In this document: positions 1 to 64,000 of the stretch, one piece after another
How the letters are laid out: every line of letters starts with the position of its first letter
Position numbering within the stretch: position 1 is the first letter of the stretch
Origin: Candidatus Shapirobacteria bacterium
GTDB lineage: Bacteria; Patescibacteriota; Microgenomatia; UBA12405
Direction of reading: 5' to 3'
Assembly (NCBI GenBank): GCA_009885205.1
Contig: VFLE01000055.1
Span: forward strand, 11,236 to 75,235
Length of the DNA stretch: 64,000 nt
Position numbers and translations under genes: made by a program
The notes under the pieces: generated by a model
The model's input: only the letters and a program-made list of their open reading frames with translations
Database searches by the model: none
Told to the model about the DNA's origin: nothing

Positions 1-464
1 TGCTTGATTTGCATGGCTAATTCACGAGTCGGCGCCATAATTAAAACCTGTTGTCGAGGATTTTTTAAAATTGAATTAATTAGGGGAATAGCAAAAGCGG
101 CAGTTTTACCGGTACCGGTAGCAGCCAGACCTAAAACATCTTTACCTTCTATAATTGGAATAATGGCTTGGTCTTGGATTTGGGTGGGTTTGGTAAAACC
201 TTTGGCTTTGACATTGGACAAAAGAGTGGGATTTAAATTGAAATCGACAAAAGTGTGAACGGTATTTTGTTCTTCAATTTTAACCATAGCTTCGGCTTTT
301 TTGACAAAAAGAGCTGGGTTCATTTTAGTAGCCATAAAACGAGGTCGACCACCACTGCGCACAGGCGAGGCAAAGCGACGAGGATAACTGCCACCAGTCG
401 AAGGTCGACGAACGGCACTACTAAAGTTTTTAAAACCACCACGAGAAGAATTGTTGTTGTACAT
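1..464 (-). CDS. DEAD-box ATP-dependent RNA helicase, N-terminal part (gene continues beyond window start)
   Basis: Minus-strand translation from ATG at 464 gives an RG-rich N-terminus, Q-motif GFTKPTQIQ, motif I AATGTGKTAAF and motif Ia PTRELA. No stop occurs before position 1. The start could be an internal Met near 335. Confidence 0.85.
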   Translation of the reverse strand, partial: MYNNNSSRGGFKNFSSAVRRPSTGGSYPRRFASPVRSGGRPRFMATKMNPALFVKKAEAMVKIEEQNTVHTFVDFNLNPTLLSNVKAKGFTKPTQIQDQAIIPIIEGKDVLGLAATGTGKTAAFAIPLINSILKNPRQQVLIMAPTRELAMQIK

Positions 465-589
465 ACAAATAAATTAAATTTTAGGCAAATATCATCAAAT
501 TGATGACTTAGTTGCCCTTAATAATTATTTGTATACTTAGTACACGAGGGCAAAAATAGATTTCACAGCCTTAACTAAAATCAGATTGT

Positions 590-601
590 ATTGTAGCACA
601 A
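590..601 (-). promoter_or_regulatory. Extended -10 promoter-like motif TTGTGCTACAAT (minus strand), upstream of the helicase gene
   Basis: Reverse complement reads TGcTACAAT (TGn + TACAAT). The same 12-13-mer recurs at 58868 and 59181. Confidence 0.35.
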
Positions 602-692
602 TGCGGAAATAATGCAAGGAATGGTTAAACCCCTCAGTCCTGCGGACAGCTCCCCTTGACAGGGGAGCCAAAAAATATAGTAAAATAAGCAA

Positions 693-2210
693 GTGAATAG
701 AATTACAGTAAAAATTGCTGGGCCGGCGGGGATGGGAATAAAATCGGCGGGATTGTTGTTAGCTAAAATTGTAACTGAATGTGGTTATTATTTTGCCGAT
801 TATTCGGAATATCCGTCACTAGTCCGGGGAGGACACAATACTTATCAAATAACCTATTCAACAGAAGAAGTGTTTATGGTTGATAAAAAGGCCGATGTTT
901 TGGTGTCACTAGTAAAAGATCATGAAGAAGATAGGGTAAATTTGTGGGAGATTCCCCTACCTAACAATATATTTGCTAATACAGTGGCAATCGGGGCGTT
1001 AATGTATAGATTAAATCTGGATAAAAAAATTGCTTTAAAAATTATTAAAGAAAGATTTGGAGATGATGGTAAAAATTTAGAAGCATTTGAGGAAGGATAT
1101 GAGTGGGCAAAGACAAACTTCAAACTTAAAACTTCAAACTTAAAACTTAAAAACGAAGAAATTGATAATGGTGACAAAAAAATGATTATGGATGGAAGTG
1201 AGGCAGTAGCCTGGGGACTGGTAAAAGGGGGCTTAAATTTTTTTGCGGCCTACCCTATGACGCCAGTATCAGGAATTTTGCATTTTTTGGCCAAAAATCA
1301 GGATGAATTGGGGGTGAAAGTTTACCATCCTGAAGATGAAATTGCGGTAGCGTCAATGGCGACCGGGGCTTCAATTGCCGGTGGTCGGTCGGCGGTGGCC
1401 ACCTCGGGTGGTGGATTTGCCTTAATGACCGAGACGGTTTCACTAAATGGAGCTATGGGTGTCGGGGTGGTTTATATCATGGGACAGCGTCCAGGACCGG
1501 CAACTGGCATGCCGACATGGACATCACAAGGAGATTTGTTGTTTACAGTATTTTCGGGTCATGGTGAATTTGCCAAAATAGTACTGGCGCCCGGATCCAT
1601 CGAAGAATCTTTTGAAATGGGACAAATAGCCATAAATTTGGCTAATAAATATGATGTGCCAGTAATTGTGTTGATGGATAAAATGATATGTGAGGGAGCG
1701 ACAAATTTAAATGATTTATCAAAAGAAAAAATAGAAATAATAAAATCTAGTAAAATTGTCCCTGGTCAAGGCGAATATTTATATAATAGTTATGAACACG
1801 ACGAACAGGGTTTTTCGGTGGAAGACAGTGATGGGGCTAAGATGGGGATGGAGACAAGATTAAATAAACTAGAAGAAGCTAAAAAAGATTGCCCCAAAGT
1901 TTTATTGTTAGGGTCGAAAAAATCCAAAAAATTAATTGTGTCATGGGGGTCGACTAAAGGAACAATACTCGAGGCACTAAGGGGGCGAGATGATTATGCC
2001 TATTTACAGGTAAAAACACTATGGCCTATAAACAAGGAAATTGGCAAAATTATAAATGGATTTGAAACAAAAATATTGATTGAAAATAACGCCACCGGGC
2101 AATTGGGACAATTGTTAAAATCCCAAATGAATATTGAATTTGATAAAACAATTTTAAAATATGATGGTCGACCATTTTTTCCAAGTGAATTAAGGGAGGA
2201 ATTAAAATGA
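693..2210 (+). CDS. 2-oxoacid:ferredoxin oxidoreductase, fused gamma-alpha subunit (PFOR/KOR family)
   Basis: 505 aa with a GTG start. An N-terminal gamma-like domain is followed by the alpha-subunit signature GSEAVAWG...FAAYPMTP. It overlaps the downstream beta subunit by 4 nt. Confidence 0.8.
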   Translation: MNRITVKIAGPAGMGIKSAGLLLAKIVTECGYYFADYSEYPSLVRGGHNTYQITYSTEEVFMVDKKADVLVSLVKDHEEDRVNLWEIPLPNNIFANTVAIGALMYRLNLDKKIALKIIKERFGDDGKNLEAFEEGYEWAKTNFKLKTSNLKLKNEEIDNGDKKMIMDGSEAVAWGLVKGGLNFFAAYPMTPVSGILHFLAKNQDELGVKVYHPEDEIAVASMATGASIAGGRSAVATSGGGFALMTETVSLNGAMGVGVVYIMGQRPGPATGMPTWTSQGDLLFTVFSGHGEFAKIVLAPGSIEESFEMGQIAINLANKYDVPVIVLMDKMICEGATNLNDLSKEKIEIIKSSKIVPGQGEYLYNSYEHDEQGFSVEDSDGAKMGMETRLNKLEEAKKDCPKVLLLGSKKSKKLIVSWGSTKGTILEALRGRDDYAYLQVKTLWPINKEIGKIINGFETKILIENNATGQLGQLLKSQMNIEFDKTILKYDGRPFFPSELREELK

Positions 2211-2827
2211 TTAATATAAAATCACAAAATATTCCCACTTGGTGTCCGGGGTGCCATGATTTTATTATTTATGCTTGCATACTTCAGGCAGTAAACAAAA
2301 TAAATATTGATTTAAAAAAACTAGTGATTGTTTATGATATTGGTTGTAGTGGCAATATGGCAGATTTTTTAAAAGTTTTTGGGGTGCATTCATTACATGG
2401 GAGATCAATACCGACGGCGGTGGGGATAAAATTGGCTAGACCTGATTTGACAGTATTGGTAGTGGGTGGTGAAGGAGGAATTTATGGTGAGGGGATGTCT
2501 CATTTGATTGCTGGAGCTCGCCTTAATATTGACTTGACAGTATTGGTAGCCAATAACCAACTTTACTCCCTAACTACTGGTCAAACTAGCCCAACTACTC
2601 CCAAAGGGAGTAAAACAAAATCGACACCGAAAGGAGCTCCCAGTATCGAGGTTGAACCAGTGGGATTGATAAATACAATTAATATGGAAGCACAAGCAGT
2701 TCATGTAACTTGTCTAAAACCAATGGAGGTGACTGAGGCTATTGTAAATGGGATTGAAAATAAGGGATTTAATTTGGTGGATATTGATCAACTGTGCGTT
2801 ACTTATAGCAAACAACTACAGTCATGA
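2207..2827 (+). CDS. 2-oxoacid:ferredoxin oxidoreductase beta subunit (TPP-binding)
   Basis: 206 aa. N-terminal TWCPGCHDF and GxxGxxG TPP-binding region. It is translationally coupled to the alpha subunit. Confidence 0.8.
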   Translation: MINIKSQNIPTWCPGCHDFIIYACILQAVNKINIDLKKLVIVYDIGCSGNMADFLKVFGVHSLHGRSIPTAVGIKLARPDLTVLVVGGEGGIYGEGMSHLIAGARLNIDLTVLVANNQLYSLTTGQTSPTTPKGSKTKSTPKGAPSIEVEPVGLINTINMEAQAVHVTCLKPMEVTEAIVNGIENKGFNLVDIDQLCVTYSKQLQS

Positions 2828-2976
2828 AAAAGAAAAATAATGAAATTATGATTGTGTCGCAAGTTTATGAAGAGGCGTATATCTGGGGTGAAGATATGCA
2901 AAATCTAAAACAAACAATTAAAAGACTAAAGATGTTTGTGAAATCGAAAGTAGAAAAACAGAGTGCAGAGTGTTAA
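2824..2976 (+). CDS. Possible small ORF (50 aa) translationally coupled to the oxidoreductase beta subunit
   Basis: ATGA start/stop overlap with the preceding gene. The product MKKKNNEIMIVSQVYEEAYIWGEDMQNLKQTIKRLKMFVKSKVEKQSAEC has no recognisable domain and is below the ORF-track length cutoff. Confidence 0.2.
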   Translation: MKKKNNEIMIVSQVYEEAYIWGEDMQNLKQTIKRLKMFVKSKVEKQSAEC

Positions 2977-2998
2977 AACCCATTTCAATCTCCCCTAG

Positions 2999-3045
2999 CC
3001 CCTCTTTGACAAGAGGGGGATAAAACTTGTTTTTTATTTATTTTT
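2999..3045 (+). terminator. Putative intrinsic terminator of the oxidoreductase operon
   Basis: Hairpin CCCCTCTT-tgac-AAGAGGGG followed by a T-rich stretch (ttgttttttatttatttttt). Confidence 0.4.
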
Positions 3046-3097
3046 TCATTGGGTGAGTCACAGATTTTGCATATATAATTTCGTTTGAAATATCGTT

Positions 3098-3125
3098 GTA
3101 GAGACGCCCCGCGGGGCGTCTCTAC
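3098..3125. repeat. REP-like perfect palindrome, family A (GTAGAGACG-ccccgcgggg-CGTCTCTAC)
   Basis: 28-bp perfect inverted repeat, identical to the copy at 27732-27759. Confidence 0.9.
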
Positions 3126-3193
3126 AAAAAATCTCATTGGCAAATAATTATCAAGCTAAATTCTAGAACCTAAACAAAATACAAAATGTTAAA

Positions 3194-3272
3194 AGAGACG
3201 CCAAATTTGGTGTCTCTACAATGACACGAATATGCCGAATATTGGGGAATAAATGCATCGAAACAAACAATG
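3194..3272. repeat. Composite repeat: degenerate family-A palindrome + 21-nt linker + conserved 32-nt tail (copy 1 of 3)
   Basis: agagacgcc-aaattt-ggtgtctctac has one arm mismatch. It is followed by attggggaataaatgcatcgaaacaaacaatg. It abuts the uppP stop codon. Confidence 0.8.
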
Positions 3273-3275
3273 TTT

Positions 3276-4019
3276 TTATAAAACAAAGAATAGTATTCCA
3301 GATAAAATCAGTGTATAAACCCCAAAATACCAAAAGGAGTTTTTTTGGAGGATTTTGCGAAGATAGTAGAGGGCAATGATTCCAGTTATGGTGGTTAGAA
3401 TAAAAGTTGTGATAGAAACCGGATTAAAAAAAGAAGTAGTAAGCAACATTTTGTAATCGAGAACAATGGCGCCGAGGGAAGCGATAATAAAGAGGCAGAA
3501 AGAAAAATTAAAGGCTGCCAATGGGGCTAGACCGAGCAACAGGGCCGTGGCAATGGTGGCACCGGACCGGGAAACGGCGGGTAAGATGGCAACTGCTTGC
3601 ATTAATCCTATGATAAGGGCGGATTTGTAATTTAGTTTATTATTCTTAATTTTTATAAACTTGGTAGAGAACAATAAAATAGTTGTAATTAAAAATTCGT
3701 AAGGCATGAATTTGACACTGGAAAAGGTTGATTCGATAAAATCACGAAAAAATATTCCGGCAATAATAGCAGGGATAGTGCCAACGATTATATATTTTAA
3801 ATTGTCAAAAAAATATTTGATTTGATTCCTGAAGAAAAAAATGACCGAAAAAAGAGTGGCGGTGTTTAAAAATATATCGAGGGAAAGTGATGGAGTCAGG
3901 CCGAAAAAATGTTGAAGTAAGTTTAAATGGCCTGAAGACGAAATTGGCAAAAATTCAGTAATGCCTTGGGTGAGACCGAGGAGATAGGATTGAAGTGCAG
4001 ACATGGAAAATAATAGCAC
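3276..4019 (-). CDS. uppP: Undecaprenyl-diphosphatase (UppP/BacA)
   Basis: 247 aa polytopic membrane protein with the BacA signature LGLTQGITEFLPISSSGHL. Confidence 0.85.
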   Translation of the reverse strand: MLLFSMSALQSYLLGLTQGITEFLPISSSGHLNLLQHFFGLTPSLSLDIFLNTATLFSVIFFFRNQIKYFFDNLKYIIVGTIPAIIAGIFFRDFIESTFSSVKFMPYEFLITTILLFSTKFIKIKNNKLNYKSALIIGLMQAVAILPAVSRSGATIATALLLGLAPLAAFNFSFCLFIIASLGAIVLDYKMLLTTSFFNPVSITTFILTTITGIIALYYLRKILQKNSFWYFGVYTLILSGILFFVL

Positions 4020-4027
4020 AAAACAGA

Positions 4028-4441
4028 TTATCTCTTTGGAGATTGTTTCTTGTGTCTGGCTTTGCCACCAGTTCCAACCATACGGCGTTCACGGACGCGA
4101 GAGTCGACAGTTAGTAATCCGGCTTGTCGTAAGACCAAGGTAAAATCAACATCAATTTTTTGTAAAGCCCGGGCAATAGCCAGGGTTAAAGCTTCGCGTT
4201 GACCCTCTTTGCCACCACCAATGATTTTGGCCTCAAAATAATATTTGCCAGTGGTTTTGGTTTCAGTAAAAGGTTTATTTAAAAATGTGTGAGTGGTAGG
4301 GAAATAAAGATCAACTGTTTTTTTGTTGACAGTTGAAATTTCTTTGCCTGTAAAAAGCTTGATAGTAGCAACAGCCGATTTGCGTCGACCTAGAGCCGAG
4401 GTATATTTTTTATTTGATTTTGTCACCATATTGATGTTCAC
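4028..4441 (-). CDS. rpsI: 30S ribosomal protein S9
   Basis: GRRKSAVA motif and C-terminal ...KARHKKQSPKR. The start is probably an internal Met (4429). Confidence 0.9.
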   Translation of the reverse strand: MNINMVTKSNKKYTSALGRRKSAVATIKLFTGKEISTVNKKTVDLYFPTTHTFLNKPFTETKTTGKYYFEAKIIGGGKEGQREALTLAIARALQKIDVDFTLVLRQAGLLTVDSRVRERRMVGTGGKARHKKQSPKR

Positions 4442-4829
4442 TTCCAGTAAATAATTTTAAGCGAGCTAAACGACGATCACGTTGTTTATTTTTGGGGAGC
4501 ATGCCGTTGACACCATGCATAATGACTTGACGGGAGTCTTTGGCCATCATGTCTTTTAAGCTCATTTCTTTTAAATGGCCGGCAAAGGCGGTGTGATGAT
4601 AGTAAATTTTGTCGGTTAATTTTTTGCCAGTAACAACAACTTTGTCAGTATTTATGGCAATAACGAAATCACCATCATCGCGTTGAAAAGAAAAGGATGG
4701 TTTGTCCTTACCCATTAAAATATGGGCAATTTGGACACAAACACGACCCAGGGTTTGACCTTCGATATCGACTAAATGCCATTTGCGGACAACAGTATTT
4801 TCTTTGGTAATAGTTGATCTTAATTTCAT
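4410..4829 (-). CDS. rplM: 50S ribosomal protein L13
   Basis: 139 aa. WHLVDIEGQTLGRVCVQIAHILMGKDKP is typical of L13. Confidence 0.9.
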   Translation of the reverse strand: MKLRSTITKENTVVRKWHLVDIEGQTLGRVCVQIAHILMGKDKPSFSFQRDDGDFVIAINTDKVVVTGKKLTDKIYYHHTAFAGHLKEMSLKDMMAKDSRQVIMHGVNGMLPKNKQRDRRLARLKLFTGSEHQYGDKIK

Positions 4830-5248
4830 TTTATTTTTTTAACTTTAACTGTCTTTTTAATAATAATTTTTTCTTCAATTTTTGGAGTAACTAAATCTTT
4901 ATAAAAAGATAATTTTGATATTAGGGCGTTGTCACCTTGACGTAATTTTACCCTTTGAATTTTTAAAAAGTTGCTAGTACGACCAGAAAGTGAGGATTGG
5001 ATTTTGGCGACAATTTCGGTGACAAACTTATCATCATCAAAAGTTTTATTGATTTCTTTGATGTCATTAATACCACCCTTAATAGCCAAACCAGTAATTT
5101 TTTCGGCATTATTTAATATTGATTTTAATTTGGCTTCGGTGGAAGTAATAAAACCATAAGTAAATAAAGAACGAAGCATACTTCTAAACAAAGACCAACG
5201 TAACTTGGCGGTTCTGTTTAATTGTCGACCTAAAATCCGATGTCTCAT
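4826..5248 (-). CDS. rplQ: 50S ribosomal protein L17
   Basis: N-terminal MRHRILGRQLNRTAKLR is the L17 signature. Confidence 0.9.
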   Translation of the reverse strand: MRHRILGRQLNRTAKLRWSLFRSMLRSLFTYGFITSTEAKLKSILNNAEKITGLAIKGGINDIKEINKTFDDDKFVTEIVAKIQSSLSGRTSNFLKIQRVKLRQGDNALISKLSFYKDLVTPKIEEKIIIKKTVKVKKIK

Positions 5249-5251
5249 TTT

Positions 5252-6172
5252 TTATTTGCTCCAGGAATAGCCTTTGTCTTTGAGCCAGGCATCGATAACT
5301 TTTAATGATTTTTCGCCAACATTTTTTGATTTGGAAACTTCACCGCGTCCAGCTTTGGTGAGACTATCGATATTGCCGAAACCAGCTTTCTTTAAAGCAT
5401 TGGTAACACGAAGAGGTAATTCGATTTCTTCGACGGAAATGTCAGATAAAAGACTGCCGGGGTTACTAGCAATAGTAATGACTTCGTCGCTAAATTCTTG
5501 GGTGTCAAAAATTTGACCAAGAGAATTAATTAAATCTTTGGCGGCAGATTTTAAGGCAACTTCGGGAGTGACTGAACCATCAGTCCAAACATCCATAGTT
5601 AATTTGTCGTAATTTGATTTTTTACCAAGGCGAGTGGGCTCAACTGTATAATTGGCTTTTAAAACTGGAGTAAAAGTAGCATCAAGAATAATTTCGCCAA
5701 CAACATCGGTTTTTTGTTCTTTGGCCATGGTGTAACCAACACCGCGTTCAACTTGAAGCTCGATTTTTAGTTTGGCTTTGTCGTCAGTTAGAGTAGCAAT
5801 AATTTGGTCGGGGTTAGCAACTTTGCAAGAAGTTGAATCGGCAATATCACCGGCGGTAATCACACCTTTACCTTTTTTATCCAAAACTAAGATAGTTGGA
5901 TCTTCTTGATTATAAGTAAATTTTACTTTTTTAAGATTTAGGGAAACTTCAACTAGATCTTCTTTGACTCCTGGTAGAGTGGTAAAAAGATGGGTAGCCC
6001 CGGCTATTTTAATCCGAGTAATGGCGGCTCCAGGAACAGTGATAAGTAAAACTCGACGGAGCGAATTGCCCAAAGTATGGCCAAAACCACCAAATAATGG
6101 ACTCATTTCAAACTGACCAAAAGTGGCAGTTGATTTAAGTGTTTTGAGATGAAAATGGCTGGTGTCAATCAT
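5252..6172 (-). CDS. rpoA: DNA-directed RNA polymerase alpha subunit (short, 306 aa)
   Basis: N-terminal-domain motifs (GHTLGNSLRRVLL) and a C-terminal-domain helix-hairpin-helix. It lies between rplQ and rpsD as in the alpha operon. Confidence 0.9.
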   Translation of the reverse strand: MIDTSHFHLKTLKSTATFGQFEMSPLFGGFGHTLGNSLRRVLLITVPGAAITRIKIAGATHLFTTLPGVKEDLVEVSLNLKKVKFTYNQEDPTILVLDKKGKGVITAGDIADSTSCKVANPDQIIATLTDDKAKLKIELQVERGVGYTMAKEQKTDVVGEIILDATFTPVLKANYTVEPTRLGKKSNYDKLTMDVWTDGSVTPEVALKSAAKDLINSLGQIFDTQEFSDEVITIASNPGSLLSDISVEEIELPLRVTNALKKAGFGNIDSLTKAGRGEVSKSKNVGEKSLKVIDAWLKDKGYSWSK

Positions 6173-6181
6173 ATTTTTGTT

Positions 6182-6814
6182 TTACCTTGAATAATAATCA
6201 ATAATTAAATTGATGTTGACTCCAGAAATACTAGAATCAACAACAGGTAGAGAGGCTGTTTTAAAAGAGAACTTGGATTTGTTTACTTCAATCCAGTCTG
6301 GTGATTTATAATCTTTATCAGATATACGTAATAATTCGCCAGACTTGACAATTATTTTTGGATTTAATGAGATTGTGTCTCCAACTTTAACTGAGTATGA
6401 GGGAATATTGAGGATTTTATCATTAACTAAAATTTGTTTGTGAGAAACTAGTGATCGAGCATGGGAACGGGATAAAGCTAGACCAGACACAAAAACAGCG
6501 TTGTCGAGACGACGTTCGAGAAGTGAGAGTAAGTTTTCACCAACTAATCCTTTCATTAGTTTGGCTTTGTCGTAGTAATTTCGGAATTGGGTTTCAAGTA
6601 GTCCACCATAATAACGCTTGGCGAGTTGCTTGGCACGAAGCTGAATAGCAAAATCGGAAAGTTTTTTAGTTCGTTTGAGACCGTGCATACCAGGGCGAAC
6701 GGCACCTTTTTTATCTATGGGACATTTGGGAGACAAACAACGAGCGCCTTTCAAAAAGAGCTTTGTGCCTTCAGTTCGGCATAATCGACATTTAGTATCA
6801 AGTGTAGAACGCAT
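6182..6814 (-). CDS. rpsD: 30S ribosomal protein S4 (Zn-ribbon type)
   Basis: CRLCRTEGTKLFLKGARCLSPKC C4 knuckle plus an S4 domain. Confidence 0.9.
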   Translation of the reverse strand: MRSTLDTKCRLCRTEGTKLFLKGARCLSPKCPIDKKGAVRPGMHGLKRTKKLSDFAIQLRAKQLAKRYYGGLLETQFRNYYDKAKLMKGLVGENLLSLLERRLDNAVFVSGLALSRSHARSLVSHKQILVNDKILNIPSYSVKVGDTISLNPKIIVKSGELLRISDKDYKSPDWIEVNKSKFSFKTASLPVVDSSISGVNINLIIDYYSR

Positions 6815-6822
6815 AGTTTTGT

Positions 6823-7239
6823 TTAGGCACGTCGCTGTTTGGGCGGACGAGGACCATTGTGAGGGATGGGGGTAATGTCAGAAATTTGTTCAACTTCAAA
6901 ATCTCGTTTAGAACGAAGATATCGAAGAGCCGCATCACGACCAGTACCTGGACCCTTTAAATAAACAAATAACTTTTTGACTCCATGTTTTTTGACTTCT
7001 TCCAAAGCTCGTTCAATAGCGGTAGTGGCAGCAAATGGAGTAGATTTTCTTGACCCCTTAAAACCACAACGACCACTAGACGACCATGACAAGGTTGAAC
7101 CGGCCATGTCAGTAACCGTGACTAAAGTGTTGTTAAAAGTTGATTGAATAAAAAGTTTGGCATCAGAAATATTTTTAAGGACACCTTTCTTTTTGGTGGA
7201 AATTTTTGGTTTGTTTTTTGGTTCTTCTTTGGTGGTCAT
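6823..7239 (-). CDS. rpsK: 30S ribosomal protein S11
   Basis: 138 aa with S11 signature GSRKSTPFAA...GPGTGRDAALR. Confidence 0.9.
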   Translation of the reverse strand: MTTKEEPKNKPKISTKKKGVLKNISDAKLFIQSTFNNTLVTVTDMAGSTLSWSSSGRCGFKGSRKSTPFAATTAIERALEEVKKHGVKKLFVYLKGPGTGRDAALRYLRSKRDFEVEQISDITPIPHNGPRPPKQRRA

Positions 7240-7244
7240 ATTAT

Positions 7245-7664
7245 TTATTTTTTAGTAGGAGCGGCGGCGGCTTTTTGTTGAGTTTCAATTTTTGCCCAAG
7301 CTTCCTTAGTAAGTGAACCAACTGTTTTCTTTTTACCTTTACGAGTCCGAGCATTGCTTTTGGTGCGTTGGCCACGAACAGGCAGGGAAACAATGTGACG
7401 AATGCCTCGGTAGCAACGAATGGCTTTGAGTCGATCAATATTTTCGCGAATTTCGCGTTTTAAATCGCCTTCGGTTTGAAAACCTTCAAGAGCTTTCATT
7501 AAATCACTGATTTGGTCACGGGTTAGGTCTTTAATACGAGTGTTTAGGTCGATATTAGACTTTTTGGCCAAGTCAATAACATTTTTTGGACCAATACCAA
7601 AAAAACGAGTTAGGCCGACTTGGGCGCGCTCATTATCAGGGATATCAATACCGGAAATTCTCAT
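7245..7664 (-). CDS. rpsM: 30S ribosomal protein S13
   Basis: MRISGIDIPDNERAQVGLTRFFGIG and a basic C-terminal tail. Confidence 0.9.
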   Translation of the reverse strand: MRISGIDIPDNERAQVGLTRFFGIGPKNVIDLAKKSNIDLNTRIKDLTRDQISDLMKALEGFQTEGDLKREIRENIDRLKAIRCYRGIRHIVSLPVRGQRTKSNARTRKGKKKTVGSLTKEAWAKIETQQKAAAAPTKK

Positions 7665-7667
7665 AGT

Positions 7668-7781
7668 TTAGCCCTGCTTTTGGGTATGTCTCTTGGTGGA
7701 ACAAATAATTCGACGAAGGCCACGACGAATGACGACTTTACAATTTTTACAGCGGACTTTAATGCTAGATTTGACCTTCAT
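7668..7781 (-). CDS. rpmJ: 50S ribosomal protein L36 (Zn-binding)
   Basis: Hand translation gives the 37-aa product MKVKSSIKVRCKNCKVVIRRGLRRIICSTKRHTQKQG. It is not in the ORF track because it is below the length cutoff. Confidence 0.85.
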   Translation of the reverse strand: MKVKSSIKVRCKNCKVVIRRGLRRIICSTKRHTQKQG

Positions 7782-7843
7782 AGAGATTGACTTTGGTATT
7801 TTACCCTAAGTAAGTAAGAATATCAAAGAGTAAGTTTAACATA

Positions 7844-8053
7844 TTAACCACGATAAACAATACGACCTTTGTTGCCATCGGGGGATAAGACCAGAGAAAC
7901 AGTGTCACCTGCGAGACAACGAATGTGGTTTAGACGTAATCTGCCGGCAAGATAGGCAACAATTAACTTTCCATCTTCGAGCTTGACTCGAAATAATTGA
8001 TCAGGAAGAACTTCGGTGACCAAAGCTTTGACAGTAATATCTTGTTTCAGAAT
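7844..8053 (-). CDS. infA: Translation initiation factor IF-1 (apparently non-AUG start)
   Basis: Hand translation gives (I)LKQDITVKALVTEVLPDQLFRVKLEDGKLIVAYLAGRLRLNHIRCLAGDTVSLVLSPDGNKGRIVYRG, an S1-like IF-1 fold. An in-frame stop lies 3 codons upstream, so only ATT (8053), TTA or CTG can serve as the start. Confidence 0.75.
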   Translation of the reverse strand: MLKQDITVKALVTEVLPDQLFRVKLEDGKLIVAYLAGRLRLNHIRCLAGDTVSLVLSPDGNKGRIVYRG

Positions 8054-8130
8054 TAATTTTTAATTTATAAAAAAATTTATGTTTAATTTTACCTTAAATC
8101 GATGAGAAATGTGGAGGTTAATAGTAATTT

Positions 8131-8985
8131 TTATAGAAAAATAATAATTATTCCTATTAAGGCAATTATGGCTGCGATAGTTTTAGGTAACAGATTCGTT
8201 TCTCCATATTTCTTATTTGATATCCATAAAGAGAAAAAAGTTTTGAAAGAAATCAATGCAGAAACAATACCTACTGGAAGTAATTTATACCCAAAATTAA
8301 TTGAGACAAATGAGATTGCAGCCATTAAACCGACTAAAAGTAACAATTTGTTGGCTGATTTGTTTTCTAATCGATAGAGACTACCTTTTTTAAATAAAAT
8401 AATTATGTAATTAACAATTATTAAGCCCAAGGTAAGGTAGACAGCATAGGTAAATGGTGACGATAGTTTTATTGATTGTTTGTTAAATAAATTAATGGCG
8501 GTGACAAATAAATAATAAAAAATAATTTCTAAATAATTTATGCTTACTTTTTTACTTTTTAGTTCGAATAAGGTTAATAAAACGAAAGCAAAAATAATTA
8601 CACCGATACCAATAAGTTGTTTACCAACTAACAACTCATTAAAAAATATTGCTCCAGCAATAGTAGTAAATAAAATTTCTAGAAAAGCTAAGCCTTCGAC
8701 AGATGAAAAATCATGTTTTTGATATAGATATACTTGATATATTCCAAAAAAGACATTTACCAATAAAGTTGCAATAAACCAGGTAATAAATGCACCACTA
8801 ACTTCAAAAAGATTGGTATTAAAAATTAAGGCGATTAATAATATAAATGGAAACGAAGTAACCCGATAAAATAAATTAACCGATTCTTTGGAAACTTTAT
8901 ATTTACTTAAGTCTTTAACGAAAGAATATCTAAATGTATATCCAATTGAAGCTAGAACAGTAAGAAGTGCACCTAAAATGCTCAC
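8131..8985 (-). CDS. Polytopic membrane protein, EamA/DMT-like permease (occupies the usual map position)
   Basis: 284 aa with about 10 predicted TM helices in two halves. It overlaps adk by 4 nt. Confidence 0.45.
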   Translation of the reverse strand: MSILGALLTVLASIGYTFRYSFVKDLSKYKVSKESVNLFYRVTSFPFILLIALIFNTNLFEVSGAFITWFIATLLVNVFFGIYQVYLYQKHDFSSVEGLAFLEILFTTIAGAIFFNELLVGKQLIGIGVIIFAFVLLTLFELKSKKVSINYLEIIFYYLFVTAINLFNKQSIKLSSPFTYAVYLTLGLIIVNYIIILFKKGSLYRLENKSANKLLLLVGLMAAISFVSINFGYKLLPVGIVSALISFKTFFSLWISNKKYGETNLLPKTIAAIIALIGIIIIFL

Positions 8986-9566
8986 TTTATTTTTTCAATC
9001 TCTTTAACTATATCTTCAAAAATAGGTTCGATGGGGCGATTGCCGTTGATATCGATGAATTTTCCTTTACCTACAAAATAATCTTTGATACCTTCGATGT
9101 TGTCATCATAAAATTTTTGACGATTGGCAATATCCTGTGGGGTATTGTCAGTACGAGTTTTGTCTTGAAATTCTTCACCGGCTTTATCTCGGCGGTCTTT
9201 TATTTGTTGGAAAGATAGAGTTAAATGAATTAAAGTAGTCAGTGGGGCATTGTTTTTGCGTAAATAAAATTCAACAATACGGCCTTGATTTAAAACTCGG
9301 GGAAAACCATCGACGATAAAATTTTTATAGTCGAGTGATTTTAGGTGGGAAATTAAAACATCGAAAACTAAATCATCGGGGACGAGTTTTCCATTATCAA
9401 TATATGATTTGGCTTCGATACCAAAACCAGATTTTTTAGCAATTTCGTCACGAAGCAACTGCCCCATGGAAATATGGGTTAAATTATATTTTTCTGCCAC
9501 CATTTTGGCCTGAGTGGTTTTGCCACAACCTGATGGACCGATGATGAAAAGATTTAGAGGTGTCAT
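8982..9566 (-). CDS. adk: Adenylate kinase
   Basis: P-loop IIGPSGCGKTTQAKMVAEKY and the AMP/ATP-binding regions. Confidence 0.9.
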   Translation of the reverse strand: MTPLNLFIIGPSGCGKTTQAKMVAEKYNLTHISMGQLLRDEIAKKSGFGIEAKSYIDNGKLVPDDLVFDVLISHLKSLDYKNFIVDGFPRVLNQGRIVEFYLRKNNAPLTTLIHLTLSFQQIKDRRDKAGEEFQDKTRTDNTPQDIANRQKFYDDNIEGIKDYFVGKGKFIDINGNRPIEPIFEDIVKEIEKIK

Positions 9567-9619
9567 ATTGAGTTAGTATAACGAATTGTGGATTGATTTA
9601 CAGATGGTTGATTATATTC

Positions 9620-9700
9620 GTAGAGACGCCATATATGGCGTCTCTACATGGAATCGAAAAGGCCGATTATTGGGGAGTAAACGCATCGAAACAAACATTG
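9620..9700. repeat. Composite repeat: family-A palindrome (core ccatatatgg) + 21-nt linker + conserved 32-nt tail (copy 2 of 3)
   Basis: Perfect 28-bp palindrome at 9620-9647, then attggggagtaaacgcatcgaaacaaacattg. It lies between secY and adk inside the r-protein operon. Confidence 0.85.
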
Positions 9701-9712
9701 ATAGGGAATTTT

Positions 9713-10993
9713 TTAATACGATAATTTTTCGTAATGATGCATTTGGACGACGTTTTCGATCTTACGGGTTAATTCGAGAATTACTGAGACGACGATGAGA
9801 ACACTGGTTCCACCAACAGTTAGAGAGGTGACACCAGTCATATTTTGAATTATAGATGGAACAATAGCGATGAGACCTAAAAATACAGCACCAACTAAGA
9901 CAACTCGATTTAATAAAAATTTAAGTCGATTTTCGGTGGCAATACCAGGACGGATACCGGGCATAAATCCGCCAGATTTGCGAAGCTCGTCGGCGACGTC
10001 TTTTGGTTTAAAGACCACCGAGGCATAGAAAAAAGTAAAGGCCAAGACTAATATAAAATAGAAAATAATATAAACATAACTGGTTTGGGAAAAAGTTTTG
10101 GTCAATTGAGAGGCAAATGAGGCAATGGCTGAGTTACTATTATTAACCAAGGCCTGACCTAGTAATGAGGGCAATGAAGCGAGAGAGACGGCAAAAATAA
10201 TGGGCATGACGCCGGCAACATTGACCTTCATGGGTAAATAAGTTACTTGGGCTCGTTTGGCATAATTGATGGGAATACGCAAAATGGCCTCTTCAACCAT
10301 GACTACGGCTAAAATAATACCAAAGGCCAGAGCAGCAAATAATAATATATTAAATAATGTTTCGGGATTGGAAAAATCGGATAAGGCTAAAGTTTGGAAA
10401 AGACCGACAGGTAGACGAGAAATGATACCAGCAAAGATAATAATAGAGATACCATTACCCACTCCAAAATCATTAATTAGCTCACCTAAAAATATCATAA
10501 TCATGGTTCCGGCGACCATGGAGGTGATCAGTGAGGTCATGGCGAGTATATTTAAACTGCCGATGATATTTTGAGAGTGAAGAATGCCGTACATAGCAAA
10601 AGCCTGAAAAGCGGCCAATGGAATGGTAATTATTCGGGTATATTGGTTGATTTTGGCTCGACCATACTCCCCTTCTTTTTGTAAAGCTTTTAACTCAGGG
10701 ATAACAAAAGCCAACATTTGGAGCATAATTGAGGCGTTGATGTAAGGATTTAAACCCAAAGCGGCAATAGAAAAATTGGCTAGGGTTCCGCCGGAAAATA
10801 TATCTAGCAATGATAATAGTTGATTTTGAGCAAAAAAAGATCGAAGTAAGGTAAAATTTACCCCAGGGACAGGAATATGGGCAATAAAACGAAATAAAAC
10901 TAAAATACCCAGAGTAATTAAAATTTTCTTTTTGAGAATAGGGGTTTTGAAGCCCTCAAGGTAAAGAGATAAGGATTTGACCAAATAGTTCAT
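9713..10993 (-). CDS. secY: Preprotein translocase subunit SecY
   Basis: 426 aa with 10 TM helices and conserved SecY motifs. It lies between rplO and adk. Confidence 0.9.
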
Positions 10994-11424
10994 GCTTCTA
11001 TCTTAGCACGAGCAGCAGCTGACAATTTAACATCTGTAAATGTTAATTTTTTGGTTAATTTACCAGCTGACAAAATTTTGACACCGAATTTTTGACGACG
11101 AATGTCGAGTTTGGGAAATTTTTCAAAAATAGTTTTAACTGAGACTATCTCACCAGTTTTGTAGTTCTTTTCAATTTGGGCTAGGGTAATAATCTCGGGT
11201 TTTGGCAGAGCATTGGTACGATGTTTACCCCTAAGGAAAGGCAATCGCTTGATCCAACCCTTTTTGATTTTGGTGCCATCAAAGGTTAATTTGACTTTAC
11301 CTCTAACTTTGCGGCCTTTGGCACCACGACCAGTAGTATGACCACCAACGCCAGAACCAATGCCACGACCAACTCTTTTTTGGGCTTTGTCAGTTGTTTT
11401 GGTTAAATTACTTAGAGTATCCAT
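10990..11424 (-). CDS. rplO: 50S ribosomal protein L15
   Basis: [21 protein letters not shown] motif. The start is taken as the internal Met (11424), giving a 4-nt gap to rpsE. There is no rpmD (L30) between rpsE and rplO. Confidence 0.85.
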
Positions 11425-11428
11425 ATTT

Positions 11429-11905
11429 TTAGAGTGATTGTAAAGCTTTAAAAGTAGCCATGACGTTGACTGATTTATTTTTGGAGCCAATAATTTTGGA
11501 AACTATATCTTGGATACCGGCTAGTTCGACGACAGCCCGAACTGGTCCACCGGCAATGAGACCACTACCTTTTTTACCAGGACGAAGCATAATAATAGCA
11601 CCTTTGAATTTTAGGGTCATGTTCGTTGAAATAGTACCGTTGACGATGGGGATAGAAACTAAAGATTTTTGAGCTTTTTTGATAGCTTTGGCAATGGCAT
11701 CGGCCACTGATTTTGCCCTAGCATGGCCCAAACCTACACGTGACTTTTTGTCACCAGAGACGACTAAGGCAGTAAAAGAAACTTGATTGCCACCTTTGGT
11801 TTTTTTGGAAACACGTTTGATTTCCATAACCTTGTCAGTAAATTCGCTGACTGGTTTTTCAAATTTTTCAAAATGAGCTCGTTGATTGTTTTGTGATGTA
11901 TCCAT
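11429..11905 (-). CDS. rpsE: 30S ribosomal protein S5
   Basis: An S5 dsRBD plus C-terminal domain (GGPVRAVVELAGI). Confidence 0.9.
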   Translation of the reverse strand: MDTSQNNQRAHFEKFEKPVSEFTDKVMEIKRVSKKTKGGNQVSFTALVVSGDKKSRVGLGHARAKSVADAIAKAIKKAQKSLVSIPIVNGTISTNMTLKFKGAIIMLRPGKKGSGLIAGGPVRAVVELAGIQDIVSKIIGSKNKSVNVMATFKALQSL

Positions 11906-11910
11906 ATTTT

Positions 11911-12258
11911 TTAAAATTTTAGTCCACCCTGACGGGCAGCATCGGCTAACGCTTTGACACGACCATGATAACGATATGGTCCACGGTCAAATCTTAAATG
12001 GGAAAGTTTTTGGGTGAGAGCGAGTTTGGCAATGGCGGTACCGACGGCAGTAGCCTGTTCCATTTTGGTGCCTTTGATTAATTTTAAAGTTTTAGTAGAA
12101 GTGGAAGCTAAAGTTTTGCCATGTTTATCATCAATTATTTGAACCCAAATATGACAATTTGATCTAAAAACTGTCAAACGAGGGACACCTAAATTTTGAG
12201 CGATTTTAGATCTAACTCGATTTTGACGTCGTAATTTAGTGTTGTGAATAATTGACAT
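11911..12258 (-). CDS. rplR: 50S ribosomal protein L18
   Basis: 115 aa. RLTVFRSNCHIWVQIIDD...RFDRGPYRYHGRVKALADAARQGGLKF. Confidence 0.9.
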   Translation of the reverse strand: MSIIHNTKLRRQNRVRSKIAQNLGVPRLTVFRSNCHIWVQIIDDKHGKTLASTSTKTLKLIKGTKMEQATAVGTAIAKLALTQKLSHLRFDRGPYRYHGRVKALADAARQGGLKF

Positions 12259-12262
12259 AGGT

Positions 12263-12802
12263 TTAAGCTTTGGCGGTTTTACCGGCTTTTAATTTTATAA
12301 ATTCGTTTAAATAACGGATACCTTTGCCTTTATACGGTTCGGGTGGTCTAATTTTGCGAATATTGGAAGCGACTTGACCAACAACTGTTTTATCGATTCC
12401 GGCAACAGTAATTTTGGTATCATCGGTGACGGTAAAAACGACATCTTGAGGGGCGGTGACAAAAACAGGATGAATAAATCCAGCAATAACGGTTAACTTG
12501 TCGCCATTAACTGAAGCTTTGTAACCAGTACCGCGGACTTCGAGCTCTTTTTGCCAACCAGTAACGACACCAATAATCATGTTGTTAATGTGAGCCCGAA
12601 TAGCACCATGGTTAGAACGGGTTTTTTTGTCTTCTGATGATCGGCTAACAGTCAAAATATTTTTGGCAACTACAACTTCAATTCGAGCAGGTAAATTTTG
12701 GATCAAAGTACCTTTGGGACCAGTGACAGTGACAACAGATTTGTCAATGGTGATGGTGACATTTTCGGGAATAGTGATTAATTGACGGCCAATTCTTGAC
12801 AT
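12263..12802 (-). CDS. rplF: 50S ribosomal protein L6
   Basis: MSRIGRQLITIP start (internal Met of the track ORF) with two L6 alpha/beta repeats. Confidence 0.9.
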   Translation of the reverse strand: MSRIGRQLITIPENVTITIDKSVVTVTGPKGTLIQNLPARIEVVVAKNILTVSRSSEDKKTRSNHGAIRAHINNMIIGVVTGWQKELEVRGTGYKASVNGDKLTVIAGFIHPVFVTAPQDVVFTVTDDTKITVAGIDKTVVGQVASNIRKIRPPEPYKGKGIRYLNEFIKLKAGKTAKA

Positions 12803-12806
12803 ATAT

Positions 12807-13175
12807 TTACCAAATTTGGGCGATAAGTTCACCCCCAACTTTTTTGGCGACTGCTTCACGTTGAGACAGAAGACCAGATGAGGTGGAAATAATAATTAAA
12901 GATTTGCTAGATTTTCCCCAGGGAATATTGTGAGAATTAACATAAAGATGACGACCGGGTTTGGATAATATTTCGACATCATTGACAACTGGATTTGAAA
13001 TGGTGATTTTATGTGTCTTTGAATCGGCCGAAAAATCGGAAATAAATCCATGTTTTTTTAATTTGGCACAAATATCACGGGAAAAACTGGAGTCGATAGC
13101 CACAAAAGATTGGCGTTTGCTCAAAGAAGCATTTTTGACCCTAATTAATAAATCGCAGTATAAAGAGTTCATCAT
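12807..13175 (-). CDS. rpsH: 30S ribosomal protein S8
   Basis: 122 aa. N-terminal DLLIRVKNA and C-terminal SQREAVAKKVGGELIAQIW. Confidence 0.9.
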   Translation of the reverse strand: MMNSLYCDLLIRVKNASLSKRQSFVAIDSSFSRDICAKLKKHGFISDFSADSKTHKITISNPVVNDVEILSKPGRHLYVNSHNIPWGKSSKSLIIISTSSGLLSQREAVAKKVGGELIAQIW

Positions 13176-13180
13176 ATATT

Positions 13181-13366
13181 TTACCAGCTGGCTCGGCTGA
13201 CACCAGGCAACATGCCAGTGTTGGCTAATTTTCTAAAACATAAACGACATAAACCAAAGGCGCGGATAAAGGCGCGAGGACGACCACAAACATTGCAGCG
13301 ATTGTGATGACGGTTTGAGAAGCGTAGTTTTTTTGTTTCTCGATATATTTTTGCAGTTGTGGCCAT
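13181..13366 (-). CDS. rpsN: 30S ribosomal protein S14, Zn-binding type Z (61 aa)
   Basis: CNVCGRPRAF...CRLCFRKLA, the C4 short form. Confidence 0.9.
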   Translation of the reverse strand: MATTAKIYRETKKLRFSNRHHNRCNVCGRPRAFIRAFGLCRLCFRKLANTGMLPGVSRASW

Positions 13367-13373
13367 ATAATTT

Positions 13374-13907
13374 TTATTCTTTTACAAATGGAAAACCTAG
13401 GGTGGATAATAACATTTTTGAATCGTCTATTGAAGAGGCAGATATGTTTAGGGTAACTTCAACACCCCGAATAGTACCAACAGCGTCGAGGTCAACTTCG
13501 GGAAAGTAAGTTTGATCACGAATAGTGAGACTATAATTTCCCTGACCATCAAATGAGGTAAGAGGTAAGCCTTTAAAATCACGTAGCCGAGGTAAAACTA
13601 AATTAAAAAGTTTGTCAACAAAATTGTACATACGAACACCACGAAGAGTGACTTTTAAAGCTAATGGATCATTCTCACGTAATTTAAAAGTTGAAACAGA
13701 TTTTTTGGATAAACGTAATGATGGTTTTTGACCAGTAATAGCGATTATTTCTTTTTCGGCCTTGGCTAGAGCTTCTTTGCTTTCACGGGCCTCAGCTACG
13801 CGATAATTGATGACGACTTTATTTAATTTTGGCAAGGAAAAAATGTTGCGTTTTTTACCAAATTTTTCGATTAATAATTTATTAATTTCGGTGGGAGTGT
13901 AGATCAT
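13374..13907 (-). CDS. rplE: 50S ribosomal protein L5
   Basis: 177 aa. LNKVVINYRVAEA and an L5 C-terminal domain. Confidence 0.9.
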   Translation of the reverse strand: MIYTPTEINKLLIEKFGKKRNIFSLPKLNKVVINYRVAEARESKEALAKAEKEIIAITGQKPSLRLSKKSVSTFKLRENDPLALKVTLRGVRMYNFVDKLFNLVLPRLRDFKGLPLTSFDGQGNYSLTIRDQTYFPEVDLDAVGTIRGVEVTLNISASSIDDSKMLLSTLGFPFVKE

Positions 13908-13910
13908 ATA

Positions 13911-14228
13911 TTATTTTTTAGATATTAAGGGAGCTTGGCATTTTTTGCAAATGCGGGTTTTGACACCATTTTTATCAACATTGTAACCGACACGAACAGT
14001 TTTGGAACAAGAGGGACAAACGAGAGCAACTTTGGAAACTAAAAGCGATCTTTCTTTTTCAACAATTCCACCTTTTTGACCATTTTGAGGTTTAACATGT
14101 TTTTTGAAAATGTTTAAACCCTTGACAACTATTTTTAATGTTTTGGGGAATGACATGATAACTTCACCTGTACGCCCTTTGTCTTTGCCTAAGAGTATTT
14201 TGACTTGATCACCTTTTAAAATTTTCAT
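13911..14228 (-). CDS. rplX: 50S ribosomal protein L24 with a C-terminal C4 zinc knuckle
   Basis: A KOW motif (KGDQVKILLGKDKGRTGEV) and C-terminal CPSC...CKKC. The start is taken as the internal Met MKILKGD. Confidence 0.85.
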   Translation of the reverse strand: MKILKGDQVKILLGKDKGRTGEVIMSFPKTLKIVVKGLNIFKKHVKPQNGQKGGIVEKERSLLVSKVALVCPSCSKTVRVGYNVDKNGVKTRICKKCQAPLISKK

Positions 14229-14235
14229 ATTATTT

Positions 14236-14604
14236 TTAATAAACTTCCTTGGCCATGGAGGCAATTTTACTAAATCCTAAATCTTTGATTTCGCGGGCAA
14301 TAGGGCCAAAAATACGAGTTCCTCGTGGATTTTTTTGGGTATCAATAATAACCCCGGCGTTATCGGAAAATCGAATATAAGAACCGTCGGTCCGGCCAAT
14401 TTCTTTGCGAGTACGAACAATAACAACTTTGACTTTTTCTTTCTTTTTGACTAAACCGTTGGGAAGAGCTTCTTTGACGACACCCAAAACTATATCGCCA
14501 ATAGTGGCTGATTTGTGTTTTGAACCAGTGTAAATATGCATCACCATTAGAGACTTGGCCCCACAGTTGTCGGCTGGCTTGATGATGGAACGAAGTTGTA
14601 ACAT
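14236..14604 (-). CDS. rplN: 50S ribosomal protein L14
   Basis: 122 aa. MLQLRSIIKPADNCGAK... Confidence 0.9.
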   Translation of the reverse strand: MLQLRSIIKPADNCGAKSLMVMHIYTGSKHKSATIGDIVLGVVKEALPNGLVKKKEKVKVVIVRTRKEIGRTDGSYIRFSDNAGVIIDTQKNPRGTRIFGPIAREIKDLGFSKIASMAKEVY

Positions 14605-14605
14605 A

Positions 14606-14869
14606 TTATTTTTTAATTATTGATACGGTTGTAAATCTTTTTAAATGAGAAAGTGGTTTAACTTCTCGAGCTTTGATTGTATCACCAATTACGGCCTTTA
14701 GGTTATTATCAACGTAAATTTTTTTGGATCGTTTGACTGTTTTTTTGTAAAGTGGATGTTGAAATTTGTAATCCATTTTGACAACGATAGTCCCCTGCAT
14801 TTTGTCAGAAACAACTGTTCCGGTAAATATTTTGCCAGTAATGGTATTGGTTTTATTTTTTATAGTCAT
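14606..14869 (-). CDS. rpsQ: 30S ribosomal protein S17
   Basis: 87 aa OB-fold. GTVVSDKMQGTIVVKMDYKFQHPLYKK. Confidence 0.9.
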   Translation of the reverse strand: MTIKNKTNTITGKIFTGTVVSDKMQGTIVVKMDYKFQHPLYKKTVKRSKKIYVDNNLKAVIGDTIKAREVKPLSHLKRFTTVSIIKK

Positions 14870-15039
14870 TATTTTGTTTTTGCCAAACTAGTAGAGAGAG
14901 TAGCAATTTCGCGACGTAATTTTCTAAAAACAGAAGTGTCTTTAAGATTACCTAAGAATTGTTTGGATTTTGCTTCGACTATTTCCTTTCTTTTGGTTAA
15001 AATAAGCGATAGTGTGTCTATTTTATCATTTTTTTTCAT
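14869..15039 (-). CDS. rpmC: 50S ribosomal protein L29
   Basis: Hand translation gives the 56-aa product MKKNDKIDTLSLILTKRKEIVEAKSKQFLGNLKDTSVFRKLRREIATLSTSLAKTK. A TAATG stop/start overlap joins it to rpsQ. It is below the ORF-track cutoff. Confidence 0.8.
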   Translation of the reverse strand: MKKNDKIDTLSLILTKRKEIVEAKSKQFLGNLKDTSVFRKLRREIATLSTSLAKTK

Positions 15040-15042
15040 AAA

Positions 15043-15444
15043 TTAAAGTTTTTTGACGAACCTAGTAACACAAGGGAGTTTGGCACCAGCCAAGCGAAGG
15101 GCTTCACGAGCTTCTGGCTCAGTAATACCGGTAACTTCGAATAAAATACGACCTGGTTTGACAACCGCAACATAACCTTTGACATCACCCTTGCCAGCAC
15201 CCATGGTGCCTTCGCCTTTTTTGGTAAAGGGTTTGTCAGGAAAGATACGAATCCACATTCGACCGGCTCGTTTAGTGGAATGGGCAATGGAGCGCCGCGC
15301 CGATTCGATTTGATTGCTGGTTACCCAGCTACATTCCATGGCTTTGAGACCGTATTCACCAAATTCGACAAGATTGCCGGCAGATTTGCCGTGCATATTG
15401 CCACGAAAGGCTTTTCTAAATTTGGTACGACTTGGTTGTAACAT
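15043..15444 (-). CDS. rplP: 50S ribosomal protein L16
   Basis: 133 aa. MLQPSRTKFRKAFRGNMHG... Confidence 0.9.
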   Translation of the reverse strand: MLQPSRTKFRKAFRGNMHGKSAGNLVEFGEYGLKAMECSWVTSNQIESARRSIAHSTKRAGRMWIRIFPDKPFTKKGEGTMGAGKGDVKGYVAVVKPGRILFEVTGITEPEAREALRLAGAKLPCVTRFVKKL

Positions 15445-15520
15445 ATAATTTAATTTTTAATTTAAAATTTTTAATTTTTAATCAATTTATAATTTTTAAT
15501 TTATAAATTAATAAAAAAAA

Positions 15521-16162
15521 TTAAGCAAGGCATAAATAAACTTTAATACCGATATAGCCAGATCGGGTTAGACATGGGGTTTCAAAATAATCGATGTGTG
15601 ATTTTATGGTAGATAGGGGGACAGTTCCCTTGGAAAATTTTTCACGACGAGAAATTTCGGCACCGTTAATACGACCAGAAAGAACAACTTTAATGCCCTT
15701 GGCCCCAGCATTCATGGTTTTTTCGATAGCAGAAAGAACAGCCCGACGATAAGGCATACGCTTGGCCAATTGAAAAGAAATTTTTTCGGCGACTAATTTG
15801 GCGGAAAAATCGACATTACGAAATTCTTCGACCTGAATATCAATTGATATTTTGGCACTCGATTTGGTTAATAATTTTTGGATATCTTTTTTGAGAGTTT
15901 CTAGCTCTTTGCCCCCTCGACCGATGACTAGACCAGGACGGGAAACAACTAATATAATTTTAATTTTTTTGACTGATCGCTCGATACGAATAGTGACTAC
16001 CCCTGCCGAAGCTAATTTTGTTTGGACAAATTCGCGAATACGTTTGTCTTCCATTAAAAGAATGGGGTATTTCTTTTTGTCGGCATACCAGGATGAATTC
16101 CAGTCAGGAGCGTTGACCGAGGTTTTTAATCTAAAGGCTAGTGGATTAATTTTTTGACCCAT
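15521..16162 (-). CDS. rpsC: 30S ribosomal protein S3
   Basis: MGQKINPLAFRL N-terminus and a KH domain. Confidence 0.9.
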   Translation of the reverse strand: MGQKINPLAFRLKTSVNAPDWNSSWYADKKKYPILLMEDKRIREFVQTKLASAGVVTIRIERSVKKIKIILVVSRPGLVIGRGGKELETLKKDIQKLLTKSSAKISIDIQVEEFRNVDFSAKLVAEKISFQLAKRMPYRRAVLSAIEKTMNAGAKGIKVVLSGRINGAEISRREKFSKGTVPLSTIKSHIDYFETPCLTRSGYIGIKVYLCLA

Positions 16163-16165
16163 ATT

Positions 16166-16540
16166 TTATTGTTTAATTTGGCCTTTGACCACCATATTGA
16201 GGCGGCTGTGGCGACGGATAATAATACCACGAGCAAAGCGAGAACCATGAGATTTGTCGGTTCTTTTGGTTTTTGGACCTTCGTTGACTAAAAATGAGCC
16301 AAAGATTAAGGTTTCGGGAATTAAATTATAATTATTTTTGGCGGTAGCGATGGCGGTTTGAATGGCTTTGGTTAGAACGCGAGCTGATTTGGTGTTGGTA
16401 AACTTTAGCTTTGACAAAGCAGAGATAACGGGAAGTTTTTTGATGGTTTCAACCAAAAGGCGTAATTTGCGAGGAGAAATCTGGATGTTTTTATCGGTAT
16501 AGATAGATTGGCCGGTAGTGAGAGTTGGTGTGGTGGTCAT
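16166..16540 (-). CDS. rplV: 50S ribosomal protein L22
   Basis: ISPRKLRLLVETIKKLPV and an L22 beta-hairpin region. Confidence 0.9.
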   Translation of the reverse strand: MTTTPTLTTGQSIYTDKNIQISPRKLRLLVETIKKLPVISALSKLKFTNTKSARVLTKAIQTAIATAKNNYNLIPETLIFGSFLVNEGPKTKRTDKSHGSRFARGIIIRRHSRLNMVVKGQIKQ

Positions 16541-16545
16541 ATATT

Positions 16546-16815
16546 TTAGGTTTTTTCAATAACACGTTTAACAATACGACCATGACCTTTGAAGGTTCTA
16601 GTTAAAGAGAATTCCCCCAAACGGTGACCGACCATGTCTTCGGTAATAAAGACGTTAATAAACTTTTTGCCATTGTGAACACCAAAATTTTTGCCGACAA
16701 ACTCGGGAGGGATTTGACAGTTACGAGAATAGGTGTTGACGACACCAGTGGTTTTGGTAACTTTTTCAAGTAGTCGAGGATCGATATATGGACCTTTTTT
16801 GCTTGATCTTGACAT
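16546..16815 (-). CDS. rpsS: 30S ribosomal protein S19
   Basis: 89 aa. [16 protein letters not shown]...[16 protein letters not shown]. Confidence 0.9.
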
Positions 16816-16816
16816 A

Positions 16817-17560
16817 TTATTTGGTACGATGCTTAACGATTAAACGATTAGATTTGTTTTTGCGTTTACGAGTCTTTTTGCCCATAGCGGGTTTGCCCCA
16901 AGGAGTTTTGGGGTTCATACCAATACTAGATCGGCCTTCACCACCTCCATGAGGATGCGAGTGAGGATTTTGAGCCACACCCCGAACACTAGGACGAATA
17001 CCGCGATGACGGGAATCACCAGCTTTGGTTAATTTTTGATTAGAGTGATCGGCGTTACTTAACTGACCAATAGTGGCGGTACATAAGGCAGAAAATAATC
17101 GAAGTTCGCCGGAAGGGAGCTTGACCGTAACTTTTTGATCGTCAATACTTTGAATATAGGCCGCCGAACCGGCAGACTTGACAAGTTGGGCCTTGGAACC
17201 AGGGCGAAATTCAAGGTTGTGGATAGCCATACCAACGGGAATCTGACCTAAAGGTAATTTATTACCTTCTTTAATTGGGGCGGTAACGGAATAAACAACT
17301 TTGTCACCAATTTTCATGTTGACAGTGGCTAAAATGTAATTTTTAGTCCCATCGACATAGGTTAAGCAAGCAATATCGACAGTACGATTTGGATCGTATT
17401 GAATGTCGGTAACTTTGGCAACAATGTCAAGTTTTGATCTTTGGGAATCAATTAAACGAATAAATCGTTTATGTTCGCCGCCACGATGGCGAACAGAAAC
17501 ATGACCCTGAGAATCACGGCCTGATCGTTTCTTTTTGATTTTTAATAATTTACTTTTCAT
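16817..17560 (-). CDS. rplB: 50S ribosomal protein L2
   Basis: 247 aa with a C-terminal [10 protein letters not shown]...HPHGGGEG motif. Confidence 0.9.
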
Positions 17561-17837
17561 TTTTGAGAGTTAACATATCAATTTTTTGATCTTTGCCAAC
17601 AGTGATAATGGCTTTTTTGATATCGGGTTTATTGATTGGTCGACGATTTTTCCAATTGGTTTTGACTTTACCCTTAATAGTGACAGTATTGACAGCTAGA
17701 GGGGTAATACCAAAAACTTTTTTAAATTCGCTAGCAATTTGATCTTTATTGGTATTTTTATCAACAACAAAGGTATATTTCCCCAAAGATTGGGTATATA
17801 TGGCTTTTTCAGAAATAATGGGTTTTTTGAGTGACAT
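17550..17837 (-). CDS. rplW: 50S ribosomal protein L23
   Basis: 95 aa. IISEKAIYTQSLGKYTFVVDKNTNKDQI. Confidence 0.9.
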   Translation of the reverse strand: MSLKKPIISEKAIYTQSLGKYTFVVDKNTNKDQIASEFKKVFGITPLAVNTVTIKGKVKTNWKNRRPINKPDIKKAIITVGKDQKIDMLTLKNEK

Positions 17838-18473
17838 TTATTTGCTTAGTTTATTAATTGATTTTTTGGTAAATATCAAAAAATTTTGACAAGACAGATT
17901 ATAAGGGTTTAGGGATGATAAAGAAAGGAGGTTGATTCCGGGAATATTGCTAAAAGCACGTTTGATTGATGGAGTTGGTTTAGAAATTACTAAACCAATT
18001 TTTTTTGATTTAGATAATTGCTCGTTTTGTTTTTCTAGTTTATCGATCAAAGCAAAAGCCGATTTGGTTTTTGGAGTAATGGCACTTAATTTTTCGATAG
18101 CAATAATGGCCGAATTTTTGGCAAATTTTGAATAAATAGTTTTTAAAGCAGCAATTTTCATGCTCTTGGTTAATTTTAGTTTGTAGTTTTGGTTACCTCG
18201 GGGACCATGGGCACTACCACCACCAACAAACTGTGGAGCTTTGGCAGTTGAATGACGGGCATTACCTGTACCTTTTTGGGCATACATTTTTTTGGTAGTA
18301 CCAGCGACTTCACCGCGGTGCTTGGCTTTGGCATGGGCGGAGCGCAAATTACTTTGAGCGACACGAATAGCCTGGGCCAATAACTTGTCATTAATCTTGG
18401 CTTCAAATAAAGACTTGGGTAAATTAATAGTTCCAGTTTTTTTACCTTCAATATTGTAAAGATCGGCTGTCAT
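17838..18473 (-). CDS. rplD: 50S ribosomal protein L4
   Basis: 211 aa. L4 signature KKMYAQKGTGNARHSTAKAPQFVGGG. Confidence 0.9.
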   Translation of the reverse strand: MTADLYNIEGKKTGTINLPKSLFEAKINDKLLAQAIRVAQSNLRSAHAKAKHRGEVAGTTKKMYAQKGTGNARHSTAKAPQFVGGGSAHGPRGNQNYKLKLTKSMKIAALKTIYSKFAKNSAIIAIEKLSAITPKTKSAFALIDKLEKQNEQLSKSKKIGLVISKPTPSIKRAFSNIPGINLLSLSSLNPYNLSCQNFLIFTKKSINKLSK

Positions 18474-18474
18474 A

Positions 18475-19032
18475 TTATTTGGTAATGGTGACCCAAGAAT
18501 TAAGATGGCCGGGGACCGAGCCGCTAACGTAGATTAGATTTTTGACAGTGTCTAAAGATACAATTTTTAGGTGAGTTACGGTCATATTTTTGTTGCCGTA
18601 ATGACCTGGCATTTTTTTACCACGAATAACCTTGCCTGGGGTTTGAGCACCAATGGCACCGGGTGCTCGGACACGATCAGATTGACCACCAGAAACTGGT
18701 TGACGACGAAAACCGTGACGTTTGATAACTCCGGCAAAACCATGACCTTTGGTCTTAGCAGTGACAGAAACATCGTCATTTATGGCAAAAACTAATTCTG
18801 GAGTAATCTCGGAATTGACCTCGGGTAGAGATTCTAAATTTACAGGAGCAAACTCGACATGGCCTTTGACACCATAAGCGATTTGAACTGCATCATAACC
18901 ATCACGAAGTTTATTGCGAAGTAGAGAGACCTTAACTGGTTTGGCATAGAGAGCAGTGACGGCAATTCTTTGACCTTTATCGTTGTAGATATTAGACATT
19001 GATTTTTTTTGAGCAATATATCCAGAAATCAT
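18475..19032 (-). CDS. rplC: 50S ribosomal protein L3
   Basis: 185 aa. TKGHGFAGVIKRHGF... Confidence 0.9.
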   Translation of the reverse strand: MISGYIAQKKSMSNIYNDKGQRIAVTALYAKPVKVSLLRNKLRDGYDAVQIAYGVKGHVEFAPVNLESLPEVNSEITPELVFAINDDVSVTAKTKGHGFAGVIKRHGFRRQPVSGGQSDRVRAPGAIGAQTPGKVIRGKKMPGHYGNKNMTVTHLKIVSLDTVKNLIYVSGSVPGHLNSWVTITK

Positions 19033-19040
19033 AGGTAGGT

Positions 19041-19355
19041 TTACATTTTAACTTCGACATCAACTCCGGAGGGTAAATCCAAATGCTGAAGGCTATCAAC
19101 AGTGCGAAGAGAAGCACTAAAAACATCAATTAAGCGTTTGTGGGTCAAAATTTGATAATGATCACGAGCGTTCTTGTCACCATGAGGTGAGGTTAAAACA
19201 GTAATAATTTTACGATTAGTAGGTAGTGGAATTGGACCTTGAACCGAAGCACCAGCAGTAACCGCAGCTTGGACTATCTTGACCGCCGCCTCGTCAATGA
19301 GGCGGTGGTCAAAAGATTTGAGTCTGATTCTAATACGAGTACCTTTGGTGGCCAT
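19041..19355 (-). CDS. rpsJ: 30S ribosomal protein S10
   Basis: 104 aa. IRIRLKSFDHRLIDEAAVKIV... Confidence 0.9.
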   Translation of the reverse strand: MATKGTRIRIRLKSFDHRLIDEAAVKIVQAAVTAGASVQGPIPLPTNRKIITVLTSPHGDKNARDHYQILTHKRLIDVFSASLRTVDSLQHLDLPSGVDVEVKM

Positions 19356-19358
19356 TTT

Positions 19359-20531
19359 TTATTTGATGATTTCGGTAATGGCACCAGCACCAACAGTTAG
19401 ACCACCTTCGCGGATAGCGAAACGGAAGCCTTTCTCCATAGCAACAGGTTTTATTAACTTGATAATAACGTTAGCGTTGTCGCCGGGCATGACCATTTCC
19501 ACACCTTCGGGAAGGGTAACATCACCGGTAACATCGGTAGTTCTAATAAAGACTTGAGGTCGATAACCAGTAAAGATTGGAGTATGGCGACCACCTTCTT
19601 CTTTTTTAAGTAAAAGGACTTCGGCTTTAAACTCGGTATGAGGAGTAATTGATCCTGGTTTGGCTAAAACTTGACCACGTTCAATATCGTCTTTTTCGAC
19701 TCCACGAAGGAGCAATCCGACATTATCACCAGCTTGACCTTGGTCAAGTTGTTTGTGGAACATTTCAACTCCGGTAACAACGGCTTTTTTGGTAGGACGA
19801 AGACCAACTATTTCAATTTCGTCGTTAATTTTGATAATACCGCGTTCAATTCGGCCGGTAGCAACAGTTCCTCGACCCTTGATCGAGAAAACATCTTCCA
19901 TCGGCATCAAGAAAGGTAGATCAAGTTCACGCTTAGGTTCAGGAATAGAGGTGTCTAGAGCCTCCATTAACTTTCCGATTGATTCGACACCATCAGCATC
20001 TCCATTGAGAGCTTTAAGTGCAGATCCACGGATAATTGGGATAGAATCACCTGGGAAACCGTATTTGGTTAACAAATCGCGGATTTCCATTTCGACGAGA
20101 TCTAAAAATTCTGGATCAGTAACGAGATCAACTTTGTTTAAGAAAACAACGAGAGCAGGAACGTTAACCTGTTTGGCTAACAAAACGTGCTCACGAGTTT
20201 GTGGCATGGGACCGTCTGGAGCAGAAACAACAAGAATTGCACCGTCCATTTGAGCAGCACCAGTGATCATGTTTTTGACATAATCGGCGTGACCAGGACA
20301 GTCAATGTGAGCATAATGACGGTTAACAGTCTCGTATTCAACGTGGGAAATAGCAATAGTAACAATCTTTGACGCATCACGAACAGTACCGCCTTTGGCG
20401 ATATCGGCGTATGATTTTGGATTACCTTGAACTTTTAAAATGGCCGCAGTTAAGGTAGTTTTTCCATGGTCGACGTGACCGATGGTACCAACGTTAACAT
20501 GGGGCTTGTTTCTTTTATATGTGTCTGCCAT
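19359..20531 (-). CDS. tuf: Elongation factor Tu
   Basis: 390 aa with G1 [14 protein letters not shown] and NKVD motifs and full domains II and III. Confidence 0.95.
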
Positions 20532-20585
20532 ATTTTTTGAAGATTAAATTTATTAACAATTAATTATACGCGAAAAAGCTTTAAG

Positions 20586-20614
20586 ATTGTATCAGCTGAA
20601 TACAACGTTTGCAA
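20586..20614 (-). promoter_or_regulatory. Sigma-70-like promoter upstream of tuf (TTGCAA-N17-TGaTACAAT)
   Basis: The minus strand reads tcattcTTGCAAacgttgtattcagcTGaTACAAT, about 50 nt upstream of the tuf ATG, in the fusA-tuf spacer. Confidence 0.45.
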
Positions 20615-20627
20615 GAATGAGATTTGA

Positions 20628-22733
20628 CTATTTTGTACTAGTCTTAATAGTTAACTTTTCTTGTATATCACGAGGCACTGGATCGTAGTGTGATGGTTCC
20701 ATGTAGAATGAACCGCGACCTTGGGTGAGCGATCGGATGACAGTGGCGTAACCGCGGACGTTGTCGAGAGGGATAGTAGCAGTAATGGTAGTAAAACCAA
20801 AAGAGTCAGTAGTTCCGCCAATTTGACCACGACGAGAAGACAAATCGCCAATAACTGTGCCCATAAATTCGGAAGGAACGGCGACCTCCATTTTCATGAT
20901 TGGTTCGAGTACTAACGGATTGGCAAAACCAAAGGCATCTTTGATAGCATAGTTACCGGCTAATTTAAATGCTTGTTCGGATGAATCAACATCATGATAG
21001 GTACCGTCATAAACAGTGACTTTAATATCAGTACAGGGATAACCAGCGATAATACCCTTGGTTAGGGTTTCGCGAACACCTTTTTCGATGGCGGGAATAA
21101 AGTTGCTAGGAATGGCACCACCCTTGACGGCGTTAACAAACTCGATGCCTTCACCTCGGGCTTTGGGCTCGACATGAATTTTACAGTGTCCATATTGACC
21201 ATGACCACCAGATTGGTGGATATATTTACCCTCACCATCGGCATTAATCGAAATAGTTTCCCGATAAGCGACTTGAGGGGCACCTGTTTTGACATTGACG
21301 CCAAATTCACGACGGAGACGATCAACAATAATTTCGAGATAGAGTTCACCCATACCAGCGATGATGGTTTGACCAGTTTCATGATTGAAAGAGACTTGAA
21401 AAGTAGGATCTTCTTGAGATAACTTATTTAAGGCTTGACCCATTTTTTCCTGATCATCGGCAGTTTCTGGCTCAATAGAGAGGGAAATAACTGGTTCGGG
21501 AAACTGAATTGGGGATAAAGAAATAGGATGATTTTTATCGCAAAGAGTGTCGCCGGTGTAAGAATCTTTAAGGCCGATACAGGCAATTATTTCTCCAGCA
21601 TAACCCTCTTCTAGACCTTCGCGCTTGTCAGCGTGCATGAGCAGTAAACGGCCGATTCTTTCGGACTTTTGACGAGTTGAGTTATAAACTTCGGTACCAG
21701 TTTTGATGGTGCCCGAGTAAACACGAACATAGGAAAGAGTCCCAACGTGGGCATCGGTTTGAACTTTAAATAAAAGAGCCGAAAGAGGTTCATTATTCTC
21801 TGGTTTACGATAAAGTTTTTCACCAGTGCTTACGTCAAATCCCTCGATTGGAGGAAGGTCTAAAGGAGAAGGTAAGTAGTCGATAATAGCTTCTAAAATA
21901 GGATGAATACCTTTGTTGCGCCAGGCGGCTCCACAGTAAACTGGAAATAATTTTAATTTGATAGTGGCGGCACGGAGGGCAGATTTTAGTTCTGGTATAG
22001 AAATTTCCTCGTCATTTAAAAATTTTTCCATTAATTGTTCGTCTTCGCCAGCAATTTTTTCAACCATGACCGCTCGGGCTTTTTTGGCGGCTTCTAAATA
22101 CTCGGGAGTGACGTCTTTGACCGTAAATTCCATACCTTCTGGATCTTTGTCGTAGACAATCATTTTCATTTCCATTAAATCGATGACCCCAACATGGGCG
22201 TGTTCTTCACCAATTGGTAGAACAACAGGAACAATAGGACAGCGAAGTTTTTGGGTTATAGAATCGAGAGTGTTTTGAAACGAGGCCCCAACTTTGTCCA
22301 TTTTATTGACAAAAGCAATCCGAGGCACGCCATATTTGTCAGCTTGACGCCAGACAGTTTCAGATTGGGCCTGAACCCCAGCATTGCCGTCAAAAATCAT
22401 GATAGCGCCATCGAGAACGCGAAGTGAGCGTTCGACTTCGGCGGTAAAGTCAACGTGGCCGGGAGTGTCGATAATGTTGATACGATGATCTTTAAAAAAG
22501 GTGGTAATACAGGCAGATTGGATGGTGATTCCCCTTTCCCTTTCTTGGACCATGGAATCGGTAGTGGTAGTTCCTTCATCAACAGAACCAATTTTGTGAA
22601 TTTTACCAGTATAAAAGAGTAAACGTTCGGTAGTAGTAGTTTTACCGCCATCGATATGAGCAATAATACCGATGTTTCGGACTTTGTTCATGGGAACTGA
22701 ACGTTTTTTGGTGACAACAATTGCATCTGGCAT
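20628..22733 (-). CDS. fusA: Elongation factor G
   Basis: 701 aa with the G domain (AHIDGGKTT, DTPGH) and domains II-V. The true start may be the internal Met at 22691 (MNKVRNIGIIAH). Confidence 0.95.
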   Translation of the reverse strand: MPDAIVVTKKRSVPMNKVRNIGIIAHIDGGKTTTTERLLFYTGKIHKIGSVDEGTTTTDSMVQERERGITIQSACITTFFKDHRINIIDTPGHVDFTAEVERSLRVLDGAIMIFDGNAGVQAQSETVWRQADKYGVPRIAFVNKMDKVGASFQNTLDSITQKLRCPIVPVVLPIGEEHAHVGVIDLMEMKMIVYDKDPEGMEFTVKDVTPEYLEAAKKARAVMVEKIAGEDEQLMEKFLNDEEISIPELKSALRAATIKLKLFPVYCGAAWRNKGIHPILEAIIDYLPSPLDLPPIEGFDVSTGEKLYRKPENNEPLSALLFKVQTDAHVGTLSYVRVYSGTIKTGTEVYNSTRQKSERIGRLLLMHADKREGLEEGYAGEIIACIGLKDSYTGDTLCDKNHPISLSPIQFPEPVISLSIEPETADDQEKMGQALNKLSQEDPTFQVSFNHETGQTIIAGMGELYLEIIVDRLRREFGVNVKTGAPQVAYRETISINADGEGKYIHQSGGHGQYGHCKIHVEPKARGEGIEFVNAVKGGAIPSNFIPAIEKGVRETLTKGIIAGYPCTDIKVTVYDGTYHDVDSSEQAFKLAGNYAIKDAFGFANPLVLEPIMKMEVAVPSEFMGTVIGDLSSRRGQIGGTTDSFGFTTITATIPLDNVRGYATVIRSLTQGRGSFYMEPSHYDPVPRDIQEKLTIKTSTK

Positions 22734-22849
22734 AGGTTAAATAAATTTAAAATTTAGAATTTAAAAAACTAATAAAATAAAAAAATGAGCACTAAAAAGC
22801 CACATTTAAGTGAAATATGATAACACGAAAATATAAAAATTAATTGGTT

Positions 22850-23143
22850 TTAAATCTTTTTTTGTAAAATTCGATAAAAAGTTATGATTGAATATGGAAT
22901 AATTAAAAAAAATAAATATTCTTCAATGGGTAAATAGCCAATTGTTAAACCAATTAAACCAGTACCATTAAAACTCCAATGGCCACGATAAACAGCAAAA
23001 CTGTCCCACAGGGTACCAATAACAAAAAAAATTAAAGGAATTTGCAAACTTTCTTTCCGAGACTGATATAGATGAACGTGTAATTTCCAGTCAAAATATA
23101 GGGTAAATAAAAAAACTAACAATAAAATTGATATATATTCCAT
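22850..23143 (-). CDS. Small membrane protein with lycopene-cyclase-domain-like features
   Basis: 97 aa with 3 TM helices and a PIEEYLFFLIIPY motif, resembling the PxEE(x)xFF motif of CrtYc/CrtYd-type lycopene cyclase domain proteins. This is recalled from memory and no HMM search was run. Confidence 0.45.
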   Translation of the reverse strand: MEYISILLLVFLFTLYFDWKLHVHLYQSRKESLQIPLIFFVIGTLWDSFAVYRGHWSFNGTGLIGLTIGYLPIEEYLFFLIIPYSIITFYRILQKKI

Positions 23144-23161
23144 AGCTTTATTTTAAAGTAT

Positions 23162-24376
23162 ATGATTTATAATTGTTCAATGAATATTGCCATTGTTGGA
23201 GCGGGGATGACGGGATTGGTGGCAGGGTACAGGCTGAGTCAGAAGGGCCATGGGGTAACTATTTTTGAAAAAAGTAATGATATTGGGGGATTGATGGGGG
23301 GATTTAAAATTGGAAAAACTTCACTCGAAAAAGCCTATCATCATATTTTTTCGACAGACAATTATATTATTGATTTGGCAAAAGAGTTAAATTTATTTAA
23401 CAAAATATCGTGGCATGAGGAAAAGACGGCTTTGTTTTATGAGGGTGTGGTTTACCCATTTATGGGGATAATTGACCTATTAAAGTTCAAACCGTTGGAT
23501 TTTATCTCTAAAGTTAGACTGGGTTTAGTTAAAATATGGTTACAAAAAGATAATAATTGGCAAAAGTATGAGAACGAATTGGCCTATTTATGGATGAAAA
23601 AGTGGTGTGGTGAAAAGGCTTATAAAGTAATTTGGGAGCCGTTATTGCGAGGCAAGTTTCATGAAAAATATAAAGAAGTGTCCATGGCCTGGCTCTGGGC
23701 GCGGATTCACACTCGAGGAAATTCATCTAAACTAGGCTATTTTGAAGGAGGATTTAGAATTATGGCGGATGCACTTGCGAAACGGATAAAAGATAAAAGA
23801 GGAGAGATTAAACTAAACTTCAATGTTCAAACTTCAAACTTCAAAACAGAAGAATTTGACAAAGTTTTATATACAGGGGCAAGCAAAGAAATAGATTATT
23901 TGGGGGCGATTTGTGTAATATTTACCAGCAAACAAAGTTTAAGTAAATTTTATTGGCATAATATTAATGACAATAAATCCCCTTTCTTGGCTTTTATTCA
24001 ACATACTAATTTGATTGATAAAAAACAGTACGGGGGAAAACATGTTTATTACATGGGGACTTATATTCCAAATGAAGGTGGATTGATGGACAAATCAGAT
24101 GATCAAATTAAAAAACAGTTTTTTGATTATTTAAAAAATATATTTCCAAAATTTGATGAAAAAAAGATTGAGGAAAATTGGGTATTTAAGTTTAAAAATG
24201 CACAACATATAGTGACAAAAAACTACAAAACACCAATCCGCCAGATGGCGGACAAACTTCAAAAAAATATTTATCAATCTAATTTTGCGCAGATTTATCC
24301 GGAGGACCGTGGCACAAACTTTGCCGTCCGCGAGGGAAATAAAATTGCTAAAGTGATATTATCTAGCCATGAATAA
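23162..24376 (+). CDS. FAD/NAD(P)-binding oxidoreductase of the amine-oxidase / UDP-galactopyranose-mutase / CrtI superfamily
   Basis: 404 aa. N-terminal Rossmann IAIVGAGMTGLVAGYRL, ...EKSNDIGGL, an HHIF motif (Glf-like) and a C-terminal YPEDRGTNFAVREG. It is divergent from the 22850 ORF with an 18-bp spacer. Confidence 0.6.
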   Translation: MIYNCSMNIAIVGAGMTGLVAGYRLSQKGHGVTIFEKSNDIGGLMGGFKIGKTSLEKAYHHIFSTDNYIIDLAKELNLFNKISWHEEKTALFYEGVVYPFMGIIDLLKFKPLDFISKVRLGLVKIWLQKDNNWQKYENELAYLWMKKWCGEKAYKVIWEPLLRGKFHEKYKEVSMAWLWARIHTRGNSSKLGYFEGGFRIMADALAKRIKDKRGEIKLNFNVQTSNFKTEEFDKVLYTGASKEIDYLGAICVIFTSKQSLSKFYWHNINDNKSPFLAFIQHTNLIDKKQYGGKHVYYMGTYIPNEGGLMDKSDDQIKKQFFDYLKNIFPKFDEKKIEENWVFKFKNAQHIVTKNYKTPIRQMADKLQKNIYQSNFAQIYPEDRGTNFAVREGNKIAKVILSSHE

Positions 24377-24878
24377 AATTGATTTGATAATTGGTGATTG
24401 GAATTTATTTTTAAATAAAATTTTTTCTAATTTAAAATCAGTAAATATTGATGTTAAAGAATTTGACCTCGACCACATAGCTTATCGGGCAACAACAAAT
24501 GAGATGTTTGAATCAATGTCGTTAAAACTTGCGGAAATCGGAAATAAAATCCATCGAATAATAATTCGAAATCGTTTTATAGACATATATCAATTGAATG
24601 ATGAAATAGAATACAAAAATAGAAAAATTAAATTTATTGAGTTAATGGCACCAGCAGAAGGTGATCAATTTAGGCCAGGACTGGAACATGTCGAATTTGT
24701 AATTCAAGATAATCTCTATGGATTTGTGAAAAAACACAATAATATTAACTGGAATGTAAAATCAATTGACCGAGAAATTGGGGCTGAAGTCGGAATACTA
24801 TTTGGAAATGGAGCTAGTGTGAAATTCAAAAACCAAAATTTACTCAAAATCTTTCGGTTGGAAGACCAAAAGAATTAA
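24369..24878 (+). CDS. Hypothetical protein, possible VOC (glyoxalase-like) fold
   Basis: 169 aa. LDHIAYRAT and GLEHVEFVIQD are paired beta-alpha-beta-beta-beta-like metal-site motifs. This is a weak call. Confidence 0.35.
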   Translation: MNKIDLIIGDWNLFLNKIFSNLKSVNIDVKEFDLDHIAYRATTNEMFESMSLKLAEIGNKIHRIIIRNRFIDIYQLNDEIEYKNRKIKFIELMAPAEGDQFRPGLEHVEFVIQDNLYGFVKKHNNINWNVKSIDREIGAEVGILFGNGASVKFKNQNLLKIFRLEDQKN

Positions 24879-25738
24879 ATTAATTGCTTCTTTAATTCTA
24901 AAAGACCTTCGATAAGGGTTTTTGGAGAATAGCCAAAGTCGGTGATAAATTTTTGATTGGATAAAGATAAATTTGGGGCGTAGGGGCGGGCGTTGGGAGT
25001 CTTTAAATAATCGGCTAACGACGACGGTTGAACTAAGTTTTGGTCAAAATTAAAAGTTTGAGCGATTAATTTACCCATTTCATAAACTGATTGAGAAGAA
25101 GAACCGACTAGATGATAAATACCTGATTTGGTGTCATTAATTATTTTTCGTAGACCTAGGGCAATATCGTCGATAAAAGTAGGAGTGGTGATTTGATCGG
25201 TAAATAATTTACAGGTTTCGTTATTTTTTAATTTACTTATTATTTTTCTAACTAAATCTATTTTTAAATCGAACTTGGCGCGGTAGGGTGAGGCGATGCG
25301 AATAATAGTAAAATTGTTGGGAATTAATTTTTCGGCCAAATCTTTGGTTTGGGCATACCAGTCTAAAGGCTTTGGAATATCAGTTTCGATGTAGGGAGTG
25401 TCTTTTGAACCATCAAAAACATAGTCGGTGGAAATATGGATTAAATGTTTGCCGTACTTTTGACATAAATTAACAATATTTTGAGTGCCGACAACGTTGA
25501 GTTGATAGCAGAGACCGTTTTTATCCCCTTTTTGATCCCAGGCGGCATTGGTGTCAGTAAAGGCGGCTAAATGTAAAACAACATTGCCAGTAAAATGGGC
25601 AAAGACTGATTCTAAAGTCTCTGGTTTTAAAATATCAAAACCAGTATCGATGGATAAATCGGTAAAATTTATGTCAGGATTTAGCTCGACTATACGAGAA
25701 CCAACTAGACCAGATAAACCTGTACCAATTATTTCCAT
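24875..25738 (-). CDS. rfbD: dTDP-4-dehydrorhamnose reductase
   Basis: GTGLSGLVGSRI Rossmann fold, STDYVFDG and YAQTK. The start is set at the internal Met (25738), giving an ATGGAAATAA overlap with the rfbC stop. The track ORF extends to 25828. Confidence 0.8.
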   Translation of the reverse strand: MEIIGTGLSGLVGSRIVELNPDINFTDLSIDTGFDILKPETLESVFAHFTGNVVLHLAAFTDTNAAWDQKGDKNGLCYQLNVVGTQNIVNLCQKYGKHLIHISTDYVFDGSKDTPYIETDIPKPLDWYAQTKDLAEKLIPNNFTIIRIASPYRAKFDLKIDLVRKIISKLKNNETCKLFTDQITTPTFIDDIALGLRKIINDTKSGIYHLVGSSSQSVYEMGKLIAQTFNFDQNLVQPSSLADYLKTPNARPYAPNLSLSNQKFITDFGYSPKTLIEGLLELKKQLI

Positions 25739-26271
25739 GAATCGAAAGTGGGTAATAATTTGTCTTTGTCGGATAAGACGGGAACAACATCCAGAGGCCA
25801 AGTGACATTTAAGGTTAGGTCGTTCCAAATAATTCCCCGTTCGGATGGTTTATCATAATAATTATCGCATTTATAGGAAAAAATTACGTCTGGAGTGAGA
25901 GTTATAAAACCGTGAAGAAAATCACGGGGGATAAAAAGCATATGATTGTTTTCACCTGATAATTCAAACCCCTCCCAAACACCAAAAGTAGGCGAGTTGG
26001 GTCGCATATCAACGGCGACATCAAAAATTTTACCTTGAATTACTCTAACTAATTTGGCTTGGGATGATTCCCCCGCTTGTAAATGTAAACCTCGGAGAGT
26101 ACCAATTTCTGCTGAAAAAGATTGATTATCTTGGACAAATTTGGCAGTAATACCAGCTTGGTTAAAAACTTTCTCACTATATGATTCAAAAAAGTTGCCA
26201 CGATTGTCACCAAAAACTTGGGGTTTGATCAAAAATAAATCTTTGATTTTTGATGACTCAATAAATTCCAT
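25729..26271 (-). CDS. rfbC: dTDP-4-dehydrorhamnose 3,5-epimerase
   Basis: 180 aa cupin. RGLHLQ...QAKLVRVIQGKIFDVAVDMRPNSPTFG. Confidence 0.85.
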   Translation of the reverse strand: MEFIESSKIKDLFLIKPQVFGDNRGNFFESYSEKVFNQAGITAKFVQDNQSFSAEIGTLRGLHLQAGESSQAKLVRVIQGKIFDVAVDMRPNSPTFGVWEGFELSGENNHMLFIPRDFLHGFITLTPDVIFSYKCDNYYDKPSERGIIWNDLTLNVTWPLDVVPVLSDKDKLLPTFDSWK

Positions 26272-26273
26272 TT

Positions 26274-27641
26274 TTATATAGTTGGAGTTGGAGTGGGCTT
26301 AGGAGTACTAGTAGCAACCTTGGTTGGGGTGACGGTTGTTTTTGGAGTTGGAGTGGTAGCAGTAGTGGGGGCGGCAGCACCGGTTTTGAGGTCGGTACCA
26401 ATGACAAAGACGACATCATAAGTGGAATTTGCCTTAAGATCGGTAATAGTAGCACCAGTGAAATCAGAAATCTTGCTGGTAAAATAGGCCGAAGAAGTAG
26501 AAAGTGATGGTTTTATTTGAATAGTATTGGCAGTAACTTTTTCGGTGGCATTGCCAATGTTGACACTAGTAAAACCTAATTTAGTTAATTTTTCCTTAAT
26601 CACGGCGGCTTGACCACTAATATCAGTGGCATTTAAGACCTGTAATTTTAGAGATTTTGATGGTTCAGTAACAATAATAGATGGGGTAGGAGTAACATCG
26701 ATGACATCAGTGGGAATGGGGGTAATCATGGCAACTTTAGGATCGGTGATATCACTGGGGTTATTATTTTGATTAAGAGCAAACCAGACGATAACGGCGG
26801 CAATAATAGCGGTAAATAAAGCAACTGCGATGATGGGGAGAATATTTTTTTTGTTTTCCATAGGTGCCCCTATTATACCAGCAACCGGAAGGGGAAGGTT
26901 GCCCTGAAATTTTAAATCAACAACTACCTGTGAATCGGTATAAATTGATTTTTCGATGTCGGGAACGTCAAAAATTGGTTCGAGAGAGGTAGGGAGAAAA
27001 ACCTTGGTAGCTGGGGTACCAAAATAGGCTTGAGAGTAATTGATAATCTTTTTGATATCGGGAAGTGATTTTTTGACGATTGAGGTGAGGTAGACCTTGC
27101 CTTGAAAACCCAAGGTGACGAGATATTCTGATTCGAGTGGGTAAAAAACAAAATAAGGTTTATCATAAAAGTTGTCAAAAAGTTTTATTAATCCCTCAGA
27201 CAAGGCAAAATATGATAGTTTTAAGTTTAGAGCGGTTAGATTTTTTAGGAGAGGGGCCAGTTTGACTTGATCAAAAATACGAGCTTGGATTAAGGTTTTG
27301 TCGCCTTGGGGGACAATTTCGTAAGTAACTTGGGAGGGAATAATTTCAAAGGGAGCAGTACCCTTAGCCAAGGTAACGACTTCGTCGAGGCTGACAGAGG
27401 TGACTTTTTCATCATAAACAAAAGATCGGGTAAAAACAACACTATCATCAATTAAGACCGAAGCTCCCAATATTTTTTTACTTTTTAAATAGACGGATAA
27501 ACGGGCTAATTCGGATTCTGTTTGCTCTGCCCATAAATTTATTTCAAAAGAAATTGAATTGTCATTATTTTTGGCAAAATAAATTGATAGATTTTCGGCC
27601 TTGGGCCAAAAGACAATTTTGGAGAGATTGGTTGATGACAT
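26274..27641 (-). CDS. Membrane protein with a C-terminal LytR_C-like extracellular domain and a Pro/Thr-rich tail
   Basis: 455 aa. A cytoplasmic N-domain, one central TM helix (ILPIIAVALFTAIIAAVIVWF), then VLNATDISGQAAVIKEKLTKLGFTSVNIGNA (LytR_C-like) and a ...TPTPKPTPTPTI tail. It is co-directional with rfbCD. Confidence 0.5.
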   Translation of the reverse strand: MSSTNLSKIVFWPKAENLSIYFAKNNDNSISFEINLWAEQTESELARLSVYLKSKKILGASVLIDDSVVFTRSFVYDEKVTSVSLDEVVTLAKGTAPFEIIPSQVTYEIVPQGDKTLIQARIFDQVKLAPLLKNLTALNLKLSYFALSEGLIKLFDNFYDKPYFVFYPLESEYLVTLGFQGKVYLTSIVKKSLPDIKKIINYSQAYFGTPATKVFLPTSLEPIFDVPDIEKSIYTDSQVVVDLKFQGNLPLPVAGIIGAPMENKKNILPIIAVALFTAIIAAVIVWFALNQNNNPSDITDPKVAMITPIPTDVIDVTPTPSIIVTEPSKSLKLQVLNATDISGQAAVIKEKLTKLGFTSVNIGNATEKVTANTIQIKPSLSTSSAYFTSKISDFTGATITDLKANSTYDVVFVIGTDLKTGAAAPTTATTPTPKTTVTPTKVATSTPKPTPTPTI

Positions 27642-27731
27642 AAATTAATGATAGCAGAAAAAAATAAAAATATTTTGTGATTGGGTGATAAGTTTTTGAT
27701 TTTGTTTACTAATTTTGCTTGGGATATAGTG

Positions 27732-27759
27732 GTAGAGACGCCCCGCGGGGCGTCTCTAC
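27732..27759. repeat. REP-like perfect palindrome, family A (core ccccgcgggg), identical to 3098-3125
   Basis: 28-bp perfect inverted repeat, upstream of the 26274..27641 gene. Confidence 0.9.
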
Positions 27760-27826
27760 ATGAAAATTCCAAACAACAATAATTTACGAAAGTCAAAAGA
27801 CCACCCAAACAAAAATTGCTAAAGAA

Positions 27827-28105
27827 CTATTTACAATCAGTGATATCAAGTTTTACGGCCTCAGAGTTTCGAAGAATACAGCCAGTTGAACTAAGTTGCG
27901 TTATACCCCGACAACCGTCTAATATACCTGCACCAATAATTTGTTCTACTGGAATAACACATTTAGCTTTACCAACGGTATCTTCTTGATATGGTTCTCG
28001 ACTAACAATGGGAACTAATTTTGCAATTTCTTCGTCTGAAAGACCTCGTAAAACTGGGCAAAAATTGCGAACGTCAGCTAATTTATGCATAGCATATATT
28101 AACAT
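27827..28105 (-). CDS. Small cysteine-containing hypothetical protein (about 90 aa)
   Basis: The track ORF runs 27827..28144, but its first 13 codons are the rpsG terminator hairpin. The start is therefore taken as an internal Met (MLIYAMHKLADV...). The product has 5 Cys and no recognised domain. Confidence 0.3.
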   Translation of the reverse strand: MLIYAMHKLADVRNFCPVLRGLSDEEIAKLVPIVSREPYQEDTVGKAKCVIPVEQIIGAGILDGCRGITQLSSTGCILRNSEAVKLDITDCK

Positions 28106-28135
28106 AACCAAAAATCCCCCATTTCTGGGGGATTT
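28104..28135 (-). terminator. Intrinsic terminator downstream of rpsG
   Basis: Minus strand: AAATCCCCCA-gaaa-TGGGGGATTT followed by TTTTGGTT. This separates rpsL-rpsG from the inserted island and fusA-tuf. Confidence 0.6.
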
Positions 28136-28153
28136 AAAAATCAATTGATTTAT

Positions 28154-28636
28154 TTACCATCGCATGTGGGCGAAGGCTTTGTTGGCTTCAGCCATACGTT
28201 CGACTTCGGTGCGTTTGCTGATTGAAGCACCTTCGTTGTTGAGAGCTGATTGGAGCTCGGCGGCGAGCTTGAGACCAAAAGAGTGATATTGTTTATTGGC
28301 CTTAGCGCGGGCAGAATTAATTAACCAGCGAATAGCCAGGGAATATTGACGACTACCTCGAACTGGAGTGGGAACTTGGTAGACAGCACCACCAATGCGA
28401 CGAGGACGGACCTCGACTTTTGGTTTAATATTGTCCAAAGCTTGTTCGAGAGTGACCAGAATATCTTCACTTTTAGTTTCTTTTTTAAGAATTTCTAGGG
28501 CTTGATAAACTTGTTTTTGGGCAGCTGACTTTTTGCCGTCCATAATTGAGCGGTTAATAAGCTTGGCGACTATTTCACTGTGATAAAGAACATCGGGTTC
28601 TAAAATTCGTGGAGTTATTTGACCTTTTCTGGACAT
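28154..28636 (-). CDS. rpsG: 30S ribosomal protein S7
   Basis: MSRKGQITPRILEPDVLYHSEIVAKLINRSIMDGKKSAAQK. The start is set at the internal Met. Confidence 0.9.
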   Translation of the reverse strand: MSRKGQITPRILEPDVLYHSEIVAKLINRSIMDGKKSAAQKQVYQALEILKKETKSEDILVTLEQALDNIKPKVEVRPRRIGGAVYQVPTPVRGSRQYSLAIRWLINSARAKANKQYHSFGLKLAAELQSALNNEGASISKRTEVERMAEANKAFAHMRW

Positions 28637-28663
28637 AAATTTAAATTTCAAATATCAAATTTA

Positions 28664-28757
28664 CAAGTTCCAATCAAGTTCCAAATTTTCAAATTCCAAA
28701 TTGGAAATTGTTATTTGTTGATTGTGATTTGTTTGGAAATTGTTTTTTTGGAAATTG
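28664..28757. promoter_or_regulatory. Array of a 10-mer (TTGGAA[A/C]TTG) in the rpsL-rpsG spacer: three inverted copies followed by three direct copies
   Basis: caagttccaa at 28664 and 28675, caaattccaa at 28690, and ttggaaattg at 28701, 28733 and 28748. These include the 17-bp palindrome aattccaa-a-ttggaatt. The position corresponds to the S7 autoregulatory site of E. coli. Confidence 0.4.
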
Positions 28758-28774
28758 TTTTTTAATGAATAATT

Positions 28775-29197
28775 TTAAGCAGTTGTTTTTACGGGACGTT
28801 TAGTACCGTATTTACTGCGAGATTGTAAGCGACCAGCGACGGGGGCAGCGTCGTATTTTCCCCGTAAAATGTGATAACGGACACCTGGTAAGTCCCTGAC
28901 GCGACCGGCGCGAATGGAAACGATACCGTGTTCGGCCAAGTTGTGGCCAATACCGGGAATGTAGGCCGTAATGGTGGCTTTGTTGCTAAGTCGAACCCTG
29001 GCGACCTTACGCAAAGCCGAATGAGGCTTTTTGGGGGTCATAGTCTTGACCACTGTGACAACACCCTTTTTAAAAGGATTAAAAGACGAGACAAGGCGAT
29101 TTTTAATACTATTAAAGTTGTTACGCAGGGCACCTGATTTTAATTTTGAGCGCCTGACGACTCGACCTTTTCTGATTAATTGATTGACGGTTGGCAT
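28775..29197 (-). CDS. rpsL: 30S ribosomal protein S12
   Basis: [12 protein letters not shown]...PKKPNSALRK-type sequence, 140 aa. Confidence 0.95.
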
Positions 29198-29203
29198 ATA
29201 TTT

Positions 29204-32200
29204 TTATATTTGTCGAATTTTCCCGACGGGAATTAGACGTCCGATAATAACATTTTCCTTGAGACCTATCAAGTTATCGACTTCACCCAAGAGTGAGGCC
29301 TCGGTCAATACCGAAGTAGTTTGTTGGAATGAAGCAGCCGAAAGCCATGATCCAGTGGAGAGAGCCGACTGAATTAGACCCAATAAAACTTTTTTGCCTC
29401 GGGCTGGTTTACCACCATTGGCTTTGGCTTTGTCATTTTGATCTTGATAAACAGCTTTGGTGACAATTTGACCATAAAGGAAATTGGTATCTTCGGGGTC
29501 ATTAATTTTGATTTTGTCACTCATCTCTTTGACCATAACTTCGATGTGTTTATCATGAATACCAACACCTTGTGATTCGTAAACACCCTGAATACTGTTG
29601 ATCAAATATTTTTGGGCCTCTTCCAAACCTGAGACTTCGAGAATATTGCGAACATCAAGAGGACCAGAGCAGAGTTGGGTTCCGATTGAAACTAGATCAT
29701 CATCGGCAACTAACAATGAAACATTGCTGGGAAGTTGATAAGAAACTGTTTTAGCAATATTTTCCTCATTTTTACCGGTAATTTTGATATCAAAACCGTC
29801 AATAGTCTCTTTGATCTTTATTTTGCCCGATAATTCGGAAATAGGTGAAGGGAATTTGGGCATACGAACTTCAAAAAGCTCCTGAATCCGGGGCAAACCT
29901 TGAGTCACGTCGACACCTAGAACACCTCCAGTATGCTTGGTTCGAAGAGTTAGTTGAGTCCCTGGTTCACCAATAGATTGAGCGGCGACGACTCCAACTG
30001 GAACACCTAAACTGACTAATTTACGAGTGGAAAGATCCCAACCATAGCATTGACGACATAAACCTTGCATCGATTTGCAAGTTAAAGGGGAGCGAACAGC
30101 AACCGAACTTACAGTTGAATTTTCGATAATAACTTGCAAGTGACTATCGATTAAAGTACCAGCGGAAACTAATACTTTTTTGGTGGTAGGATCGACAATA
30201 TCTTCGCCCACTACCCGACCTAATAAACGACGACCAAAGAATTTTTCCCGATTTTTTTCAGTACGAGAAATGATCCAATATTTAGTGGAGCCACAGTCAT
30301 CTTCGCGGGTGATGGCTACATGAGCACTGTCAACCAGACGACGGGTTAAGTAACCAGCGTCAGCAGTACGCAAAGCTGTGTCAGCCAAACCTTTGCGGGT
30401 ACCCCGAGCTCCGGTGATATATTCAAAAACGGACAAACCTTCGCGGAAATTTGATTTGGTAGGTAATTGAACGATTTTACCGGTAGGATCAACCATTAGT
30501 CCTCTCATACCGGAAAGTTGTTTGATTTGGTCCTTGGAAGCCCGCTTGATACCGGCAGCAGCAATAATACGAATAGGAGAATCAATGTCTAGAGTTGCCC
30601 AAGTTTTCTCCGCAATATCTTCGGTAATTTCCATCCAAATGCTTTGAGATAGACGTTTGCGTTCTTCGTTGGTGACTAGACCGGTTTTATAAGATTCTTC
30701 GATTTGAGCCACTCGATCGTTGGCGGCGGCGACGATTTTATTTTTTTCGGGTAAATAACCACAATCAGCCATAGATAGGGACAAACCAGATAAGGTAAAA
30801 CCAGCAAAACCAAGATCTTTGAGAGAGTCAATTAAATGCACAGTCTTAATTCGACCGGCAACTTCAATTGATTTGACAATCAAATCATTAAGAGCTTTTG
30901 ACCCAGCCATTGGAGTGTTGATAAACTCAAATTCTTTGGGTAAAACAGAGTTAAACCAAATTCGGCCATAAGTGGTTTTGACTAATTTGCCATTAATACG
31001 AACAACCACTAGTTCACGGAGTCCAATTTTTTTGGATTGATAGGCAAGGGTAGCTTCGTTGGTGTCGGCCAAAATTGATAAGTTACCAAATCCCTCATCT
31101 GTTTCGGTTTTAAGATCCGAACTTTGAACTGAGGTAATGTAATAACAACCGACTGCCATTTCCTGAGAAGGAATGGAAACTGGAGCCCCATCGGAGGGCT
31201 TGAGTAGATTTCGAGAAGGTAACATTAATAATTTAGCTTCGCGCTGTGAAGCGACTGATAGAGGTAAATGAACCCCCATTTGGTCACCATCAAAATCGGC
31301 ATTAAAACCTTTACAGACACAAGGATGGATGCGAATTGCCAATCCATCGGTTAAAATTGGTCTAAAAGCTTGAATTGATAGTTTGTGTAAAGTTGGAGCC
31401 CGATTTAATAAAACATAAGTATCTTTGGTGACTCTTTCTAAAATGTCGTAGACTTCGTCAACTCGATGATCGATTAAGTTTTTGGCACTTTTGATGTTAG
31501 CCGCCAGACCGGTGTTCATTAATTCACGTAAAACAAATGGTCGATAAATTTCTAGAGCAATTTCTTTGGGAAGACCAACTTGATTTAGTTTTAACTCGGG
31601 ACCAACTACAATCACTGATCGACCCGAATAATCAACCCGCTTACCAAGTAAGTTGCGACGGAAACGACCTTTTTTGCTTCGCAAAAGATCGGATAGAGAT
31701 CGGGGTAAACGTTTGGAATTACTTTTGCTTTTATTTTTGGTTGATTTTTGAGAATCAATGAGCATGTCAACTGATTCTTGCAACATTCTTTTTTCATTAC
31801 GTAAAATAATCTCGGGAGCTCCTAATTTGATAAGTTTTTTGAGACGATTATTGCGATTAATTAGTCGGCGATAGAGATCATTTAAATCAGAGGTAGCAAA
31901 ACGACCACCAGTGAGTTGAACCATGGGACGCAAATCTGGCGGAATAACTGGGACATGTTTGAGAATGGTCCAGCTAGGATCGATGGACTCGGAAATCATG
32001 CCATTTAGAATCCGAATCTTGTACATGATTTTCTTTTTCTTGAGCTTGGAACTAGTTTTTTCTAGTTCTATCTTGAGATTTTTGACGGTCGAGGGCAAAT
32101 CGAGACCTTGCATAACTTCAAGTAAAGCTTGGGCCCCCATTTGGGCTTCATAAAAAATGTTGGCCTTGAATTGGTCTAAATAAAACTCTTCTTCGTCGGT

Positions 32201-32938
32201 TAAAACTGAAAGGACTGATAAATTTTTGACTTTGTCTTCGAGGAAATTCATGAGTGACTCGATTCTATTTTTTTCGGCCGAAGCTTTGTTTTCGATTTTT
32301 TGCAAATCTTGTTTTAATTTGACAGCTCGTTCCTTTTGGGCAATTAAAAGCTGCTCGGGATTTTTGATTTTATTTTTGAGGGCCGTAGTTTCGGCCTCGG
32401 ATTCGGATTTTAATTTATCTGAGGTAATTTTGGAGTCAACATCAATTTGGGCTTGGCGTTTTTGAGAGTTGACCGAGAGATTGGTCATGGCCTCTTTACG
32501 TTTGTCATTATTGATGGAAGTTACCAGGTATTTAGTAAAATAAACTACAGATTCCAAATCTTTTTGAGAAACATCAAGAACAACACCAATGGGTGAAGGA
32601 GTATTTTTAAGGTACCAAAGATGAACGATAGGAGCAGCTAGGGAAATATGTCCCATACGCTCGCGACGGACTTTACTTGTCGTAACTTCAACACCGCATT
32701 TATCACAAATAACACCTTTAAATCGGATTTTTTTGTATTTTCCACAGTAACATTCGTAGTCATGACTGGGTCCAAAGATTTTTTCACAAAAAAGACCATC
32801 TTTTTCGGGACGCCAAGAACGATAATTAATTGTTTCCGGTTTTAAAACTTCACCTTGGGACCAAGCAAGGACTTCGTCGGGAGAAGCCAACTTAATCTTG
32901 ATACCTGTAAAGTTGAGCATATTTTTAAATTTAAACAT
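29204..32938 (-). CDS. rpoC: DNA-directed RNA polymerase beta' subunit
   Basis: 1244 aa. Zn-binding CxxC...C, NADFDGD catalytic motif, trigger loop and bridge helix. Confidence 0.95.
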   Translation of the reverse strand: MFKFKNMLNFTGIKIKLASPDEVLAWSQGEVLKPETINYRSWRPEKDGLFCEKIFGPSHDYECYCGKYKKIRFKGVICDKCGVEVTTSKVRRERMGHISLAAPIVHLWYLKNTPSPIGVVLDVSQKDLESVVYFTKYLVTSINNDKRKEAMTNLSVNSQKRQAQIDVDSKITSDKLKSESEAETTALKNKIKNPEQLLIAQKERAVKLKQDLQKIENKASAEKNRIESLMNFLEDKVKNLSVLSVLTDEEEFYLDQFKANIFYEAQMGAQALLEVMQGLDLPSTVKNLKIELEKTSSKLKKKKIMYKIRILNGMISESIDPSWTILKHVPVIPPDLRPMVQLTGGRFATSDLNDLYRRLINRNNRLKKLIKLGAPEIILRNEKRMLQESVDMLIDSQKSTKNKSKSNSKRLPRSLSDLLRSKKGRFRRNLLGKRVDYSGRSVIVVGPELKLNQVGLPKEIALEIYRPFVLRELMNTGLAANIKSAKNLIDHRVDEVYDILERVTKDTYVLLNRAPTLHKLSIQAFRPILTDGLAIRIHPCVCKGFNADFDGDQMGVHLPLSVASQREAKLLMLPSRNLLKPSDGAPVSIPSQEMAVGCYYITSVQSSDLKTETDEGFGNLSILADTNEATLAYQSKKIGLRELVVVRINGKLVKTTYGRIWFNSVLPKEFEFINTPMAGSKALNDLIVKSIEVAGRIKTVHLIDSLKDLGFAGFTLSGLSLSMADCGYLPEKNKIVAAANDRVAQIEESYKTGLVTNEERKRLSQSIWMEITEDIAEKTWATLDIDSPIRIIAAAGIKRASKDQIKQLSGMRGLMVDPTGKIVQLPTKSNFREGLSVFEYITGARGTRKGLADTALRTADAGYLTRRLVDSAHVAITREDDCGSTKYWIISRTEKNREKFFGRRLLGRVVGEDIVDPTTKKVLVSAGTLIDSHLQVIIENSTVSSVAVRSPLTCKSMQGLCRQCYGWDLSTRKLVSLGVPVGVVAAQSIGEPGTQLTLRTKHTGGVLGVDVTQGLPRIQELFEVRMPKFPSPISELSGKIKIKETIDGFDIKITGKNEENIAKTVSYQLPSNVSLLVADDDLVSIGTQLCSGPLDVRNILEVSGLEEAQKYLINSIQGVYESQGVGIHDKHIEVMVKEMSDKIKINDPEDTNFLYGQIVTKAVYQDQNDKAKANGGKPARGKKVLLGLIQSALSTGSWLSAASFQQTTSVLTEASLLGEVDNLIGLKENVIIGRLIPVGKIRQI

Positions 32939-32940
32939 AT

Positions 32941-35900
32941 TTAGTTTTCCTCCTTGACTTCAACTTCTTCTAACACAGGTTCTGGTTCTATTTCACCATC
33001 GGGAGAAATATCGATAACCAGTCCTGCTAATTCTTTGGTAAGAACTTTAAATGATTCGGGGATATCAGGCTCGGGAATAGGAGTGCCTTTAATAATAGCT
33101 TGAAAAGCCCGAGTTCGACCTTCAATATCGTCAGACTTGATAGTCAACATTTCTTGGAGAATGTGGGCAGCTTGATGGGCTTCAAGAGACCAAACTTCCA
33201 TTTCTCCTAACCGTTGACCACCCATTCTGGCCTTACCACCTAAAGGTTGTTGAGTGACCAGGGAATATGGCCCGGTAGATCGAGCATGAACTTTGTCATC
33301 AACCATGTGAACCAGCTTAAGAATATAACCAACACCAACAACTGTTTCTTGTTCGTAGGCATCACCAGTGCGACCATCATAAAGCTGAGTTTTTCCGGTG
33401 ACTGACAAACCAGCGGCTTTTAGCTCGGAACCAATTTGATCTTCGGTGTATTTTTCAAAAACAGGGACGGCATAATGTTTGTTTAATTTTAGTCCGGCAG
33501 CGGCCAAGGTGACTTCAAGGATTTGACCAAGGTTCATACGAGCCACGACCGAGAGAGGTGACATAACCAAATCAATGGGAGTACCATCGGCCAAACGGGG
33601 CATGTCATACTCGGGCATGATGCGACAAATAACACCTTTATTCCCGTGTCTTCCGGCAATTTTGTCACCTTCTTGGATACGACGAATTTGGGCAACATAA
33701 ACCTTGACCATTTTGTTGACACCAGGATCGAGTTCGTCTTCTTGTTCTTTGGACAATATTTCAACCTTGATGACGACTCCCCCTTCTCCATTGGGAACGC
33801 GAAGTGAGGTATCTTTGACTTCACGGGCTTTTTCTCCAAAAATGGCACGAAGTAATCTTTCTTCGGCACTAAGTTCTTTTTCACCACGAGGTTCAACTTT
33901 ACCAACTAAAATGTCATTAGGACCGACGGTAGCGCCAATCATGACAATACCATCTTCGGTCAATTTAGCCAACTCATTTTCGGAAACATTGGGAATATCT
34001 TTGGTCAATTCTTCGGAACCTAATTTAGTTTCAACCACATTAGCTTGATATTCATAAATTTGAATATTGGTTAAAACATCTTCTTTAACCAGTCTGTCAG
34101 AAATTAAAAATGAATCTTCGTAACCAAGACCATCAATAGAGGCGTAGGCAACTAGTAAATTAGTACCAATGGATAATTCACCATTATCAGTAGAAGGACC
34201 ATCAATAATAACTTCACCTTTTTTGACAACATCGCCAACATTGACTAAAACTTTTTGATTATAACAAGTACCATAGGGTGAAGTACGTTCAAATTTTGCG
34301 GTAAAATAGGTAATATCATCGACGATTACTTTGTCGGCGTCAACATAAGAAACGACACCGGCTTTGGTGGCTTGAACTGAACGGTGCATAGCAGTAGCAA
34401 TTTCTCGCTCCATACCAGTTCCAACAATGGGGGCTTGGGGTTTGACCAATGGTACGGCTTGAGTCTGCATGTGAGAACCCATTAGGGCCCGAGTAGCATC
34501 GTCATGATCGACAAAAGGAATTAGAGAAGCCGAGGAACCAATGATTTCGTTGGGAACCATGTCGACATATTCAACATCATCAATGTAACCTTCGGCAAAT
34601 TCGCCTTGAAAACGAACTGGTACCCAATTTTGAGTAATATTATTTTTGTCATCAACACTAATACTTAAATTAGTAGTCTTGTGATTAAACTCATCTTCGG
34701 CGTCCAAAAAGACGATATCGTCACTAATCGCTAGTTTTTTACCATTTTTAATAATTTTTCTAAAAGGGGCAAGCAAAAATCCATATTTATCGACCTTGGC
34801 GTACAGGGCTAGATAAGTAACCAAACCGATGTTGGGACCTTCGGGAGATCGAACGGTACAAATACGACCGTACTGGGAGGCATGAACGTCACGAATCGAA
34901 AAGGCGGCTCGCTCACGAGTTAAACCACCAACACCAACGACAGTCACCCGACGGAGTAAATCAATTTCGGCTAAAGGATTAGTTTGGTCTAAAATAGCGG
35001 ATAATTGATTGCTTCTAAAAAAAGTATTGAGAGAGGAAATCATGGGTTGTGGGTTGATCATTTGACTGGGACTGGGTTTTTCTTTGGTAGAAAGAAGAGA
35101 CATTCTCTCCTTAACCATTCGCTCGAACCGAGCCATAGCGGGTCTGAGGGCAATTTGGGCGACGATTTCACCAGCACGACGTAAACGACGATTGGCGAGT
35201 GAATCGATATCATCAAATTGTTTGGTTTCACCTTTTTGTAATTTGATCAAATGTTTGAGAGTGGCGATTAAATCTTCGGATCGAAGTACCCAATTTTCTC
35301 GATTGGTATCATCAAAATTAAAACCAAATTTTTTATTGACTTTGTGACGACCAACAAAACCTAATTCATAGGTTCGCAAATCAAAAAAACGATCGTTAAA
35401 AAATTTCTCTGAATTCTCCAAAACTACTGGTTCGCCGGGACGCATTTTGCGATAAAATTCGAGCAAAGCTTCTTCCTTGGTTTTGGTCGGATCGGCAGAA
35501 ATAGTACTATTAATATATTCACCAAGTTCGTTTTGAATTTGTTTGTCGGTATACCCGGTTAAGGCCCGAAGTAAAACAGTAGCCGGAACTTTCTTTTTTC
35601 GGTCAATACGGGCAAAAATAACTTCTTTTTTGCCAACAAAAAATTCTAACCAAGAGCCGCGGACAGGGCGAATTTCGGCATTACAAAGATTTTTACCAGT
35701 ACTGTGATCAATTTGAGCGGTAAAATAAACGCCAGGGGAACGAACTAATTGATTGATGATACCCCGTTCAATACCGTTGACAATAAAAGTTGCTTCGGGG
35801 GTCATGGTGGGCAAGTTTAGGAGGAAAACTGATTCTTCTTTGACTAAACCAGTCCGTTTGTTGGTTAGTTTGGCTTTGACAACAATGGGAACAGTATAAT

Positions 35901-36138
35901 TTAAGCCTTTGATTTTGGCGGTGGCAGGGGAAATGGTGATTTCGTCAAAAGTAATTTCACCTAATTCGAGAAGCCAGTTATTGCCTGTGTAGTCGGAAAT
36001 TGGAGAAATGGAGCGGATGGTTTCAATTAAATCTTTTTTGAGGAATTCGGCCCAGGATTCTTTTTGAACAGCTAAAAGGTCAATGGTCGGGAGGGAGGAG
36101 TAATTTTTACCCCAGTTGGTTCTTTTGGCGGAAGACAT
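32941..36138 (-). CDS. rpoB: DNA-directed RNA polymerase beta subunit
   Basis: 1065 aa (compact). Rif cluster, fork loop and GDKxxxRHGNKG-type motifs. Confidence 0.95.
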   Translation of the reverse strand: MSSAKRTNWGKNYSSLPTIDLLAVQKESWAEFLKKDLIETIRSISPISDYTGNNWLLELGEITFDEITISPATAKIKGLNYTVPIVVKAKLTNKRTGLVKEESVFLLNLPTMTPEATFIVNGIERGIINQLVRSPGVYFTAQIDHSTGKNLCNAEIRPVRGSWLEFFVGKKEVIFARIDRKKKVPATVLLRALTGYTDKQIQNELGEYINSTISADPTKTKEEALLEFYRKMRPGEPVVLENSEKFFNDRFFDLRTYELGFVGRHKVNKKFGFNFDDTNRENWVLRSEDLIATLKHLIKLQKGETKQFDDIDSLANRRLRRAGEIVAQIALRPAMARFERMVKERMSLLSTKEKPSPSQMINPQPMISSLNTFFRSNQLSAILDQTNPLAEIDLLRRVTVVGVGGLTRERAAFSIRDVHASQYGRICTVRSPEGPNIGLVTYLALYAKVDKYGFLLAPFRKIIKNGKKLAISDDIVFLDAEDEFNHKTTNLSISVDDKNNITQNWVPVRFQGEFAEGYIDDVEYVDMVPNEIIGSSASLIPFVDHDDATRALMGSHMQTQAVPLVKPQAPIVGTGMEREIATAMHRSVQATKAGVVSYVDADKVIVDDITYFTAKFERTSPYGTCYNQKVLVNVGDVVKKGEVIIDGPSTDNGELSIGTNLLVAYASIDGLGYEDSFLISDRLVKEDVLTNIQIYEYQANVVETKLGSEELTKDIPNVSENELAKLTEDGIVMIGATVGPNDILVGKVEPRGEKELSAEERLLRAIFGEKAREVKDTSLRVPNGEGGVVIKVEILSKEQEDELDPGVNKMVKVYVAQIRRIQEGDKIAGRHGNKGVICRIMPEYDMPRLADGTPIDLVMSPLSVVARMNLGQILEVTLAAAGLKLNKHYAVPVFEKYTEDQIGSELKAAGLSVTGKTQLYDGRTGDAYEQETVVGVGYILKLVHMVDDKVHARSTGPYSLVTQQPLGGKARMGGQRLGEMEVWSLEAHQAAHILQEMLTIKSDDIEGRTRAFQAIIKGTPIPEPDIPESFKVLTKELAGLVIDISPDGEIEPEPVLEEVEVKEEN

Positions 36139-36202
36139 CGCTAAATTTTAATTAATAAAAAATAGACGAGTTATGTTCCAACTGCTCGCCAAATGTAGAG
36201 CA

Positions 36203-36230
36203 TTATATCCCTTATTATTTATGAGTACAA
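36203..36230 (-). promoter_or_regulatory. Candidate promoter for rpoB (TTGTAC-N16-TATAAT)
   Basis: The minus strand reads TTGTACtcataaataataagggaTATAATg, about 60 nt upstream of the rpoB ATG. Confidence 0.35.
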
Positions 36231-36250
36231 TAGGTCAAATTTTATTTCTA

Positions 36251-37147
36251 TTAAAAATCGAATTCTTTAGTAATTTTTTGGGTCTTTTTATCAACATCAA
36301 ACCAATTAAAAGTGGCGGTATGGTCATCTTTAATTTCATAAACATGAATCACCCATGCAGATTTGTCGTCTGTATCGTGGTCATACTCAATAATAGTATT
36401 TGGAACTGTTTTTCGATAATTTATGACTTCAGGAAGTTGAGAAACTAAATACATTGCTGTTTGTTGATATGCAAGTTCAGCCATGTCAATGAATTTAAAG
36501 GTGGAGAGGATTTGGTTAAAATCAGACTGAAGTAAAGTTTCTGCAGGATATTTGGCAATCGTAATAATATTATTTTTATAAAACAAATAATAGGTGATGC
36601 CTGTACCATTCCCCTGCCATTCTAAATATTTTGCTGGATAACCTCCAATAGTTAGACCATTTGTTGAGATAACTTTCCCTCCAATTCCTGAAGGATCGTC
36701 TTCTATACTCTTTAGTTGTTTGGCAAAATATTCTTCTAAAGTCTGATTGGCTGTATTTGGACTAACCCATATTTCAACTTTTAATTCATTGCCTTGCATT
36801 GAATAGCCTTTACGATTAGTTAAATCAACTGGACTCATAAGTGAAAGATATAATGTTTCACTGTTATTTGTAGGAGAATTTTCAGTTAGAGAATAATTTT
36901 TAGGATAATCAAAATTAAATCCAAAATCTGTATTTATATATTTGCCGTTATAATTTACGATTGGTAATGGAGTTGTAATTGCGGTTGTTTGGGATAAATC
37001 TACAACTGGATTGGTTATTGGGGTAATAGTTGAAATTTCAGTAGTTTTTACTGATTGGCGGCCGAGGAGAAAAACTCCGGTGAGAAATAAGACAAAAGCG
37101 AGGGAGATTATAATTAAATTTAAATAATTTGTTTTTGGTTTGTCCAT
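36251..37147 (-). CDS. Membrane-anchored hypothetical protein, paralog 1 (signal-anchor + extracytoplasmic domains)
   Basis: The start is taken as MDKPKTNYLN (37147), which aligns with paralog 2 MDKPKPNYLN. The track ORF begins at an upstream TTG. One N-terminal TM helix is followed by an ILSTFKF motif. Confidence 0.6.
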   Translation of the reverse strand: MDKPKTNYLNLIIISLAFVLFLTGVFLLGRQSVKTTEISTITPITNPVVDLSQTTAITTPLPIVNYNGKYINTDFGFNFDYPKNYSLTENSPTNNSETLYLSLMSPVDLTNRKGYSMQGNELKVEIWVSPNTANQTLEEYFAKQLKSIEDDPSGIGGKVISTNGLTIGGYPAKYLEWQGNGTGITYYLFYKNNIITIAKYPAETLLQSDFNQILSTFKFIDMAELAYQQTAMYLVSQLPEVINYRKTVPNTIIEYDHDTDDKSAWVIHVYEIKDDHTATFNWFDVDKKTQKITKEFDF

Positions 37148-37188
37148 ATTAAAAGAGTAACATTTTTTGAAGGACAATAGGTCAAATT

Positions 37189-38181
37189 TTAGGGATTGAC
37201 CACTGTTTTTTGAAGAGTCTCAGGATTGATTGAATACAGATTTGTAATATTTTGGTCGTAAGGAATTTCTTTAACATTAAGTTGATTTGTTTTTGACCAA
37301 TTTAAACAATATGAAGATTGAATTCCAGAAAGTAATGTTTTACGTTGCTGTAGGTCAAAAATGGTGTAACCCCAGTAACCGGAAGTGCCGTATTCTATAC
37401 ACGCAAATTTTTTATTTGGTGAAAATATCAATTGACCTGGATAATCAACTGGCTTTTTGTCAAAGATATATTTTTTGTTGTTAAAAATAAAATATGCAGA
37501 GTAATCTTTGACGTCAATTTGGAGTTCCTTGCTATTTGGTAAATTAATTAAATTTACTATATTTTCGGTGAATTTAAAGGTAGAGAGGATTTCCTGATAT
37601 ATATTAATATCATTAGAATTTATGACACCTTCTTTTGGTTGAAGTGTTAAAACGTAGATATTGTTACCGTTCTTAAAATATGTAGAAAATACCGAAAAAC
37701 CAGCAGCATTATAGTTTTCTTGACGTTGAATACAATTTAATCCAGCTATGACAGTTTTTTTGGTTGAAATAACAGCAATTGAGGATGTACCTTCATATTC
37801 AGTTGAGTTTTGTTTATCTTTTTTTGACAAATACTCCGAAATTGTTTTTGAATTGTCTTCTGTAATATCGATAAGAAAGATCGATTGATTTGGTGAAGAA
37901 ATATACACATAATTTCCAGTTTCTAAAAGAGCTTCTTTGTTTGCATTCCAACTTGATGGATAATCAAAGGAAAAAATATTTTTACTGTCAGTATATGTTT
38001 TCCAATTTTGGATTGGATCAGTGACACTGGTTGGTATTGCCGTTGTTTGGGGTAAAACGGTGATGGGGTTGGGAATGGTTTTTACTGACTGACGGCCGAG
38101 GTAGAAGACACTGACAATAAATAAAACAAAAGCAAGGGAGATTAAAATTATATTTAGATAATTTGGTTTGGGTTTGTCCAT
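37189..38181 (-). CDS. Membrane-anchored hypothetical protein, paralog 2
   Basis: 330 aa. N-terminus MDKPKPNYLNIILISLAFVLFIVSVFYLGRQSVKT is about 80% nt-identical to paralog 1. It shares the EILSTFKF motif. Confidence 0.6.
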   Translation of the reverse strand: MDKPKPNYLNIILISLAFVLFIVSVFYLGRQSVKTIPNPITVLPQTTAIPTSVTDPIQNWKTYTDSKNIFSFDYPSSWNANKEALLETGNYVYISSPNQSIFLIDITEDNSKTISEYLSKKDKQNSTEYEGTSSIAVISTKKTVIAGLNCIQRQENYNAAGFSVFSTYFKNGNNIYVLTLQPKEGVINSNDINIYQEILSTFKFTENIVNLINLPNSKELQIDVKDYSAYFIFNNKKYIFDKKPVDYPGQLIFSPNKKFACIEYGTSGYWGYTIFDLQQRKTLLSGIQSSYCLNWSKTNQLNVKEIPYDQNITNLYSINPETLQKTVVNP

Positions 38182-38196
38182 ATAAAAAGAATAGCA

Positions 38197-38993
38197 CTAA
38201 TTTATTGATCTTTTGGTTTTAATATTTAAATAATTTTTTGAGGAAATGACGGATTTTGGGGATTTGGATTCGATTTCGGTGCGGGCGACTTTGGCAACAT
38301 GACCGCCATCATTGGCGTCTGTTTTTAAGTTTGAAAATGTTTTAGAGTCTCTATCCTTGGTAAATTTGGTGGTGGAAGCTTCACCAAGCATGGTTAAAAT
38401 TAATTCGATATCATCCATGTGGTCACGTAAATTTTCGCGTTTTAGACGGGGACAAAACCGCTTTTCATTATTTCATTGGTTAATATGGCAAAATCAATAT
38501 TGCGTTTGACTCCCCTATTTTTCCATTCATCAGTTAAGGTATGACGAACAGCAATACCCCGAGCCTGTTTGTCAATCCAATCTTGAGGATAACCTTTCTT
38601 TTCGTAAATAGCTTTCATCCTGTCCATGGCCAATTCGGGATTTTCGATTTCTTGAATTCGCTCATGTCCAACTAAAGCTAGCCATTGTTTGAATGGTTCG
38701 GCTTTGGGTGAAGGAATTGTTTGAATTATACGGAGTAAAGTTTTAGTATCGGCACAATCGGATAATCGTTTTCTACCATCAGATGCGATTAATTTTAATC
38801 GTACGATATTCTCGTACACTTGGCTGAACCCTTCTTTGTTTAGTTTTATTTTTAAGTCACTCCAATATCGTTTTGGGATGTTGCTGTCGGATAATATTGA
38901 GATCACATCAATAACAGAAAACCACCAGTCATTTTTGAAATAAATTTTTCGAACTTGTTTTCCTTCAAACAAAGCGATTTTGTTTGATTCCAT
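38197..38993 (-). pseudogene. BRO-N / DinD (RhuM-like) family gene interrupted by a frameshift
   Basis: The 183-aa ORF (38442..38993: FEGKQVRKIYFKNDWWFSVIDVISIL ...) stops at TNEIMKSGFVPV*. The downstream frame reads ...KRENLRDHMDDIELILTMLGEASTTKF... (38197..38418+). The frame switches in an A-run near 38461-38470. Confidence 0.55.
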
Positions 38994-39050
38994 AGCTAAT
39001 ATTACCGAAGTAATACCGAAGTGTCAATAGAACAAAATAGGTCAGACTTA

Positions 39051-39971
39051 TTACAGAAATTTGAACGAGGAAATTACAAAGTCATCGTCGCCTTCCAGGG
39101 TAACGATATATTTTTTGTCGGGAGAAATCGTTGTTTTAATATCACCAAAAGAATGAACGACAGTGTTGTCGTAAACGGAAATGGTGGTGACTGATTCACC
39201 ACTGGTACAGGATTCTTGTTTAAAGGGAATCTTGTTACCGTTGACCGAGGTCGCTTCGACGACATATTTGGCAGTAGTAGGACATTCAAATTGGTAGCCA
39301 TATTTGATATCCTTGTATGTTTTGCCAACAGTTTTTACCGTAGGTTCGGGAGTAACACAGGCTTTTTCGGTACAGGCAATTGTTAAGTTAGGGGTGCACG
39401 AACAAGTGTTGCAAGAATCGGTTGAGGGGAATGACTCACCAACAATATATTTTTTGTCATTGAGTTCACAAAACTGGGAAATTATTTTGGTGGGGGTGGG
39501 CCCCGCCGTTGCGGGATTGACAGAAGTGGGTGCTGGCTCTGATTGATTTGAAAAAAGATTATAAATTATGGCAGAGACGACAACCATAAATAAGGTCAGA
39601 GAAAAATAAAAAAGGTATTTGAAAAAATTTGAGGGTTTATCTTGAATTGGTTCTGATGGAAAATAAATTGGGGGGACTACTGGTTCTTCTTTAACAATGG
39701 GTTCTGAGACAATGGCTTTTTCAATGACCTTTGGAGGGATAATTTTGGGTGAATCTGTTGATATTAATGACTCAGGTTTTGAGACTTCAAATATAGGGTT
39801 TGGTTCTGATGCGACAGGAACAATTTCTGGTTCTAAATTAACTTTGGTTATAACGGGATTTACAACAAGGGGAACAACTTCTTTGTTTTCGACTGGTGGA
39901 GTGAGTGAGGAGGCATATTTGTTTAAAATTTCTTGATATTGTTGTTGCAGTTGATCATCATTATTGGGCAT
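39051..39971 (-). CDS. Membrane protein with a Pro-rich cytoplasmic N-region, one TM helix and a Cys-rich extracytoplasmic domain ending ISSFKFL
   Basis: 306 aa with at least 10 Cys in the C-terminal domain. The C-terminal S[ST]FKF motif is shared with paralogs 1 and 2. Confidence 0.5.
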   Translation of the reverse strand: MPNNDDQLQQQYQEILNKYASSLTPPVENKEVVPLVVNPVITKVNLEPEIVPVASEPNPIFEVSKPESLISTDSPKIIPPKVIEKAIVSEPIVKEEPVVPPIYFPSEPIQDKPSNFFKYLFYFSLTLFMVVVSAIIYNLFSNQSEPAPTSVNPATAGPTPTKIISQFCELNDKKYIVGESFPSTDSCNTCSCTPNLTIACTEKACVTPEPTVKTVGKTYKDIKYGYQFECPTTAKYVVEATSVNGNKIPFKQESCTSGESVTTISVYDNTVVHSFGDIKTTISPDKKYIVTLEGDDDFVISSFKFL

Positions 39972-40024
39972 ATAAATACTATGACATCTTTACAAAAGAT
40001 ATGCAATAAACTATTATTTTTATA

Positions 40025-40495
40025 ATGAAGAAGATATTAATTTTGTTTGGATTAATAATGGTTTTTAGTGTCAATAATGTTTTGGCGGGTGGCTTTAATA
40101 TGACTTCAATTGGGCAAGTAGACACCTCGGGTCTACAAATTTCCCAGTGGTGGTATACCTCGGGAAACCCAACCTTTCGGGGCGAGGCAACATCAGGGGC
40201 AGAAGTAATTTACGAAATTGATGGGGTGGCATTACAAATTAATGCCGATAGCTCGGGTGATTGGGTGTTTACACCCCAATCTGCTTTGTCGAGTGGTGAT
40301 CACAACATTGTAATTAAAAGTGGCGAGAGTGAAATAAAGTTTGTATTAACAATTGGAAATGAAAATGTAAATTGGTCGACAGTGGAAAAAGGTAGTGGTG
40401 GAGTTTTGCCGGCAGCTGGGACAGCTTGGCCAACAATAATAACATTGGTTGCGGGAGCTGTGATGTTGGTTTTGGCGAAAAGAATGATAATATAA
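40025..40495 (+). CDS. Secreted Ig-like protein with a sortase-type C-terminal sorting signal (LPAAG + hydrophobic segment + KRMII)
   Basis: 156 aa. N-terminal signal peptide MKKILILFGLIMVFSVNNVLA. C-terminal VLPAAG-TAWPTIITLVAGAVMLVLA-KRMII. Confidence 0.55.
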   Translation: MKKILILFGLIMVFSVNNVLAGGFNMTSIGQVDTSGLQISQWWYTSGNPTFRGEATSGAEVIYEIDGVALQINADSSGDWVFTPQSALSSGDHNIVIKSGESEIKFVLTIGNENVNWSTVEKGSGGVLPAAGTAWPTIITLVAGAVMLVLAKRMII

Positions 40496-40498
40496 GCG

Positions 40499-41572
40499 AT
40501 GAAAAAAGTTTTTATAAAGACTTTTGGTTGTGCTCAAAATATGGCTGATTCGGAGCGAATTAAGGCGTATTATTGGGAAAAGGGATTTGCAGAAGTTGAT
40601 ACTTGGCAAAAGGCTGACGAAGTAGTCATCAATACTTGTATTGTACGAGAATCAGCCGAAAATCGTGCTTACGGATTGATTAAAAATATCCAAAACTTCA
40701 AACTTCCTGCCTCGCCGGCAGGCAGGCAAGCTTCAAACATTAGGGTGGTGGTGACGGGTTGTGCGGTGGGGGCTTATGGTAAAAAAGATATTAAAGGAGT
40801 AGACGAGTGGGCCAAGATTGATAAATTTTTGGTGTGGGAACCGATAAGGTCTAACAAAAAGGCAGCCTTAATTTCTATTTCGACTGGCTGTAATAATCAC
40901 TGTACTTTTTGTATTGTGCCTCGCGCTCGCGGCAAAGAAGTGTCAAAAACATTGGCGACGGTTTTGGCCGAAGTTGACAGGGCAATTGAAAGTGGTTTTA
41001 AAGAAGTGGTATTAATTGGACAAAATGTAAATAGTTATGGTTCTGATTTTAATACTGATTCGTGGGTACATATGGGTAAAAAGCGGATTAAAAGTCGGTT
41101 TCCGGAGCTTTTGGAAAATGTGGCCAAACGTAATTTGGACAAAATTTCGTTTATATCGAGTAATCCCTGGGATTTTTCGGACGAATTGATTGAGACAATA
41201 GCTAAACATAAAAATATTGATAGATTAATTCACCTCCCCTTTCAATCGGGCAACGATGAAATTTTAAAGAGAATGAACAGGGCCTATACTAAACAAGAAT
41301 ATTTAGAGTTAGTACAAAAAATAAAGTCGAAGGTAAAGGATGTCAGATTTAGTACAGATATAATAGTAGGATTTCCGGGAGAAACTGATGAACAGTTTTT
41401 GGATACGGTCGATGTCTGTAAAAAGGTGGGTTTTGAAATTGCTTATATTAATAAATACTCGCCACGCTTGGGCACCGTCTCGGCAAAAATTTTTGAAAAT
41501 GATATTCCGATGAAGATAAAGAAGGAAAGATGGGTGATATTGGATCAGTTGGTGAATAAGAAATTACCTTAA
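40499..41572 (+). CDS. Radical-SAM methylthiotransferase (MiaB/RimO-like), lacking the C-terminal TRAM domain
   Basis: 357 aa. An MTTase N-domain with Cys in FGCAQN, NTCIVRE and TGCAV. Radical-SAM CNNHCTFC. It ends right after the radical-SAM core. Confidence 0.7.
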   Translation: MKKVFIKTFGCAQNMADSERIKAYYWEKGFAEVDTWQKADEVVINTCIVRESAENRAYGLIKNIQNFKLPASPAGRQASNIRVVVTGCAVGAYGKKDIKGVDEWAKIDKFLVWEPIRSNKKAALISISTGCNNHCTFCIVPRARGKEVSKTLATVLAEVDRAIESGFKEVVLIGQNVNSYGSDFNTDSWVHMGKKRIKSRFPELLENVAKRNLDKISFISSNPWDFSDELIETIAKHKNIDRLIHLPFQSGNDEILKRMNRAYTKQEYLELVQKIKSKVKDVRFSTDIIVGFPGETDEQFLDTVDVCKKVGFEIAYINKYSPRLGTVSAKIFENDIPMKIKKERWVILDQLVNKKLP

Positions 41573-42466
41573 ATATTTAGCGATATTGGCATTGTGTTCG
41601 GAGAGGGTTTTGGCGTAACGCATGGTGCCGTCGGTGCCGTGGATATAATAGAGATAATCTGAAGGGATGGGGTTATTTGCCGCAAAAAGAGAGTCAAGGC
41701 CAGGATTGCAAATTGGACTGGGGGGTAGACCAGTACTTAAATAAGTATTGAAGGGAGAAACAATTTTTAAGTCAGTTTTAGTTAGTTTTAGCCAATATTT
41801 AGCTGGTTTATTTTTGGTATCGCGAGCATATTGAACAGTAGCATCAATTTGTAACGCCATGTTAATTTTGAGACGATTGTTAATAATCCCAGCCACCATT
41901 TGTTTATCCGTTTTAGTCTTGGCCTCGCGTTCTAAAATTGAGGCTAGGGTAATAATTTGGGATAAATTATTTTGGTTAATGTTTAAAGAAGTTATTTTTT
42001 TGTCGAAATTTGTTTTGATTAAAGAGGTGACATCGTCGGTAGTAAAATAATCGGGAATTAAATAACTGTCAGGATAAATATATCCTTCAAGGTCGGGGGT
42101 AAATATAAATTTGGAAGAAATTTCTTGCACCCGTGTCCCGGGAATAATTTTTAACCAAAAGTCGTAACTACCGCCAGTAGTAAGTTTGGCCAATATTTGG
42201 GATAAATTATTAGATGAAGTTAATTGAAAACCACCAGCTTTAATATTTTTACTACTATCGGTTAAAAGAGCATAAATTAAAAAAGCATATTTGTTTTTAG
42301 TAAATTTATTTTTGGATAAACGAAAACTAATGGTTTGGAGACTATCACCCTGATTGATGACAAATTGACGAGAAGTGGTGTCGGTGGAAACAGGTGAAAA
42401 TGACCAATAACAAACTAAAATCGATAAAAACAAAAAGATAAACGAGAAAAGTAAAACTTTTTTCAT
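41564..42466 (-). CDS. mltG: Endolytic murein transglycosylase MltG (YceG-like)
   Basis: 300 aa. N-terminal TM, LASILEREA and GLPPSPICNPG motifs. It is near ruvX as in many bacteria. Confidence 0.8.
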   Translation of the reverse strand: MKKVLLFSFIFLFLSILVCYWSFSPVSTDTTSRQFVINQGDSLQTISFRLSKNKFTKNKYAFLIYALLTDSSKNIKAGGFQLTSSNNLSQILAKLTTGGSYDFWLKIIPGTRVQEISSKFIFTPDLEGYIYPDSYLIPDYFTTDDVTSLIKTNFDKKITSLNINQNNLSQIITLASILEREAKTKTDKQMVAGIINNRLKINMALQIDATVQYARDTKNKPAKYWLKLTKTDLKIVSPFNTYLSTGLPPSPICNPGLDSLFAANNPIPSDYLYYIHGTDGTMRYAKTLSEHNANIAKYLR

Positions 42467-42469
42467 GAA

Positions 42470-42667
42470 CTAAACTTCACTAAATAGAGCGCGGCGATAG
42501 GTTGACTTTTTGCTGTCAAAAATAAAAATACGACCACACTTGCAAGTGGCAGTAGTCTGACCTCGAACCTGAGCTTTGACAGCCTTGGCTAAAGGTTCAC
42601 TGCAACCAACACAACGACCCTGGGATAACAACCATGCTTGGATAGGAGAGATAAGATTTTTAAACAT
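42470..42667 (-). CDS. Small zinc-ribbon protein
   Basis: 65 aa with CVGC...CKCG. It lies between ruvX and mltG. Confidence 0.4.
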   Translation of the reverse strand: MFKNLISPIQAWLLSQGRCVGCSEPLAKAVKAQVRGQTTATCKCGRIFIFDSKKSTYRRALFSEV

Positions 42668-42674
42668 TGACTAA

Positions 42675-43043
42675 TTATAAACTAATTGCCCGATTTAAGA
42701 TAATAGCAGCTGAAACTGAATCTAATTTTTTACTATTTTTGGGACGAATTTTACTAGCTTCGATGGTGGAAACGGCTTCTTCGACGGTTTCAATTGGAAT
42801 ATTGGTTGCTGTTTTTAATTTGTTGACAAAGGATTTTGTAACAAGAGCAAATTTGCCTTGAGACATGCCAACAAAAATTTTATTGATTTTATAATCGGTA
42901 ATTATTTTTTTTATTTGAATTATTAATTTATCATTGTTGTCGATTTGAGGGAGGGTAAAAATAATATTGTTGATAGTGTAGGCTAGACCGACTCGTTTGG
43001 TACCATAATCTAAGCTTAAGTAGTTCATATTAAAAATCGACAA
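42675..43043 (-). CDS. ruvX: Putative pre-16S rRNA nuclease / Holliday-junction resolvase-like YqgF (RuvX)
   Basis: 122 aa. LSLDYGTKRVGLAYT is the YqgF signature. Confidence 0.75.
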   Translation of the reverse strand: MSIFNMNYLSLDYGTKRVGLAYTINNIIFTLPQIDNNDKLIIQIKKIITDYKINKIFVGMSQGKFALVTKSFVNKLKTATNIPIETVEEAVSTIEASKIRPKNSKKLDSVSAAIILNRAISL

Positions 43044-43761
43044 TGCGGGCTTTAATAACTAAACGACGTAAATAGGTACCGGGCGGGGTACAAGTAATAA
43101 GGGTCAAATATCGACCATCAAAACGTTGTTCGAGGACAGATAGATCGGTAGGGGGGACTTCGTACATTTCTTCGACTAAATATTTATATTCAACGCTGTC
43201 GAAATTAATCAAGATTTCGTCACCTTGTTTTAATTTATATAAAGTAGAAAAAATAGTTAAATATGACTTGGGGTTAAAAAACTGAGGCAAAACGGAATGA
43301 CCAAAAATAACTGGCGAACCAAATTGACCAGGGAGGGCGGTTTGAGGATATTGGATGAGACTTTTTTTGAGATCTAAACTACCAACTTGGACCACGGCCG
43401 AGTCAATTTTTAGTTTGGGGACGGAAATTAAATATTCCGTTTTTGAGACAGTGGGATTTTGGGAAGAATTTTGTAAATTGTTTTGATCGTCAACAAACCA
43501 GTTTGACAATTGAGTAAAGTCGGTACCACTTTCACCTAAAATACTACCAGAATTGGCATATCGAGTAGAAAGAGGACTTAAGACTTGATTAAATTTGATT
43601 GAATATTCGATTTGATATTGTAAGATTGGTACAATGGCTGACAAAAAAAATAAAACACCAATAATTAAAAACGAAGAGGCAATTATTTTTTTGTGCTGAG
43701 GGGATAGCTTGGGTCGAGGTCGAGGAATTTTTACTTCCTTTTTGACATAAATATAGCCCAT
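43030..43761 (-). CDS. Sortase family transpeptidase
   Basis: 243 aa. N-terminal TM anchor, His in VIFGHSV, the catalytic TLITC motif and a downstream Arg (RRLVIKARI). Confidence 0.7.
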   Translation of the reverse strand: MGYIYVKKEVKIPRPRPKLSPQHKKIIASSFLIIGVLFFLSAIVPILQYQIEYSIKFNQVLSPLSTRYANSGSILGESGTDFTQLSNWFVDDQNNLQNSSQNPTVSKTEYLISVPKLKIDSAVVQVGSLDLKKSLIQYPQTALPGQFGSPVIFGHSVLPQFFNPKSYLTIFSTLYKLKQGDEILINFDSVEYKYLVEEMYEVPPTDLSVLEQRFDGRYLTLITCTPPGTYLRRLVIKARIVDF

Positions 43762-43762
43762 T

Positions 43763-45727
43763 TTAGTTTTTAATGATGATATTGATTAAGTTAGATTTGA
43801 CAGGTAATCGGTGAAGTAAATTAAAAAACCAAAGAGAATTGTTTAAATCATGTTGATAATATTTGGGTAAGGTATTTAAAATTGATTTTAGATCTGATTC
43901 TTTTTTACCGACTAACTTTAATTTGAGTTGATCAATATTTATCAAAGGATTAGCAACACCAGTTAAAGTTAGTTGACCAGAATTATAATTTAAAGTTACT
44001 TTAGCCGAATTTTTGTCTAAAAGAGTCAGACTCTCCCGCTTGGGGAAAAAAGTGGAAATTATATTTTGTTTTTGAAGTAAATCAAAATATAAAAAACTGA
44101 CCTTGGAAGAAAGTTGTAAAGATAAAACGTCGGCTTCTTCCCCAACTTCACGATTAAAAGTCGTTTTTTGATTTTCATAGACCATGGTTGAATCAAGAAT
44201 TGAATTTTCAGTTGATTTTTGGGAATTTATATCATTTTTGGCCTGTTGTTTTAACAATTCTTTGGCTGATTCTAAAACCTTGGTTTTGTCAGCTTGAGTG
44301 ACAACCGCGATTTGATCGCGAGTACCACCAGTAAAGGCTTTGGTTGACTTGGCCAATAAATTGGGGTCACTTTTGATGGTAAAAGCAATATTTTCTGATA
44401 AATTATATTCTGGCCCAATGATTTTAGCAGTCACGGCTGCCTTGACCTGACCCATAGTGATGATGCCAGTATCTAAATTAGAAGTACTGGCAGGGAGCAA
44501 AATGTTGTTGGTGGTTTCAAATTCTTTGCCAGAAGTATCGGTAATAACGAGGCCTTTGTTAACGGTAATTGATCGATCGAGTTTATTAAAAACGATGACT
44601 TCACCTTTGGCTTTTTCCCCGACTTCTTTTTTGCCAGTAGTAGAGGAAGAAGTACCGACACTTAAATCAAAAGTTTTGGTGGTGACATTGGAGGCAGGAT
44701 CTGGAGTAAAAGCAAAGATTTCGCTAAACTCGGTCGGGTTTTGATAGATGGTTAAATCGACCCTAGAAAAATAAAGCGGTAAAACCGGTAAAAATGGCAA
44801 TAAAACTAGGGGTAAAAGATAAATGTAGTTAAATTTTAATTTTGGAAAAGAAAAATTATGTAGGAACGCATCATGATGCGTTCCTACGTTTGAATTTTGA
44901 GGTGGCTCTTCGAGAACAGGATTGACTTCAACTGGTGAATCTTCTGCTGTAAATCCGAGAGAAGTGGCATCTATCTCTTCTGTGGTATCGGAAACAGGAA
45001 TAACATCGATGATGTTATTAGTAATTGAGGTGGCGGCGGGAGTAATTTGTTTTTTGACAGTATCGACAAAAATTTGGGCCAAAGATGAAGGATCAAGAGA
45101 AATAACATTGGGTAAGTGTAAAAATGTTTCTAAGTCTTGGCGAGCTAACCAGTTATAATTTTTTAAATCGTCAATAATTTCGGGGGAATAACTACCAATA
45201 ACAATTATTTTGGGTGGTAGGGCCGAGGTAAATTCAAGAGCTGATAATTGTTCTTCAAATTTGGAAACGGAAAAATCGGCCGAAAAATCGGCTGTAAATC
45301 GTTTTTTAATTTGACCTAAATAGACTAGAGAAAGATGATAATGTTTGGGACTAAAATAAACTAAAAGATAAGAACCGGGAAAAGAGTCATCATGATCATA
45401 AGATTCAATAAAAGCATCGTCATAACTAACAAAACCAAGGGGGTGGAATTTTAATTTTTGACAAATAGATTTGAGATTGGTTAGTATTTGGGGGGAAATA
45501 CTACCATCTGGTCCCACCCAATTTGGTGGAACAATAAAAGCACAATTTGAAGTTTCGTCATTATTTTGGGTAGAAATAGAGGTATCGATGGCTTTTAAAA
45601 GTGAGTCGGGGTTGTCAGAACTCCATTCTATTTCTTGACCAAGACTGATGATTTTATTGGAAACCAGAGAAACCTGAGCGGTATCAGATGTGATGGAAAT
45701 TAACCAATAAGCATTGTCGTGCATCAC
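43763..45727 (-). CDS. Hypothetical 654-aa ORF. An actin-like (PilM/FtsA-like?) N-region and a TM + extracytoplasmic C-region are joined through an in-frame REP-like palindrome, so it may be two genes.
   Basis: Residues around 280-290 (GTHHDAFLHNF) are the translation of palindrome 44860-44887. Immediately after comes a hydrophobic segment LKFNYIYLLPLVLLPFLPVLPLYF. There is no ATG between the palindrome and the TM. Confidence 0.4.
   Translation of the reverse strand: MMHDNAYWLISITSDTAQVSLVSNKIISLGQEIEWSSDNPDSLLKAIDTSISTQNNDETSNCAFIVPPNWVGPDGSISPQILTNLKSICQKLKFHPLGFVSYDDAFIESYDHDDSFPGSYLLVYFSPKHYHLSLVYLGQIKKRFTADFSADFSVSKFEEQLSALEFTSALPPKIIVIGSYSPEIIDDLKNYNWLARQDLETFLHLPNVISLDPSSLAQIFVDTVKKQITPAATSITNNIIDVIPVSDTTEEIDATSLGFTAEDSPVEVNPVLEEPPQNSNVGTHHDAFLHNFSFPKLKFNYIYLLPLVLLPFLPVLPLYFSRVDLTIYQNPTEFSEIFAFTPDPASNVTTKTFDLSVGTSSSTTGKKEVGEKAKGEVIVFNKLDRSITVNKGLVITDTSGKEFETTNNILLPASTSNLDTGIITMGQVKAAVTAKIIGPEYNLSENIAFTIKSDPNLLAKSTKAFTGGTRDQIAVVTQADKTKVLESAKELLKQQAKNDINSQKSTENSILDSTMVYENQKTTFNREVGEEADVLSLQLSSKVSFLYFDLLQKQNIISTFFPKRESLTLLDKNSAKVTLNYNSGQLTLTGVANPLINIDQLKLKLVGKKESDLKSILNTLPKYYQHDLNNSLWFFNLLHRLPVKSNLINIIIKN
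44860..44887. repeat. REP-like perfect palindrome, family B (GTAGGAAC-gcatcatgatgc-GTTCCTAC), inside an ORF
   Basis: 28-bp perfect inverted repeat. Confidence 0.9.
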
Positions 45728-47484
45728 TCTAGAATAGCATAAATTCGACGTTTTCCACTGCCTGCAGATTCTTGTTTTTGGATAGTGAATTTACCTAGTT
45801 CTTGCGTATTTTTAACGTGGGGACCAGTACAGACTTCGGCAGAGAAATCCCCCATTTGATAGACGGTGACAATTTCGGGGTATTTATTGCCAAAAAAAGC
45901 TAGAGCCCCTGATTTTTGGGCGTCGGTAAAAGGCATGGATTTTACTGTTACCTCCATTTTTTTGTTGATTTGTTGATTAACCAAATCGTTTACTTGTTTG
46001 ATTTGATCATCTGTCAATTTATCAGTATGGGTAAAATCAAAACGCATTCTATCACCAGTGATATTTGAACCGGACTGTTGGACATGGTTACCTAAAACTT
46101 GACGCAAACTTTGATGTAAAAGATGGGTAGCAGTATGATAACGAGTGATTACTTCGCTATGGTCAGCTAAACCGGATTTAAATTTCCCAGCGGATAATGT
46201 TCTTGATTCTTCTTGATGTTCAAGTCTTGCTTCCTCAAAAGATTTTTTAATTGCGTCGGGATCTAATAAAAGTTTTCCATTAATTTCTTCTAAAAACATC
46301 TCTAATGGAAAACCAAAACTTTCGTAGAAATAAAAGGCTTGTTTGCCAATATCACTATACTTGATATATTTTGGCTTACCTTCGATAATTTTACCTAATT
46401 CATTTTTGTATTTTTCAATTTCCTTTAAACCATTATTTAGAGTTTTTCTAAATTTATTTTCTTCAACTTCTAGAGTTTGTAATATTTTTTCTTTATTTTG
46501 ATTTAATTCAGAATAAATACCAGCATAGTTGTCTTGATTATCTAAAACTGATTGAGCAATAATTGAACAAAAATTAGTTTCAATGCCAATTAATTTACCT
46601 TGACGAATGGCGCGGCGAATAAGACGGCGCAAAACATAGCCACGTTCTTTATTGCTTGGCTCAATCCCATCAGCAATGATAAAAACAGCTGAACGAACAT
46701 GATCAGCTATTATTCTCATTGCTCGAGTTATTTGCTCGTCAGTACCATAACTTTTTCCTGATAAAAATTCAATTTTTTTGATAATTAGTTGCCAGATGGT
46801 GGACAAATAATTATCAGAGTGACCTTCAAGAAAAGCAGTGGTGCGTTCGACACCCATACCAGTATCGACATTAGGCTTGGCCAAAGGCTGATATTTACCA
46901 ACAGAATCTTTGTTAAATTGCATAAAAACATCGTTCCAAATTTCAACACCATCGATAAACATCTCCGAATCAGGACCACATGGACCGGTAACACCAGCTG
47001 GTCCCCACCAATTGTCATCCTTGGGCAAAAATTTTATTTTATCTTTAGGGATACCTATTTTTTCCCAGATTTTGGCACTATCAGTATCTTTTGGAGAATT
47101 GTTGTCACCCTCAAAACAGGTGACAACTAGACGGCTTTTATCTAAATTTAAATGTTTGGTAATAAATTCAAAACTCCAATTTAGTGCTTCATTTTTAAAA
47201 TAATCGCCAAGCGACCAGTTACCCAACATTTCAAAAAAAGTGTGGTGATAAGTGTCACCAACTGAATCGATGTCACCAGTACGAATACATTTTTGGACGT
47301 TGACCAAACGCTTGCCTAATGGGTGGGGTTGGCCCAATAGATAGGGAACTAAGGGATGCATACCAGCGGAAATAAAAAGAGTGGTGGGGTCGTTTTCGGG
47401 AACTAGAGAGGCCGAGGGAATTTCGGCATGACTTTTCCCCACAAAAAATTCAATATATTTGCTTTTTAATTCACGAGCGTTCAT
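45724..47484 (-). CDS. alaS: Alanyl-tRNA synthetase, short form (catalytic + editing domains, no C-Ala domain)
   Basis: 586 aa. A class-II core (FFVGKSHAEIPSASLVP..., WGPAGVTGPCGPDSE) and an editing-domain HxxxH (HTATHLLHQSL). Confidence 0.85.
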   Translation of the reverse strand: MNARELKSKYIEFFVGKSHAEIPSASLVPENDPTTLFISAGMHPLVPYLLGQPHPLGKRLVNVQKCIRTGDIDSVGDTYHHTFFEMLGNWSLGDYFKNEALNWSFEFITKHLNLDKSRLVVTCFEGDNNSPKDTDSAKIWEKIGIPKDKIKFLPKDDNWWGPAGVTGPCGPDSEMFIDGVEIWNDVFMQFNKDSVGKYQPLAKPNVDTGMGVERTTAFLEGHSDNYLSTIWQLIIKKIEFLSGKSYGTDEQITRAMRIIADHVRSAVFIIADGIEPSNKERGYVLRRLIRRAIRQGKLIGIETNFCSIIAQSVLDNQDNYAGIYSELNQNKEKILQTLEVEENKFRKTLNNGLKEIEKYKNELGKIIEGKPKYIKYSDIGKQAFYFYESFGFPLEMFLEEINGKLLLDPDAIKKSFEEARLEHQEESRTLSAGKFKSGLADHSEVITRYHTATHLLHQSLRQVLGNHVQQSGSNITGDRMRFDFTHTDKLTDDQIKQVNDLVNQQINKKMEVTVKSMPFTDAQKSGALAFFGNKYPEIVTVYQMGDFSAEVCTGPHVKNTQELGKFTIQKQESAGSGKRRIYAILE

Positions 47485-47511
47485 GGGAGAATTATAGCAA
47501 ATGATTTAATT

Positions 47512-47539
47512 GTAGAGACGTGATTAATCACGTCTCTAC
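47512..47539. repeat. REP-like palindrome, family A (core tgattaatca), identical to 63657-63684
   Basis: 28-bp perfect inverted repeat. Confidence 0.9.
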
Positions 47540-47565
47540 GAAAAAATAAAACAATTTTATGTATA

Positions 47566-47591
47566 AGGAACAGACACACAGGTCTGTTCCT
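47566..47591. repeat. REP-like palindrome, family B variant (AGGAACAGAC-acacag-GTCTGTTCCT)
   Basis: A 10-bp stem with a 6-nt loop. It is closely related to 62757-62782. Confidence 0.8.
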
Positions 47592-47710
47592 ACGTTTTTA
47601 ATCGTTTAAAAACTTTTTTAGATTTGATTACTTTTTTGGGTGTTAGATTTAGAGTTTCGACATCAGAGGGGATGGTGACGGATATTTTTTTGATTGGCTC
47701 AACAATGTTA

Positions 47711-47750
47711 GTAGAGACGTAGCGCGCTACGTCTCTACGCTTTTTTTTTA
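47711..47750 (+). terminator. Family-A palindrome (core tagcgcgcta) followed by T9: intrinsic-terminator architecture on the plus strand
   Basis: gtagagacgtagcgcgctacgtctctac + gcttttttttta. Confidence 0.5.
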
Positions 47751-47767
47751 TTATTTTTTTCGATTTT

Positions 47768-47795
47768 GTAGAGACGCCCCTAGGGGCGTCTCTAC
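47768..47795. repeat. REP-like palindrome, family A (core cccctagggg)
   Basis: 28-bp perfect inverted repeat. Confidence 0.9.
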
Positions 47796-48047
47796 TATTG
47801 TCTATTAATTTATCTGTTTCACCAAAAAAATCGTTAAATTTATTTTTTATTTTTTTGATAATTTTGGCTTTGTCCTCAGCCGATATTAAAACAACTGCAG
47901 AAGCGATGATGGCGCCAATTATTAATCCCATTATAAAAAGTGAATTGTTATTATTTTTACTATCATTACACATTTTTTGTATTTTATTTTAATTTAATTT
48001 CGATTTAACTTTCGCCTCGCCGGCGGGGCTATGATCATCGCACATAT

Positions 48048-48305
48048 TTAGTTGTCTTTTTTGGACTTGGAGAACGAATTAAATAGCTTAAAACCATTTT
48101 TGAAACCCATTAAAAAGTCGGAGGCGGAGGAGACGGGACGGGCGATGGAGGAGGAAATTAAATTAGCATCGTCAACTATAGGCGAAACTTGTTTTAACAA
48201 TTTGCGAAGATCTTGGATAAATTTGATTAAATAAACAAAACAAAAAACAATAGCAATAGTAATGATCGATAAACTAACAGCAATGATGGTTGAAGTAACA
48301 TCCAT
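48048..48305 (-). CDS. Small membrane protein (DUF948-like?)
   Basis: 85 aa with an N-terminal TM helix and a coiled C-terminus. This is a weak family call. Confidence 0.35.
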   Translation of the reverse strand: MDVTSTIIAVSLSIITIAIVFCFVYLIKFIQDLRKLLKQVSPIVDDANLISSSIARPVSSASDFLMGFKNGFKLFNSFSKSKKDN

Positions 48306-48335
48306 ATAAAATAGTTTACACTATATTTTAAATTT

Positions 48336-48926
48336 TTATCTAAGAATTTTTTCTTCAACAGTACTTTTACCAGCCGGAGAAGTGGACTGAACTACAATTT
48401 TGGCTTCAGAGGTAGATAATTCCATTTTTTTGGCAAAATTACCGTCTTGGTCGACGACAACTTGATCTTGATTTATGGTGACAGTTGATTCGATATTGGT
48501 AGTACCTTTGATTTCGACAATTTGACTATATTGAGGCCAATTGACAATTAGTTTTGGGGGGTGGTTAAATTTAACGTATTCAAAGATTAAATATGAGGCA
48601 AATAAAACAATAAGTAAGGCAATAACGACAGTATAGGTAAATTGAGGAGTAAAAGAAAAAAATGATGATTTATTGTTTTTATCACAAATTTTTTTGGCAT
48701 AATCTCGACGAAAAATTGAAATAATTTCGTTGGGGTTTAAACCTAAGAATGTAGCATATTCGCGAAGCATGAGGGAACAATAAGGCTCATCGGGAAAGTC
48801 ATTACTTTTCTCTAACTCAAAAGCCTGGAGATATTTGAATGGGATTTTGGTTTTTTTACTAATTTCATCGAGAGTATATTCGCGATCAAGACGAGTTGTC
48901 TCTAGTAAAAAAGAAGTGCGCTTCAT
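48336..48926 (-). CDS. RodZ-like protein (HTH + single TM + extracytoplasmic domain)
   Basis: 196 aa. An N-terminal XRE-type HTH (LDEISKKTKIPFKYLQAFE) and the TM helix VVIALLIVLFASYLIF. Confidence 0.55.
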   Translation of the reverse strand: MKRTSFLLETTRLDREYTLDEISKKTKIPFKYLQAFELEKSNDFPDEPYCSLMLREYATFLGLNPNEIISIFRRDYAKKICDKNNKSSFFSFTPQFTYTVVIALLIVLFASYLIFEYVKFNHPPKLIVNWPQYSQIVEIKGTTNIESTVTINQDQVVVDQDGNFAKKMELSTSEAKIVVQSTSPAGKSTVEEKILR

Positions 48927-48999
48927 GTTTATTTGGTATCGCTAAATAAAAATATTTTTTTATTTTTAATTTTTACAACATTTGTTTTCATTTATTTAG

Positions 49000-51102
49000 T
49001 TATTCAGTATCGTTGGGAGTAGCATGAGGGATTAAAATTTCGCGGGCCTTGGCACCATTAACCGGACCGATAATCCCGGCCTTTTCCATTTCATCTAAAA
49101 TACTTGCGGCTCGCGCATAACCAACTCGGAGATGGCGTTGAAAAAAAGAAGCTGAAGCTTTGCCTGAGTTTCGGGTTAATTCGACTGCCTGAGTAAATAA
49201 GGCGTCATGATTTTCACCATCAACAACATTCATATTGGGTGATAGAGCATTTGGACTTTTGACTGGTTGTTTTAATATTTCGTCATTATATTCGCCAACA
49301 CGCTGAGTTTTTAGGAAATCGACAAGTCTGGTTATTTCTTTGTCAGAAACAAAACAACCTTGAACCCGTGATGGTTTGGCCTGTTCGGGGGGGATGTAAA
49401 GCATATCGCCTCGACCCAATAACTTTTCAGCCCCGGGAGTGTCCAAAATTACTCGGGAGTCCATCATCGAGGCCACGGCAAAAGCCATCCGGGCCGGAAT
49501 ATTGGCTTTGATTAAACCGGTAATAATGTTGACTGAGGGACGTTGAGTCGCCAAGACAAGATGAATGCCAGTGGCCCGAGCCATTTGGGCAATCCGACAA
49601 ATATTATCCTCGACTTCGGCGGGGGAAAAAAGCATAATATCGGCCAATTCGTCAATAAAAATTACAATATAAGGCAACGATTGAATACCAGAAATATTAT
49701 TAAAGCCTTCGATATTTTTGGCCCCAACTTGGGTAAATATTTTATAACGACGTTCCATTTCGGCGACGGCCCATTTGAGAGCAGAGACAACTTTTTCTGG
49801 CTCGACAATAACCGGGGTAAGCAAATGAGGAATGCCGTTGTAGGGGGTCAACTCGACTCGTTTGGGGTCAACCATAATTAAACGAAGTTCGTCGGGTGAG
49901 GCGCGAAAAAGAAGAGTGGCAATCCACGAATTGATACAGACTGATTTACCAGAACCAGTTTGACCAGCAATCAGCACGTGAGGCATTTTGGTAATATCGG
50001 CAACCTTGGGAAGTCCGGCGACATCAAGACCCAAGGGGACAAAAATTTTGTTGCGGGCATTTTTCATGACTTCAGACTCAAGAATGCGACGGATGGGAAC
50101 GACTTCAAGGGAATGATTTGGGACTTCGATACCGACTAGGGAACGACCAGGAATGGGGGCTTCGACTCGGATTTGACCACCGGGGGCAGCTAGAGCCATG
50201 GCTAAATCGTTACTAAGTGACACAACCTTGGTTAACTTGGTGCCCAAAGCAACTTCGATGGCGTATTGAGTCACCGAGGGGCTTTCGTTGACATCGGCCA
50301 CCCGAGCCGTAATACCAAATGACTCTAAAGTTTGCTCAATGATACCGGCATTTTTGGTAACATTGCCCCGATCAGCTTTGGTACCAGGAGTATTGTCAAA
50401 AATAGTAATGGGAGGATAGTTCCAAACTTGATTACTAGAAGAACTTAAAACGGGGGAGGCAAAGATAGAATTATTATCTGATTTCATAACCGGAGCAATA
50501 TCTAGAAATTTGGTTTCATCTTTTTTGCTGTAATGGGACTCATCTTTGGCAAAAATTGGTTCATTATTTTTTTGTAATATCTTTTTCTCTTTTGATTTTA
50601 TTGATAGACCAACAGTATATTTTTTGATAGCCAAAAATATATTTTGAAAAAATTTGAAAAGTTGGACAATATTAGTATCAAAAAGAACGACGATACCAAC
50701 AATAAAAGCAAAGAAAAAAATGATAAAGCTGATAATTTCAGAAAATATGGCTAGAGTTTGTTGCCATAAAAATAAACCAACAATCCCCTGTTTAAAAAGG
50801 GCCAAGGAAGCGACAAACATGATGAGAAATCCAAAAAAGATATTGGCTTCTTTCAAAAATATTTTTATTTTGGTAAATAAAAAGGAAATCAATAGCAACA
50901 AAAAAGGAATCATGACCGAGGCAAAACCAAAATAGTCGGATAACATTATGTTAAAGTTTGAGGCAAAATTACCCTGACGTAAAAATGATATGACCGAAAT
51001 TACCGATAAAATTAAGAAAAAGATAAAGAAAATTGATTTGACAGTATCAGGTTTTAGTTTAAGGCTGGGTAATATTTTACTTTTTTTACGTCCTCTGGGC
51101 AT
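49000..51102 (-). CDS. ftsK: DNA translocase FtsK/SpoIIIE
   Basis: 700 aa. N-terminal TM helices, a Walker A LIAGQTGSGKSV, a RecA-like motor and a C-terminal gamma-like winged helix. Confidence 0.9.
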   Translation of the reverse strand: MPRGRKKSKILPSLKLKPDTVKSIFFIFFLILSVISVISFLRQGNFASNFNIMLSDYFGFASVMIPFLLLLISFLFTKIKIFLKEANIFFGFLIMFVASLALFKQGIVGLFLWQQTLAIFSEIISFIIFFFAFIVGIVVLFDTNIVQLFKFFQNIFLAIKKYTVGLSIKSKEKKILQKNNEPIFAKDESHYSKKDETKFLDIAPVMKSDNNSIFASPVLSSSSNQVWNYPPITIFDNTPGTKADRGNVTKNAGIIEQTLESFGITARVADVNESPSVTQYAIEVALGTKLTKVVSLSNDLAMALAAPGGQIRVEAPIPGRSLVGIEVPNHSLEVVPIRRILESEVMKNARNKIFVPLGLDVAGLPKVADITKMPHVLIAGQTGSGKSVCINSWIATLLFRASPDELRLIMVDPKRVELTPYNGIPHLLTPVIVEPEKVVSALKWAVAEMERRYKIFTQVGAKNIEGFNNISGIQSLPYIVIFIDELADIMLFSPAEVEDNICRIAQMARATGIHLVLATQRPSVNIITGLIKANIPARMAFAVASMMDSRVILDTPGAEKLLGRGDMLYIPPEQAKPSRVQGCFVSDKEITRLVDFLKTQRVGEYNDEILKQPVKSPNALSPNMNVVDGENHDALFTQAVELTRNSGKASASFFQRHLRVGYARAASILDEMEKAGIIGPVNGAKAREILIPHATPNDTE

Positions 51103-51134
51103 AAAAATAGTATATAGTAGTCAGTGGTTAGTGG

Positions 51135-52553
51135 CTAGTATGAAAGACCAAACAACCATCGGTGGGAGGAAGGTTTGCCACAGCGGACGCACTTGCCGTT
51201 TTCTTCAGGAGCGTCGAGAGGGAGACAGCGAGTAGTGGCCTTGGTGTCGGTTTTAATTTGGGCCTCACAATCAGCATTTTCACACCAGTGGGCGGAAATA
51301 AAACCACGACTAGTTTCCATTATTTTTTTAAATTCGTCGTAAGTGTCGGCTTTAAAAGTATGGTCTTGGGTAAACTTTTTGTGTTTGTCAAAAAGTTTTT
51401 GCTGAATATCTTTTAATAGCGCATCAACGGTTGTTGATATGTCAGCTATAGGAACAGTAATTTTTTCACTAGTATCACGACGAGAAATAATGACGGTGCC
51501 CGAGGCAACATCACGATCACCAATTTCTATTCGTAGAGGAATTCCTTTTAGTTCCCATTTATTGAATTTGACACCTGCAGTCTCCCCTTCTTTGTCGTCA
51601 AGTTTAATGCGATAACTTTCTAAATTTTTTAGTAGTTCTTTTGATTTTTCTAATGCAGTAGTGTGCCCAGGAATAGGAACAATTACTATTTGGATTGGGG
51701 CTATATTTGGAGGAATAACTAACCCCTTTTCGTCACCATGAGACATAATTAAGCCGCCAATTGAGCGAGTAGAAAATCCCCAAGAGTTTTGCCATGGCAT
51801 ACTCTTTTCTCCTATTTGGTCTTGGACCGTCCAGTCAATCGATTTGGAAAAATTTTGACCAAGATCGTGGCTAGTACAGGCTTGGAGCGACTTGCCATTG
51901 GGCATTAAAGCCTCAAAAGTGTAGGATTTAAAACCACCGGCAAATTTCTCGGAATCACTCTTGGCACCAATAATGCCATAAACACCCATTAATTCATTGT
52001 ATGTTTGCTCATACATTTTGATGGCCCACATAACTTCTTGCATACTTTCTTCGTGGGTCAGGTGTGCACAATGCCCCTCTTGCCACAAAAATTCTGAGGT
52101 ACGTAAAAACAAATAGGTGCGTTTTTCCCAGCGAACGACATTGCACCATTGATTCATACGAACTGGTAAGTCGCGCCACGATCCAAACCATTTTTTGTAC
52201 ATTTCGTACATCATCATTTCTGATGTAGGACGGACGGCTAATTTATCGACCAACTCTTTGCCACCACCAACGGTGACCACGGCGAGCTCTGGAGCAAAAC
52301 CTTCGACATGTTCTTTTTCTTTTTCAAAATAGGACATAGGGATAAATAAAGGAAAATAGGCATTTTCCACATCATGCTTCTTGATCAAAACATCCATGAA
52401 TTTTTGGATATTTTCCCAAAGAGCATAACCATAGGGTCGGATGACCATACAACCTTTGACAGGGGCATAGTCGGCCAGCTCGGCTTTTAACACCACCTCA
52501 TTAAACCATTCGGATAAGTTTGTTTTGAAATCAGGAAGTTGATTTTGAGCCAT
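51135..52553 (-). CDS. proS: Prolyl-tRNA synthetase, archaeal/eukaryotic-type
   Basis: Class-II motifs (FLRTSEFLWQEGH) and a C-terminal Zn-binding tail CVRCGKPSSHRWLFGLSY. The start is set at the internal ATG (MAQNQ). The track ORF starts at an upstream TTG. Confidence 0.85.
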   Translation of the reverse strand: MAQNQLPDFKTNLSEWFNEVVLKAELADYAPVKGCMVIRPYGYALWENIQKFMDVLIKKHDVENAYFPLFIPMSYFEKEKEHVEGFAPELAVVTVGGGKELVDKLAVRPTSEMMMYEMYKKWFGSWRDLPVRMNQWCNVVRWEKRTYLFLRTSEFLWQEGHCAHLTHEESMQEVMWAIKMYEQTYNELMGVYGIIGAKSDSEKFAGGFKSYTFEALMPNGKSLQACTSHDLGQNFSKSIDWTVQDQIGEKSMPWQNSWGFSTRSIGGLIMSHGDEKGLVIPPNIAPIQIVIVPIPGHTTALEKSKELLKNLESYRIKLDDKEGETAGVKFNKWELKGIPLRIEIGDRDVASGTVIISRRDTSEKITVPIADISTTVDALLKDIQQKLFDKHKKFTQDHTFKADTYDEFKKIMETSRGFISAHWCENADCEAQIKTDTKATTRCLPLDAPEENGKCVRCGKPSSHRWLFGLSY

Positions 52554-52727
52554 ACAAAATAATAGCAAATTTACAGGGACGAATGCATCGTGGTACCACC
52601 CTTTTTTAATCTCTTTTGAATTTACAGTTCAGTTCTGGAGCTACTTTCGTAGTCACCTCCACGGCGGGACACCGTTTCATAGGTTTTGAGAATTATATCA
52701 GATTTTTTATCGTGGTATAAATAATAA

Positions 52728-53033
52728 ATGACTAAGACAAAATCATATTTAACTTTACTTGCTTTAAACTTTGTATTTTTGTTTTTATTTTTGAATTTTT
52801 ATTCAGGTACTATTTATGGAAAGAATAATCTTGGTGGTGGTGAGCCTGGTCTGGCGGAATTCAGTGTATTTGTGTGGGGATTGGTGTATTACCCAGTTGG
52901 TATTTTGTTATCAATTAGTTTTTTTAATAATATCGTTAATAAATTTTCAATGGTTAAAATTAAATTTATACATAAGCTCTTGATTTCCTCAATAATTTTA
53001 TCTTTTTGTTGGACTTGGTTTTTATTTAGATAA
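52728..53033 (+). CDS. Hypothetical small membrane protein (3 TM)
   Basis: 101 aa, hydrophobic, with no recognisable domain. Confidence 0.35.
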   Translation: MTKTKSYLTLLALNFVFLFLFLNFYSGTIYGKNNLGGGEPGLAEFSVFVWGLVYYPVGILLSISFFNNIVNKFSMVKIKFIHKLLISSIILSFCWTWFLFR

Positions 53034-53101
53034 TACAAAAAGCCCGCGGTGCACGAAATAAATTTCATACACAACGCGAGCTTGAATCAATAATAACAGA
53101 C

Positions 53102-54871
53102 TTAAACTTCCATCACCAATGGCAAGACCATAGGTTGGCGGCCGGTCTTTTCGAGAATTATTCCTTCAATATGAGCCTGTAATTCTTGTCTAATAAATTC
53201 AAAATTAGCAGGTTTAGAAGTTGCCTCGGTAAATTTGCGATTTATTTCGGCCATTAAAAAGTCCATAAGATCGGCATTTTCTTTTTCAAAAACAAAGCCC
53301 CTCGATAAAATTACTGGAGGTTTGGCTAAGATACCAGTTTCTTTAGTTACCAACAAAACAAAGGAGAACATCCCTTCTTCGGCCAATAATTTGCGATCGC
53401 GCAAAACAGTAGTACCAACATCACCAATTCCCAAACCATCAATTAATACTTTGCGAAGCTGATTGTGCTGTTTGGTATCGACCTTACCATCGGCAAAAAA
53501 AGTGATAATAGCATCGGTATCGGGTGAAATTAATTGTTCGTCTTTGTACCCCATAGTTTTGGCCATGGTGTGGTAACTTTTGACGTGACGGAAATTACCT
53601 CCAATTGGGACTAAATATTTGGGACGGACTAAATCCATCAAAATAGCGTGTTCTTTTTGAAAACCGTGACCAGAGACGTGAATTTCTTGACTGTCACCAT
53701 AAATTACTTCGGCACCCATACGAGCCAGAGTGTCAATCAAATCATAAATATGGGAAGTAGTGCCAGGAATATAATCGGGGGCAGAAAAAATAACTTTGTC
53801 ACCTGATTTTATTTTAATCCTATGTTTTCCCATAACCATTTTACTTAAAGCAGAATTAGGTTGAGCGGAAAAACCAGCAACTAAAAATATTAGCTTATTA
53901 TCGGCAAAATTTTTGGTTCGTTCAACGGGCACTAAATCATCATCAGTTAAGTTAACATAGCCAAGTTCTTTGGCAATGGCAATAGCTTTGTCAACCGAAT
54001 AACCGACGGGGACAATTTTTCGACCAGCGCGTTTGGCATAATCGATGGCTTGACCCCAACGAACGACGTTACTGGAAATTGAAGTCACAAAAACCCGACC
54101 CTTTGATGTAATAATATCGCGGTTGAATTTTTCGGCAATAGAACTCTCGGAAGGTGAAAAACCTTCGTGATCAGCACCAAGACAATCAGACATTAGAGCC
54201 ACAACTTTCTTTTCACCAACGCGGGCGATGTGAGCCAAATCGGAAGGTTTGCCGTCTAAGGGAAATAAATCAAATTTAAAATCAGAACCATGGTAAAAAA
54301 TACCGATGGGAGTGGTAATAGCAAAATGATTGGTGTCAGGAACAGAATGGTTGACCTTAATGGTATCAATAGTAAATGGACCGGCGGTCATAACATCACC
54401 ACTTTCGTAGATTTTCATGTTGCTACGAATTGAGGCTTCGACTAAACGATTATCAATAAAGGCAGCGGCCATTCGAGGGGCAAAAAGTGGGATATTTGGA
54501 CCAAGAACAGGGAGAATAAAACGAAGAGCACCGATATGGTCTTCGTGACCGTGGGTGATAAAAATACCCAAAATTCGGTCTTTTTTGTCTTCCAAATATT
54601 TAGTATCAGGAATTTGGAGATCAACTCCAAACTCGTCTTCTTCGGGGAAACCAACACCGCAGTCGACAATGATTATCTGACTTTTGGCCAGGTCGCCATT
54701 GGGGACATATTCATAGACGAACATGTTTTGGGTAACATCACCAAAGCCACCAAGGGCAATGAGACGAACCGAATCACGGCTACCGCCAAGATTTTGGACA
54801 GGGAGAGTTTTGGAAAAATTAACAGGAGGACGGTTTACCGGACGAGCCGGTGAGAAATTTTTATTTATCAT
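53102..54871 (-). CDS. rnj: Ribonuclease J (metallo-beta-lactamase / beta-CASP)
   Basis: 589 aa. ITHGHEDHIGAL motif plus beta-CASP and C-terminal domains. Confidence 0.85.
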   Translation of the reverse strand: MINKNFSPARPVNRPPVNFSKTLPVQNLGGSRDSVRLIALGGFGDVTQNMFVYEYVPNGDLAKSQIIIVDCGVGFPEEDEFGVDLQIPDTKYLEDKKDRILGIFITHGHEDHIGALRFILPVLGPNIPLFAPRMAAAFIDNRLVEASIRSNMKIYESGDVMTAGPFTIDTIKVNHSVPDTNHFAITTPIGIFYHGSDFKFDLFPLDGKPSDLAHIARVGEKKVVALMSDCLGADHEGFSPSESSIAEKFNRDIITSKGRVFVTSISSNVVRWGQAIDYAKRAGRKIVPVGYSVDKAIAIAKELGYVNLTDDDLVPVERTKNFADNKLIFLVAGFSAQPNSALSKMVMGKHRIKIKSGDKVIFSAPDYIPGTTSHIYDLIDTLARMGAEVIYGDSQEIHVSGHGFQKEHAILMDLVRPKYLVPIGGNFRHVKSYHTMAKTMGYKDEQLISPDTDAIITFFADGKVDTKQHNQLRKVLIDGLGIGDVGTTVLRDRKLLAEEGMFSFVLLVTKETGILAKPPVILSRGFVFEKENADLMDFLMAEINRKFTEATSKPANFEFIRQELQAHIEGIILEKTGRQPMVLPLVMEV

Positions 54872-54994
54872 AAGTAAAGTATAAGAATGAAGAGAATTGT
54901 TTTAATTAAATAATGGTAACATTTTCGCGACTAACATTTCGTTTCGGAGAATGATTCTGTTCAAGCTGTTGGGATAGTATAACATGAAAATTGT

Positions 54995-56068
54995 TTACCA
55001 CTGTGGCATATATTTTTTGACGTTACTATCGTCAATAACAATTTTGGGTGTGCCGGATAAAATTAGGGCGGCGGTTTTGCGACAGAGGCCTTCGATGTTG
55101 CGCTTTAGAGTACGGACACCGGCGTCAAAACCAAGAGGACGAACAATGTTTGGCCAAATGTCATCGTTAATTATTAATTCGTCCTTAGTTATGGCTGAAT
55201 CTTTTAGTGCCCGGGGTAATAAATATTTTTTACCAATCATCATTTTTTCTTCGTCATTGTAACTAGGCATTTGGATAACTTCGAGACGATCCATAACGGC
55301 AGTAGCGATACGGGCAGTGTTGTTGCAAGTGGCGACAAAAAAAGCTTGGGACAAATTAAAAGGATAATCTAAATAATGATCGGAAAAGCGGTCGTTTTGC
55401 TCGGGGTCGAGTAGCTCGACTAGCACACCCATAATGGTATTGAGGGCATCGTCGGCGACACGGTCGATTTCATCTAAAAGTATGACGGGATTATTGGTTT
55501 TGGCAGTGGCCAGACCACGGATAATGGCGCCGGGTTCGGCTTCGGGGTGGAGACGACTTTGACCACGAAGATAAAGTGGGTCACCTAAACCGCCAAAAGG
55601 AATACGAATAAGTTGGCGACCAAGGACATCGGCAATGGACTTGGCCATGGTAGTTTTGCCAGTACCTACGAGCCCCACAAACAACAAAATTGGAGCCCGA
55701 AAAGGCTCGTCGGGGTGACGAGTTTTTTGCAAAGCCAGAATGGAAACGTATTCTTCGATTCTTTGTTTAACTTCGTCGAGGCCATAATGATTTTCGTCGA
55801 GTTTTTGGCGAGTGTGGGAAATGTCAAGAATGTCGTCACTTTTGGTAAACCAAGGCAATTTAATAACCCAATCGAGATATTTATTGGCTGATTGATAAAA
55901 AGCCCAAAAAGTATCTTCGGATTTTGAGTTTACTTCTAACTGGGCAAATAACTCGTTTAAAGATTCGACCAGACCATCGGGTAATTTGACACTCTTGGAT
56001 TTGGTCCGCAATTTTTCAATGGCACTAACGATGGTCAAATTTTCTTCGGGCATATAAAAAGTATACAC
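54995..56068 (-). CDS. Lon-like AAA+ ATPase without the S16 protease domain and with a truncated N-domain
   Basis: 357 aa. It aligns with the Lon AAA+ module from ...YLDWVIKLPW...HYGLDEVKQRIEEY through Walker A GLVGTGKTT, Walker B ILLDEID, sensor-2 and AGVRTLKRNIEGLCRK. It then stops, with no Ser-Lys protease domain. Confidence 0.7.
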   Translation of the reverse strand: MYTFYMPEENLTIVSAIEKLRTKSKSVKLPDGLVESLNELFAQLEVNSKSEDTFWAFYQSANKYLDWVIKLPWFTKSDDILDISHTRQKLDENHYGLDEVKQRIEEYVSILALQKTRHPDEPFRAPILLFVGLVGTGKTTMAKSIADVLGRQLIRIPFGGLGDPLYLRGQSRLHPEAEPGAIIRGLATAKTNNPVILLDEIDRVADDALNTIMGVLVELLDPEQNDRFSDHYLDYPFNLSQAFFVATCNNTARIATAVMDRLEVIQMPSYNDEEKMMIGKKYLLPRALKDSAITKDELIINDDIWPNIVRPLGFDAGVRTLKRNIEGLCRKTAALILSGTPKIVIDDSNVKKYMPQW

Positions 56069-56145
56069 GAAAAAACACTATTATTTATGAGACCAATGTG
56101 TGGTGGAATTCTTGTTTTACTACAACGTGATTTGTCGATTATTGT

Positions 56146-56226
56146 GTAGAGACGCACCATGGTGCGTCTCTACAGGGATGCGAATATGCCTAATATTGGG
56201 GAATAAACGCAGCGAAACAATCATTG
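56146..56226. repeat. Composite repeat: family-A palindrome (core caccatggtg) + 21-nt linker + conserved 32-nt tail (copy 3 of 3)
   Basis: Perfect palindrome at 56146-56173, then attggggaataaacgcagcgaaacaatcattg. It lies between pnp and the lon-like gene. Confidence 0.85.
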
Positions 56227-56232
56227 AATATT

Positions 56233-56260
56233 GTAGGAACATGCCGCGGCATGTTCCTAC
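56233..56260. repeat. REP-like palindrome, family B (GTAGGAAC-atgccgcggcat-GTTCCTAC)
   Basis: 28-bp perfect inverted repeat, 7 nt after the composite repeat and 17 nt before the pnp stop. Confidence 0.9.
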
Positions 56261-56276
56261 GTAAAGAAATTACGAA

Positions 56277-58496
56277 TTATCTTCGAGGTCTCGAGTCGTT
56301 TTGGGCGAAGTTACGGAAACCGCCGGAACGAGGTCGGTCACTACCACGATTATCAAACTGAGGACGGGGTGGCCCCGCCTTCGCAAAGCCTTCGTCGGGC
56401 GAAGCAGGATGAGCGGTTTTAAACTCGGGGGCTGATAATTTTATTTGATGATTATCATTGTAACCACTGATTTGGACTTTAATTTTGTCACCAACTTTGA
56501 TAATAGCTGAGGGGTCAGATAGGAAGCCTTGGGTCATTTCCGAGACGTGAAGTAGAGCTTCACGACCGGGTAAAAATTCGACAAAGGCACCAAAATTTTC
56601 AACACGAGTTACTTCTCCTTCAAACTCTTCGCCCATTTGGACTTCGCGAACCATGGATTCAATTTGAAAAGCACAAGCGTCAATTTGAACCTGATCTAGG
56701 GAAGAAATTGAAGCACGACCAAAATCATCAATATCAATTTGGGTGCCAAATTTTTCCATTAAGGCTTTAATGGTTTTGCCACCAGAGCCAATCACTTCTC
56801 CGATTTTGTCTTCGGGTAAGGTAATCATTTTTATTTTAGGGGCATAAGCTGACAATTCTTTGCGTGGTGCGATTAATACCGATTCCATTTTGGTAATAAT
56901 TTGGAGACGAGCGGCTAAACTTTGGGCAAAAGTATCCTTAATCATGGCAAAAGATAGACCCATGCGTTTGATATCAAGTTGAATGGCGGTAATACCCGTT
57001 TTGGTACCAGTAATTTTGAAATCCATGTCACCACAGTGATCTTCGATTCCGGCAATATCGGTTAATAAAATATATTTACCTGCATCATCGGAAACCATAC
57101 CGACAGAAATACCGGCCACATGAGCCTTGAGGGGAACACCAGCGGCCATTAAAGACATGGTTGAACCACAGGTCGAGGCCATAGAAGATGATCCATTTTG
57201 AGATAGCACTTCGGAAGTTAAGATAATAGTATAAGGAAATTCCTCGACAGTAGGAATGACGGCAACTAAGGCTTTTTCGGCTAGGGCTCCGTGACCAATT
57301 TCACGGCGACCAGGACGACCAGTGCGTCCAGTTTGACCGGTGGAAAAAGGTGCGGCGGAATAATAATGAATATAACGTTTGGTAGTTTCACCACTGCTAT
57401 CTTGTAAATGTTGTTCTTCAGATAAAGGACCTAAAGTAGTAATAGTTAAGGCTTGGGTTAATCCCCTTTCAAATAAGGCGGAACCATGGGTACAAGGTAA
57501 GACATCAAGCTCTATATTTAGGGGACGAATTTCGGTCGTGGCTCGTTTGTCATAACGTTTGCCGGCCAGAGTTGTGGCACGAATATATTTACGAACAACA
57601 TTGTCGACGGCTTCCATTAATTTGGCCTTGTCTACTTCACCCGATTCTAATTGTGTCGCAAATTTTTCGATAGCAGTTTCTTTTATTTTTTCTTCACCGG
57701 CCATATGGGCACCATCAACACCGGCAGAAATAAAATCCTCAAGTTCTTTTTTAACGGCTGCTTCGACTTTATCTTGCAATTCAATTGAAGGCGAAAGATC
57801 GGTGTATTCCATTTTTGGTTTGCCAAATTCTGTGGCAAATTCCATAAGTTTTGCATTTATTTCATCACCAGTTTTAATACCTAATTCGATAGCTTTGAGA
57901 ACAATATCATTATCAACAATTTTGACATCGGCCTCAATCATGTTGACACCCTCAGAATCTTTACAAATTAAAAGATCCATATCGGAAGTTAATTGGTCGG
58001 TAATGGTGGGAAATAATGAAATTTCACCTGATTTTAGGCCTAAACGAACGGCCGAAACGGGACCTGAAAACGGTAAACCTGAAATCATGAGGGCAGCAGA
58101 AACGGCAGTAAAGGCAGTGACAACCACATCATTGTCGCGGTCATTACTTAAAACCGTGGCCATAACTTGGACTTCGTTTTTGAAACCCATAGGAAATAGA
58201 GGGCGGATAGATCGGTCGATAATTCGGCCAAATAAAACAGCGGTGTCACTGGGACCACCATCGCGTTTCATCCATTTGCCACCTTTGATAACACCACCAG
58301 CATAAAATTTGTCAACAAATTCGACAGAAAGTGGAAAATAATCTTTGGATAAATCCAAATTGCCTTTGACAACGGTGGCCAAAACCACAGTTTTGCCCAT
58401 TTGAGCCAGCACGGCACCACTGGCCTGTGGGGCTAATTTGCCGGTTGATAGGGTTATAACTTTACCACCGAGTGAGATATCCATAGATTTTTGCAT
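56277..58496 (-). CDS. pnp: Polyribonucleotide nucleotidyltransferase (PNPase)
   Basis: 739 aa. Two RNase PH domains, KH and S1 domains, and a basic C-terminal tail. Confidence 0.95.
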   Translation of the reverse strand: MQKSMDISLGGKVITLSTGKLAPQASGAVLAQMGKTVVLATVVKGNLDLSKDYFPLSVEFVDKFYAGGVIKGGKWMKRDGGPSDTAVLFGRIIDRSIRPLFPMGFKNEVQVMATVLSNDRDNDVVVTAFTAVSAALMISGLPFSGPVSAVRLGLKSGEISLFPTITDQLTSDMDLLICKDSEGVNMIEADVKIVDNDIVLKAIELGIKTGDEINAKLMEFATEFGKPKMEYTDLSPSIELQDKVEAAVKKELEDFISAGVDGAHMAGEEKIKETAIEKFATQLESGEVDKAKLMEAVDNVVRKYIRATTLAGKRYDKRATTEIRPLNIELDVLPCTHGSALFERGLTQALTITTLGPLSEEQHLQDSSGETTKRYIHYYSAAPFSTGQTGRTGRPGRREIGHGALAEKALVAVIPTVEEFPYTIILTSEVLSQNGSSSMASTCGSTMSLMAAGVPLKAHVAGISVGMVSDDAGKYILLTDIAGIEDHCGDMDFKITGTKTGITAIQLDIKRMGLSFAMIKDTFAQSLAARLQIITKMESVLIAPRKELSAYAPKIKMITLPEDKIGEVIGSGGKTIKALMEKFGTQIDIDDFGRASISSLDQVQIDACAFQIESMVREVQMGEEFEGEVTRVENFGAFVEFLPGREALLHVSEMTQGFLSDPSAIIKVGDKIKVQISGYNDNHQIKLSAPEFKTAHPASPDEGFAKAGPPRPQFDNRGSDRPRSGGFRNFAQNDSRPRR

Positions 58497-58520
58497 AAAT
58501 AATTATATATAAAAACGCGG

Positions 58521-58790
58521 TTACTTTTTGAGGTTAAGAGATTTGATCAATTTACCATAGCGTTCTTCATTGTTGAGGGAGAGATAGCGAAGCAAACGAC
58601 GACGTTTGGCAATTTTGGACAATAGTCCACGTTTTGCCGGAGAATCGTGTTTGTTGTCACCGAGGTGACCTTGGAGTTTGTCGATTTCTTTGGATAAAAT
58701 AGCAACTTGAATTTCAGGAGATCCAGTATCACCCTTGGCTTGGGCGAATTTGGTAACGACTGATGTTTTTTCGTCTTTGGTTAATGCCAT
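58521..58790 (-). CDS. rpsO: 30S ribosomal protein S15
   Basis: 89 aa. GDTGSPEIQVAILSKEIDKLQGHL... Confidence 0.9.
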   Translation of the reverse strand: MALTKDEKTSVVTKFAQAKGDTGSPEIQVAILSKEIDKLQGHLGDNKHDSPAKRGLLSKIAKRRRLLRYLSLNNEERYGKLIKSLNLKK

Positions 58791-58867
58791 GTGTTTAATG
58801 GTGCTAATTTTAGTAAAAATTAAAATTCCAGAATGGCTACTGAAAAACTAAAATAAGTACAGTTGAT

Positions 58868-58879
58868 ATTGTAGCACAA
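58868..58879 (-). promoter_or_regulatory. Extended -10 promoter-like motif TTGTGCTACAAT about 80 nt upstream of rpsO
   Basis: The same 12-mer is found at 590-601 and 59181-59192. Confidence 0.4.
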
Positions 58880-58883
58880 ACAC

Positions 58884-59231
58884 CTAGACTGTTCGAGTGA
58901 TGTTGATGAATTGTGTTGGGTCAACCATACTACCAATTATTGGCATGGAGTGAATAATCCTTGATTTTCCAACAGGCAATTTTCTGTCTGACCAAAGAAT
59001 ATTACCAAGCCAGACTTTTACGTGACCATCGTATGTTTCCAAATCAACACGAAAAAACCCTATGGGATACTCGGCTTTTGATCGCTCCGTATGTATAATT
59101 GGTCTGATTTCTGCTGAGTTAATGCCTTCTGATATATATAAGGAAAATTCGGCTTCCTGGGGTAATTGGTTCACAAAGACATTGTAGCACAAAAAATTAA
59201 GAACGAGGGAAAAATTCTTCTGAGACGACAC
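58884..59231 (-). CDS. Hypothetical protein (115 aa) in the slot normally holding rbfA/truB
   Basis: No confident family assignment. A copy of the TTGTGCTACAAT promoter motif lies inside its 5' part (59181-59192), so the true start may be downstream or the 5' part may be non-coding. Confidence 0.3.
   Translation of the reverse strand: MSSQKNFSLVLNFLCYNVFVNQLPQEAEFSLYISEGINSAEIRPIIHTERSKAEYPIGFFRVDLETYDGHVKVWLGNILWSDRKLPVGKSRIIHSMPIIGSMVDPTQFINITRTV
59181..59192 (-). promoter_or_regulatory. Extended -10 promoter-like motif TTGTGCTACAAT (third copy)
   Basis: A 16-mer GA[TC]ATTGTAGCACAAA is shared with the copy at 58865-58880. Confidence 0.3.
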
Positions 59232-59424
59232 AACTTTCTGTTCCGGTAGCTAATTTATTTTTTGCAGAACAAGTTCTGGCTCCAGTTAACGAATTAGTAT
59301 TATTTTTTTTTAAAACACTTAACATTATTTTTTTTGACGGTTCTACCTCATTAATACTAGTCGGGAACCATTTTTGGCAACGAAGACAAATTGGATAGCT
59401 TTCTGATTGTGCTTGATTTGGCAT
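59197..59424 (-). CDS. Hypothetical small Cys-containing protein (75 aa; CxxC...C...C)
   Basis: It overlaps the 115-aa ORF by 35 nt and has no recognised family. Confidence 0.25.
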   Translation of the reverse strand: MPNQAQSESYPICLRCQKWFPTSINEVEPSKKIMLSVLKKNNTNSLTGARTCSAKNKLATGTESCVVSEEFFPRS

Positions 59425-59438
59425 ACTCTTTTTAACTT

Positions 59439-60251
59439 TTAGACAGTGGGATTAAAGGTTGGATTTGGTGTGAACTGAGGGGTGGTGGTAGGTGTTGAAG
59501 CTGGGATGTCAGCAATGGGGTTAACCTCTGGAGTTACGGGAGTAGTAGTTGGAGTTTCGGGCTGGGTGGCACGGAGACAGAGGGCACCGGCTTCAAAAGA
59601 TTCGGGGGAAACATTAACAGAGAATGATTGGGTAGCAACCCGAAGACCAATTAAAATGTCTTTGCCGGAGTCTTGGTCTAAGGTTAATCCTAACATAGGC
59701 AATAAGAAGGTAAATATTTCAGAAAAGGGAGCATCGGGGTCGATTAAACTAGCTTTAGCCCAAGATTTGGGAGTATTGGTGGGTGAAATATAAATCCAAT
59801 TGCCCGAGTTAACCATAGAGGCTTTGTCACCTAAAGGCATTTCATCACCTAACATAAAACAAATATCGGCAGAACCAGAGCTATTGTTAATTGAAATTTG
59901 ATTTTGATCAATTTTAGTCGCTCCTGTTTTGGTTTTGACAACCAAATTTAGTTTGCCACCATCATCGTTGTAGGAAACCTGATCAATTTGATCCAAAGGA
60001 TAGGAGACAGTAATAACCAAATCGGCAGGATTATAGGAATCAGTAATCAATTCAAGTCCACTTAATTTGGAATAATTTTGATCGGGTTTTTGGAGTGACA
60101 AAACTTGGGCGGTTTTACCAGCTTTTTTTAAAGCTAGGGCTAAACCTAAAGCTGAACCAATTGAATCAACTGACATGGTAGGAACCACGATTAGGGCAGA
60201 TTTGGCGGTATCTAAAAGAGATTTAATTTCGGTGACGTTGTAGTTTTTCAT
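59439..60251 (-). CDS. DHH-family (NrnA-like) protein with degenerate DHH motifs and a Pro/Thr-rich C-terminal tail
   Basis: 270 aa. IVVPTMSVDSIGSALGLALAL aligns to the DHH motif I/II region but lacks Asp and His. It sits downstream of infB, where rbfA-nrnA or rbfA-truB usually lie. Confidence 0.45.
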   Translation of the reverse strand: MKNYNVTEIKSLLDTAKSALIVVPTMSVDSIGSALGLALALKKAGKTAQVLSLQKPDQNYSKLSGLELITDSYNPADLVITVSYPLDQIDQVSYNDDGGKLNLVVKTKTGATKIDQNQISINNSSGSADICFMLGDEMPLGDKASMVNSGNWIYISPTNTPKSWAKASLIDPDAPFSEIFTFLLPMLGLTLDQDSGKDILIGLRVATQSFSVNVSPESFEAGALCLRATQPETPTTTPVTPEVNPIADIPASTPTTTPQFTPNPTFNPTV

Positions 60252-60266
60252 AATGGTTATGATAGT

Positions 60267-61679
60267 CTATTTTTCAACTTTATAGGCTATTATAACATCA
60301 TTTATTTTAAAATCAACATATGGTCGAAAAGTGATGCCATATTGATGGCCAGCTTTGGCGGTATCAACAATGTCTTTGGCCTGACGAATTCCTTCGATTT
60401 TAGTATTTTTGATAATAATATCGTCACGTTTTAAGTGAATGTTGTCGCCTTTAGTCAACAAACCTTTGGTGACTTCGATACCAGCGATGCGGACTTTGTC
60501 AATTTTAAACTCGGCAATAATTTTGGCCTCACCGATGGTAGTTTCTTCAATGGTGGGGTCAAGCATTAATAAAACTTGTTTTTGAATATTTTCTAAAATT
60601 TCGTAAATGATTTTTGATTCAAAGATAGGTACTTTTTCGTTGTCAGCTAAATTTTTGATAAACCTGGGTACTGGTACATTGTAGGCAAAAACTTGGCCAT
60701 GAGCGGAAGCGGCCATGTTGACATCATTGTCGGTGATAGTGCCAACGCCAGAGGCGAGCAAGAAAACGTCGTCGGAAAGAGAACTAAGGAGAGCTTCAAG
60801 AGTGCCCTGAACATCGGCTTTAATGACGATAGGTAGTCGAGGAGAGCCATCGGTTTTAGTTTGAGACAAACGAGTAGGATCGATAGTGGAAGTAGATTCG
60901 GTTTTAAGGCTAGAAACTGGAGTACCAACTAAAGGGACTGATTCAAAACCGAGAATTTCGACAGCAGATGAGGGTAAGGCGATGGGAATAGACATGGCTT
61001 TGACCTTGCAGGGGATGTTTTGGGCAAAAATAATATCACCTAATTTAATTTGACCTTTTTTAACGATAAGGGTAGCGACGGGACCGCGACTTTTGTCGAG
61101 TAGTGACTCGATAACCACGGCCTCGAGTGGTTCGTCCTTACTATCGGTTAATTCCATAATTTCGGCGTGTAAAAATATACTATCTAGGAGGGCGTCAATC
61201 CCCTGACCGGTTTTACCAGAAACGGGGAATAGAGCCACCTGACCACCATATTCTTCGGGGGTTAATTCGAGTTCAACCAATTGACCTTTGACTTTTTCTG
61301 GGGAACTATCGGCCATATCGACCTTGGTCATGGCGATAATGACAGGGGCATTGGTTTTTTTAATTTCTTTGATACATTCCTTGGTTTGGGCCATAACTCC
61401 ATCAACAGCAGAAATGACGAGAACAATAATGTCGGTAATTTGAGCACCACGAGAGCGCATTTGACAAAAAGCAGCGTGACCAGGAGTATCGATAAAGGTG
61501 ATTTTGCCTGATTTTCCGGATTTAGACGAGACATCGACAGTATAGGCAGAAATGTGTTGAGTGATTCCACCCGCTTCGCGAGCAGCGACACTACTACCAC
61601 GGATTTTATCCAAAAGAGTAGTCTTGCCATGGTCAACATGGCCCATTATTGTGACAATGGGTGGGCGGAAATTTTGCAT
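60267..61679 (-). CDS. infB: Translation initiation factor IF-2 (short form starting at the G domain)
   Basis: 470 aa. [19 protein letters not shown] and NKVD motifs plus the C-terminal beta-barrels. Confidence 0.9.
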
Positions 61680-61682
61680 AAT

Positions 61683-62672
61683 TTAGAGTTTTGATCCCTG
61701 AACTTTTATTTCTAAACCCGTCAAAATACCTGCTAAACGAACATTTTCACCGCCAGAACCAATGGCCAGGGCCAAATCAGATTCAGGAACTTCGACTAGA
61801 GCCAGACCGTTGGTGATAGAAATAACTTTGACATTGGAGGCTGGAGAAAGGGCATTGGCAATAAACTGTTTTTTGTCCTTAGAATAGGATATAACGTCAA
61901 CTTTTTCCGATTGAGGCAACTCGTTTAAAATAGCCTGAATACGAATACCTTTTTGACCAATACAGGAACCGACAGGGTCGACACCCGCTTGGGATGATGA
62001 GACAGCAACCTTGGCCCTGGCACCAGCATCGCGAGCAATAGTTTCAATAGTGACAGCTCGGTTGCCAACCTCGGGAACTTCACGAACAAAAAGTTGTTTG
62101 ATAAATTCGGCGTCAGCTCGGGATAAAATTATATCTTTGCGACCAGTTTCTGCATCTTGATGAATAGATTTAATTAAAAACTGTTTTTTACTGCCAAGTT
62201 GCAGGCTTTCGCCACGAATTTGCTCGTCTTTGGGACAAATACCTTCGGTCTTGCCAATACCAACGGTAAGACGATAGGAATCGTTGCGTAAAATATAACC
62301 CTGGACGAGAGTGCCTATTTTATGAGCATACTCGGCCATGATGGTATCTTTTTCGGCTTCATGAATACGTTGATCGATAACGTTTTTGGCGGTAACAGCG
62401 GCAATTCGACCAAATCCAGGAGGGGTAACATTGAGACGTTTTTTGTCGGTTATTTCAAAGATGGCAAAGGAGCCTGATTCTGGGGCCAACTCAACTTCAA
62501 AAACAGTGTCATCGGCAACAATGTTGCCATGTTCTTTTTGATCACGTTTGTAGGCAGAAATTAGACCAGCTTCAATTGAGTCAAGAATTTCTTGGACGGG
62601 AATATTTTTTTCACCGGCAATTTGGGCCACAGCTGAGGCGAATTCTGTTTTTGGTAGTTTTTTGATATCCAT
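61683..62672 (-). CDS. nusA: Transcription termination/antitermination factor NusA
   Basis: Contains N-terminal, S1 and KH domains. The start is set at the internal Met ([11 protein letters not shown]), because the upstream part of the track ORF overlaps a terminator hairpin. Confidence 0.85.
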
Positions 62673-62687
62673 ATATTTATTTTTACT

Positions 62688-62710
62688 AAAAAAAAGGGCG
62701 TAAAACGCCC
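62688..62710 (-). terminator. Intrinsic terminator/attenuator between dnaJ and nusA
   Basis: Minus strand: GGGCG-uuuua-CGCCC followed by U8. It lies 16 nt upstream of the nusA ATG. Confidence 0.45.
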
Positions 62711-62756
62711 GTTTCACTAGCAAATATGTAACTTGGTTATTATAACACTAAATTTA

Positions 62757-62782
62757 AGGAACAGATACACGGATCTGTTCCT
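62757..62782. repeat. REP-like palindrome, family B variant (AGGAACAGAT-acacgg-ATCTGTTCCT), overlapping the dnaJ stop codon
   Basis: 10-bp stem with a 6-nt loop. It is closely related to 47566-47591. Confidence 0.8.
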
Positions 62783-63638
62783 ACAAACCCAATTCTTTGA
62801 TCAATTCTTTTTGATGTGTGGTTAATTTGGTGGGAATAAAAAGATTAAGGCGGATGTAAAGGTCACCTTTGCCAAAACCTTGGACATCGGTAATGCCGTG
62901 TCCACGAAGACGAATGAGGGTTCCGGGTTGAGTACCTGGTTTAATACGAATTTTAAGAGGTTTGTCTAAAGTAGGGACAGAAAGTTCGTCACCTAAAATA
63001 GCCTGAACTAGGGTAATATCTTGATTTATAAATAAATTATTTCCCTCACGGGTAAAAATTTTGTCAGGGAGAACATCGATATACAAAATAAAATCACCAA
63101 ATTTTATCCTCTGCCCATCATCAACCCCGGCAGGGATAGTAACTTTACGACGACTGCCATCTAAAACAATTTCTTTCTTACAGCCGTTGGCGGCATCAAT
63201 AAAAGACAATTGGATTTTGTAAGTAGGGACTTGTCGAGAACGAGATTGACCCATACCCCCGTTGCCGAAGAATTGTTCGAAAATATCAAAAGGATTACTA
63301 AAACCGCCAAAGTCAAAATCGTCTTGTCCCCCACCTTGACTACTTTGCCAAGTAAAGTTGAATGGTCCATTTTGTTGGGTGTGAGTGTGACCACCAAAAT
63401 TGCTACCGGCCGAGGATGGGTCAAAAGCGGCGTGGCCAAATTGGTCGTAGGCGGACTTTTTTTGAGGATTACTTAAAACCTCGTAGGCACCATTGATTTC
63501 TTTAAATTTTTCCTCGGCATCGGGGGCTTTATTGCGATCGGGGTGAAACTCCATGGCTTTTTTGCGATAAGCTGACTTAATATCCGCCGCCGATGCGCCT
63601 TTTGCTAATCCTAATGTATCGTAAAAATCTGGTTTCAT
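62781..63638 (-). CDS. dnaJ: DnaJ-family chaperone (J domain + G/F region + C-terminal substrate-binding domains, no Zn-finger; CbpA-like)
   Basis: 285 aa. J-domain HPD motif (MEFHPDRNK) and a Gly/Phe-rich linker. Confidence 0.85.
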   Translation of the reverse strand: MKPDFYDTLGLAKGASAADIKSAYRKKAMEFHPDRNKAPDAEEKFKEINGAYEVLSNPQKKSAYDQFGHAAFDPSSAGSNFGGHTHTQQNGPFNFTWQSSQGGGQDDFDFGGFSNPFDIFEQFFGNGGMGQSRSRQVPTYKIQLSFIDAANGCKKEIVLDGSRRKVTIPAGVDDGQRIKFGDFILYIDVLPDKIFTREGNNLFINQDITLVQAILGDELSVPTLDKPLKIRIKPGTQPGTLIRLRGHGITDVQGFGKGDLYIRLNLFIPTKLTTHQKELIKELGL

Positions 63639-63656
63639 TGATTATATATTTTACAG

Positions 63657-63684
63657 GTAGAGACGTGATTAATCACGTCTCTAC
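63657..63684. repeat. REP-like palindrome, family A (core tgattaatca), identical to 47512-47539
   Basis: 28-bp perfect inverted repeat between dnaK and dnaJ. Confidence 0.9.
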
Positions 63685-63703
63685 GATGTGTGGCGAATAA
63701 ATT

Positions 63704-64000
63704 TTATTTAACAATCTCCCCTTCTTCTGCATCTTTTGGTGCTTCGGATTTTTTGGCGTTGGCTTCGGCTTGGGCGGCGTCGGCTTGTTCTTGGCCGGGG
63801 ATACCACCTTCACCTTGTGGAGGTTGTTGATTAGCGTAAACGGTTTGGCCAACGACTTGGAGAATTTGATTTAATTCCTCGGTGAATTTGTCCATTTCGT
63901 CTTTGTTAACTTCGGTTTTTGTCAAAATTTCTTTACCTTCTTTGATTTTGATCTCAATTTTTTCCTTATCTTCGGGCTTTACTTTGTCAGCAAAGTCTTT
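63704..64000 (-). CDS. dnaK: Chaperone DnaK, C-terminal end (gene continues beyond window end)
   Basis: The minus-strand frame is open from the window end to the stop at 63704. It encodes the DnaK lid/tail (...KEILTKTEVNKDEMDKFTEELNQILQVVGQTVYANQQPPQGEGG...). It lies upstream of dnaJ. Confidence 0.8.
   Translation of the reverse strand, partial: KDFADKVKPEDKEKIEIKIKEGKEILTKTEVNKDEMDKFTEELNQILQVVGQTVYANQQPPQGEGGIPGQEQADAAQAEANAKKSEAPKDAEEGEIVK

Follow-up and report, generated by a model that had tools for sequence, protein, structure and literature searches.

Dense double-foot REP-like palindromes in a Candidatus Shapirobacteria genome

Introduction

Short palindromes with conserved outer arms and variable cores recur along a 64-kb stretch of a Candidatus Shapirobacteria genome, hereafter the window. 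What are these elements, and how did they come to be dispersed? An initial annotation, made from the sequence alone, read them as REP-like elements of the REP/RAYT type. Our analysis indicates, with a probability of about 0.82, that they are double-foot REPs (repetitive extragenic palindromes), non-autonomous elements partnered with a Y1 HUH enzyme present in single copy, the REP-associated tyrosine transposase RAYT/TnpA_REP (subclass 2.4/group 4). The element class has already been published; the modest news is its dense occurrence in a tiny CPR genome.

“Double foot” REPs were listed for TnpA_REP subclass 2.4 by Quentin, Siguier, Chandler and Fichant (2018; PMC6006769), a subclass that corresponds to group 4 in the RAYT scheme of Bertels et al. 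(2017; PMC5581495). The subclass was described as patchily spread across phyla, in-frame REP copies inside the RAYT gene were stated to be its unique feature, and RAYT genes were found enriched in large genomes (PMC6006769).

Results

The window contains ten perfect 28-bp palindromes, eight of family A (GTAGAGACG-N10-CGTCTCTAC, exact at 3098, 9620, 27732, 47512, 47711, 47768, 56146 and 63657) and two of family B (GTAGGAAC-N12-GTTCCTAC, exact at 44860 and 56233). Neither pattern occurred in any of 100 dinucleotide-preserving shuffles, and the two dispersed families proposed by the initial annotation are thus upheld. When the 64 kb were scanned for maximal perfect palindromes, only these ten reached at least 20 bp, and the only two others of at least 16 bp were AT-rich 16-mers. 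All eight window occurrences of the 9-mer GTAGAGACG sit inside perfect palindromes, so orphan half-sites are absent. The ten copies start with GTAG, end with CTAC and are complementary at 14 of 14 pairs; since CTAC is the complement of GTAG, an identical GTAG-footed hairpin results on both DNA strands. Folded as RNA or DNA, the copies are predicted to form stems of -18 to -25 kcal/mol.

Three further elements bring the set to 13 (ten perfect, one decayed and two single-foot GTAGGAACAGAY hairpins), of which ten are extragenic and three lie in frame within ORFs. The decayed family A copy, AAAGAGACGCCAAATTTGGTGTCTCTAC, had been placed at 3194 and does exist, although its true span is 3192..3219; it has lost its left GTAG foot and carries one G-T mismatch. 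Among double-foot copies in the window, it is the only one of 11 that is not perfect. The single-foot hairpins, both on the minus strand, are GTAGGAACAGAC-CTGTGT-GTCTGTTCCT (47566..47593) and GTAGGAACAGAT-CCGTGT-ATCTGTTCCT (62757..62784), whose stems differ by one compensatory change. These AGGAACAGAY variants had been taken for perfect palindromes, but each combines a single GTAG foot with a 10-bp stem, and the 6 nt of the loop do not complement one another. Accordingly, the claims that cores are always self-complementary and that every copy is bounded by GTAG and CTAC stand for the ten perfect copies and fail for the other three.

Most copies are located at gene ends. The family A copy at 3098..3125 (core CCCCGCGGGG), whose palindrome extends to 32 bp, lies between the convergent 2-oxoacid oxidoreductase beta-like and uppP genes, and the copy at 9620..9647 (core CCATATATGG) occupies the secY|adk spacer, as had been noted. 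Further copies are found upstream of alaS (47512..47539, core TGATTAATCA), upstream of a lon-like gene (56146..56173, core CACCATGGTG) and upstream of dnaJ (63657..63684, core TGATTAATCA), and the family B copy at 56233..56260 (core ATGCCGCGGCAT) lies 16 nt 3' of the pnp stop. Exact pattern matching bore out the two reported pairs of identical 28-mers, both at unrelated sites: 3098 equals 27732 (27732..27759, core CCCCGCGGGG), with 22-nt left flanks about 73% alike (repeat family D3), and 47512 equals 63657. That these copies arose by recent copying is plausible. Some family A copies are accompanied by a 54-nt tail, which alignment, repeat-family analysis and blastn recovered three times on the minus strand, at 3220..3273 (repeat family D1; beginning 3 nt past the uppP stop in minus-strand reading), 9648..9701 and 56174..56227.

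Three copies, and not one as initially annotated, are in frame within conserved ORFs. The family B copy at 44860..44887 (GTAGGAAC arms, core GCATCATGATGC) translates as VGTHHDAFL within a conserved hypothetical protein of 654 aa, and 15 homologues lack it; the family A copies at 47711..47738 (core TAGCGCGCTA) and 47768..47795 (core CCCCTAGGGG) are in-frame insertions in a small ORF, 47590-47973. The TAG stop of that ORF lies within the GTAG foot of the single-foot element at 47566, and the reported overlap with the dnaJ stop was likewise recovered, its TAG lying in the GTAG foot at 62757..62784. For the extragenic copies, we scored a U-tract on the sense (minus) strand as at least five T within the 8 nt that follow the stem; none had one, with 1-4 T per 8 nt. 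A generic terminator scan flagged a few copies as terminator-like on the plus strand, mainly antisense. No target-site duplication was visible in the flanks of the window copies, and neither tnpA/tnpB nor any other transposase adjoined them.

The arms and 28-nt length of family A are identical to those of REPs found beside subclass 2.4 tnpA_REP genes, for example in Chloroflexus aggregans (GTAGAGACGCACGGCCGTGCGTCTCTAC) and in Chlorobium chlorochromatii (GTAGAGACGCAATGCATTGCGTCTCTAC). Table S1 of PMC6006769 labels these two “double foot” and also gives closely similar REPs from Calothrix, Cytophaga, Aequorivita and Emticicia. The GTAGGAAC arms have no occurrence in that table, nor does it contain the single-foot GTAGGAACAGAY variant or the 54-nt tail. 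The elements are not restricted to the window: the family A pattern was found at no fewer than 120 genome loci and on 116 viral contigs, which puts the total above 230, with Bacteroidota, Cyanobacteria, Chloroflexota, Acidobacteriota, Planctomycetota and others represented among the matches listed, and phage copies include positions within structural-gene clusters. In the literature searched, no joint mention of RAYT and a CPR/Patescibacteria term was found.

As the initial annotation had stated, no Y1/HUH transposase gene is present within the 64-kb window, and the sole tblastn matches of RAYT proteins to it were to REP-encoded peptide. Three Shapirobacteria-like relatives (L241, L246 and L322) carry a RAYT gene between rnj and proS, in line with the initial annotation's expectation of a RAYT-type Y1 transposase outside the window. 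The gene is bordered on at least one side by the same palindrome and also contains a copy, intact or decayed, in frame. The internal REP peptides read FVSRDGINAVSNEK in L241, SCRDVACNVSTS in L246, CRDVPQNVST in P0102 and VETHGRASLQ in the Bacteroidota loci L054/L078. The relatives' proteins, of 190-221 aa, have the motifs NH[LTV]H ... WQ ... YI[KQ]NN (NHLH, WQ and YIKNNP in L241; NHTH, WQ and YIQNNA in L246; NHVH, WQ and YIKNNI in P0102), compared with NH[IFV]H, WQ, YIxNNP and a length of ~194 aa for subclass 2.4 enzymes. They score above the Pfam PF01797 threshold, and in NCBIfam they match REP-associated tyrosine transposase best (E 1e-11 to 1e-14; the IS200 model gives 0.006); the best-matching model, NF047646, is nevertheless hit below its 80-bit cut-off. 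Close homologues carry the JGI name “REP element-mobilizing transposase RayT”. The gene keeps its syntenic position among relatives like a housekeeping gene. The rnj-proS slot is devoid of RAYT in the window and in a related 949-kb Shapirobacteria contig (L278/L320), where all that is left is a decayed palindrome and a tail. The GTAGGAAC arms, which characterize family B and the single-foot variants, adjoined no RAYT among the loci examined.

The presence/absence comparison suggested by the initial annotation revealed that occupancy differs among related genomes. Nine window elements fall in the stretch shared with L278/L320, which is 80-84% identical, and only two of them have a counterpart there. 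Upstream of the lon operon, the L278 counterpart of 56146 has the same arms and tail and the core CCCCGCGGGG instead, while at the position of 63657 the L278 copy has decayed, its right arm matching that of the window copy and its 18-nt core differing. Clean empty sites exist in relatives for 44860, 47711, 47768 and the pnp-lon spacer: in the L320 orthologue of ORF 47590-47973 the 47711 REP is missing and the 47768 REP corresponds to a 30-nt gap, and the pnp-lon spacer of L322, L241 and L246 is 30-40 bp long and holds no element. L320 has a 151-aa gene in place of the 47512 REP, and the 62757 site is unrelated sequence in L278 and L238. The window holds 1.6 elements per 10 kb, well above most relatives; comparable density was seen only in the short RAYT-bearing stretches of L246 and L322.

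Discussion

The assignment to double-foot REPs rests on the match to published elements, the same spread across phyla, the presence of RAYT in relatives and the turnover of sites, and in-frame intragenic copies add to this support. The REP/RAYT reading of the initial annotation withstood the attempts to refute it: copies occur beyond the window, they are not ordinary U-tract terminators, and occupancy varies among related genomes. With the subclass 2.4 elements, the window copies share the 28-nt unit, the 5' GTAG and 3' CTAC, identical GTAGAGACG/CGTCTCTAC arms and a self-complementary central tetranucleotide (GGCC, CATG, TGCA and AATT in the published table), as well as a RAYT in relatives with REPs beside and in frame within the gene and a patchy distribution over phyla. 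They depart from the published description in their CPR host, with a genome likely near 0.9 Mb as opposed to the enrichment of RAYT in large genomes, in the GTAGGAAC arms, the single-foot variant and the 54-nt tail, and in a window devoid of RAYT. The REP/REPIN-RAYT systems of Enterobacteria and Pseudomonas (subclasses 2.2 and 2.5; Bertels groups 2 and 3) are similar in their GT[AG]G guide at the hairpin foot, mostly extragenic placement, single-copy domesticated Y1 enzyme and occasional in-frame intragenic copies. Their REPs, in contrast, have one foot and an often bulged, imperfect stem and typically form inverted doublets (REPINs), whereas the window elements are single, fully symmetric 28-mers. 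For group 4, only ~14 flanking 16-mer copies were counted (PMC5581495), and because the core is variable, 16-mer counting underestimates double-foot REPs.

Could the copies be inherited, immobile leftovers of the same family in a lineage that has lost its RAYT, kept neutrally or exapted as RNA or DNA hairpins? The window without RAYT, its empty rnj-proS slot and the decaying copy at 3192 would fit such relics. We nevertheless regard this as unlikely, since the near-uniform perfection of the double-foot copies, the two identical pairs at unrelated sites, a density matched only by RAYT-bearing stretches and the many copies without a counterpart in an 80-84% identical genome together point to recent gain; moreover, our view covers 64 kb of a genome that is likely near 0.9 Mb, judging from the relative's 949-kb contig.

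Readings that invoke other kinds of element fare worse. Like Rho-independent terminators, the copies are GC-containing, stable stem-loops mostly at gene ends, a few of which the generic scan flagged; unlike them, they have no sense-strand U-tract, some are intragenic, and their sequence is conserved across phyla. Because identical 9-bp arms recur beside RAYT genes and across phyla that are not related, an independent origin as intrinsic terminators or RNA-stabilising hairpins is untenable, and this very improbable explanation of how the copies arose is already contradicted. More generally, the lacking U-tract and orphan half-sites indicate that the elements are not by-products of ordinary function. 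Remnant IS200/IS605-type ends, or terminal-inverted-repeat MITEs of a classical transposase, would account for short, dispersed elements, and in IS200/IS605 a Y1 HUH enzyme does read subterminal hairpins of single-stranded DNA that have a guide tetranucleotide on their 5' side, hairpins to which the window elements are related. Here, however, no transposase lies between hairpins, tnpB and IS copies are lacking, the flanks have no target-site duplication, and the relatives' enzyme is RAYT-like over IS200 and syntenically conserved, so that this highly unlikely origin is largely contradicted. Also very improbable are CIRCE-like operators of a conserved dimeric DNA-binding regulator: inverted 9-bp arms at fixed spacing and copies upstream of dnaJ and lon recall such sites, but an operator spacer need not be palindromic as it is here, copies occur in coding regions, RAYT genes included, after stops and among the structural genes of phages, and occupancy varies among relatives with no conserved regulon position seen.

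How double-foot REPs might spread can be proposed by analogy with IS200/IS605 and with the TnpA_REP enzymes of E. coli, S. maltophilia and Marinomonas, the only ones with in vitro activity in the literature examined, where they are not assigned to subclass 2.4; a cleavage and strand transfer (CST) assay for REPs is available (PMC8266576). In single-stranded DNA, for instance at a replication fork, the palindrome would fold, and RAYT would recognise the stem and GTAG guide, cut adjacent to it and transfer the strand. Entire 28-mers would thereby be copied or moved to new, mostly intergenic sites where, once inserted and transcribed, they would form very stable stem-loops at gene boundaries. Counting against the double-foot REP assignment are the window's missing Y1 transposase, its empty rnj-proS slot and the GTAGGAAC arms outside the published table, and also that the hairpin-recognition model does not require palindromy through the loop.

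Throughout the family, palindromy continues through the hairpin apex, which cannot base-pair, yet imperfect copies have also been propagated without change. Because imperfect copies spread unchanged, replication through a hairpin intermediate, invoked by the initial annotation for the perfect cores, is unsupported as an obligatory step. It is conceivable, though improbable, that an undescribed symmetry-preserving process diversifies double-foot REPs, either RAYT-mediated exchange of the stretch enclosed by the two feet or template-switch “perfecting”. Such a process would account for palindromy through the unpaired apex, for seemingly orthologous sites with the same arms and swapped cores, and for how a burst of such elements might arise in a CPR genome of ~0.9 Mb, possibly with the syntenic RAYT lost.

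Palindrome families in the window

Pattern searches of the 64-kb window recovered eight exact GTAGAGACG-N10-CGTCTCTAC copies (family A; starting at 3098, 9620, 27732, 47512, 47711, 47768, 56146 and 63657) and two exact GTAGGAAC-N12-GTTCCTAC copies (family B; 44860 and 56233); neither pattern was found in 100 dinucleotide-preserving shuffles. The dispersed palindromes described in the initial annotation are thus confirmed. An unbiased maximal-palindrome scan returned these ten copies as the only perfect palindromes of at least 20 bp in the 64 kb, and the 9-mer GTAGAGACG lies inside a perfect palindrome at all eight of its occurrences. Two pairs of 28-mers match exactly (3098 and 27732; 47512 and 63657), as had been reported.

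A further family A copy, earlier placed at 3194, is indeed degenerate; it spans 3192-3219, has lost its left foot and carries one G-T mismatch. The two "AGGAACAGAY" variants, taken on the minus strand, are hairpins with a GTAG foot; the stem is 10 bp long, the 6-nt loop lacks self-complementarity, and this single-foot pair differs by one compensatory change (C-G to T-A). The description of every copy as a perfect hairpin with a palindromic core therefore holds for the ten family A and B copies but not for these two variants or for 3192-3219. Scanning the window against Rfam and for tRNAs gave no match. A BsmBI-like site, GAGACG/CGTCTC, has no support as a reason for the arms, and it is absent from families B and C.

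Published identity and distribution

Literature searches by sequence string returned primer noise only. Table S1 of Quentin et al. (PMC6006769) lists GTAGAGACGCACGGCCGTGCGTCTCTAC in Chloroflexus aggregans and GTAGAGACGCAATGCATTGCGTCTCTAC in Chlorobium chlorochromatii, with close variants in Calothrix, Cytophaga, Aequorivita and Emticicia. Because the same 28-mers are listed there, family A is, judged by its sequence, an already published REP family. Common in Cyanobacteria and Bacteroidetes and scattered in other groups, subclass 2.4 of the REP-associated tyrosine transposases (RAYTs) is alone in having in-frame REPs within the tnpA_REP gene (PMC6006769). The published match, with a GTAG and a CTAC foot at the two ends, and the presence of RAYT genes beside the palindrome in relatives support the REP/RAYT interpretation proposed earlier.

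Far from being restricted to the window, the arms occur at ≥120 loci in species-representative genomes (Bacteroidota, Cyanobacteria, Chloroflexota, Acidobacteriota, Planctomycetota, Spirochaetota and others) and on 116 IMG/VR contigs, where some palindromes lie between phage capsid, protease and portal genes. Flanks across phyla have nothing in common except a weak T...A extension, which makes the 28-mer the unit. Several IMG/VR contigs (L125-L127, L141 and L147), representing one phage in several samples, have two family A palindromes exactly 1,857 bp apart around a phage major-capsid-like gene, which shows that phages carry these REPs. Family B arms had no match among the 323 loci examined; eight matches in viral contigs all have asymmetric cores and may be unrelated hairpins.

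A RAYT gene in a conserved slot of relatives

Motif scans and tblastn across all loci examined found HuH/Y1 proteins alongside the palindrome at Bacteroidota loci as well as in two CPR relatives, L241 (part of an 845-kb contig) and L246, whose PNPases are 74% and 73% identical, respectively, to that of the window; a homologue search added a third, L322 (GCA_964582365.1). In all three Shapirobacteria-like genomes the gene lies between rnj and proS (L241, 18215-18880; L246, 12567-13211; L322, 6001-6573), as would be expected of a vertically inherited gene. The order in L246 is REP, RAYT with an internal REP, REP; in L322 one REP precedes the gene by 42 nt, and a decayed one lies in frame within the coding sequence. 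The RAYT proteins of the relatives exceed the Pfam Y1_Tnp threshold, and their best NCBIfam match is "REP-associated tyrosine transposase", with IS200 reaching only E 0.006. Homologues number more than 2,000, including some that JGI calls RayT and several of Candidatus Shapirobacteria.

The window, as claimed initially, holds no Y1/HUH gene: RAYT queries matched only a REP-encoded peptide, and relaxed tblastn detected no RAYT remnant in its rnj-proS slot (52569-53101). This slot is without RAYT both in the window and in the 949-kb relative L278/L320, where a decayed palindrome and tail remain. Relatives with and without RAYT in one conserved slot provide a compact natural experiment on whether REP populations outlast the enzyme.

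Turnover and a 54-nt tail

L278/L320 is fully syntenic with the window at 80-84% DNA identity. Nine window elements fall within the stretch common to both, and L278/L320 has a counterpart of only two. The pnp-lon spacer is empty (30-40 bp) in L322, L241 and L246; its 209 bp in the window include one copy each of families B and A and a tail. The window and L278 have two sites that look orthologous. At the one upstream of the lon operon, the two genomes share identical arms and a conserved tail, and palindrome plus tail are 88% identical; the core (CACCATGGTG in the window versus CCCCGCGGGG in L278) differs by two symmetric change pairs, one of them at the apex. Upstream of dnaJ, L278 retains the right arm with a different, 18-nt near-palindromic core, and the relative L238 has an unrelated GC-rich palindrome. 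At a density of 1.6 per 10 kb, the window lies well above most relatives, and only L246 and L322, both short stretches that bear a RAYT, equal it; most of the more distant CPR loci are without any element.

The 54-nt tail, CAnGGAnnCGAATATGCCGAATATTGGGGAATAAACGCATCGAAACAAACATTGA, always adjoins one side of a family A palindrome, giving an 82-nt composite repeat. It was found only in the closest relatives, at 3220-3273, 9648-9701 and 56174-56227 of the window, at about 12951-13006 and 16591-16653 of L278, and at about 9221-9279 and 9692-9743 of L240. Its orientation matches that of the flanking genes in every case, with TTGTTT-N17-AATATT immediately before the palindrome on the sense strand. Two candidate roles were rejected: a consensus scan for a sigma-70 promoter gave no flag, and there was no convincing RNA fold other than the REP stem.

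Placement relative to genes

The window encodes a ribosomal-protein cluster, rpoB/C, EF-Tu, SecY, Adk, a short AlaRS, PNPase, RNase J, NusA, IF-2 and DnaJ. Ten of the 13 elements are intergenic and three lie in frame within conserved ORFs; the in-frame placement noted initially thus stands, but for three copies rather than one. At 44860 the family B copy contributes VGTHHDAFL to a variable linker, where 15 of 15 aligned homologues have a gap, and a small membrane-protein gene contains the family A copies at 47711 and 47768 as clean insertions, both missing from its L320 orthologue. The reported overlap with stop codons is borne out at both single-foot elements, where the TAG of the minus-strand GTAG foot is the stop of the upstream gene (47590-47593, the small membrane-protein gene; 62781-62784, dnaJ). 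As dnaJ of L238 has the same native ...TTGTAG end without any REP, the hairpin may have landed directly after a pre-existing GTAG. Where the window flanks dnaJ with REPs, L238 has unrelated GC-rich inverted repeats (about 4095-4140 and about 5355-5460; CACGCCCGGCAATGCCGGGCGTG, ACGTCATTGCGAG...CTCGCAATGACGT). At the boundaries of dnaJ a hairpin of some kind seems to be retained, whatever its origin.

No U-tract follows any extragenic copy on the sense strand, so the copies are not ordinary U-tract terminators. For annotation, 28-mers stand in frame in three genes and overlap two stop codons. They also fragment short-read assemblies: the Logan contigs L319 (same strain; position 1) and L323 (a relative; 1-28) begin inside or exactly at a 28-bp palindrome.

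Mechanism and core symmetry

The REP/RAYT model is the best-supported reading of how the elements spread, with cleavage and transfer being steps that we infer. The folded single strand would be recognised by a Y1 HUH enzyme, GTAG would take the position of the IS200/IS605 guide sequence, and cleavage and strand transfer beside the hairpin would spread the element, following the published model of hairpin recognition, GTAG guide, cleavage and strand transfer (Corneloup et al. 2021, PMC8266576); the enzymes assayed in the literature examined include none described as subclass 2.4. A perfect palindrome offers the same substrate on both strands, leaving the element without orientation.

The published descriptions examined treat the centre of the 28-mer as an ordinary loop. 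In a set of 240 distinct copies drawn from other genomes, a 4-nt loop leaves the two central pairs unable to pair, yet they are complementary in 76% and 87% of copies (25% expected); the central tetranucleotide is self-complementary in 136 of 202 intact-stem copies (6% expected). Replication through a hairpin, one of two earlier suggestions for the perfect cores, would give every copy its symmetry by templating one half on the other. Cores that are imperfect, CAAAATCTTG for example, nevertheless recur unchanged at 9-16 distinct sites in both orientations, so copying moves the whole unit without rebuilding one half, and we reject such replication as an obligatory step. Candidates for the origin of new perfect cores are conversion between copies, foot-to-foot exchange and template switching, as well as symmetric deletion in an inverted REP dimer, as suggested by Quentin et al. 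(PMC6006769). This loop-through symmetry is a general, family-wide property.

The class and even the sequence of the palindromes are already published. New are the CPR host of about 0.9 Mb, the GTAGGAAC arm variants, the 54-nt tail and a syntenic RAYT slot that is occupied in some relatives and empty in the window. RAYT genes are reported to be enriched in large genomes (PMC6006769), and the literature searched contained no paper linking RAYT with CPR/Patescibacteria; the REP/RAYT system is here extended to the Candidate Phyla Radiation. What the elements are is unaltered by the host, annotation and symmetry points.

Other features of the window

Two adjacent paralogous ORFs (36251-37177 and 37189-38181) contain a 119-nt direct repeat (37044-37162 and 38078-38196; 82% identity, spacing 1,034 bp), apparently a tandem gene duplication with no link to the REPs. 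Third-codon-position GC skew, in plus-strand terms, is +0.3 to +0.6 for nearly all genes checked on either strand, the outlier being one plus-strand gene at +0.05. The title of PMC7143001 reports a strand-composition disparity in a Microgenomates genome. The C-rich strand carries almost every gene, the ribosomal-protein cluster and rpoB/C among them.

Follow-up and report, generated by a model that had tools for sequence, protein, structure and literature searches.

Three loci in the window, as we call the whole 64-kb stretch of DNA analyzed here, carry the same composite of palindrome, linker and tail in unrelated gene contexts. Do they represent copies of a miniature mobile element or of a small RNA? 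The evidence assembled below argues that the composite probably belongs to a non-autonomous, modular intergenic family of the REP/BIME/BOX/ERIC kind, and that it is not a novel structured small RNA.

A modular intergenic repeat of about 135 nt

The refined spans of the three composites on the + strand are 3192-3272, 9620-9700 and 56146-56226. A degenerate pattern of the tail matches the window three times, precisely at these copies, against an expectation of 0 in 100 shuffles, and this bears out the loci that the earlier note on this DNA had described from the letters alone. The unit of roughly 80 nt given there was nonetheless too short, for some 50 nt of conserved left arm lie beyond the palindrome. 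The 80-nt composite is thus the better-kept portion, the right two-thirds, of a non-coding, modular repeat some 135 nt long, composed in + strand order of a left arm of about 50 nt, a 28-bp palindrome and a 53-nt right arm that corresponds to the former linker plus tail. The boundary once drawn between linker and tail is arbitrary, since their mean pairwise identities over 10 copies (71% and 81%) do not differ significantly (Mann-Whitney p = 0.09). The palindrome, here termed family A, is dyad-symmetric and consists of GTAGAGAC, a variable 12-nt core and GTCTCTAC. Left arms fall into several sequence types, and one 50-nt left arm is common to copies at two different loci in four genomes. Both ends of the repeat bear the pentamer CAWTG; since no copy lacks it, it must belong to the element or represent a fixed target, and it is not a variable duplication.

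The flanking genes were correctly named at the outset and encode BacA/UppP, SecY and Adk, and PNPase and a Lon-like AAA protein. In copy 1, a degenerate family-A palindrome (3192-3219, no strand; AAAGAGACGCCAAATTTGGTGTCTCTAC) with three arm mismatches, the centre of which (AATT) is still self-complementary, is followed by a right arm (3220-3272, + strand; nhmmer E = 5.6e-16) ending 3 nt from the uppP stop codon (3276-3278, minus strand). Copy 2 has a perfect 28-bp palindrome (9620-9647, no strand) and a right arm recovered by both the tail pattern and nhmmer (9648-9700, + strand), 12 nt from the secY stop codon (9713-9715, minus strand). Its degenerate left arm (about 9582-9619, + strand) was aligned by eye to the long left arm, falls under the nhmmer threshold and ends some 15 nt from the adk start codon (9566, minus strand). 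Copy 3 comprises a left arm (56094-56145, + strand; CAATGTGTGGTGGAATT..., nhmmer E = 2.8e-14), a perfect 28-bp palindrome (56146-56173, no strand) and a right arm (56174-56226, + strand; tail pattern, nhmmer E = 3e-16). Among the loci of close relatives, designated here by L numbers, its left arm recurs in L016, L014 (16685-16744) and L017 (9773-9832), and its palindrome is identical to that of the L023 copy. Between copy 3 and the pnp stop codon (56277-56279) lies a perfect palindrome of a second family, B (56233-56260, no strand; GTAGGAAC...GTTCCTAC), and L016 and L023 show the same pairing of composite and family-B palindrome. The proposal that each tail ends within a few nucleotides of the upstream stop codon therefore holds for uppP and secY and fails for pnp, where the 50 intervening nucleotides hold the family-B palindrome.

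Family A extends beyond the composites. There are nine of its palindromes in the window, about one per 7 kb, and 20 in the roughly 0.3 Mb formed by the window and the relatives' loci, the sample from which copy number is extrapolated. GTAG opens 18 of these 20 palindromes and CTAC closes 19, the GTAG being base-paired inside the stem. Symmetry runs through the centre in 14 of 18 palindromes, with at least seven different centres, and this is not expected for an RNA hairpin. Palindromes without a tail had been reported at 27732 and 47512, and nhmmer indeed finds no further tail in the window. The first of these (27732-27759, no strand) is a symmetric form with two left-arm-like flanks in inverted orientation, as judged by eye. 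The second belongs to a cluster of three (47512-47539, 47711-47738 and 47768-47795, no strand) spanning 47512-47795, inside which lies a family-B-like hairpin (47567-47590, no strand). Another lone palindrome (63657-63684, no strand) has the same core as 47512, and a further one (3098-3125) is joined to a type-2 left arm that begins CATTGGGTG (3047-3097), the pair spanning 3047-3125 on the + strand; a copy resembling it occurs in L006 (20069-20150). Because left-arm-like flanks are common to both, the palindrome-only and palindrome-plus-tail forms can be placed in one family, in line with the earlier suggestion of two forms of a single non-autonomous element. Palindromes 47711 and 47768 fall within a weakly supported ORF call.

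Filled and empty sites in close relatives

A search for more copies in related genomes, as the earlier note had advised and here run with nhmmer, returned eight further composites in about 0.23 Mb of DNA from close relatives. The resulting 11 copies (E = 1e-11 to 1e-16) occupy 5-6 genomic sites. Even among relatives the family is not general, with no family-A palindrome in L010 and L011 (secY 78-81% identical), L018 or L021. An exact tail match among 185,579 species genomes was found in Shapirobacteria CG2_30_35_20 only, and a metagenome scan for the tail returned that locus again, one chance match and nothing else. The family-A repeat is confined to one clade of Candidatus Shapirobacteria (CPR/Patescibacteria).

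Within this clade, the presence of the repeat varies among genomes with neighboring proteins that are 85-94% identical. The secY-adk site is filled in the window and in L001/L019 and empty in L006, L008 and L021; the site after uppP is filled in the window and in L006 and empty in L008; and presence at the pnp-lon site also varies among relatives. Downstream of RNase J, the window and L018 have an empty site that is filled in L014 and L017, where the insert lies between the stop codon and a separate, conserved hairpin followed by a TTTTT terminator. It follows from this position that the repeat is co-transcribed. The additional copies, the presence/absence differences and the filled-versus-empty RNase J site all support the original idea of a miniature, non-autonomous repeated element.

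The copies appear to be related in ways that cut across loci. The unusual core CCGGC.GCGGCCGG is found both at the pnp-lon site of L016 and after RNase J in L014, the unusual core GCCATATATGGC is shared by the secY-adk site of the window and the RNase J site of L017, and three different cores are present among four genomes at pnp-lon. This recurrence of unusual cores at different loci in different genomes indicates that copies exchange sequence. When genomes are compared at one and the same locus, the copies are 73-93% identical (91% for the right arm of window copy 2 against the copy at the same site in L001/L019), as opposed to 32-51% identity at four-fold sites of the adjacent genes. An insertion that is purely selfish and decaying would not be predicted to behave in this way. 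Such a level of identity would need either frequent conversion or replacement, or selection by the host, and this disparity makes some host constraint on the repeat possible.

Host constraint is the basis of a rival reading, which we deem unlikely, whereby the repeat is a cis-acting module used by the host in 3' UTRs and intercistronic regions: its stable hairpin would block 3'-to-5' exonucleases and its 53-nt right arm would be read as primary sequence by a protein or trans-acting RNA (e.g. an RNase or a regulator), tuning the stability or processing of the mRNA. Consistent with this notion, same-locus identity is comparable to the 78-93% of the leaders that precede RNase J and rpsO, and the core diverges freely when the arms do not, with 6 of 12 core positions identical between the copy at 9620 and that of L001. 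All 11 copies are inside transcription units and in one orientation to transcription, with the right arm facing the upstream gene's stop codon. This bias amounts to p of roughly 0.03-0.06, given that the 11 copies represent 5-6 independent sites, and orientation does not separate transcription from replication because all neighboring genes are on one strand. Against a cis-acting module, each locus lacks the element in some very close relatives, and hence no gene depends on it. Moreover, the carrier genes are functionally unrelated, left arms belong to several unrelated types, core types common to non-orthologous loci speak of exchange and not of stable orthology, and no binding partner emerged, nhmmer detecting no complementary or similar sequence elsewhere in the 0.3 Mb.

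The three element-bearing sites also carry variable accessory genes in relatives, which raises the question of whether the repeat could be a recombination site for accessory gene cassettes, akin to integron attC sites or to the pdif modules of Acinetobacter plasmids, with the palindrome as crossover site. Relatives have DUF559, 23S_rRNA_IVP, Aminoglyc_resit, NUDIX and a 91-aa ORF between secY and adk; a Gp49/HTH pair, an HTH gene, a hydrolase and a 2'-5' RNA-ligase-like gene between pnp and lon; and, after uppP in L006, a ParB_N-like gene and APH between two palindromes. The symmetry of the palindromes through their centre, a DNA-level property, would also suit such a role. Yet the DUF559 gene of L006 and the IVP gene of L008 are flanked by other repeats and not by a family-A palindrome, many copies, including all three in the window, adjoin no cassette, no recombinase gene is linked, and the co-occurrence may just reflect shared tolerance of the same gaps. 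In Xer/dif-type sites, the positions beside the central region are the most conserved. Those beside the centre of the palindrome are the most variable here, and this apparent reversal would speak against a Xer/dif-like 11-6-11 site, which was set aside. Altogether, we regard a cassette recombination site as very unlikely. A broader reading sees the repeat as more than selfish DNA: a host-constrained, orientation-specific module, read as primary sequence beside a dyad palindrome, that would either mark cassette-swap hot spots or serve as a portable 3'-UTR signal. The leader-like conservation, the uniform orientation of the 11 copies, the co-localized variable cassettes and the centre symmetry make it conceivable, even if we judge it unlikely.

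RNA structure, coding potential and transcription signals

As an alternative, the earlier note had envisaged the tail as a structured RNA motif in its own right, for which the hairpin would serve as terminator. None of our results supports this proposal. RNAalifold retains the palindrome helix alone over 10 copies, and two hand-picked helices in linker and tail (3-4 bp) are paired in 60% and 83% of cells, with one compensatory case. The RNA and DNA folds of full-length copies vary from copy to copy and have no conserved terminal hairpins. Rfam yields 0 matches at gathering score over the whole window and nothing meaningful for copy 2 at E <= 10, with noise at E > 2; the window is also devoid of tRNA and tmRNA. 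A structured small RNA or cis-regulatory motif was thus rejected, as the arms have neither supported helices nor an Rfam match. So was an intrinsic terminator, given that no T-run follows the palindromes on either strand, that the terminator scan omits them and that in L014 and L017 a separate native terminator is located downstream of the element.

An independently transcribed small RNA, or a mini-ORF antisense to the flanking genes, is an extremely improbable explanation in our estimate. The mini-ORF has some appeal, insofar as most copies read, on the + strand, AAGGA, 7 nt and ATG-CCN-AAT-ATT-GGG-GAA-TAA (MPNIGE*), and the six-codon frame and its stop are kept by eye in 10 of 10 aligned copies, with CCG/CCT/CCA, GAA/GAG and TAA/TAG variants. 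However, the ATG is lost in three of the 10 (AGG, AGG and ACG), and the sequence 3' of the stop is conserved at least as well as the frame. Minor-allele counts by phase (21, 21 and 31) contain a slight excess of third-position substitutions without significant three-base periodicity (chi-square p = 0.25), which upholds the non-coding character originally attributed to the repeat. For the same reason we discarded coding by the + strand mini-ORF or by a sense ORF through the palindrome, the frames after which differ among copies. As for a small RNA, neither the element nor the sequence before it contains a promoter of the local type, TGTGnTATAMT, found upstream of RNase J and rpsO.

A candidate promoter within the right arm (TTGTTT, 17 nt and AATATT on the minus strand) was likewise rejected: its supposed spacer is the best conserved part, its -10-like hexamer is destroyed in L014b and the consensus promoter scan does not return it. 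The end of the tail, ...ATCGAAAC, presumably recalls a CRISPR repeat; a CRISPR-repeat relic was dismissed on finding no array and no further repeats.

Comparison with known repeat families

CPR/Patescibacteria have genomes of about 1 Mb, usually portrayed as containing few repeats and little mobile DNA, and our full-text literature search brought up no account of REP- or MITE-like families in this group. A palindrome-centred family of this density in the window shows that turnover continues in the compact intergenic gaps of CPR genomes, at the very permissive sites that gain and lose accessory genes. The repeat may thus offer a handle on strain-level genome dynamics, on breaks in MAG assemblies and possibly on a hairpin-recognizing enzyme. 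As it is not a new RNA class, its general interest is modest.

The family looks like a new addition to the REP/BIME/BOX/ERIC kind. With the RAYT-mobilized REP/BIME sequences of Enterobacteria and Pseudomonas, and with REPINs, it shares short extragenic palindromes headed by GTAG, a high density (nine in the 64-kb window), composites that couple the palindrome to conserved motifs lacking palindromic symmetry, a co-transcribed location in 3' UTRs or between cistrons, and the lack of terminal inverted repeats and target duplication. Unlike in classical REPs, the GTAG is inside the stem, paired with CTAC, and the palindrome, which has a hypervariable 12-nt core, is perfect right across the centre. 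A single palindrome and two unlike arms of about 50 nt make up each unit, as opposed to the two inverted REPs of BIMEs and REPINs. In further contrast to REP/RAYT systems, the host belongs to the CPR bacteria and its genome measures about 1 Mb, and no RAYT gene (Y1 HUH transposase) is present among the scanned window ORFs or the Pfam calls of about 0.23 Mb of related loci. BOX (boxA-boxB-boxC, Streptococcus pneumoniae) and ERIC/IRU (enterobacteria) resemble the repeat as modular or ~130-nt non-coding intergenic sequences that are transcribed within neighboring mRNAs, vary in presence among strains and have no established mobilization route, but neither is similar to it in sequence. ERIC is one long imperfect palindrome, whereas here the palindrome is limited to the central 28 bp and the arms do not complement each other; BOX modules occur as tandem repeats and those of Shapirobacteria do not.

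MITEs such as the Neisseria Correia element, RUP and Nezha are also non-autonomous, intergenic, insertion-polymorphic and about 100-150 nt long, but here no related full-length IS was seen. Left arms compared with reverse-complemented right arms reveal no terminal inverted repeats (z of -1.4 to 1.6 in 23 of 24 comparisons), and this alignment against shuffles rejects a foldback element or MITE with long inverted arms, which CAWTG ends and ATTCG/CGAAT beside the palindrome had suggested by eye. The target-site duplications that the earlier note proposed to look for did not materialize, with no direct repeat in the flanks of four full-length copies or of the filled RNase J sites. Neither in the window nor beside any copy did a transposase or candidate mobilizing gene turn up, the neighbors being unrelated accessory genes. 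In particular, the adjacent 206-aa and 216-aa proteins are unrelated and are not transposases, and a common neighboring gene was rejected as autonomous partner. The search of IMG/VR (tail pattern), INPHARED and PLSDB gave no match indicative of phage or plasmid origin. The IS200/IS605-derived PATEs come closer, with a conspicuous hairpin, no inverted repeats, no duplication and strand-biased orientation. They have a subterminal hairpin at each end, though, in place of one central hairpin, and the DNA examined yielded neither a TnpA nor a TnpB gene.

Taken as a REP-like family, the repeat would come and go, or be exchanged, in permissive gaps, whether directly behind a stop codon, between cistrons or ahead of a native terminator, and its copies would ride passively in the mRNAs of the flanking genes. 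Because the element encodes nothing, its spread would have to rely on a trans-acting factor. A hairpin-recognizing mechanism that works on single-strand DNA, of the REP/RAYT or IS200/IS605 type, together with gene conversion between copies, would best fit the central hairpin and its GTAG/CTAC feet, the uniform orientation and the lack of both target duplications and terminal inverted repeats. On sequence grounds, the CAWTG at both ends could be a candidate target or cleavage motif.

Architecture of the repeat

On the plus strand of each of three loci (3192-3272, 9620-9700 and 56146-56226), a 28-nt palindrome, GTAGAGACGC....GCGTCTCTAC, is followed by about 21 nt of looser sequence and then by ATTGGGGARTAAAYGCAKCGAAACAAWCAWTG, which is the arrangement of palindrome, linker and tail that the earlier note had described; the palindrome at 3192 is a degenerate version. 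A degenerate tail pattern, allowing up to three mismatches, matches exactly these three places in the window (shuffled sequences lead to an expectation of 0), and the palindrome pattern yields nine matches. Profiles built from the copies reveal no further tail in the window with nhmmer, in agreement with the proposal that palindromes of this kind (family A) also occur alone. The genes flanking the three copies all lie on the minus strand and were correctly named as encoding BacA/UppP, SecY, Adk, PNPase and a Lon-like AAA protein. The tail had been said to end within a few nucleotides of the upstream stop codon; this is so at uppP (3 nt) and secY (12 nt), but not at pnp (50 nt), where a second palindrome (56233-56260) occupies the space between stop codon and tail end.

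The unit is longer than the 80 nt originally assigned to it, as becomes apparent when the copies are aligned with their flanks. Beyond the palindrome, a 50-nt left arm (CAATGTGTGGTGGAATTTTGGTTTATGG...TTCGATTATCGT; 56094-56145 in the window, nhmmer E about 1e-14) is common to four copies at two different loci, and the other copies and lone palindromes carry different but related left flanks that, by eye, end in ...ATATCGT before GTAG. The linker and tail, here termed the right arm, are present in 11 of 20 copies, about half. The family is built on a palindrome core, to which are joined a left arm that comes in several types and an optional, conserved 53-nt right arm. Mean pairwise identity in ten aligned copies is 95% for the outer palindrome, 50% for its 12-nt inner core, 71% for the linker and 81% for the tail, the difference between the latter two not being significant (p = 0.09). 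The motif CAWTG is found at both ends of the element, neither arm is an inverted copy of the other, and no direct duplication of flanks is seen in the aligned copies or at filled RNase J sites. Two lone palindromes (window 27732 and position 16493 of L014, one of the relatives' DNA loci, all designated by L numbers) appear by eye to have left-arm-like sequence, inverted, on both sides.

The palindromes are symmetric through their very centre. The central 4 nt are self-complementary in 14 of the 18 even-length family-A copies, against an expectation of 1 in 16, with centres as diverse as CGCG, CATG, AATT, TATA, TTAA, CTAG and GATC, and 12 palindromes are perfect over all 28 nt; through-centre symmetry is recorded at window positions 3098, 9620, 27732, 47512, 47711, 47768, 56146 and 63657 and in copies from L006, L014, L017 and L023. 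A hairpin loop is under no constraint to be symmetric; the symmetry points to a DNA-level process, in which one arm might serve as template for the other or the palindrome might be recognised as duplex DNA. The conserved arms of all family-A palindromes contain GAGAC/GTCTC, often as GAGACG/CGTCTC, which would be type IIS recognition sequences (BsmAI, BsmBI) oriented so that cleavage would fall outside the palindrome. In L014 (16493-16539), about 19 extra nt (the GCGCCTGCCCGCCTATGGAGG region) replace the centre of one palindrome, as if by insertion into, or copying across, the loop.

Copies in close relatives and their turnover

An exact-pattern scan for the tail in 185,579 species (one genome each) identified a single other genome, Shapirobacteria CG2_30_35_20, again in the secY-adk gap and adjoining the same palindrome. 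Metagenomes returned this locus three times more, together with one GC-rich chance match, and the viral contigs, phage records and plasmids searched gave no match to the element. The SecY protein of the window is 92-94% identical to proteins named Candidatus Shapirobacteria (CPR/Patescibacteria). The search in related genomes that the earlier note had called for, conducted with nhmmer on DNA from close relatives that surrounds their SecY and PNPase homologues, uncovered eight more composite copies: in the secY-adk gap of L001/L019; after uppP and one extra gene in L006 (18498-18580); between pnp and the Lon-like gene in L014 (12957-13034), L016 (6505-6585) and L023 (7603-7683); and downstream of RNase J in L017 (9225-9305 and 9692-9771) and L014 (16601-16683). 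This brings the total to eleven composites at five or six distinct sites, and in 11 of 11 the right arm is turned towards the upstream gene's stop codon. No family-A palindrome is present in L010 and L011 (SecY 78-81% identical), L018 or L021.

Occupancy varies from genome to genome. The secY-adk gap holds the element in the window and L001/L019 and lacks it in L006, L008 and L021, whose SecY is 92-94% identical; the site after uppP is occupied in the window and L006 and empty in L008. Downstream of RNase J, a hairpin and T-run terminator lies about 20 nt past the stop codon in all genomes compared (window 53036-53083, minus strand, AAGCYCGYG...GTGCACCGCGRGY and then the T-run; conserved in L014, L017 and L018). 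Nothing intervenes between stop codon and terminator in the window and L018, and in L014 and L017 the two are separated by an insertion of 390-600 nt, which comprises one or two composites plus a further palindrome. Hence, the element is transcribed within the mRNA.

The same core types recur at different loci in different genomes, and three different cores are found among four genomes at the single pnp-lon site, a pattern that points to probable replacement or gene conversion among copies. Same-locus copies are 73-93% identical across genomes, as opposed to just 32-51% for four-fold degenerate sites of adjacent genes, and approach the probably functional RNase J and rpsO leaders (78-93%). Such uniform arms may reflect either host constraint, as expected if the element were regulatory, or conversion or replacement from conserved source copies. 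Given the core types common to different loci, we favour conversion or replacement; nonetheless, host constraint is compatible with the same-locus conservation, and the regulatory explanation, though unlikely, thus keeps some weight.

Structure, transcription and affinities of the element

The element is non-coding, as had been claimed, its substitutions showing no codon periodicity. The suggestion that the tail is a structured RNA motif finds no backing: RNAalifold on ten copies retains the palindrome helix alone, with compensatory changes in three inner pairs; two arm helices drawn by eye (3-4 bp) pair in only 60% and 83% of cells and show one compensatory case; full-length copies folded as RNA or DNA on either strand do not agree outside the palindrome; and no Rfam family matches. 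Nor does the hairpin qualify as a terminator, for no T-runs follow the palindromes and a terminator scan does not list them; the conserved terminator after RNase J indicates that this organism uses canonical hairpin and T-run signals. The minus strand of the tail holds a sigma-70-like match, which was discarded: its best conservation falls in the "spacer", it is broken in one copy, and real local promoters read TGTGnTATAMT.

What emerges is a modular, non-coding, co-transcribed repeat, confined to one clade, insertion-polymorphic and in one orientation, with neither inverted termini nor duplications. The notion of a miniature non-autonomous element gains from the insertion polymorphism and the additional copies in relatives, but not from its termini or flanks, and neither the window nor the DNA beside any copy encodes a transposase; the extra genes neighbouring copies are unrelated. 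Mobilisation in trans by a hairpin-recognising enzyme would be a plausible route, with gene conversion among copies presumably acting as well. Its nearest counterparts would be REP/RAYT and IS200/IS605, both of which, like the element, create no duplication and are biased in strand. Nearly all window genes lie on the minus strand and GC skew of the plus strand is positive throughout (0.08-0.17), so that the orientation bias is not assignable to transcription rather than replication; either the coding strand is richer in C than in G, or most of the genes are on the lagging strand.

In its behaviour, the element resembles REP/BIME, BOX and ERIC repeats. It differs from classical MITEs in lacking inverted termini and duplications, from PATEs in its one central hairpin, and from BIMEs and REPINs in having one palindrome per unit. 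We file it as a new sequence family of the palindrome-centred intergenic repeat kind; a full-text literature search returned no report of such repeats in CPR/Patescibacteria. That it is instead a module constrained by the host, or marks hot spots for accessory-gene cassettes, seems to us improbable.

Accessory genes and other repeats in the vicinity

The same three gaps that hold the composites in the window are, in close relatives, hot spots where unrelated accessory genes are found: secY-adk (window 9567-9712; also L001, L006, L008, L010 and L021), pnp-lon (56069-56276; also L014, L017, L018 and L023) and uppP-TPP (2984-3275; also L006). Their contents include DUF559, 23S_rRNA_IVP, Aminoglyc_resit, NUDIX, a Gp49/HTH pair, a hydrolase, a 2'-5' RNA-ligase-like gene and APH with a ParB_N-like gene; in L011, no gap separates secY from adk. 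A repeat roughly 60 nt long (...CCCTTTGTCA...TGAC.TTTCCCTCCAC.AGGGAAATTT) flanks a DUF559 gene in L006 (11300-11860) in direct and inverted copies, and inverted AATCATTGAACCATTTT repeats flank a 23S_rRNA_IVP gene in L008 (11290-11740), which marks both as small accessory genes with flanking repeats of their own, distinct from family A.

A third repeat, CTCCCCTARCCCCTCTTTGACAAGAGGGG, folds into a stem of 8 bp capped by a TGAC loop (...TTGACA...) and lies directly after the tail in L001 (about 1226-1258) and L006 (about 18455-18495) and some 200 nt away in the window (2990-3018). A second family of palindromes, GTAGGAAC...GTTCCTAC, shares the GTAG/CTAC feet and likewise varies in its core, two copies being perfect palindromes; it occurs at window 44860-44887, 47567-47590 and 56233-56260 and beside the composite in L016 and L023, and separates the pnp stop codon from the composite in three genomes. 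The family-A palindromes at 47711 and 47768 fall inside a 127-aa ORF call (47590-47973, minus strand) that resembles YtxH weakly, at E = 0.002 and short of the curated cut-off; the ORF may be over-extended, or else the repeats lie within the 3' part of a gene.

The RNase J and rpsO leaders (54872-54994 and 58791-58883, minus strand; compared across six genomes) show by eye TGTGYTAYAMT, an extended -10-type promoter, near their 5' end; no Rfam family matches them at gathering score, and they may be autoregulatory. Finally, the TPP_enzyme_C gene is immediately followed by a small plus-strand ORF of about 50 aa (2827-2977), which is conserved at the DNA level with L008 and is called as a gene of 47-50 aa in L006, L011 and L021.

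Follow-up and report, generated by a model that had tools for sequence, protein, structure and literature searches.

An envelope-gene module between rpsG and fusA as a probably inherited feature of the Shapirobacteria str operon

In the 64-kb stretch of Candidatus Shapirobacteria DNA that was analyzed (the window), the gene map places rpsL-rpsG and fusA-tuf 5.4 kb apart, a separation that an earlier note had reported and that the gene coordinates bear out. Specifically, rpsG (28154-28651, minus strand; ribosomal protein S7, Pfam Ribosomal_S7, E 4.7e-49) is the final gene of the rpoB-rpoC-rpsL-rpsG block, and the distal half of the str operon, consisting of fusA (20628-22733, minus strand) and tuf (19359-20531, minus strand), is followed by rpsJ-rplC-rplD. 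The window retains the order and orientation of rpsL, rpsG, fusA and tuf found in the str operon of E. coli and B. subtilis, and these genes sit between rpoBC and the S10 operon, as is canonical. Unlike the canonical operon, it has a terminator after rpsG, a separate promoter-like element before fusA and a wide rpsG-fusA gap, which spans 3.9-11.7 kb in related loci. All six genes that the note had named in the gap are present, along with a seventh that it had overlooked, and its claim of cell-envelope content holds, given a LytR_C protein and dTDP-sugar enzymes between rpsG and fusA.

The LytR_C gene (26274-27641, minus strand; PF13399, E 2.9e-8) encodes a bitopic membrane protein. Structure prediction indicates a PilM/GspL-like pseudo-actin domain at residues ~5-260, which lacks the usual DxG phosphate motif, and a transmembrane helix at 268-293, followed by a Pro/Thr linker, a LytR_C ectodomain (330-415) that is Cei-like in the predicted structure, and a Pro/Thr tail. 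The family comprises 217 matches among 5.8 billion proteins and is restricted to Shapirobacteria-type genomes. In M. tuberculosis, LytR_C solo-domain proteins serve wall homeostasis and bind LCP ligases via LytR_C (PMC11832169). The extracytoplasmic LytR_C domain of the window protein resembles those of M. tuberculosis Cei/Rv2700 and VirR/Rv0431; both of these, however, are without the ~260-residue PilM/GspL-like pseudo-actin cytoplasmic domain, and the window protein scores far under the Cei equivalog cutoff (33 versus 150 bits). The protein might serve as a scaffold at the wall, with no catalytic role of its own.

Two nucleotides beyond the LytR_C gene lies rfbC/rmlC (25729-26271, minus strand), encoding a dTDP-4-dehydrorhamnose 3,5-epimerase (TIGR01221, 216 bits, cutoff 156). 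It overlaps by 7 nt the gene for an RmlD-like dTDP-4-dehydrorhamnose reductase (rfbD; 24875-25735, minus strand), whose start was set at the ATG overlapping the rfbC stop. The reductase matches Pfam RmlD_sub_bind (173 bits) and reaches 159 bits against TIGR01214, below the equivalog cutoff of 224. As in an rmlABCD cluster, an RmlC above its equivalog cutoff is followed by an RmlD-family reductase in an overlapping frame; unlike such a cluster, the window encodes the last two steps only, with an RmlD under the cutoff. That rfbC and rfbD stand here without rfbA and rfbB had been noted before, and tblastn with the RfbA and RfbB of a relative as queries detected neither gene in the whole 64-kb window.

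On the opposite strand, the gene for a FAD-dependent oxidoreductase of the PRK07233 family (23162-24376, plus strand; NCBIfam NF005560, 413 bits, cutoff 252) overlaps by 8 nt that for a YecM-family protein with the VOC fold (24369-24878, plus strand; PF06185, E 1.2e-22). The flavoenzyme also matches Pfam Amino_oxidase and NAD_binding_8, and its AlphaFold2 model (pLDDT 90) shares the two-domain FAD fold of the phytoene desaturase, protoporphyrinogen oxidase and amine oxidase flavoenzymes. The nearest folds are phytoene desaturase (TM-score 0.81, to the rice enzyme) and protoporphyrinogen oxidase (0.75-0.77), with merely 14-16% identity to these fold neighbors. Its scores fall far under the cutoffs of the CrtI, phytoene desaturase, HpnE, protoporphyrinogen oxidase and UDP-galactopyranose mutase models, and NF005560 itself carries no functional name. 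The slot adjoining fusA is occupied by a gene for a small membrane protein of 97 aa with a lycopene-cyclase domain (22850-23143, minus strand; PF18916; TIGR03462, 65.5 bits, cutoff 39). Finally, the 512-bp spacer between rpsG and the LytR_C gene contains a REP-like palindrome and a small Cys-rich ORF (27827-28105, minus strand; 92 aa from ATG). The ORF has no Pfam or NCBIfam match and a GC3 of 0.18 versus a GC of 0.37. Among 1.84 billion representative proteins it has 11 distant homologues of 80-90 aa that share the pattern CP...C...GCR.VT..SSTGCPLR.

The locus was compared with 10 related loci from nine distinct Candidatus Shapirobacteria (CPR) genomes, L001 and L084 being near-duplicates; eight loci were reached via FAD-oxidoreductase homologues plus an rpsG scan and two independently via the LytR_C protein. 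In this set, which was assembled through core proteins or the rpsG scan (one close relative) and would miss module-less Shapirobacteria, all 10 loci contain rpsG, the LytR_C gene, at least one rfb-type gene, an opposite-strand flavoenzyme gene and fusA. In each of them, the LytR_C gene lies directly 3' of rpsG, and the flavoenzyme gene (product 52-79% identical to that of the window) has the same place and orientation, adjoining fusA on the opposite strand. Identities between window and relatives are 75-91% for rpoC, 64-92% for S7, 78-95% for EF-G, 90-96% for EF-Tu and 39-80% for the LytR_C protein. The named sources of both core proteins are Shapirobacteria, Microgenomates and Woesebacteria, with two probable mis-binnings as exceptions. 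In the outgroup CPR genome, Nomurabacteria L034, rpsG and fusA are adjacent. The synteny check of rpsG-fusA therefore speaks against a lineage-specific island, as the core recurs in the same arrangement in every related locus.

The remaining content is less constant. At this site, tblastn found the cyclase-domain gene and the Cys-rich ORF in none of the 10 related loci and the YecM gene in one (L086, 44% identity). By sequence comparison, the cyclase-domain gene, the YecM gene and the 512-bp spacer are the only lineage-specific cargo here. Homologues of the cyclase-domain protein in other CPR bacteria occur in unrelated gene contexts; with this gene sporadic and the flavoenzyme far below the carotenoid-type and HpnE cutoffs, the isoprenoid module that had been proposed finds no support. 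Lineage-specific cargo turns over in four slots (rpsG/LytR_C, rfbD/flavoenzyme, flavoenzyme/fusA and fusA/tuf), and the small cargo proteins show no relationship between different loci. The rfb genes at the site range from the full rfbA-rfbB-rfbC-rfbD, like rmlABCD, through BCD, CD, and AB plus a D-like gene to B alone. Orthologues of the RmlD-like protein are found in 7/10 related loci (48-79% identical), and the identities of rfbC to the relatives' copies are far more scattered (29-84%), which suggests in-place replacement or exchange of some module genes, rfbC itself among them. On this reading of the sequences, rfbA and rfbB would have been lost from the window's site, and the module would make dTDP-L-rhamnose for a wall glycopolymer if the organism has the complete pathway.

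The boundaries of the gap carry candidate transcription signals. An intrinsic-terminator-like hairpin with a U-run follows rpsG (28112-28135, minus strand; MFE -17.7 kcal/mol, z -2.5); its 10-bp stem with five G-C pairs, the subsequent UUUUU and the folding energy agree with the earlier proposal that rpsG has its own terminator. The hairpin and U-run are comparable in L081, L082 and L089; L084, L087 and L088 have none after rpsG, and their rpsG/LytR_C spacers measure just 17-50 nt. Six nucleotides before the LytR_C start codon, the extended -10-like motif TGCTATCAT (27648-27656, minus strand) is a possible leaderless promoter of this gene, and similar TGnTAnnAT motifs stand immediately before the ATG in the spacers of relatives. 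A further extended -10-like motif, TGTTATCAT (22817-22825, minus strand), 83 nt upstream of fusA, is the putative fusA-tuf promoter. The window and 9/9 related loci examined have a TGnTATnAT element 39-105 nt upstream of fusA, with the TCGTGTTATCATA-type form kept in the window and seven related loci and the variants TGATATTAT and TGATATGAT in L094 and L095. This conservation lends indirect support to the promoter that the note had assigned to fusA-tuf.

These elements are compatible with a model in which the rpoB-rpoC-rpsL-rpsG transcript would end, at least partly, at the 28112-28135 hairpin, and LytR_C-rfbC-rfbD would form a separate unit starting from the -10-like element 6 nt before its ATG. 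The flavoenzyme and YecM genes would converge on this unit, and fusA-tuf transcription would start at the conserved TGTTATCAT element. In E. coli, rpsG and fusA are coupled both translationally and transcriptionally. The gap, the terminator and the separate promoter-like element mean that coupling of this type cannot operate in the window.

The composition of the intervening DNA is host-like. Its minus-strand genes show ordinary codon-usage distances (0.93-1.39) and a GC that falls within the spread seen for non-ribosomal genes of the window, and every other plus-strand gene in the window shares the codon deviation seen in the flavoenzyme and YecM genes. The tetranucleotide distance of 17.2 (mean 12.6) ranks third of 118 segments scored; those over rpoC and ribosomal-protein genes exceed or nearly match it (to 17.8), and those at 43-48 kb come near it (to 16.1). 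The stretch is somewhat AT-richer (0.34 versus a window mean of 0.386 +/- 0.04). Profile searches found no integrase or mobility domains in it, no direct repeats flank it, and the 64-kb window contains no tRNA. Import, for which the note had suggested GC, codon and k-mer checks, is unsupported because the arrangement is essentially shared and the composition host-like. The stretch is very probably an ordinary, vertically inherited synteny variant and the normal gene order of Candidatus Shapirobacteria (Microgenomates, CPR), passed on without recent import. An envelope module would have become fixed between rpsG and fusA in the ancestor of the clade, with an invariant core of two genes, encoding the LytR_C protein and the PRK07233-family flavoenzyme, and a variable rfb subset between them.

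An unlikely alternative reads the rpsG/fusA junction as a permissive operon-boundary hotspot that tolerates insertions without functional coupling, its core genes being kept by descent, with no regulatory or functional tie among themselves or to translation genes. Four slots with unrelated cargo (toxin-antitoxin, NUDIX, DUF202, DUF5677, CoA-transferase and many orphans) fit this reading, as do the opposite strand of the flavoenzyme gene and the terminator after rpsG in some genomes, the window included. However, the LytR_C gene is always first after rpsG despite heavy surrounding turnover, including behind the short, hairpin-less spacers of L084, L087 and L088, and no other conserved gene ever comes between the flavoenzyme gene and fusA; such constant positions argue for selection on position. 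The hotspot reading differs from vertical inheritance of a fixed module in functional coupling only, which the latter asserts weakly.

It is quite improbable that the LytR_C protein is part of a type IV pilus or type II secretion assembly platform (a PilM-PilN or GspL equivalent) and that the module serves pilus biogenesis instead of wall glycopolymer synthesis. Type IV pili are common among CPR bacteria (PMC11623550), and the protein mirrors GspL and PilM-PilN in its actin-like cytoplasmic domain with no obvious nucleotide-binding motif, single transmembrane helix and small alpha/beta ectodomain. Yet identity is 8-12%, with no sequence-level relationship, the ectodomain is LytR_C, and neither the window nor any related locus has secretion or pilus partner genes (pilB, pilC, pilN, pilO, gspE/gspM) close by; the constant neighbors of the LytR_C gene are sugar-nucleotide enzymes.

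Highly improbable is the view of the earlier note that the 5.4 kb are a horizontally acquired accessory envelope or isoprenoid-glycan island in this lineage: although most bacteria, and L034 too, have an uninterrupted str operon, the stretch is AT-richer than its ribosomal flanks, a repeated palindrome stands at one edge, most or all relatives lack the cyclase-domain gene, YecM gene and small ORF at the site, and the scattered rfbC identities indicate some exchange, the core keeps its place and orientation in diverged relatives, composition is indistinguishable from the window's other non-ribosomal parts with a codon deviation that follows strand, integrase, tRNA and flanking repeats are lacking, and LytR_C identities that track ribosomal-gene divergence contradict one recently spreading element. 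For the core genes, the synteny data (10/10 loci) refute it.

The palindrome, GTAGAGACGCCCCGCGGGGCGTCTCTAC (27732-27759), is perfect, with a 12-bp stem (-25.8 kcal/mol, z -5.4), and is unlike a canonical terminator in having no U-run. It is a repeated element, as had been proposed, but a genome-wide intergenic one and not an island border. No copies occur in ~21 kb from each of nine relatives; in the window there are three near-identical copies, and its family, AGAGACG...CGTCTCT, forms eight hairpins versus none expected by chance.

The rpoB-rpoC-rpsL-rpsG block lies on the minus strand, with rpoB (32941-36138) most upstream, followed by rpoC (29204-32938), rpsL (28775-29197) and rpsG (28154-28651). 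Beyond a 5.4-kb stretch, the same strand carries fusA (20628-22733) and tuf (19359-20531), after which come rpsJ-rplC-rplD. The str genes rpsL, rpsG, fusA and tuf keep their order and orientation, but 5,420 bp separate rpsG from fusA, in contrast to the contiguous canonical operon. The split described in the earlier note is therefore real, as is the terminator-like structure 3' of rpsG. Profile searches against Pfam and NCBIfam likewise confirm all six genes that the note had listed in the interval: a 455-aa bitopic membrane protein with a LytR_C domain and a Pro/Thr-rich linker and tail (26274-27641, minus strand), RmlC (TIGR01221, 216 bits vs a cutoff of 156), an RmlD-family reductase (173 bits in Pfam, under the TIGR01214 equivalog cutoff), a plus-strand YecM/VOC protein, a plus-strand FAD oxidoreductase (23162-24376) and a 97-aa membrane protein with a lycopene-cyclase domain (22850-23143). 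The count of six missed a seventh gene at 27827-28105, whose 92-aa, Cys-rich product has a few distant homologues of 80-90 aa with a common conserved cysteine pattern. Neither rfbA nor rfbB occurs anywhere in the 64-kb window, as the note had held for the site itself; of the four enzymes in the dTDP-L-rhamnose RmlABCD set, the window thus holds RmlC above its curated cutoff and RmlD above the Pfam cutoff only.

The comparison with related genomes indicates that this arrangement is a trait of the clade. An S7 scan of genome contigs returned mostly unrelated phyla, the informative hits being one Shapirobacteria locus (L001, 66% identity) and one Nomurabacteria genome. Other loci came from the contigs of seven homologues of the flavoenzyme, that is, the FAD oxidoreductase (58-76% identity), and two more were reached independently via LytR_C homologues of about 40% identity. 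In L001, the closest species-representative genome by S7, the LytR_C gene starts 24 nt past rpsG and is followed by rfbA-rfbB-rfbC-rfbD. The order rpoB-rpoC-rpsL-rpsG, LytR_C, at least one dTDP-sugar gene, an opposite-strand flavoenzyme and fusA recurs in all ten related loci, a sample drawn, except for the S7-scan locus, through the module's own proteins, so that Shapirobacteria without the module could have been missed. Among these relatives, rpsG and fusA lie 3.85 to 11.7 kb apart, and the shortest intervals (L095 and L087) contain only LytR_C, rfbB and the flavoenzyme. Relative to the window, identities are 75-91% for rpoC, 64-92% for S7, 78-95% for EF-G, 39-80% for LytR_C and 52-76% for the flavoenzyme, values that mark the loci as those of clearly distinct species and not as copies of a single mobile element. 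In the Nomurabacteria locus, an outgroup within the CPR, rpsG adjoins fusA. Nearly all named homologues of the two core proteins, flavoenzyme and LytR_C, come from Candidatus Shapirobacteria, Microgenomates or Woesebacteria, which places the window in a CPR bacterium of this group. Upstream of rpoB (window 36251-40495; L094 1-1801; L095 149-1840), window and relatives also have in common a group of proteins of secreted or surface type (PsbP_2-like, Pacifastin/VWC2L-like Cys-rich and Big_13) plus a UPF0004/radical-SAM gene, so synteny reaches well past the str region.

The earlier note had read the interval as an imported, accessory module, and this reading fails the synteny comparison that the note itself had proposed, with the core of LytR_C, rfb and flavoenzyme genes lying between rpsG and fusA in every related locus. 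Nor does composition bear it out. GC content of the interval's genes is 0.27-0.39, against 0.386 +/- 0.04 for the remaining genes of the window; the region is mildly AT-rich, below its ribosomal flanks and within the range of other non-ribosomal genes. Codon-usage distances of its minus-strand genes are ordinary (0.93-1.39). Those of the flavoenzyme (5.15) and YecM (2.23) compare with 3.7-8.4 for the remaining plus-strand genes of the window, and we rejected the flavoenzyme value as a foreign signal since all plus-strand genes of the window lie at 2.2-8.4. Specifically, the plus-strand genes (693-2827, 23162-24878 and 40025-41572) all deviate from the minus-strand majority, which sits at about 1. 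As GC skew of the plus strand is strongly positive over nearly the whole window, we take this deviation as a strand effect, indicative of strand-specific mutational bias. In strand-symmetric tetranucleotide composition the interval lies at a distance of 17.2 (mean 12.6, sd 1.8); windows that cover rpoC and ribosomal-protein genes nearly equal or exceed this value (up to 17.8), and those at 43-48 kb approach it (up to 16.1). Hallmarks of mobility are equally missing: the window has no tRNA, the borders of the interval carry no pair of direct repeats, and Pfam and NCBIfam searches gave no integrase or transposase domain. Absence from the same place in relatives, deviant composition and mobility signatures would characterize a horizontally acquired island, and the core displays none of them. 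Rather than a mobile island, the arrangement is a variant of the str operon specific to this lineage.

The main value of this check is thus negative, in that the island interpretation does not hold. A broken near-universal operon, AT-rich envelope genes and a palindrome at the border together mimic an island when a single sequence is viewed, and here they turn out to be a clade trait. Import should therefore be claimed only after synteny has been compared, above all in CPR genomes, whose ribosomal blocks serve as phylogenetic and binning anchors; the conserved split could itself become a synteny marker for Shapirobacteria.

What varies at the site is the cargo around the core and the rfb complement. 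All four genes, rfbABCD, are present in L081 and in the near-duplicates L084 and L001, rfbBCD in L088, L089 and L094, rfbCD in the window and L082, rfbAB with an rfbD-like gene in L086, and rfbB alone in L087 and L095. Identity to the window copy is 48-79% for rfbD orthologues and 29-84% for rfbC, a wider spread which suggests that rfbC was replaced in place in some lineages. Among relatives, the YecM gene is found at the same site in L086 only, and the cyclase-domain gene and the small Cys-rich ORF at this site in none. The same slots hold NUDIX, DUF202, DUF2164, a CoA-transferase or orphan genes in other genomes, and the small cargo proteins adjoining fusA in different relatives have no Pfam domain and, when compared with each other, no mutual homology. 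The rpsG/LytR_C spacer, home of the small ORF and a palindrome, measures 512 bp in the window vs 17-145 nt in most relatives. What is truly lineage-specific comes down to the cyclase-domain gene, the YecM gene and the small ORF, all of them small cargo, plus a REP-like hairpin. The fusA-tuf spacer constitutes a further variable slot (L081-L089 and L095), which in the window is just 96 nt long and free of cargo. Relatives carry YafQ/ParE-type toxin-antitoxin pairs, DUF5677, an S6PP-type hydrolase or orphan genes there; in L084, glycosyltransferases come after fusA, with no tuf.

Transcription signals are compatible with separate units on either side of the split. The terminator that the note had placed after rpsG is present as a hairpin with a U-run at 28112-28135 (10-bp G+C-rich stem, 18 nt past the rpsG stop, MFE -17.7 kcal/mol, z -2.5), and the rpoB-rpsG transcript would stop here, at least in part. 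LytR_C, rfbC and rfbD are closely packed, with a 2-nt gap and then a 7-nt overlap, and TGCTATCAT lies 6 nt before the LytR_C ATG. A promoter element so near the start codon would imply a leaderless LytR_C-rfbC-rfbD message; TGnTAnnAT-like elements stand right before the ATG in relatives too, even where the whole spacer is 17 nt. The flavoenzyme gene overlaps the YecM gene by 8 nt, the pair being convergent with rfbD. A putative separate promoter for fusA-tuf, likewise proposed in the note, is supported by TCGTGTTATCATA at -83 nt of fusA, a motif that the window shares with all nine related loci examined, each time upstream of this gene. In most of the relatives examined for it (L081, L082, L084, L086-L089 and L094), a G+C-rich hairpin with a U-run follows this -10-like motif within the putative fusA leader, also when the preceding gene is divergent (L084 and L087). 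This hairpin, weak in the window (22734-22830, z -0.4), may act as a leader attenuator for fusA-tuf. Additionally, the rpsG and fusA leaders (window 28652-28774 and 22734-22790; fusA leaders of L082, L086 and L088) are built of short A+T-rich motifs in tandem, such as aatttccaatttggaatttgaaaatttggaactt in the window and TAATTCGTAATTCATAATTCGTAATT in relatives, and lack an obvious Shine-Dalgarno sequence.

Two strongly conserved but uncharacterised proteins emerge from the analysis, the PRK07233 flavoenzyme and the membrane protein that joins a PilM/GspL-like domain to LytR_C; both belong to a lineage whose metabolism is minimal. An AlphaFold2 model of the membrane protein, built with 67 family members (mean pLDDT 84), comprises a compact cytoplasmic domain (residues 5-260), a long transmembrane helix (268-293), a disordered Pro/Thr linker, a beta-alpha-beta-beta-alpha-beta-beta ectodomain (332-414) and a disordered Pro/Thr tail. 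In the predicted structure, the N-terminal domain has the actin-like fold of PilM, GspL and FtsA. Its first beta-hairpin carries (V/L)WPK in place of the DxG phosphate-binding motif across 67 aligned sequences, and the protein is therefore, like GspL, probably not an ATPase. Partner genes of the pilN/pilO, gspE/gspM or ftsZ type were found neither in the window nor in the related loci. Pfam and NCBIfam detect only the LytR_C domain and no catalytic LCP domain, which sets the protein apart from LytR-CpsA-Psr ligases and places it with Cei/VirR-type solo-domain proteins, whose membrane-anchored, extracytoplasmic LytR_C likewise lacks LCP. In Streptomyces, the role of the LytR_C domain is reported as still unknown (PMC11481543). 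Full-length relatives number 217 matches in 5.8 billion proteins, the named ones being of Shapirobacteria type, and we found no description of the PilM/GspL-like-LytR_C architecture or of the split gene order in the searchable literature.

Functionally, the module of the window would plausibly supply the last two dTDP-L-rhamnose steps together with a non-catalytic transmembrane scaffold at the wall. The constant company that the two conserved proteins keep with dTDP-sugar genes offers a testable lead on CPR cell-wall glycopolymers. In some genomes the rpsG/LytR_C spacer is only 17-50 nt long and has no terminator, and the flavoenzyme always abuts the fusA promoter region. A bolder proposal, which we consider unlikely, takes the invariant place of the LytR_C gene right after rpsG as a sign of a functional unit: Shapirobacteria would express a wall-glycopolymer (rhamnan) scaffold in step with their ribosomal and translation-factor operons, the LytR_C protein would form a new class of transmembrane scaffold joining a cytoplasmic actin-like module to glycopolymer attachment, and the PRK07233 flavoenzyme would oxidise something in that pathway.

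The flavoenzyme itself belongs to NF005560 (PRK07233; 413 bits vs a cutoff of 252), a family of FAD oxidoreductases without a functional name; identity of 52-79% within the clade indicates that the protein is strongly constrained. The model (pLDDT 90) has a two-domain FAD fold that matches phytoene desaturase (TM 0.81), protoporphyrinogen oxidase (0.75-0.77) and monoamine oxidase. Assignment to Glf, CrtI, protoporphyrinogen oxidase or HpnE was rejected on curated cutoffs (crtI_fam 29 vs 238, phytoene_desat 27 vs 569, HpnE 54 vs 283, proto_IX_ox 38 vs 98, UDP-GALP_mutase 23 vs 304), so that only the fold is held in common with these enzymes and with UDP-galactopyranose mutase. The isoprenoid role suggested in the note is upheld neither by these scores nor by the relatives. 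The cyclase-domain gene is missing at the site in all of them, and its homologues in other CPR bacteria are solitary, in unrelated neighbourhoods and without an adjoining flavoenzyme, and we rejected the two as an isoprenoid pair. A heterodimeric CrtYc/CrtYd lycopene cyclase has two half-domains accompanied by crtB and crtI; the window, in contrast, encodes a single 97-aa domain with no second half-domain and no match of CrtB or CrtI grade.

The palindrome at 27732-27759, which the note had read as an island edge, is real and has two further near-identical copies in the window. It belongs to a dispersed hairpin family, AGAGACG-N10-CGTCTCT, with eight intergenic copies in 64 kb against none expected by chance (3100-3123, 9622-9645, 27734-27757, 47514-47537, 47713-47736, 47770-47793, 56148-56171 and 63659-63682) and an imperfect one at 3194. 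The inner stems (GCCCCGCGGGGC, GCCATATATGGC, GTGATTAATCAC, GTAGCGCGCTAC and GCACCATGGTGC) differ and all stay palindromic; repeated and imperfectly conserved in intergenic DNA, the family counts among REP-like palindromes. Being dispersed and without a U-run, the palindrome was rejected both as a border and as a terminator. None of nine relatives has a copy in about 21 kb each, including L081 with 91% rpoC identity, which indicates a recent, genome-specific expansion. Three copies of a 79-nt repeat (3194-3272, 9622-9700 and 56148-56226; 80-84% identical) combine one hairpin with a conserved 55-nt tail, ACAATGACACGAATATGCCGAATATTGGGGAATAAATGCATCGAAACAAACAATG, and lie a few nt 3' of minus-strand genes. 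No known RNA from Rfam matches the window, this repeat included; candidates for its nature are a small MITE-like element and a 3'-UTR/sRNA element. Finally, a 119-nt direct repeat (37044-37162 and 38078-38196; 82% identical) links the 5' parts of the adjacent genes 36251-37177 and 37189-38181, which suggests that a surface-protein gene was duplicated in tandem.
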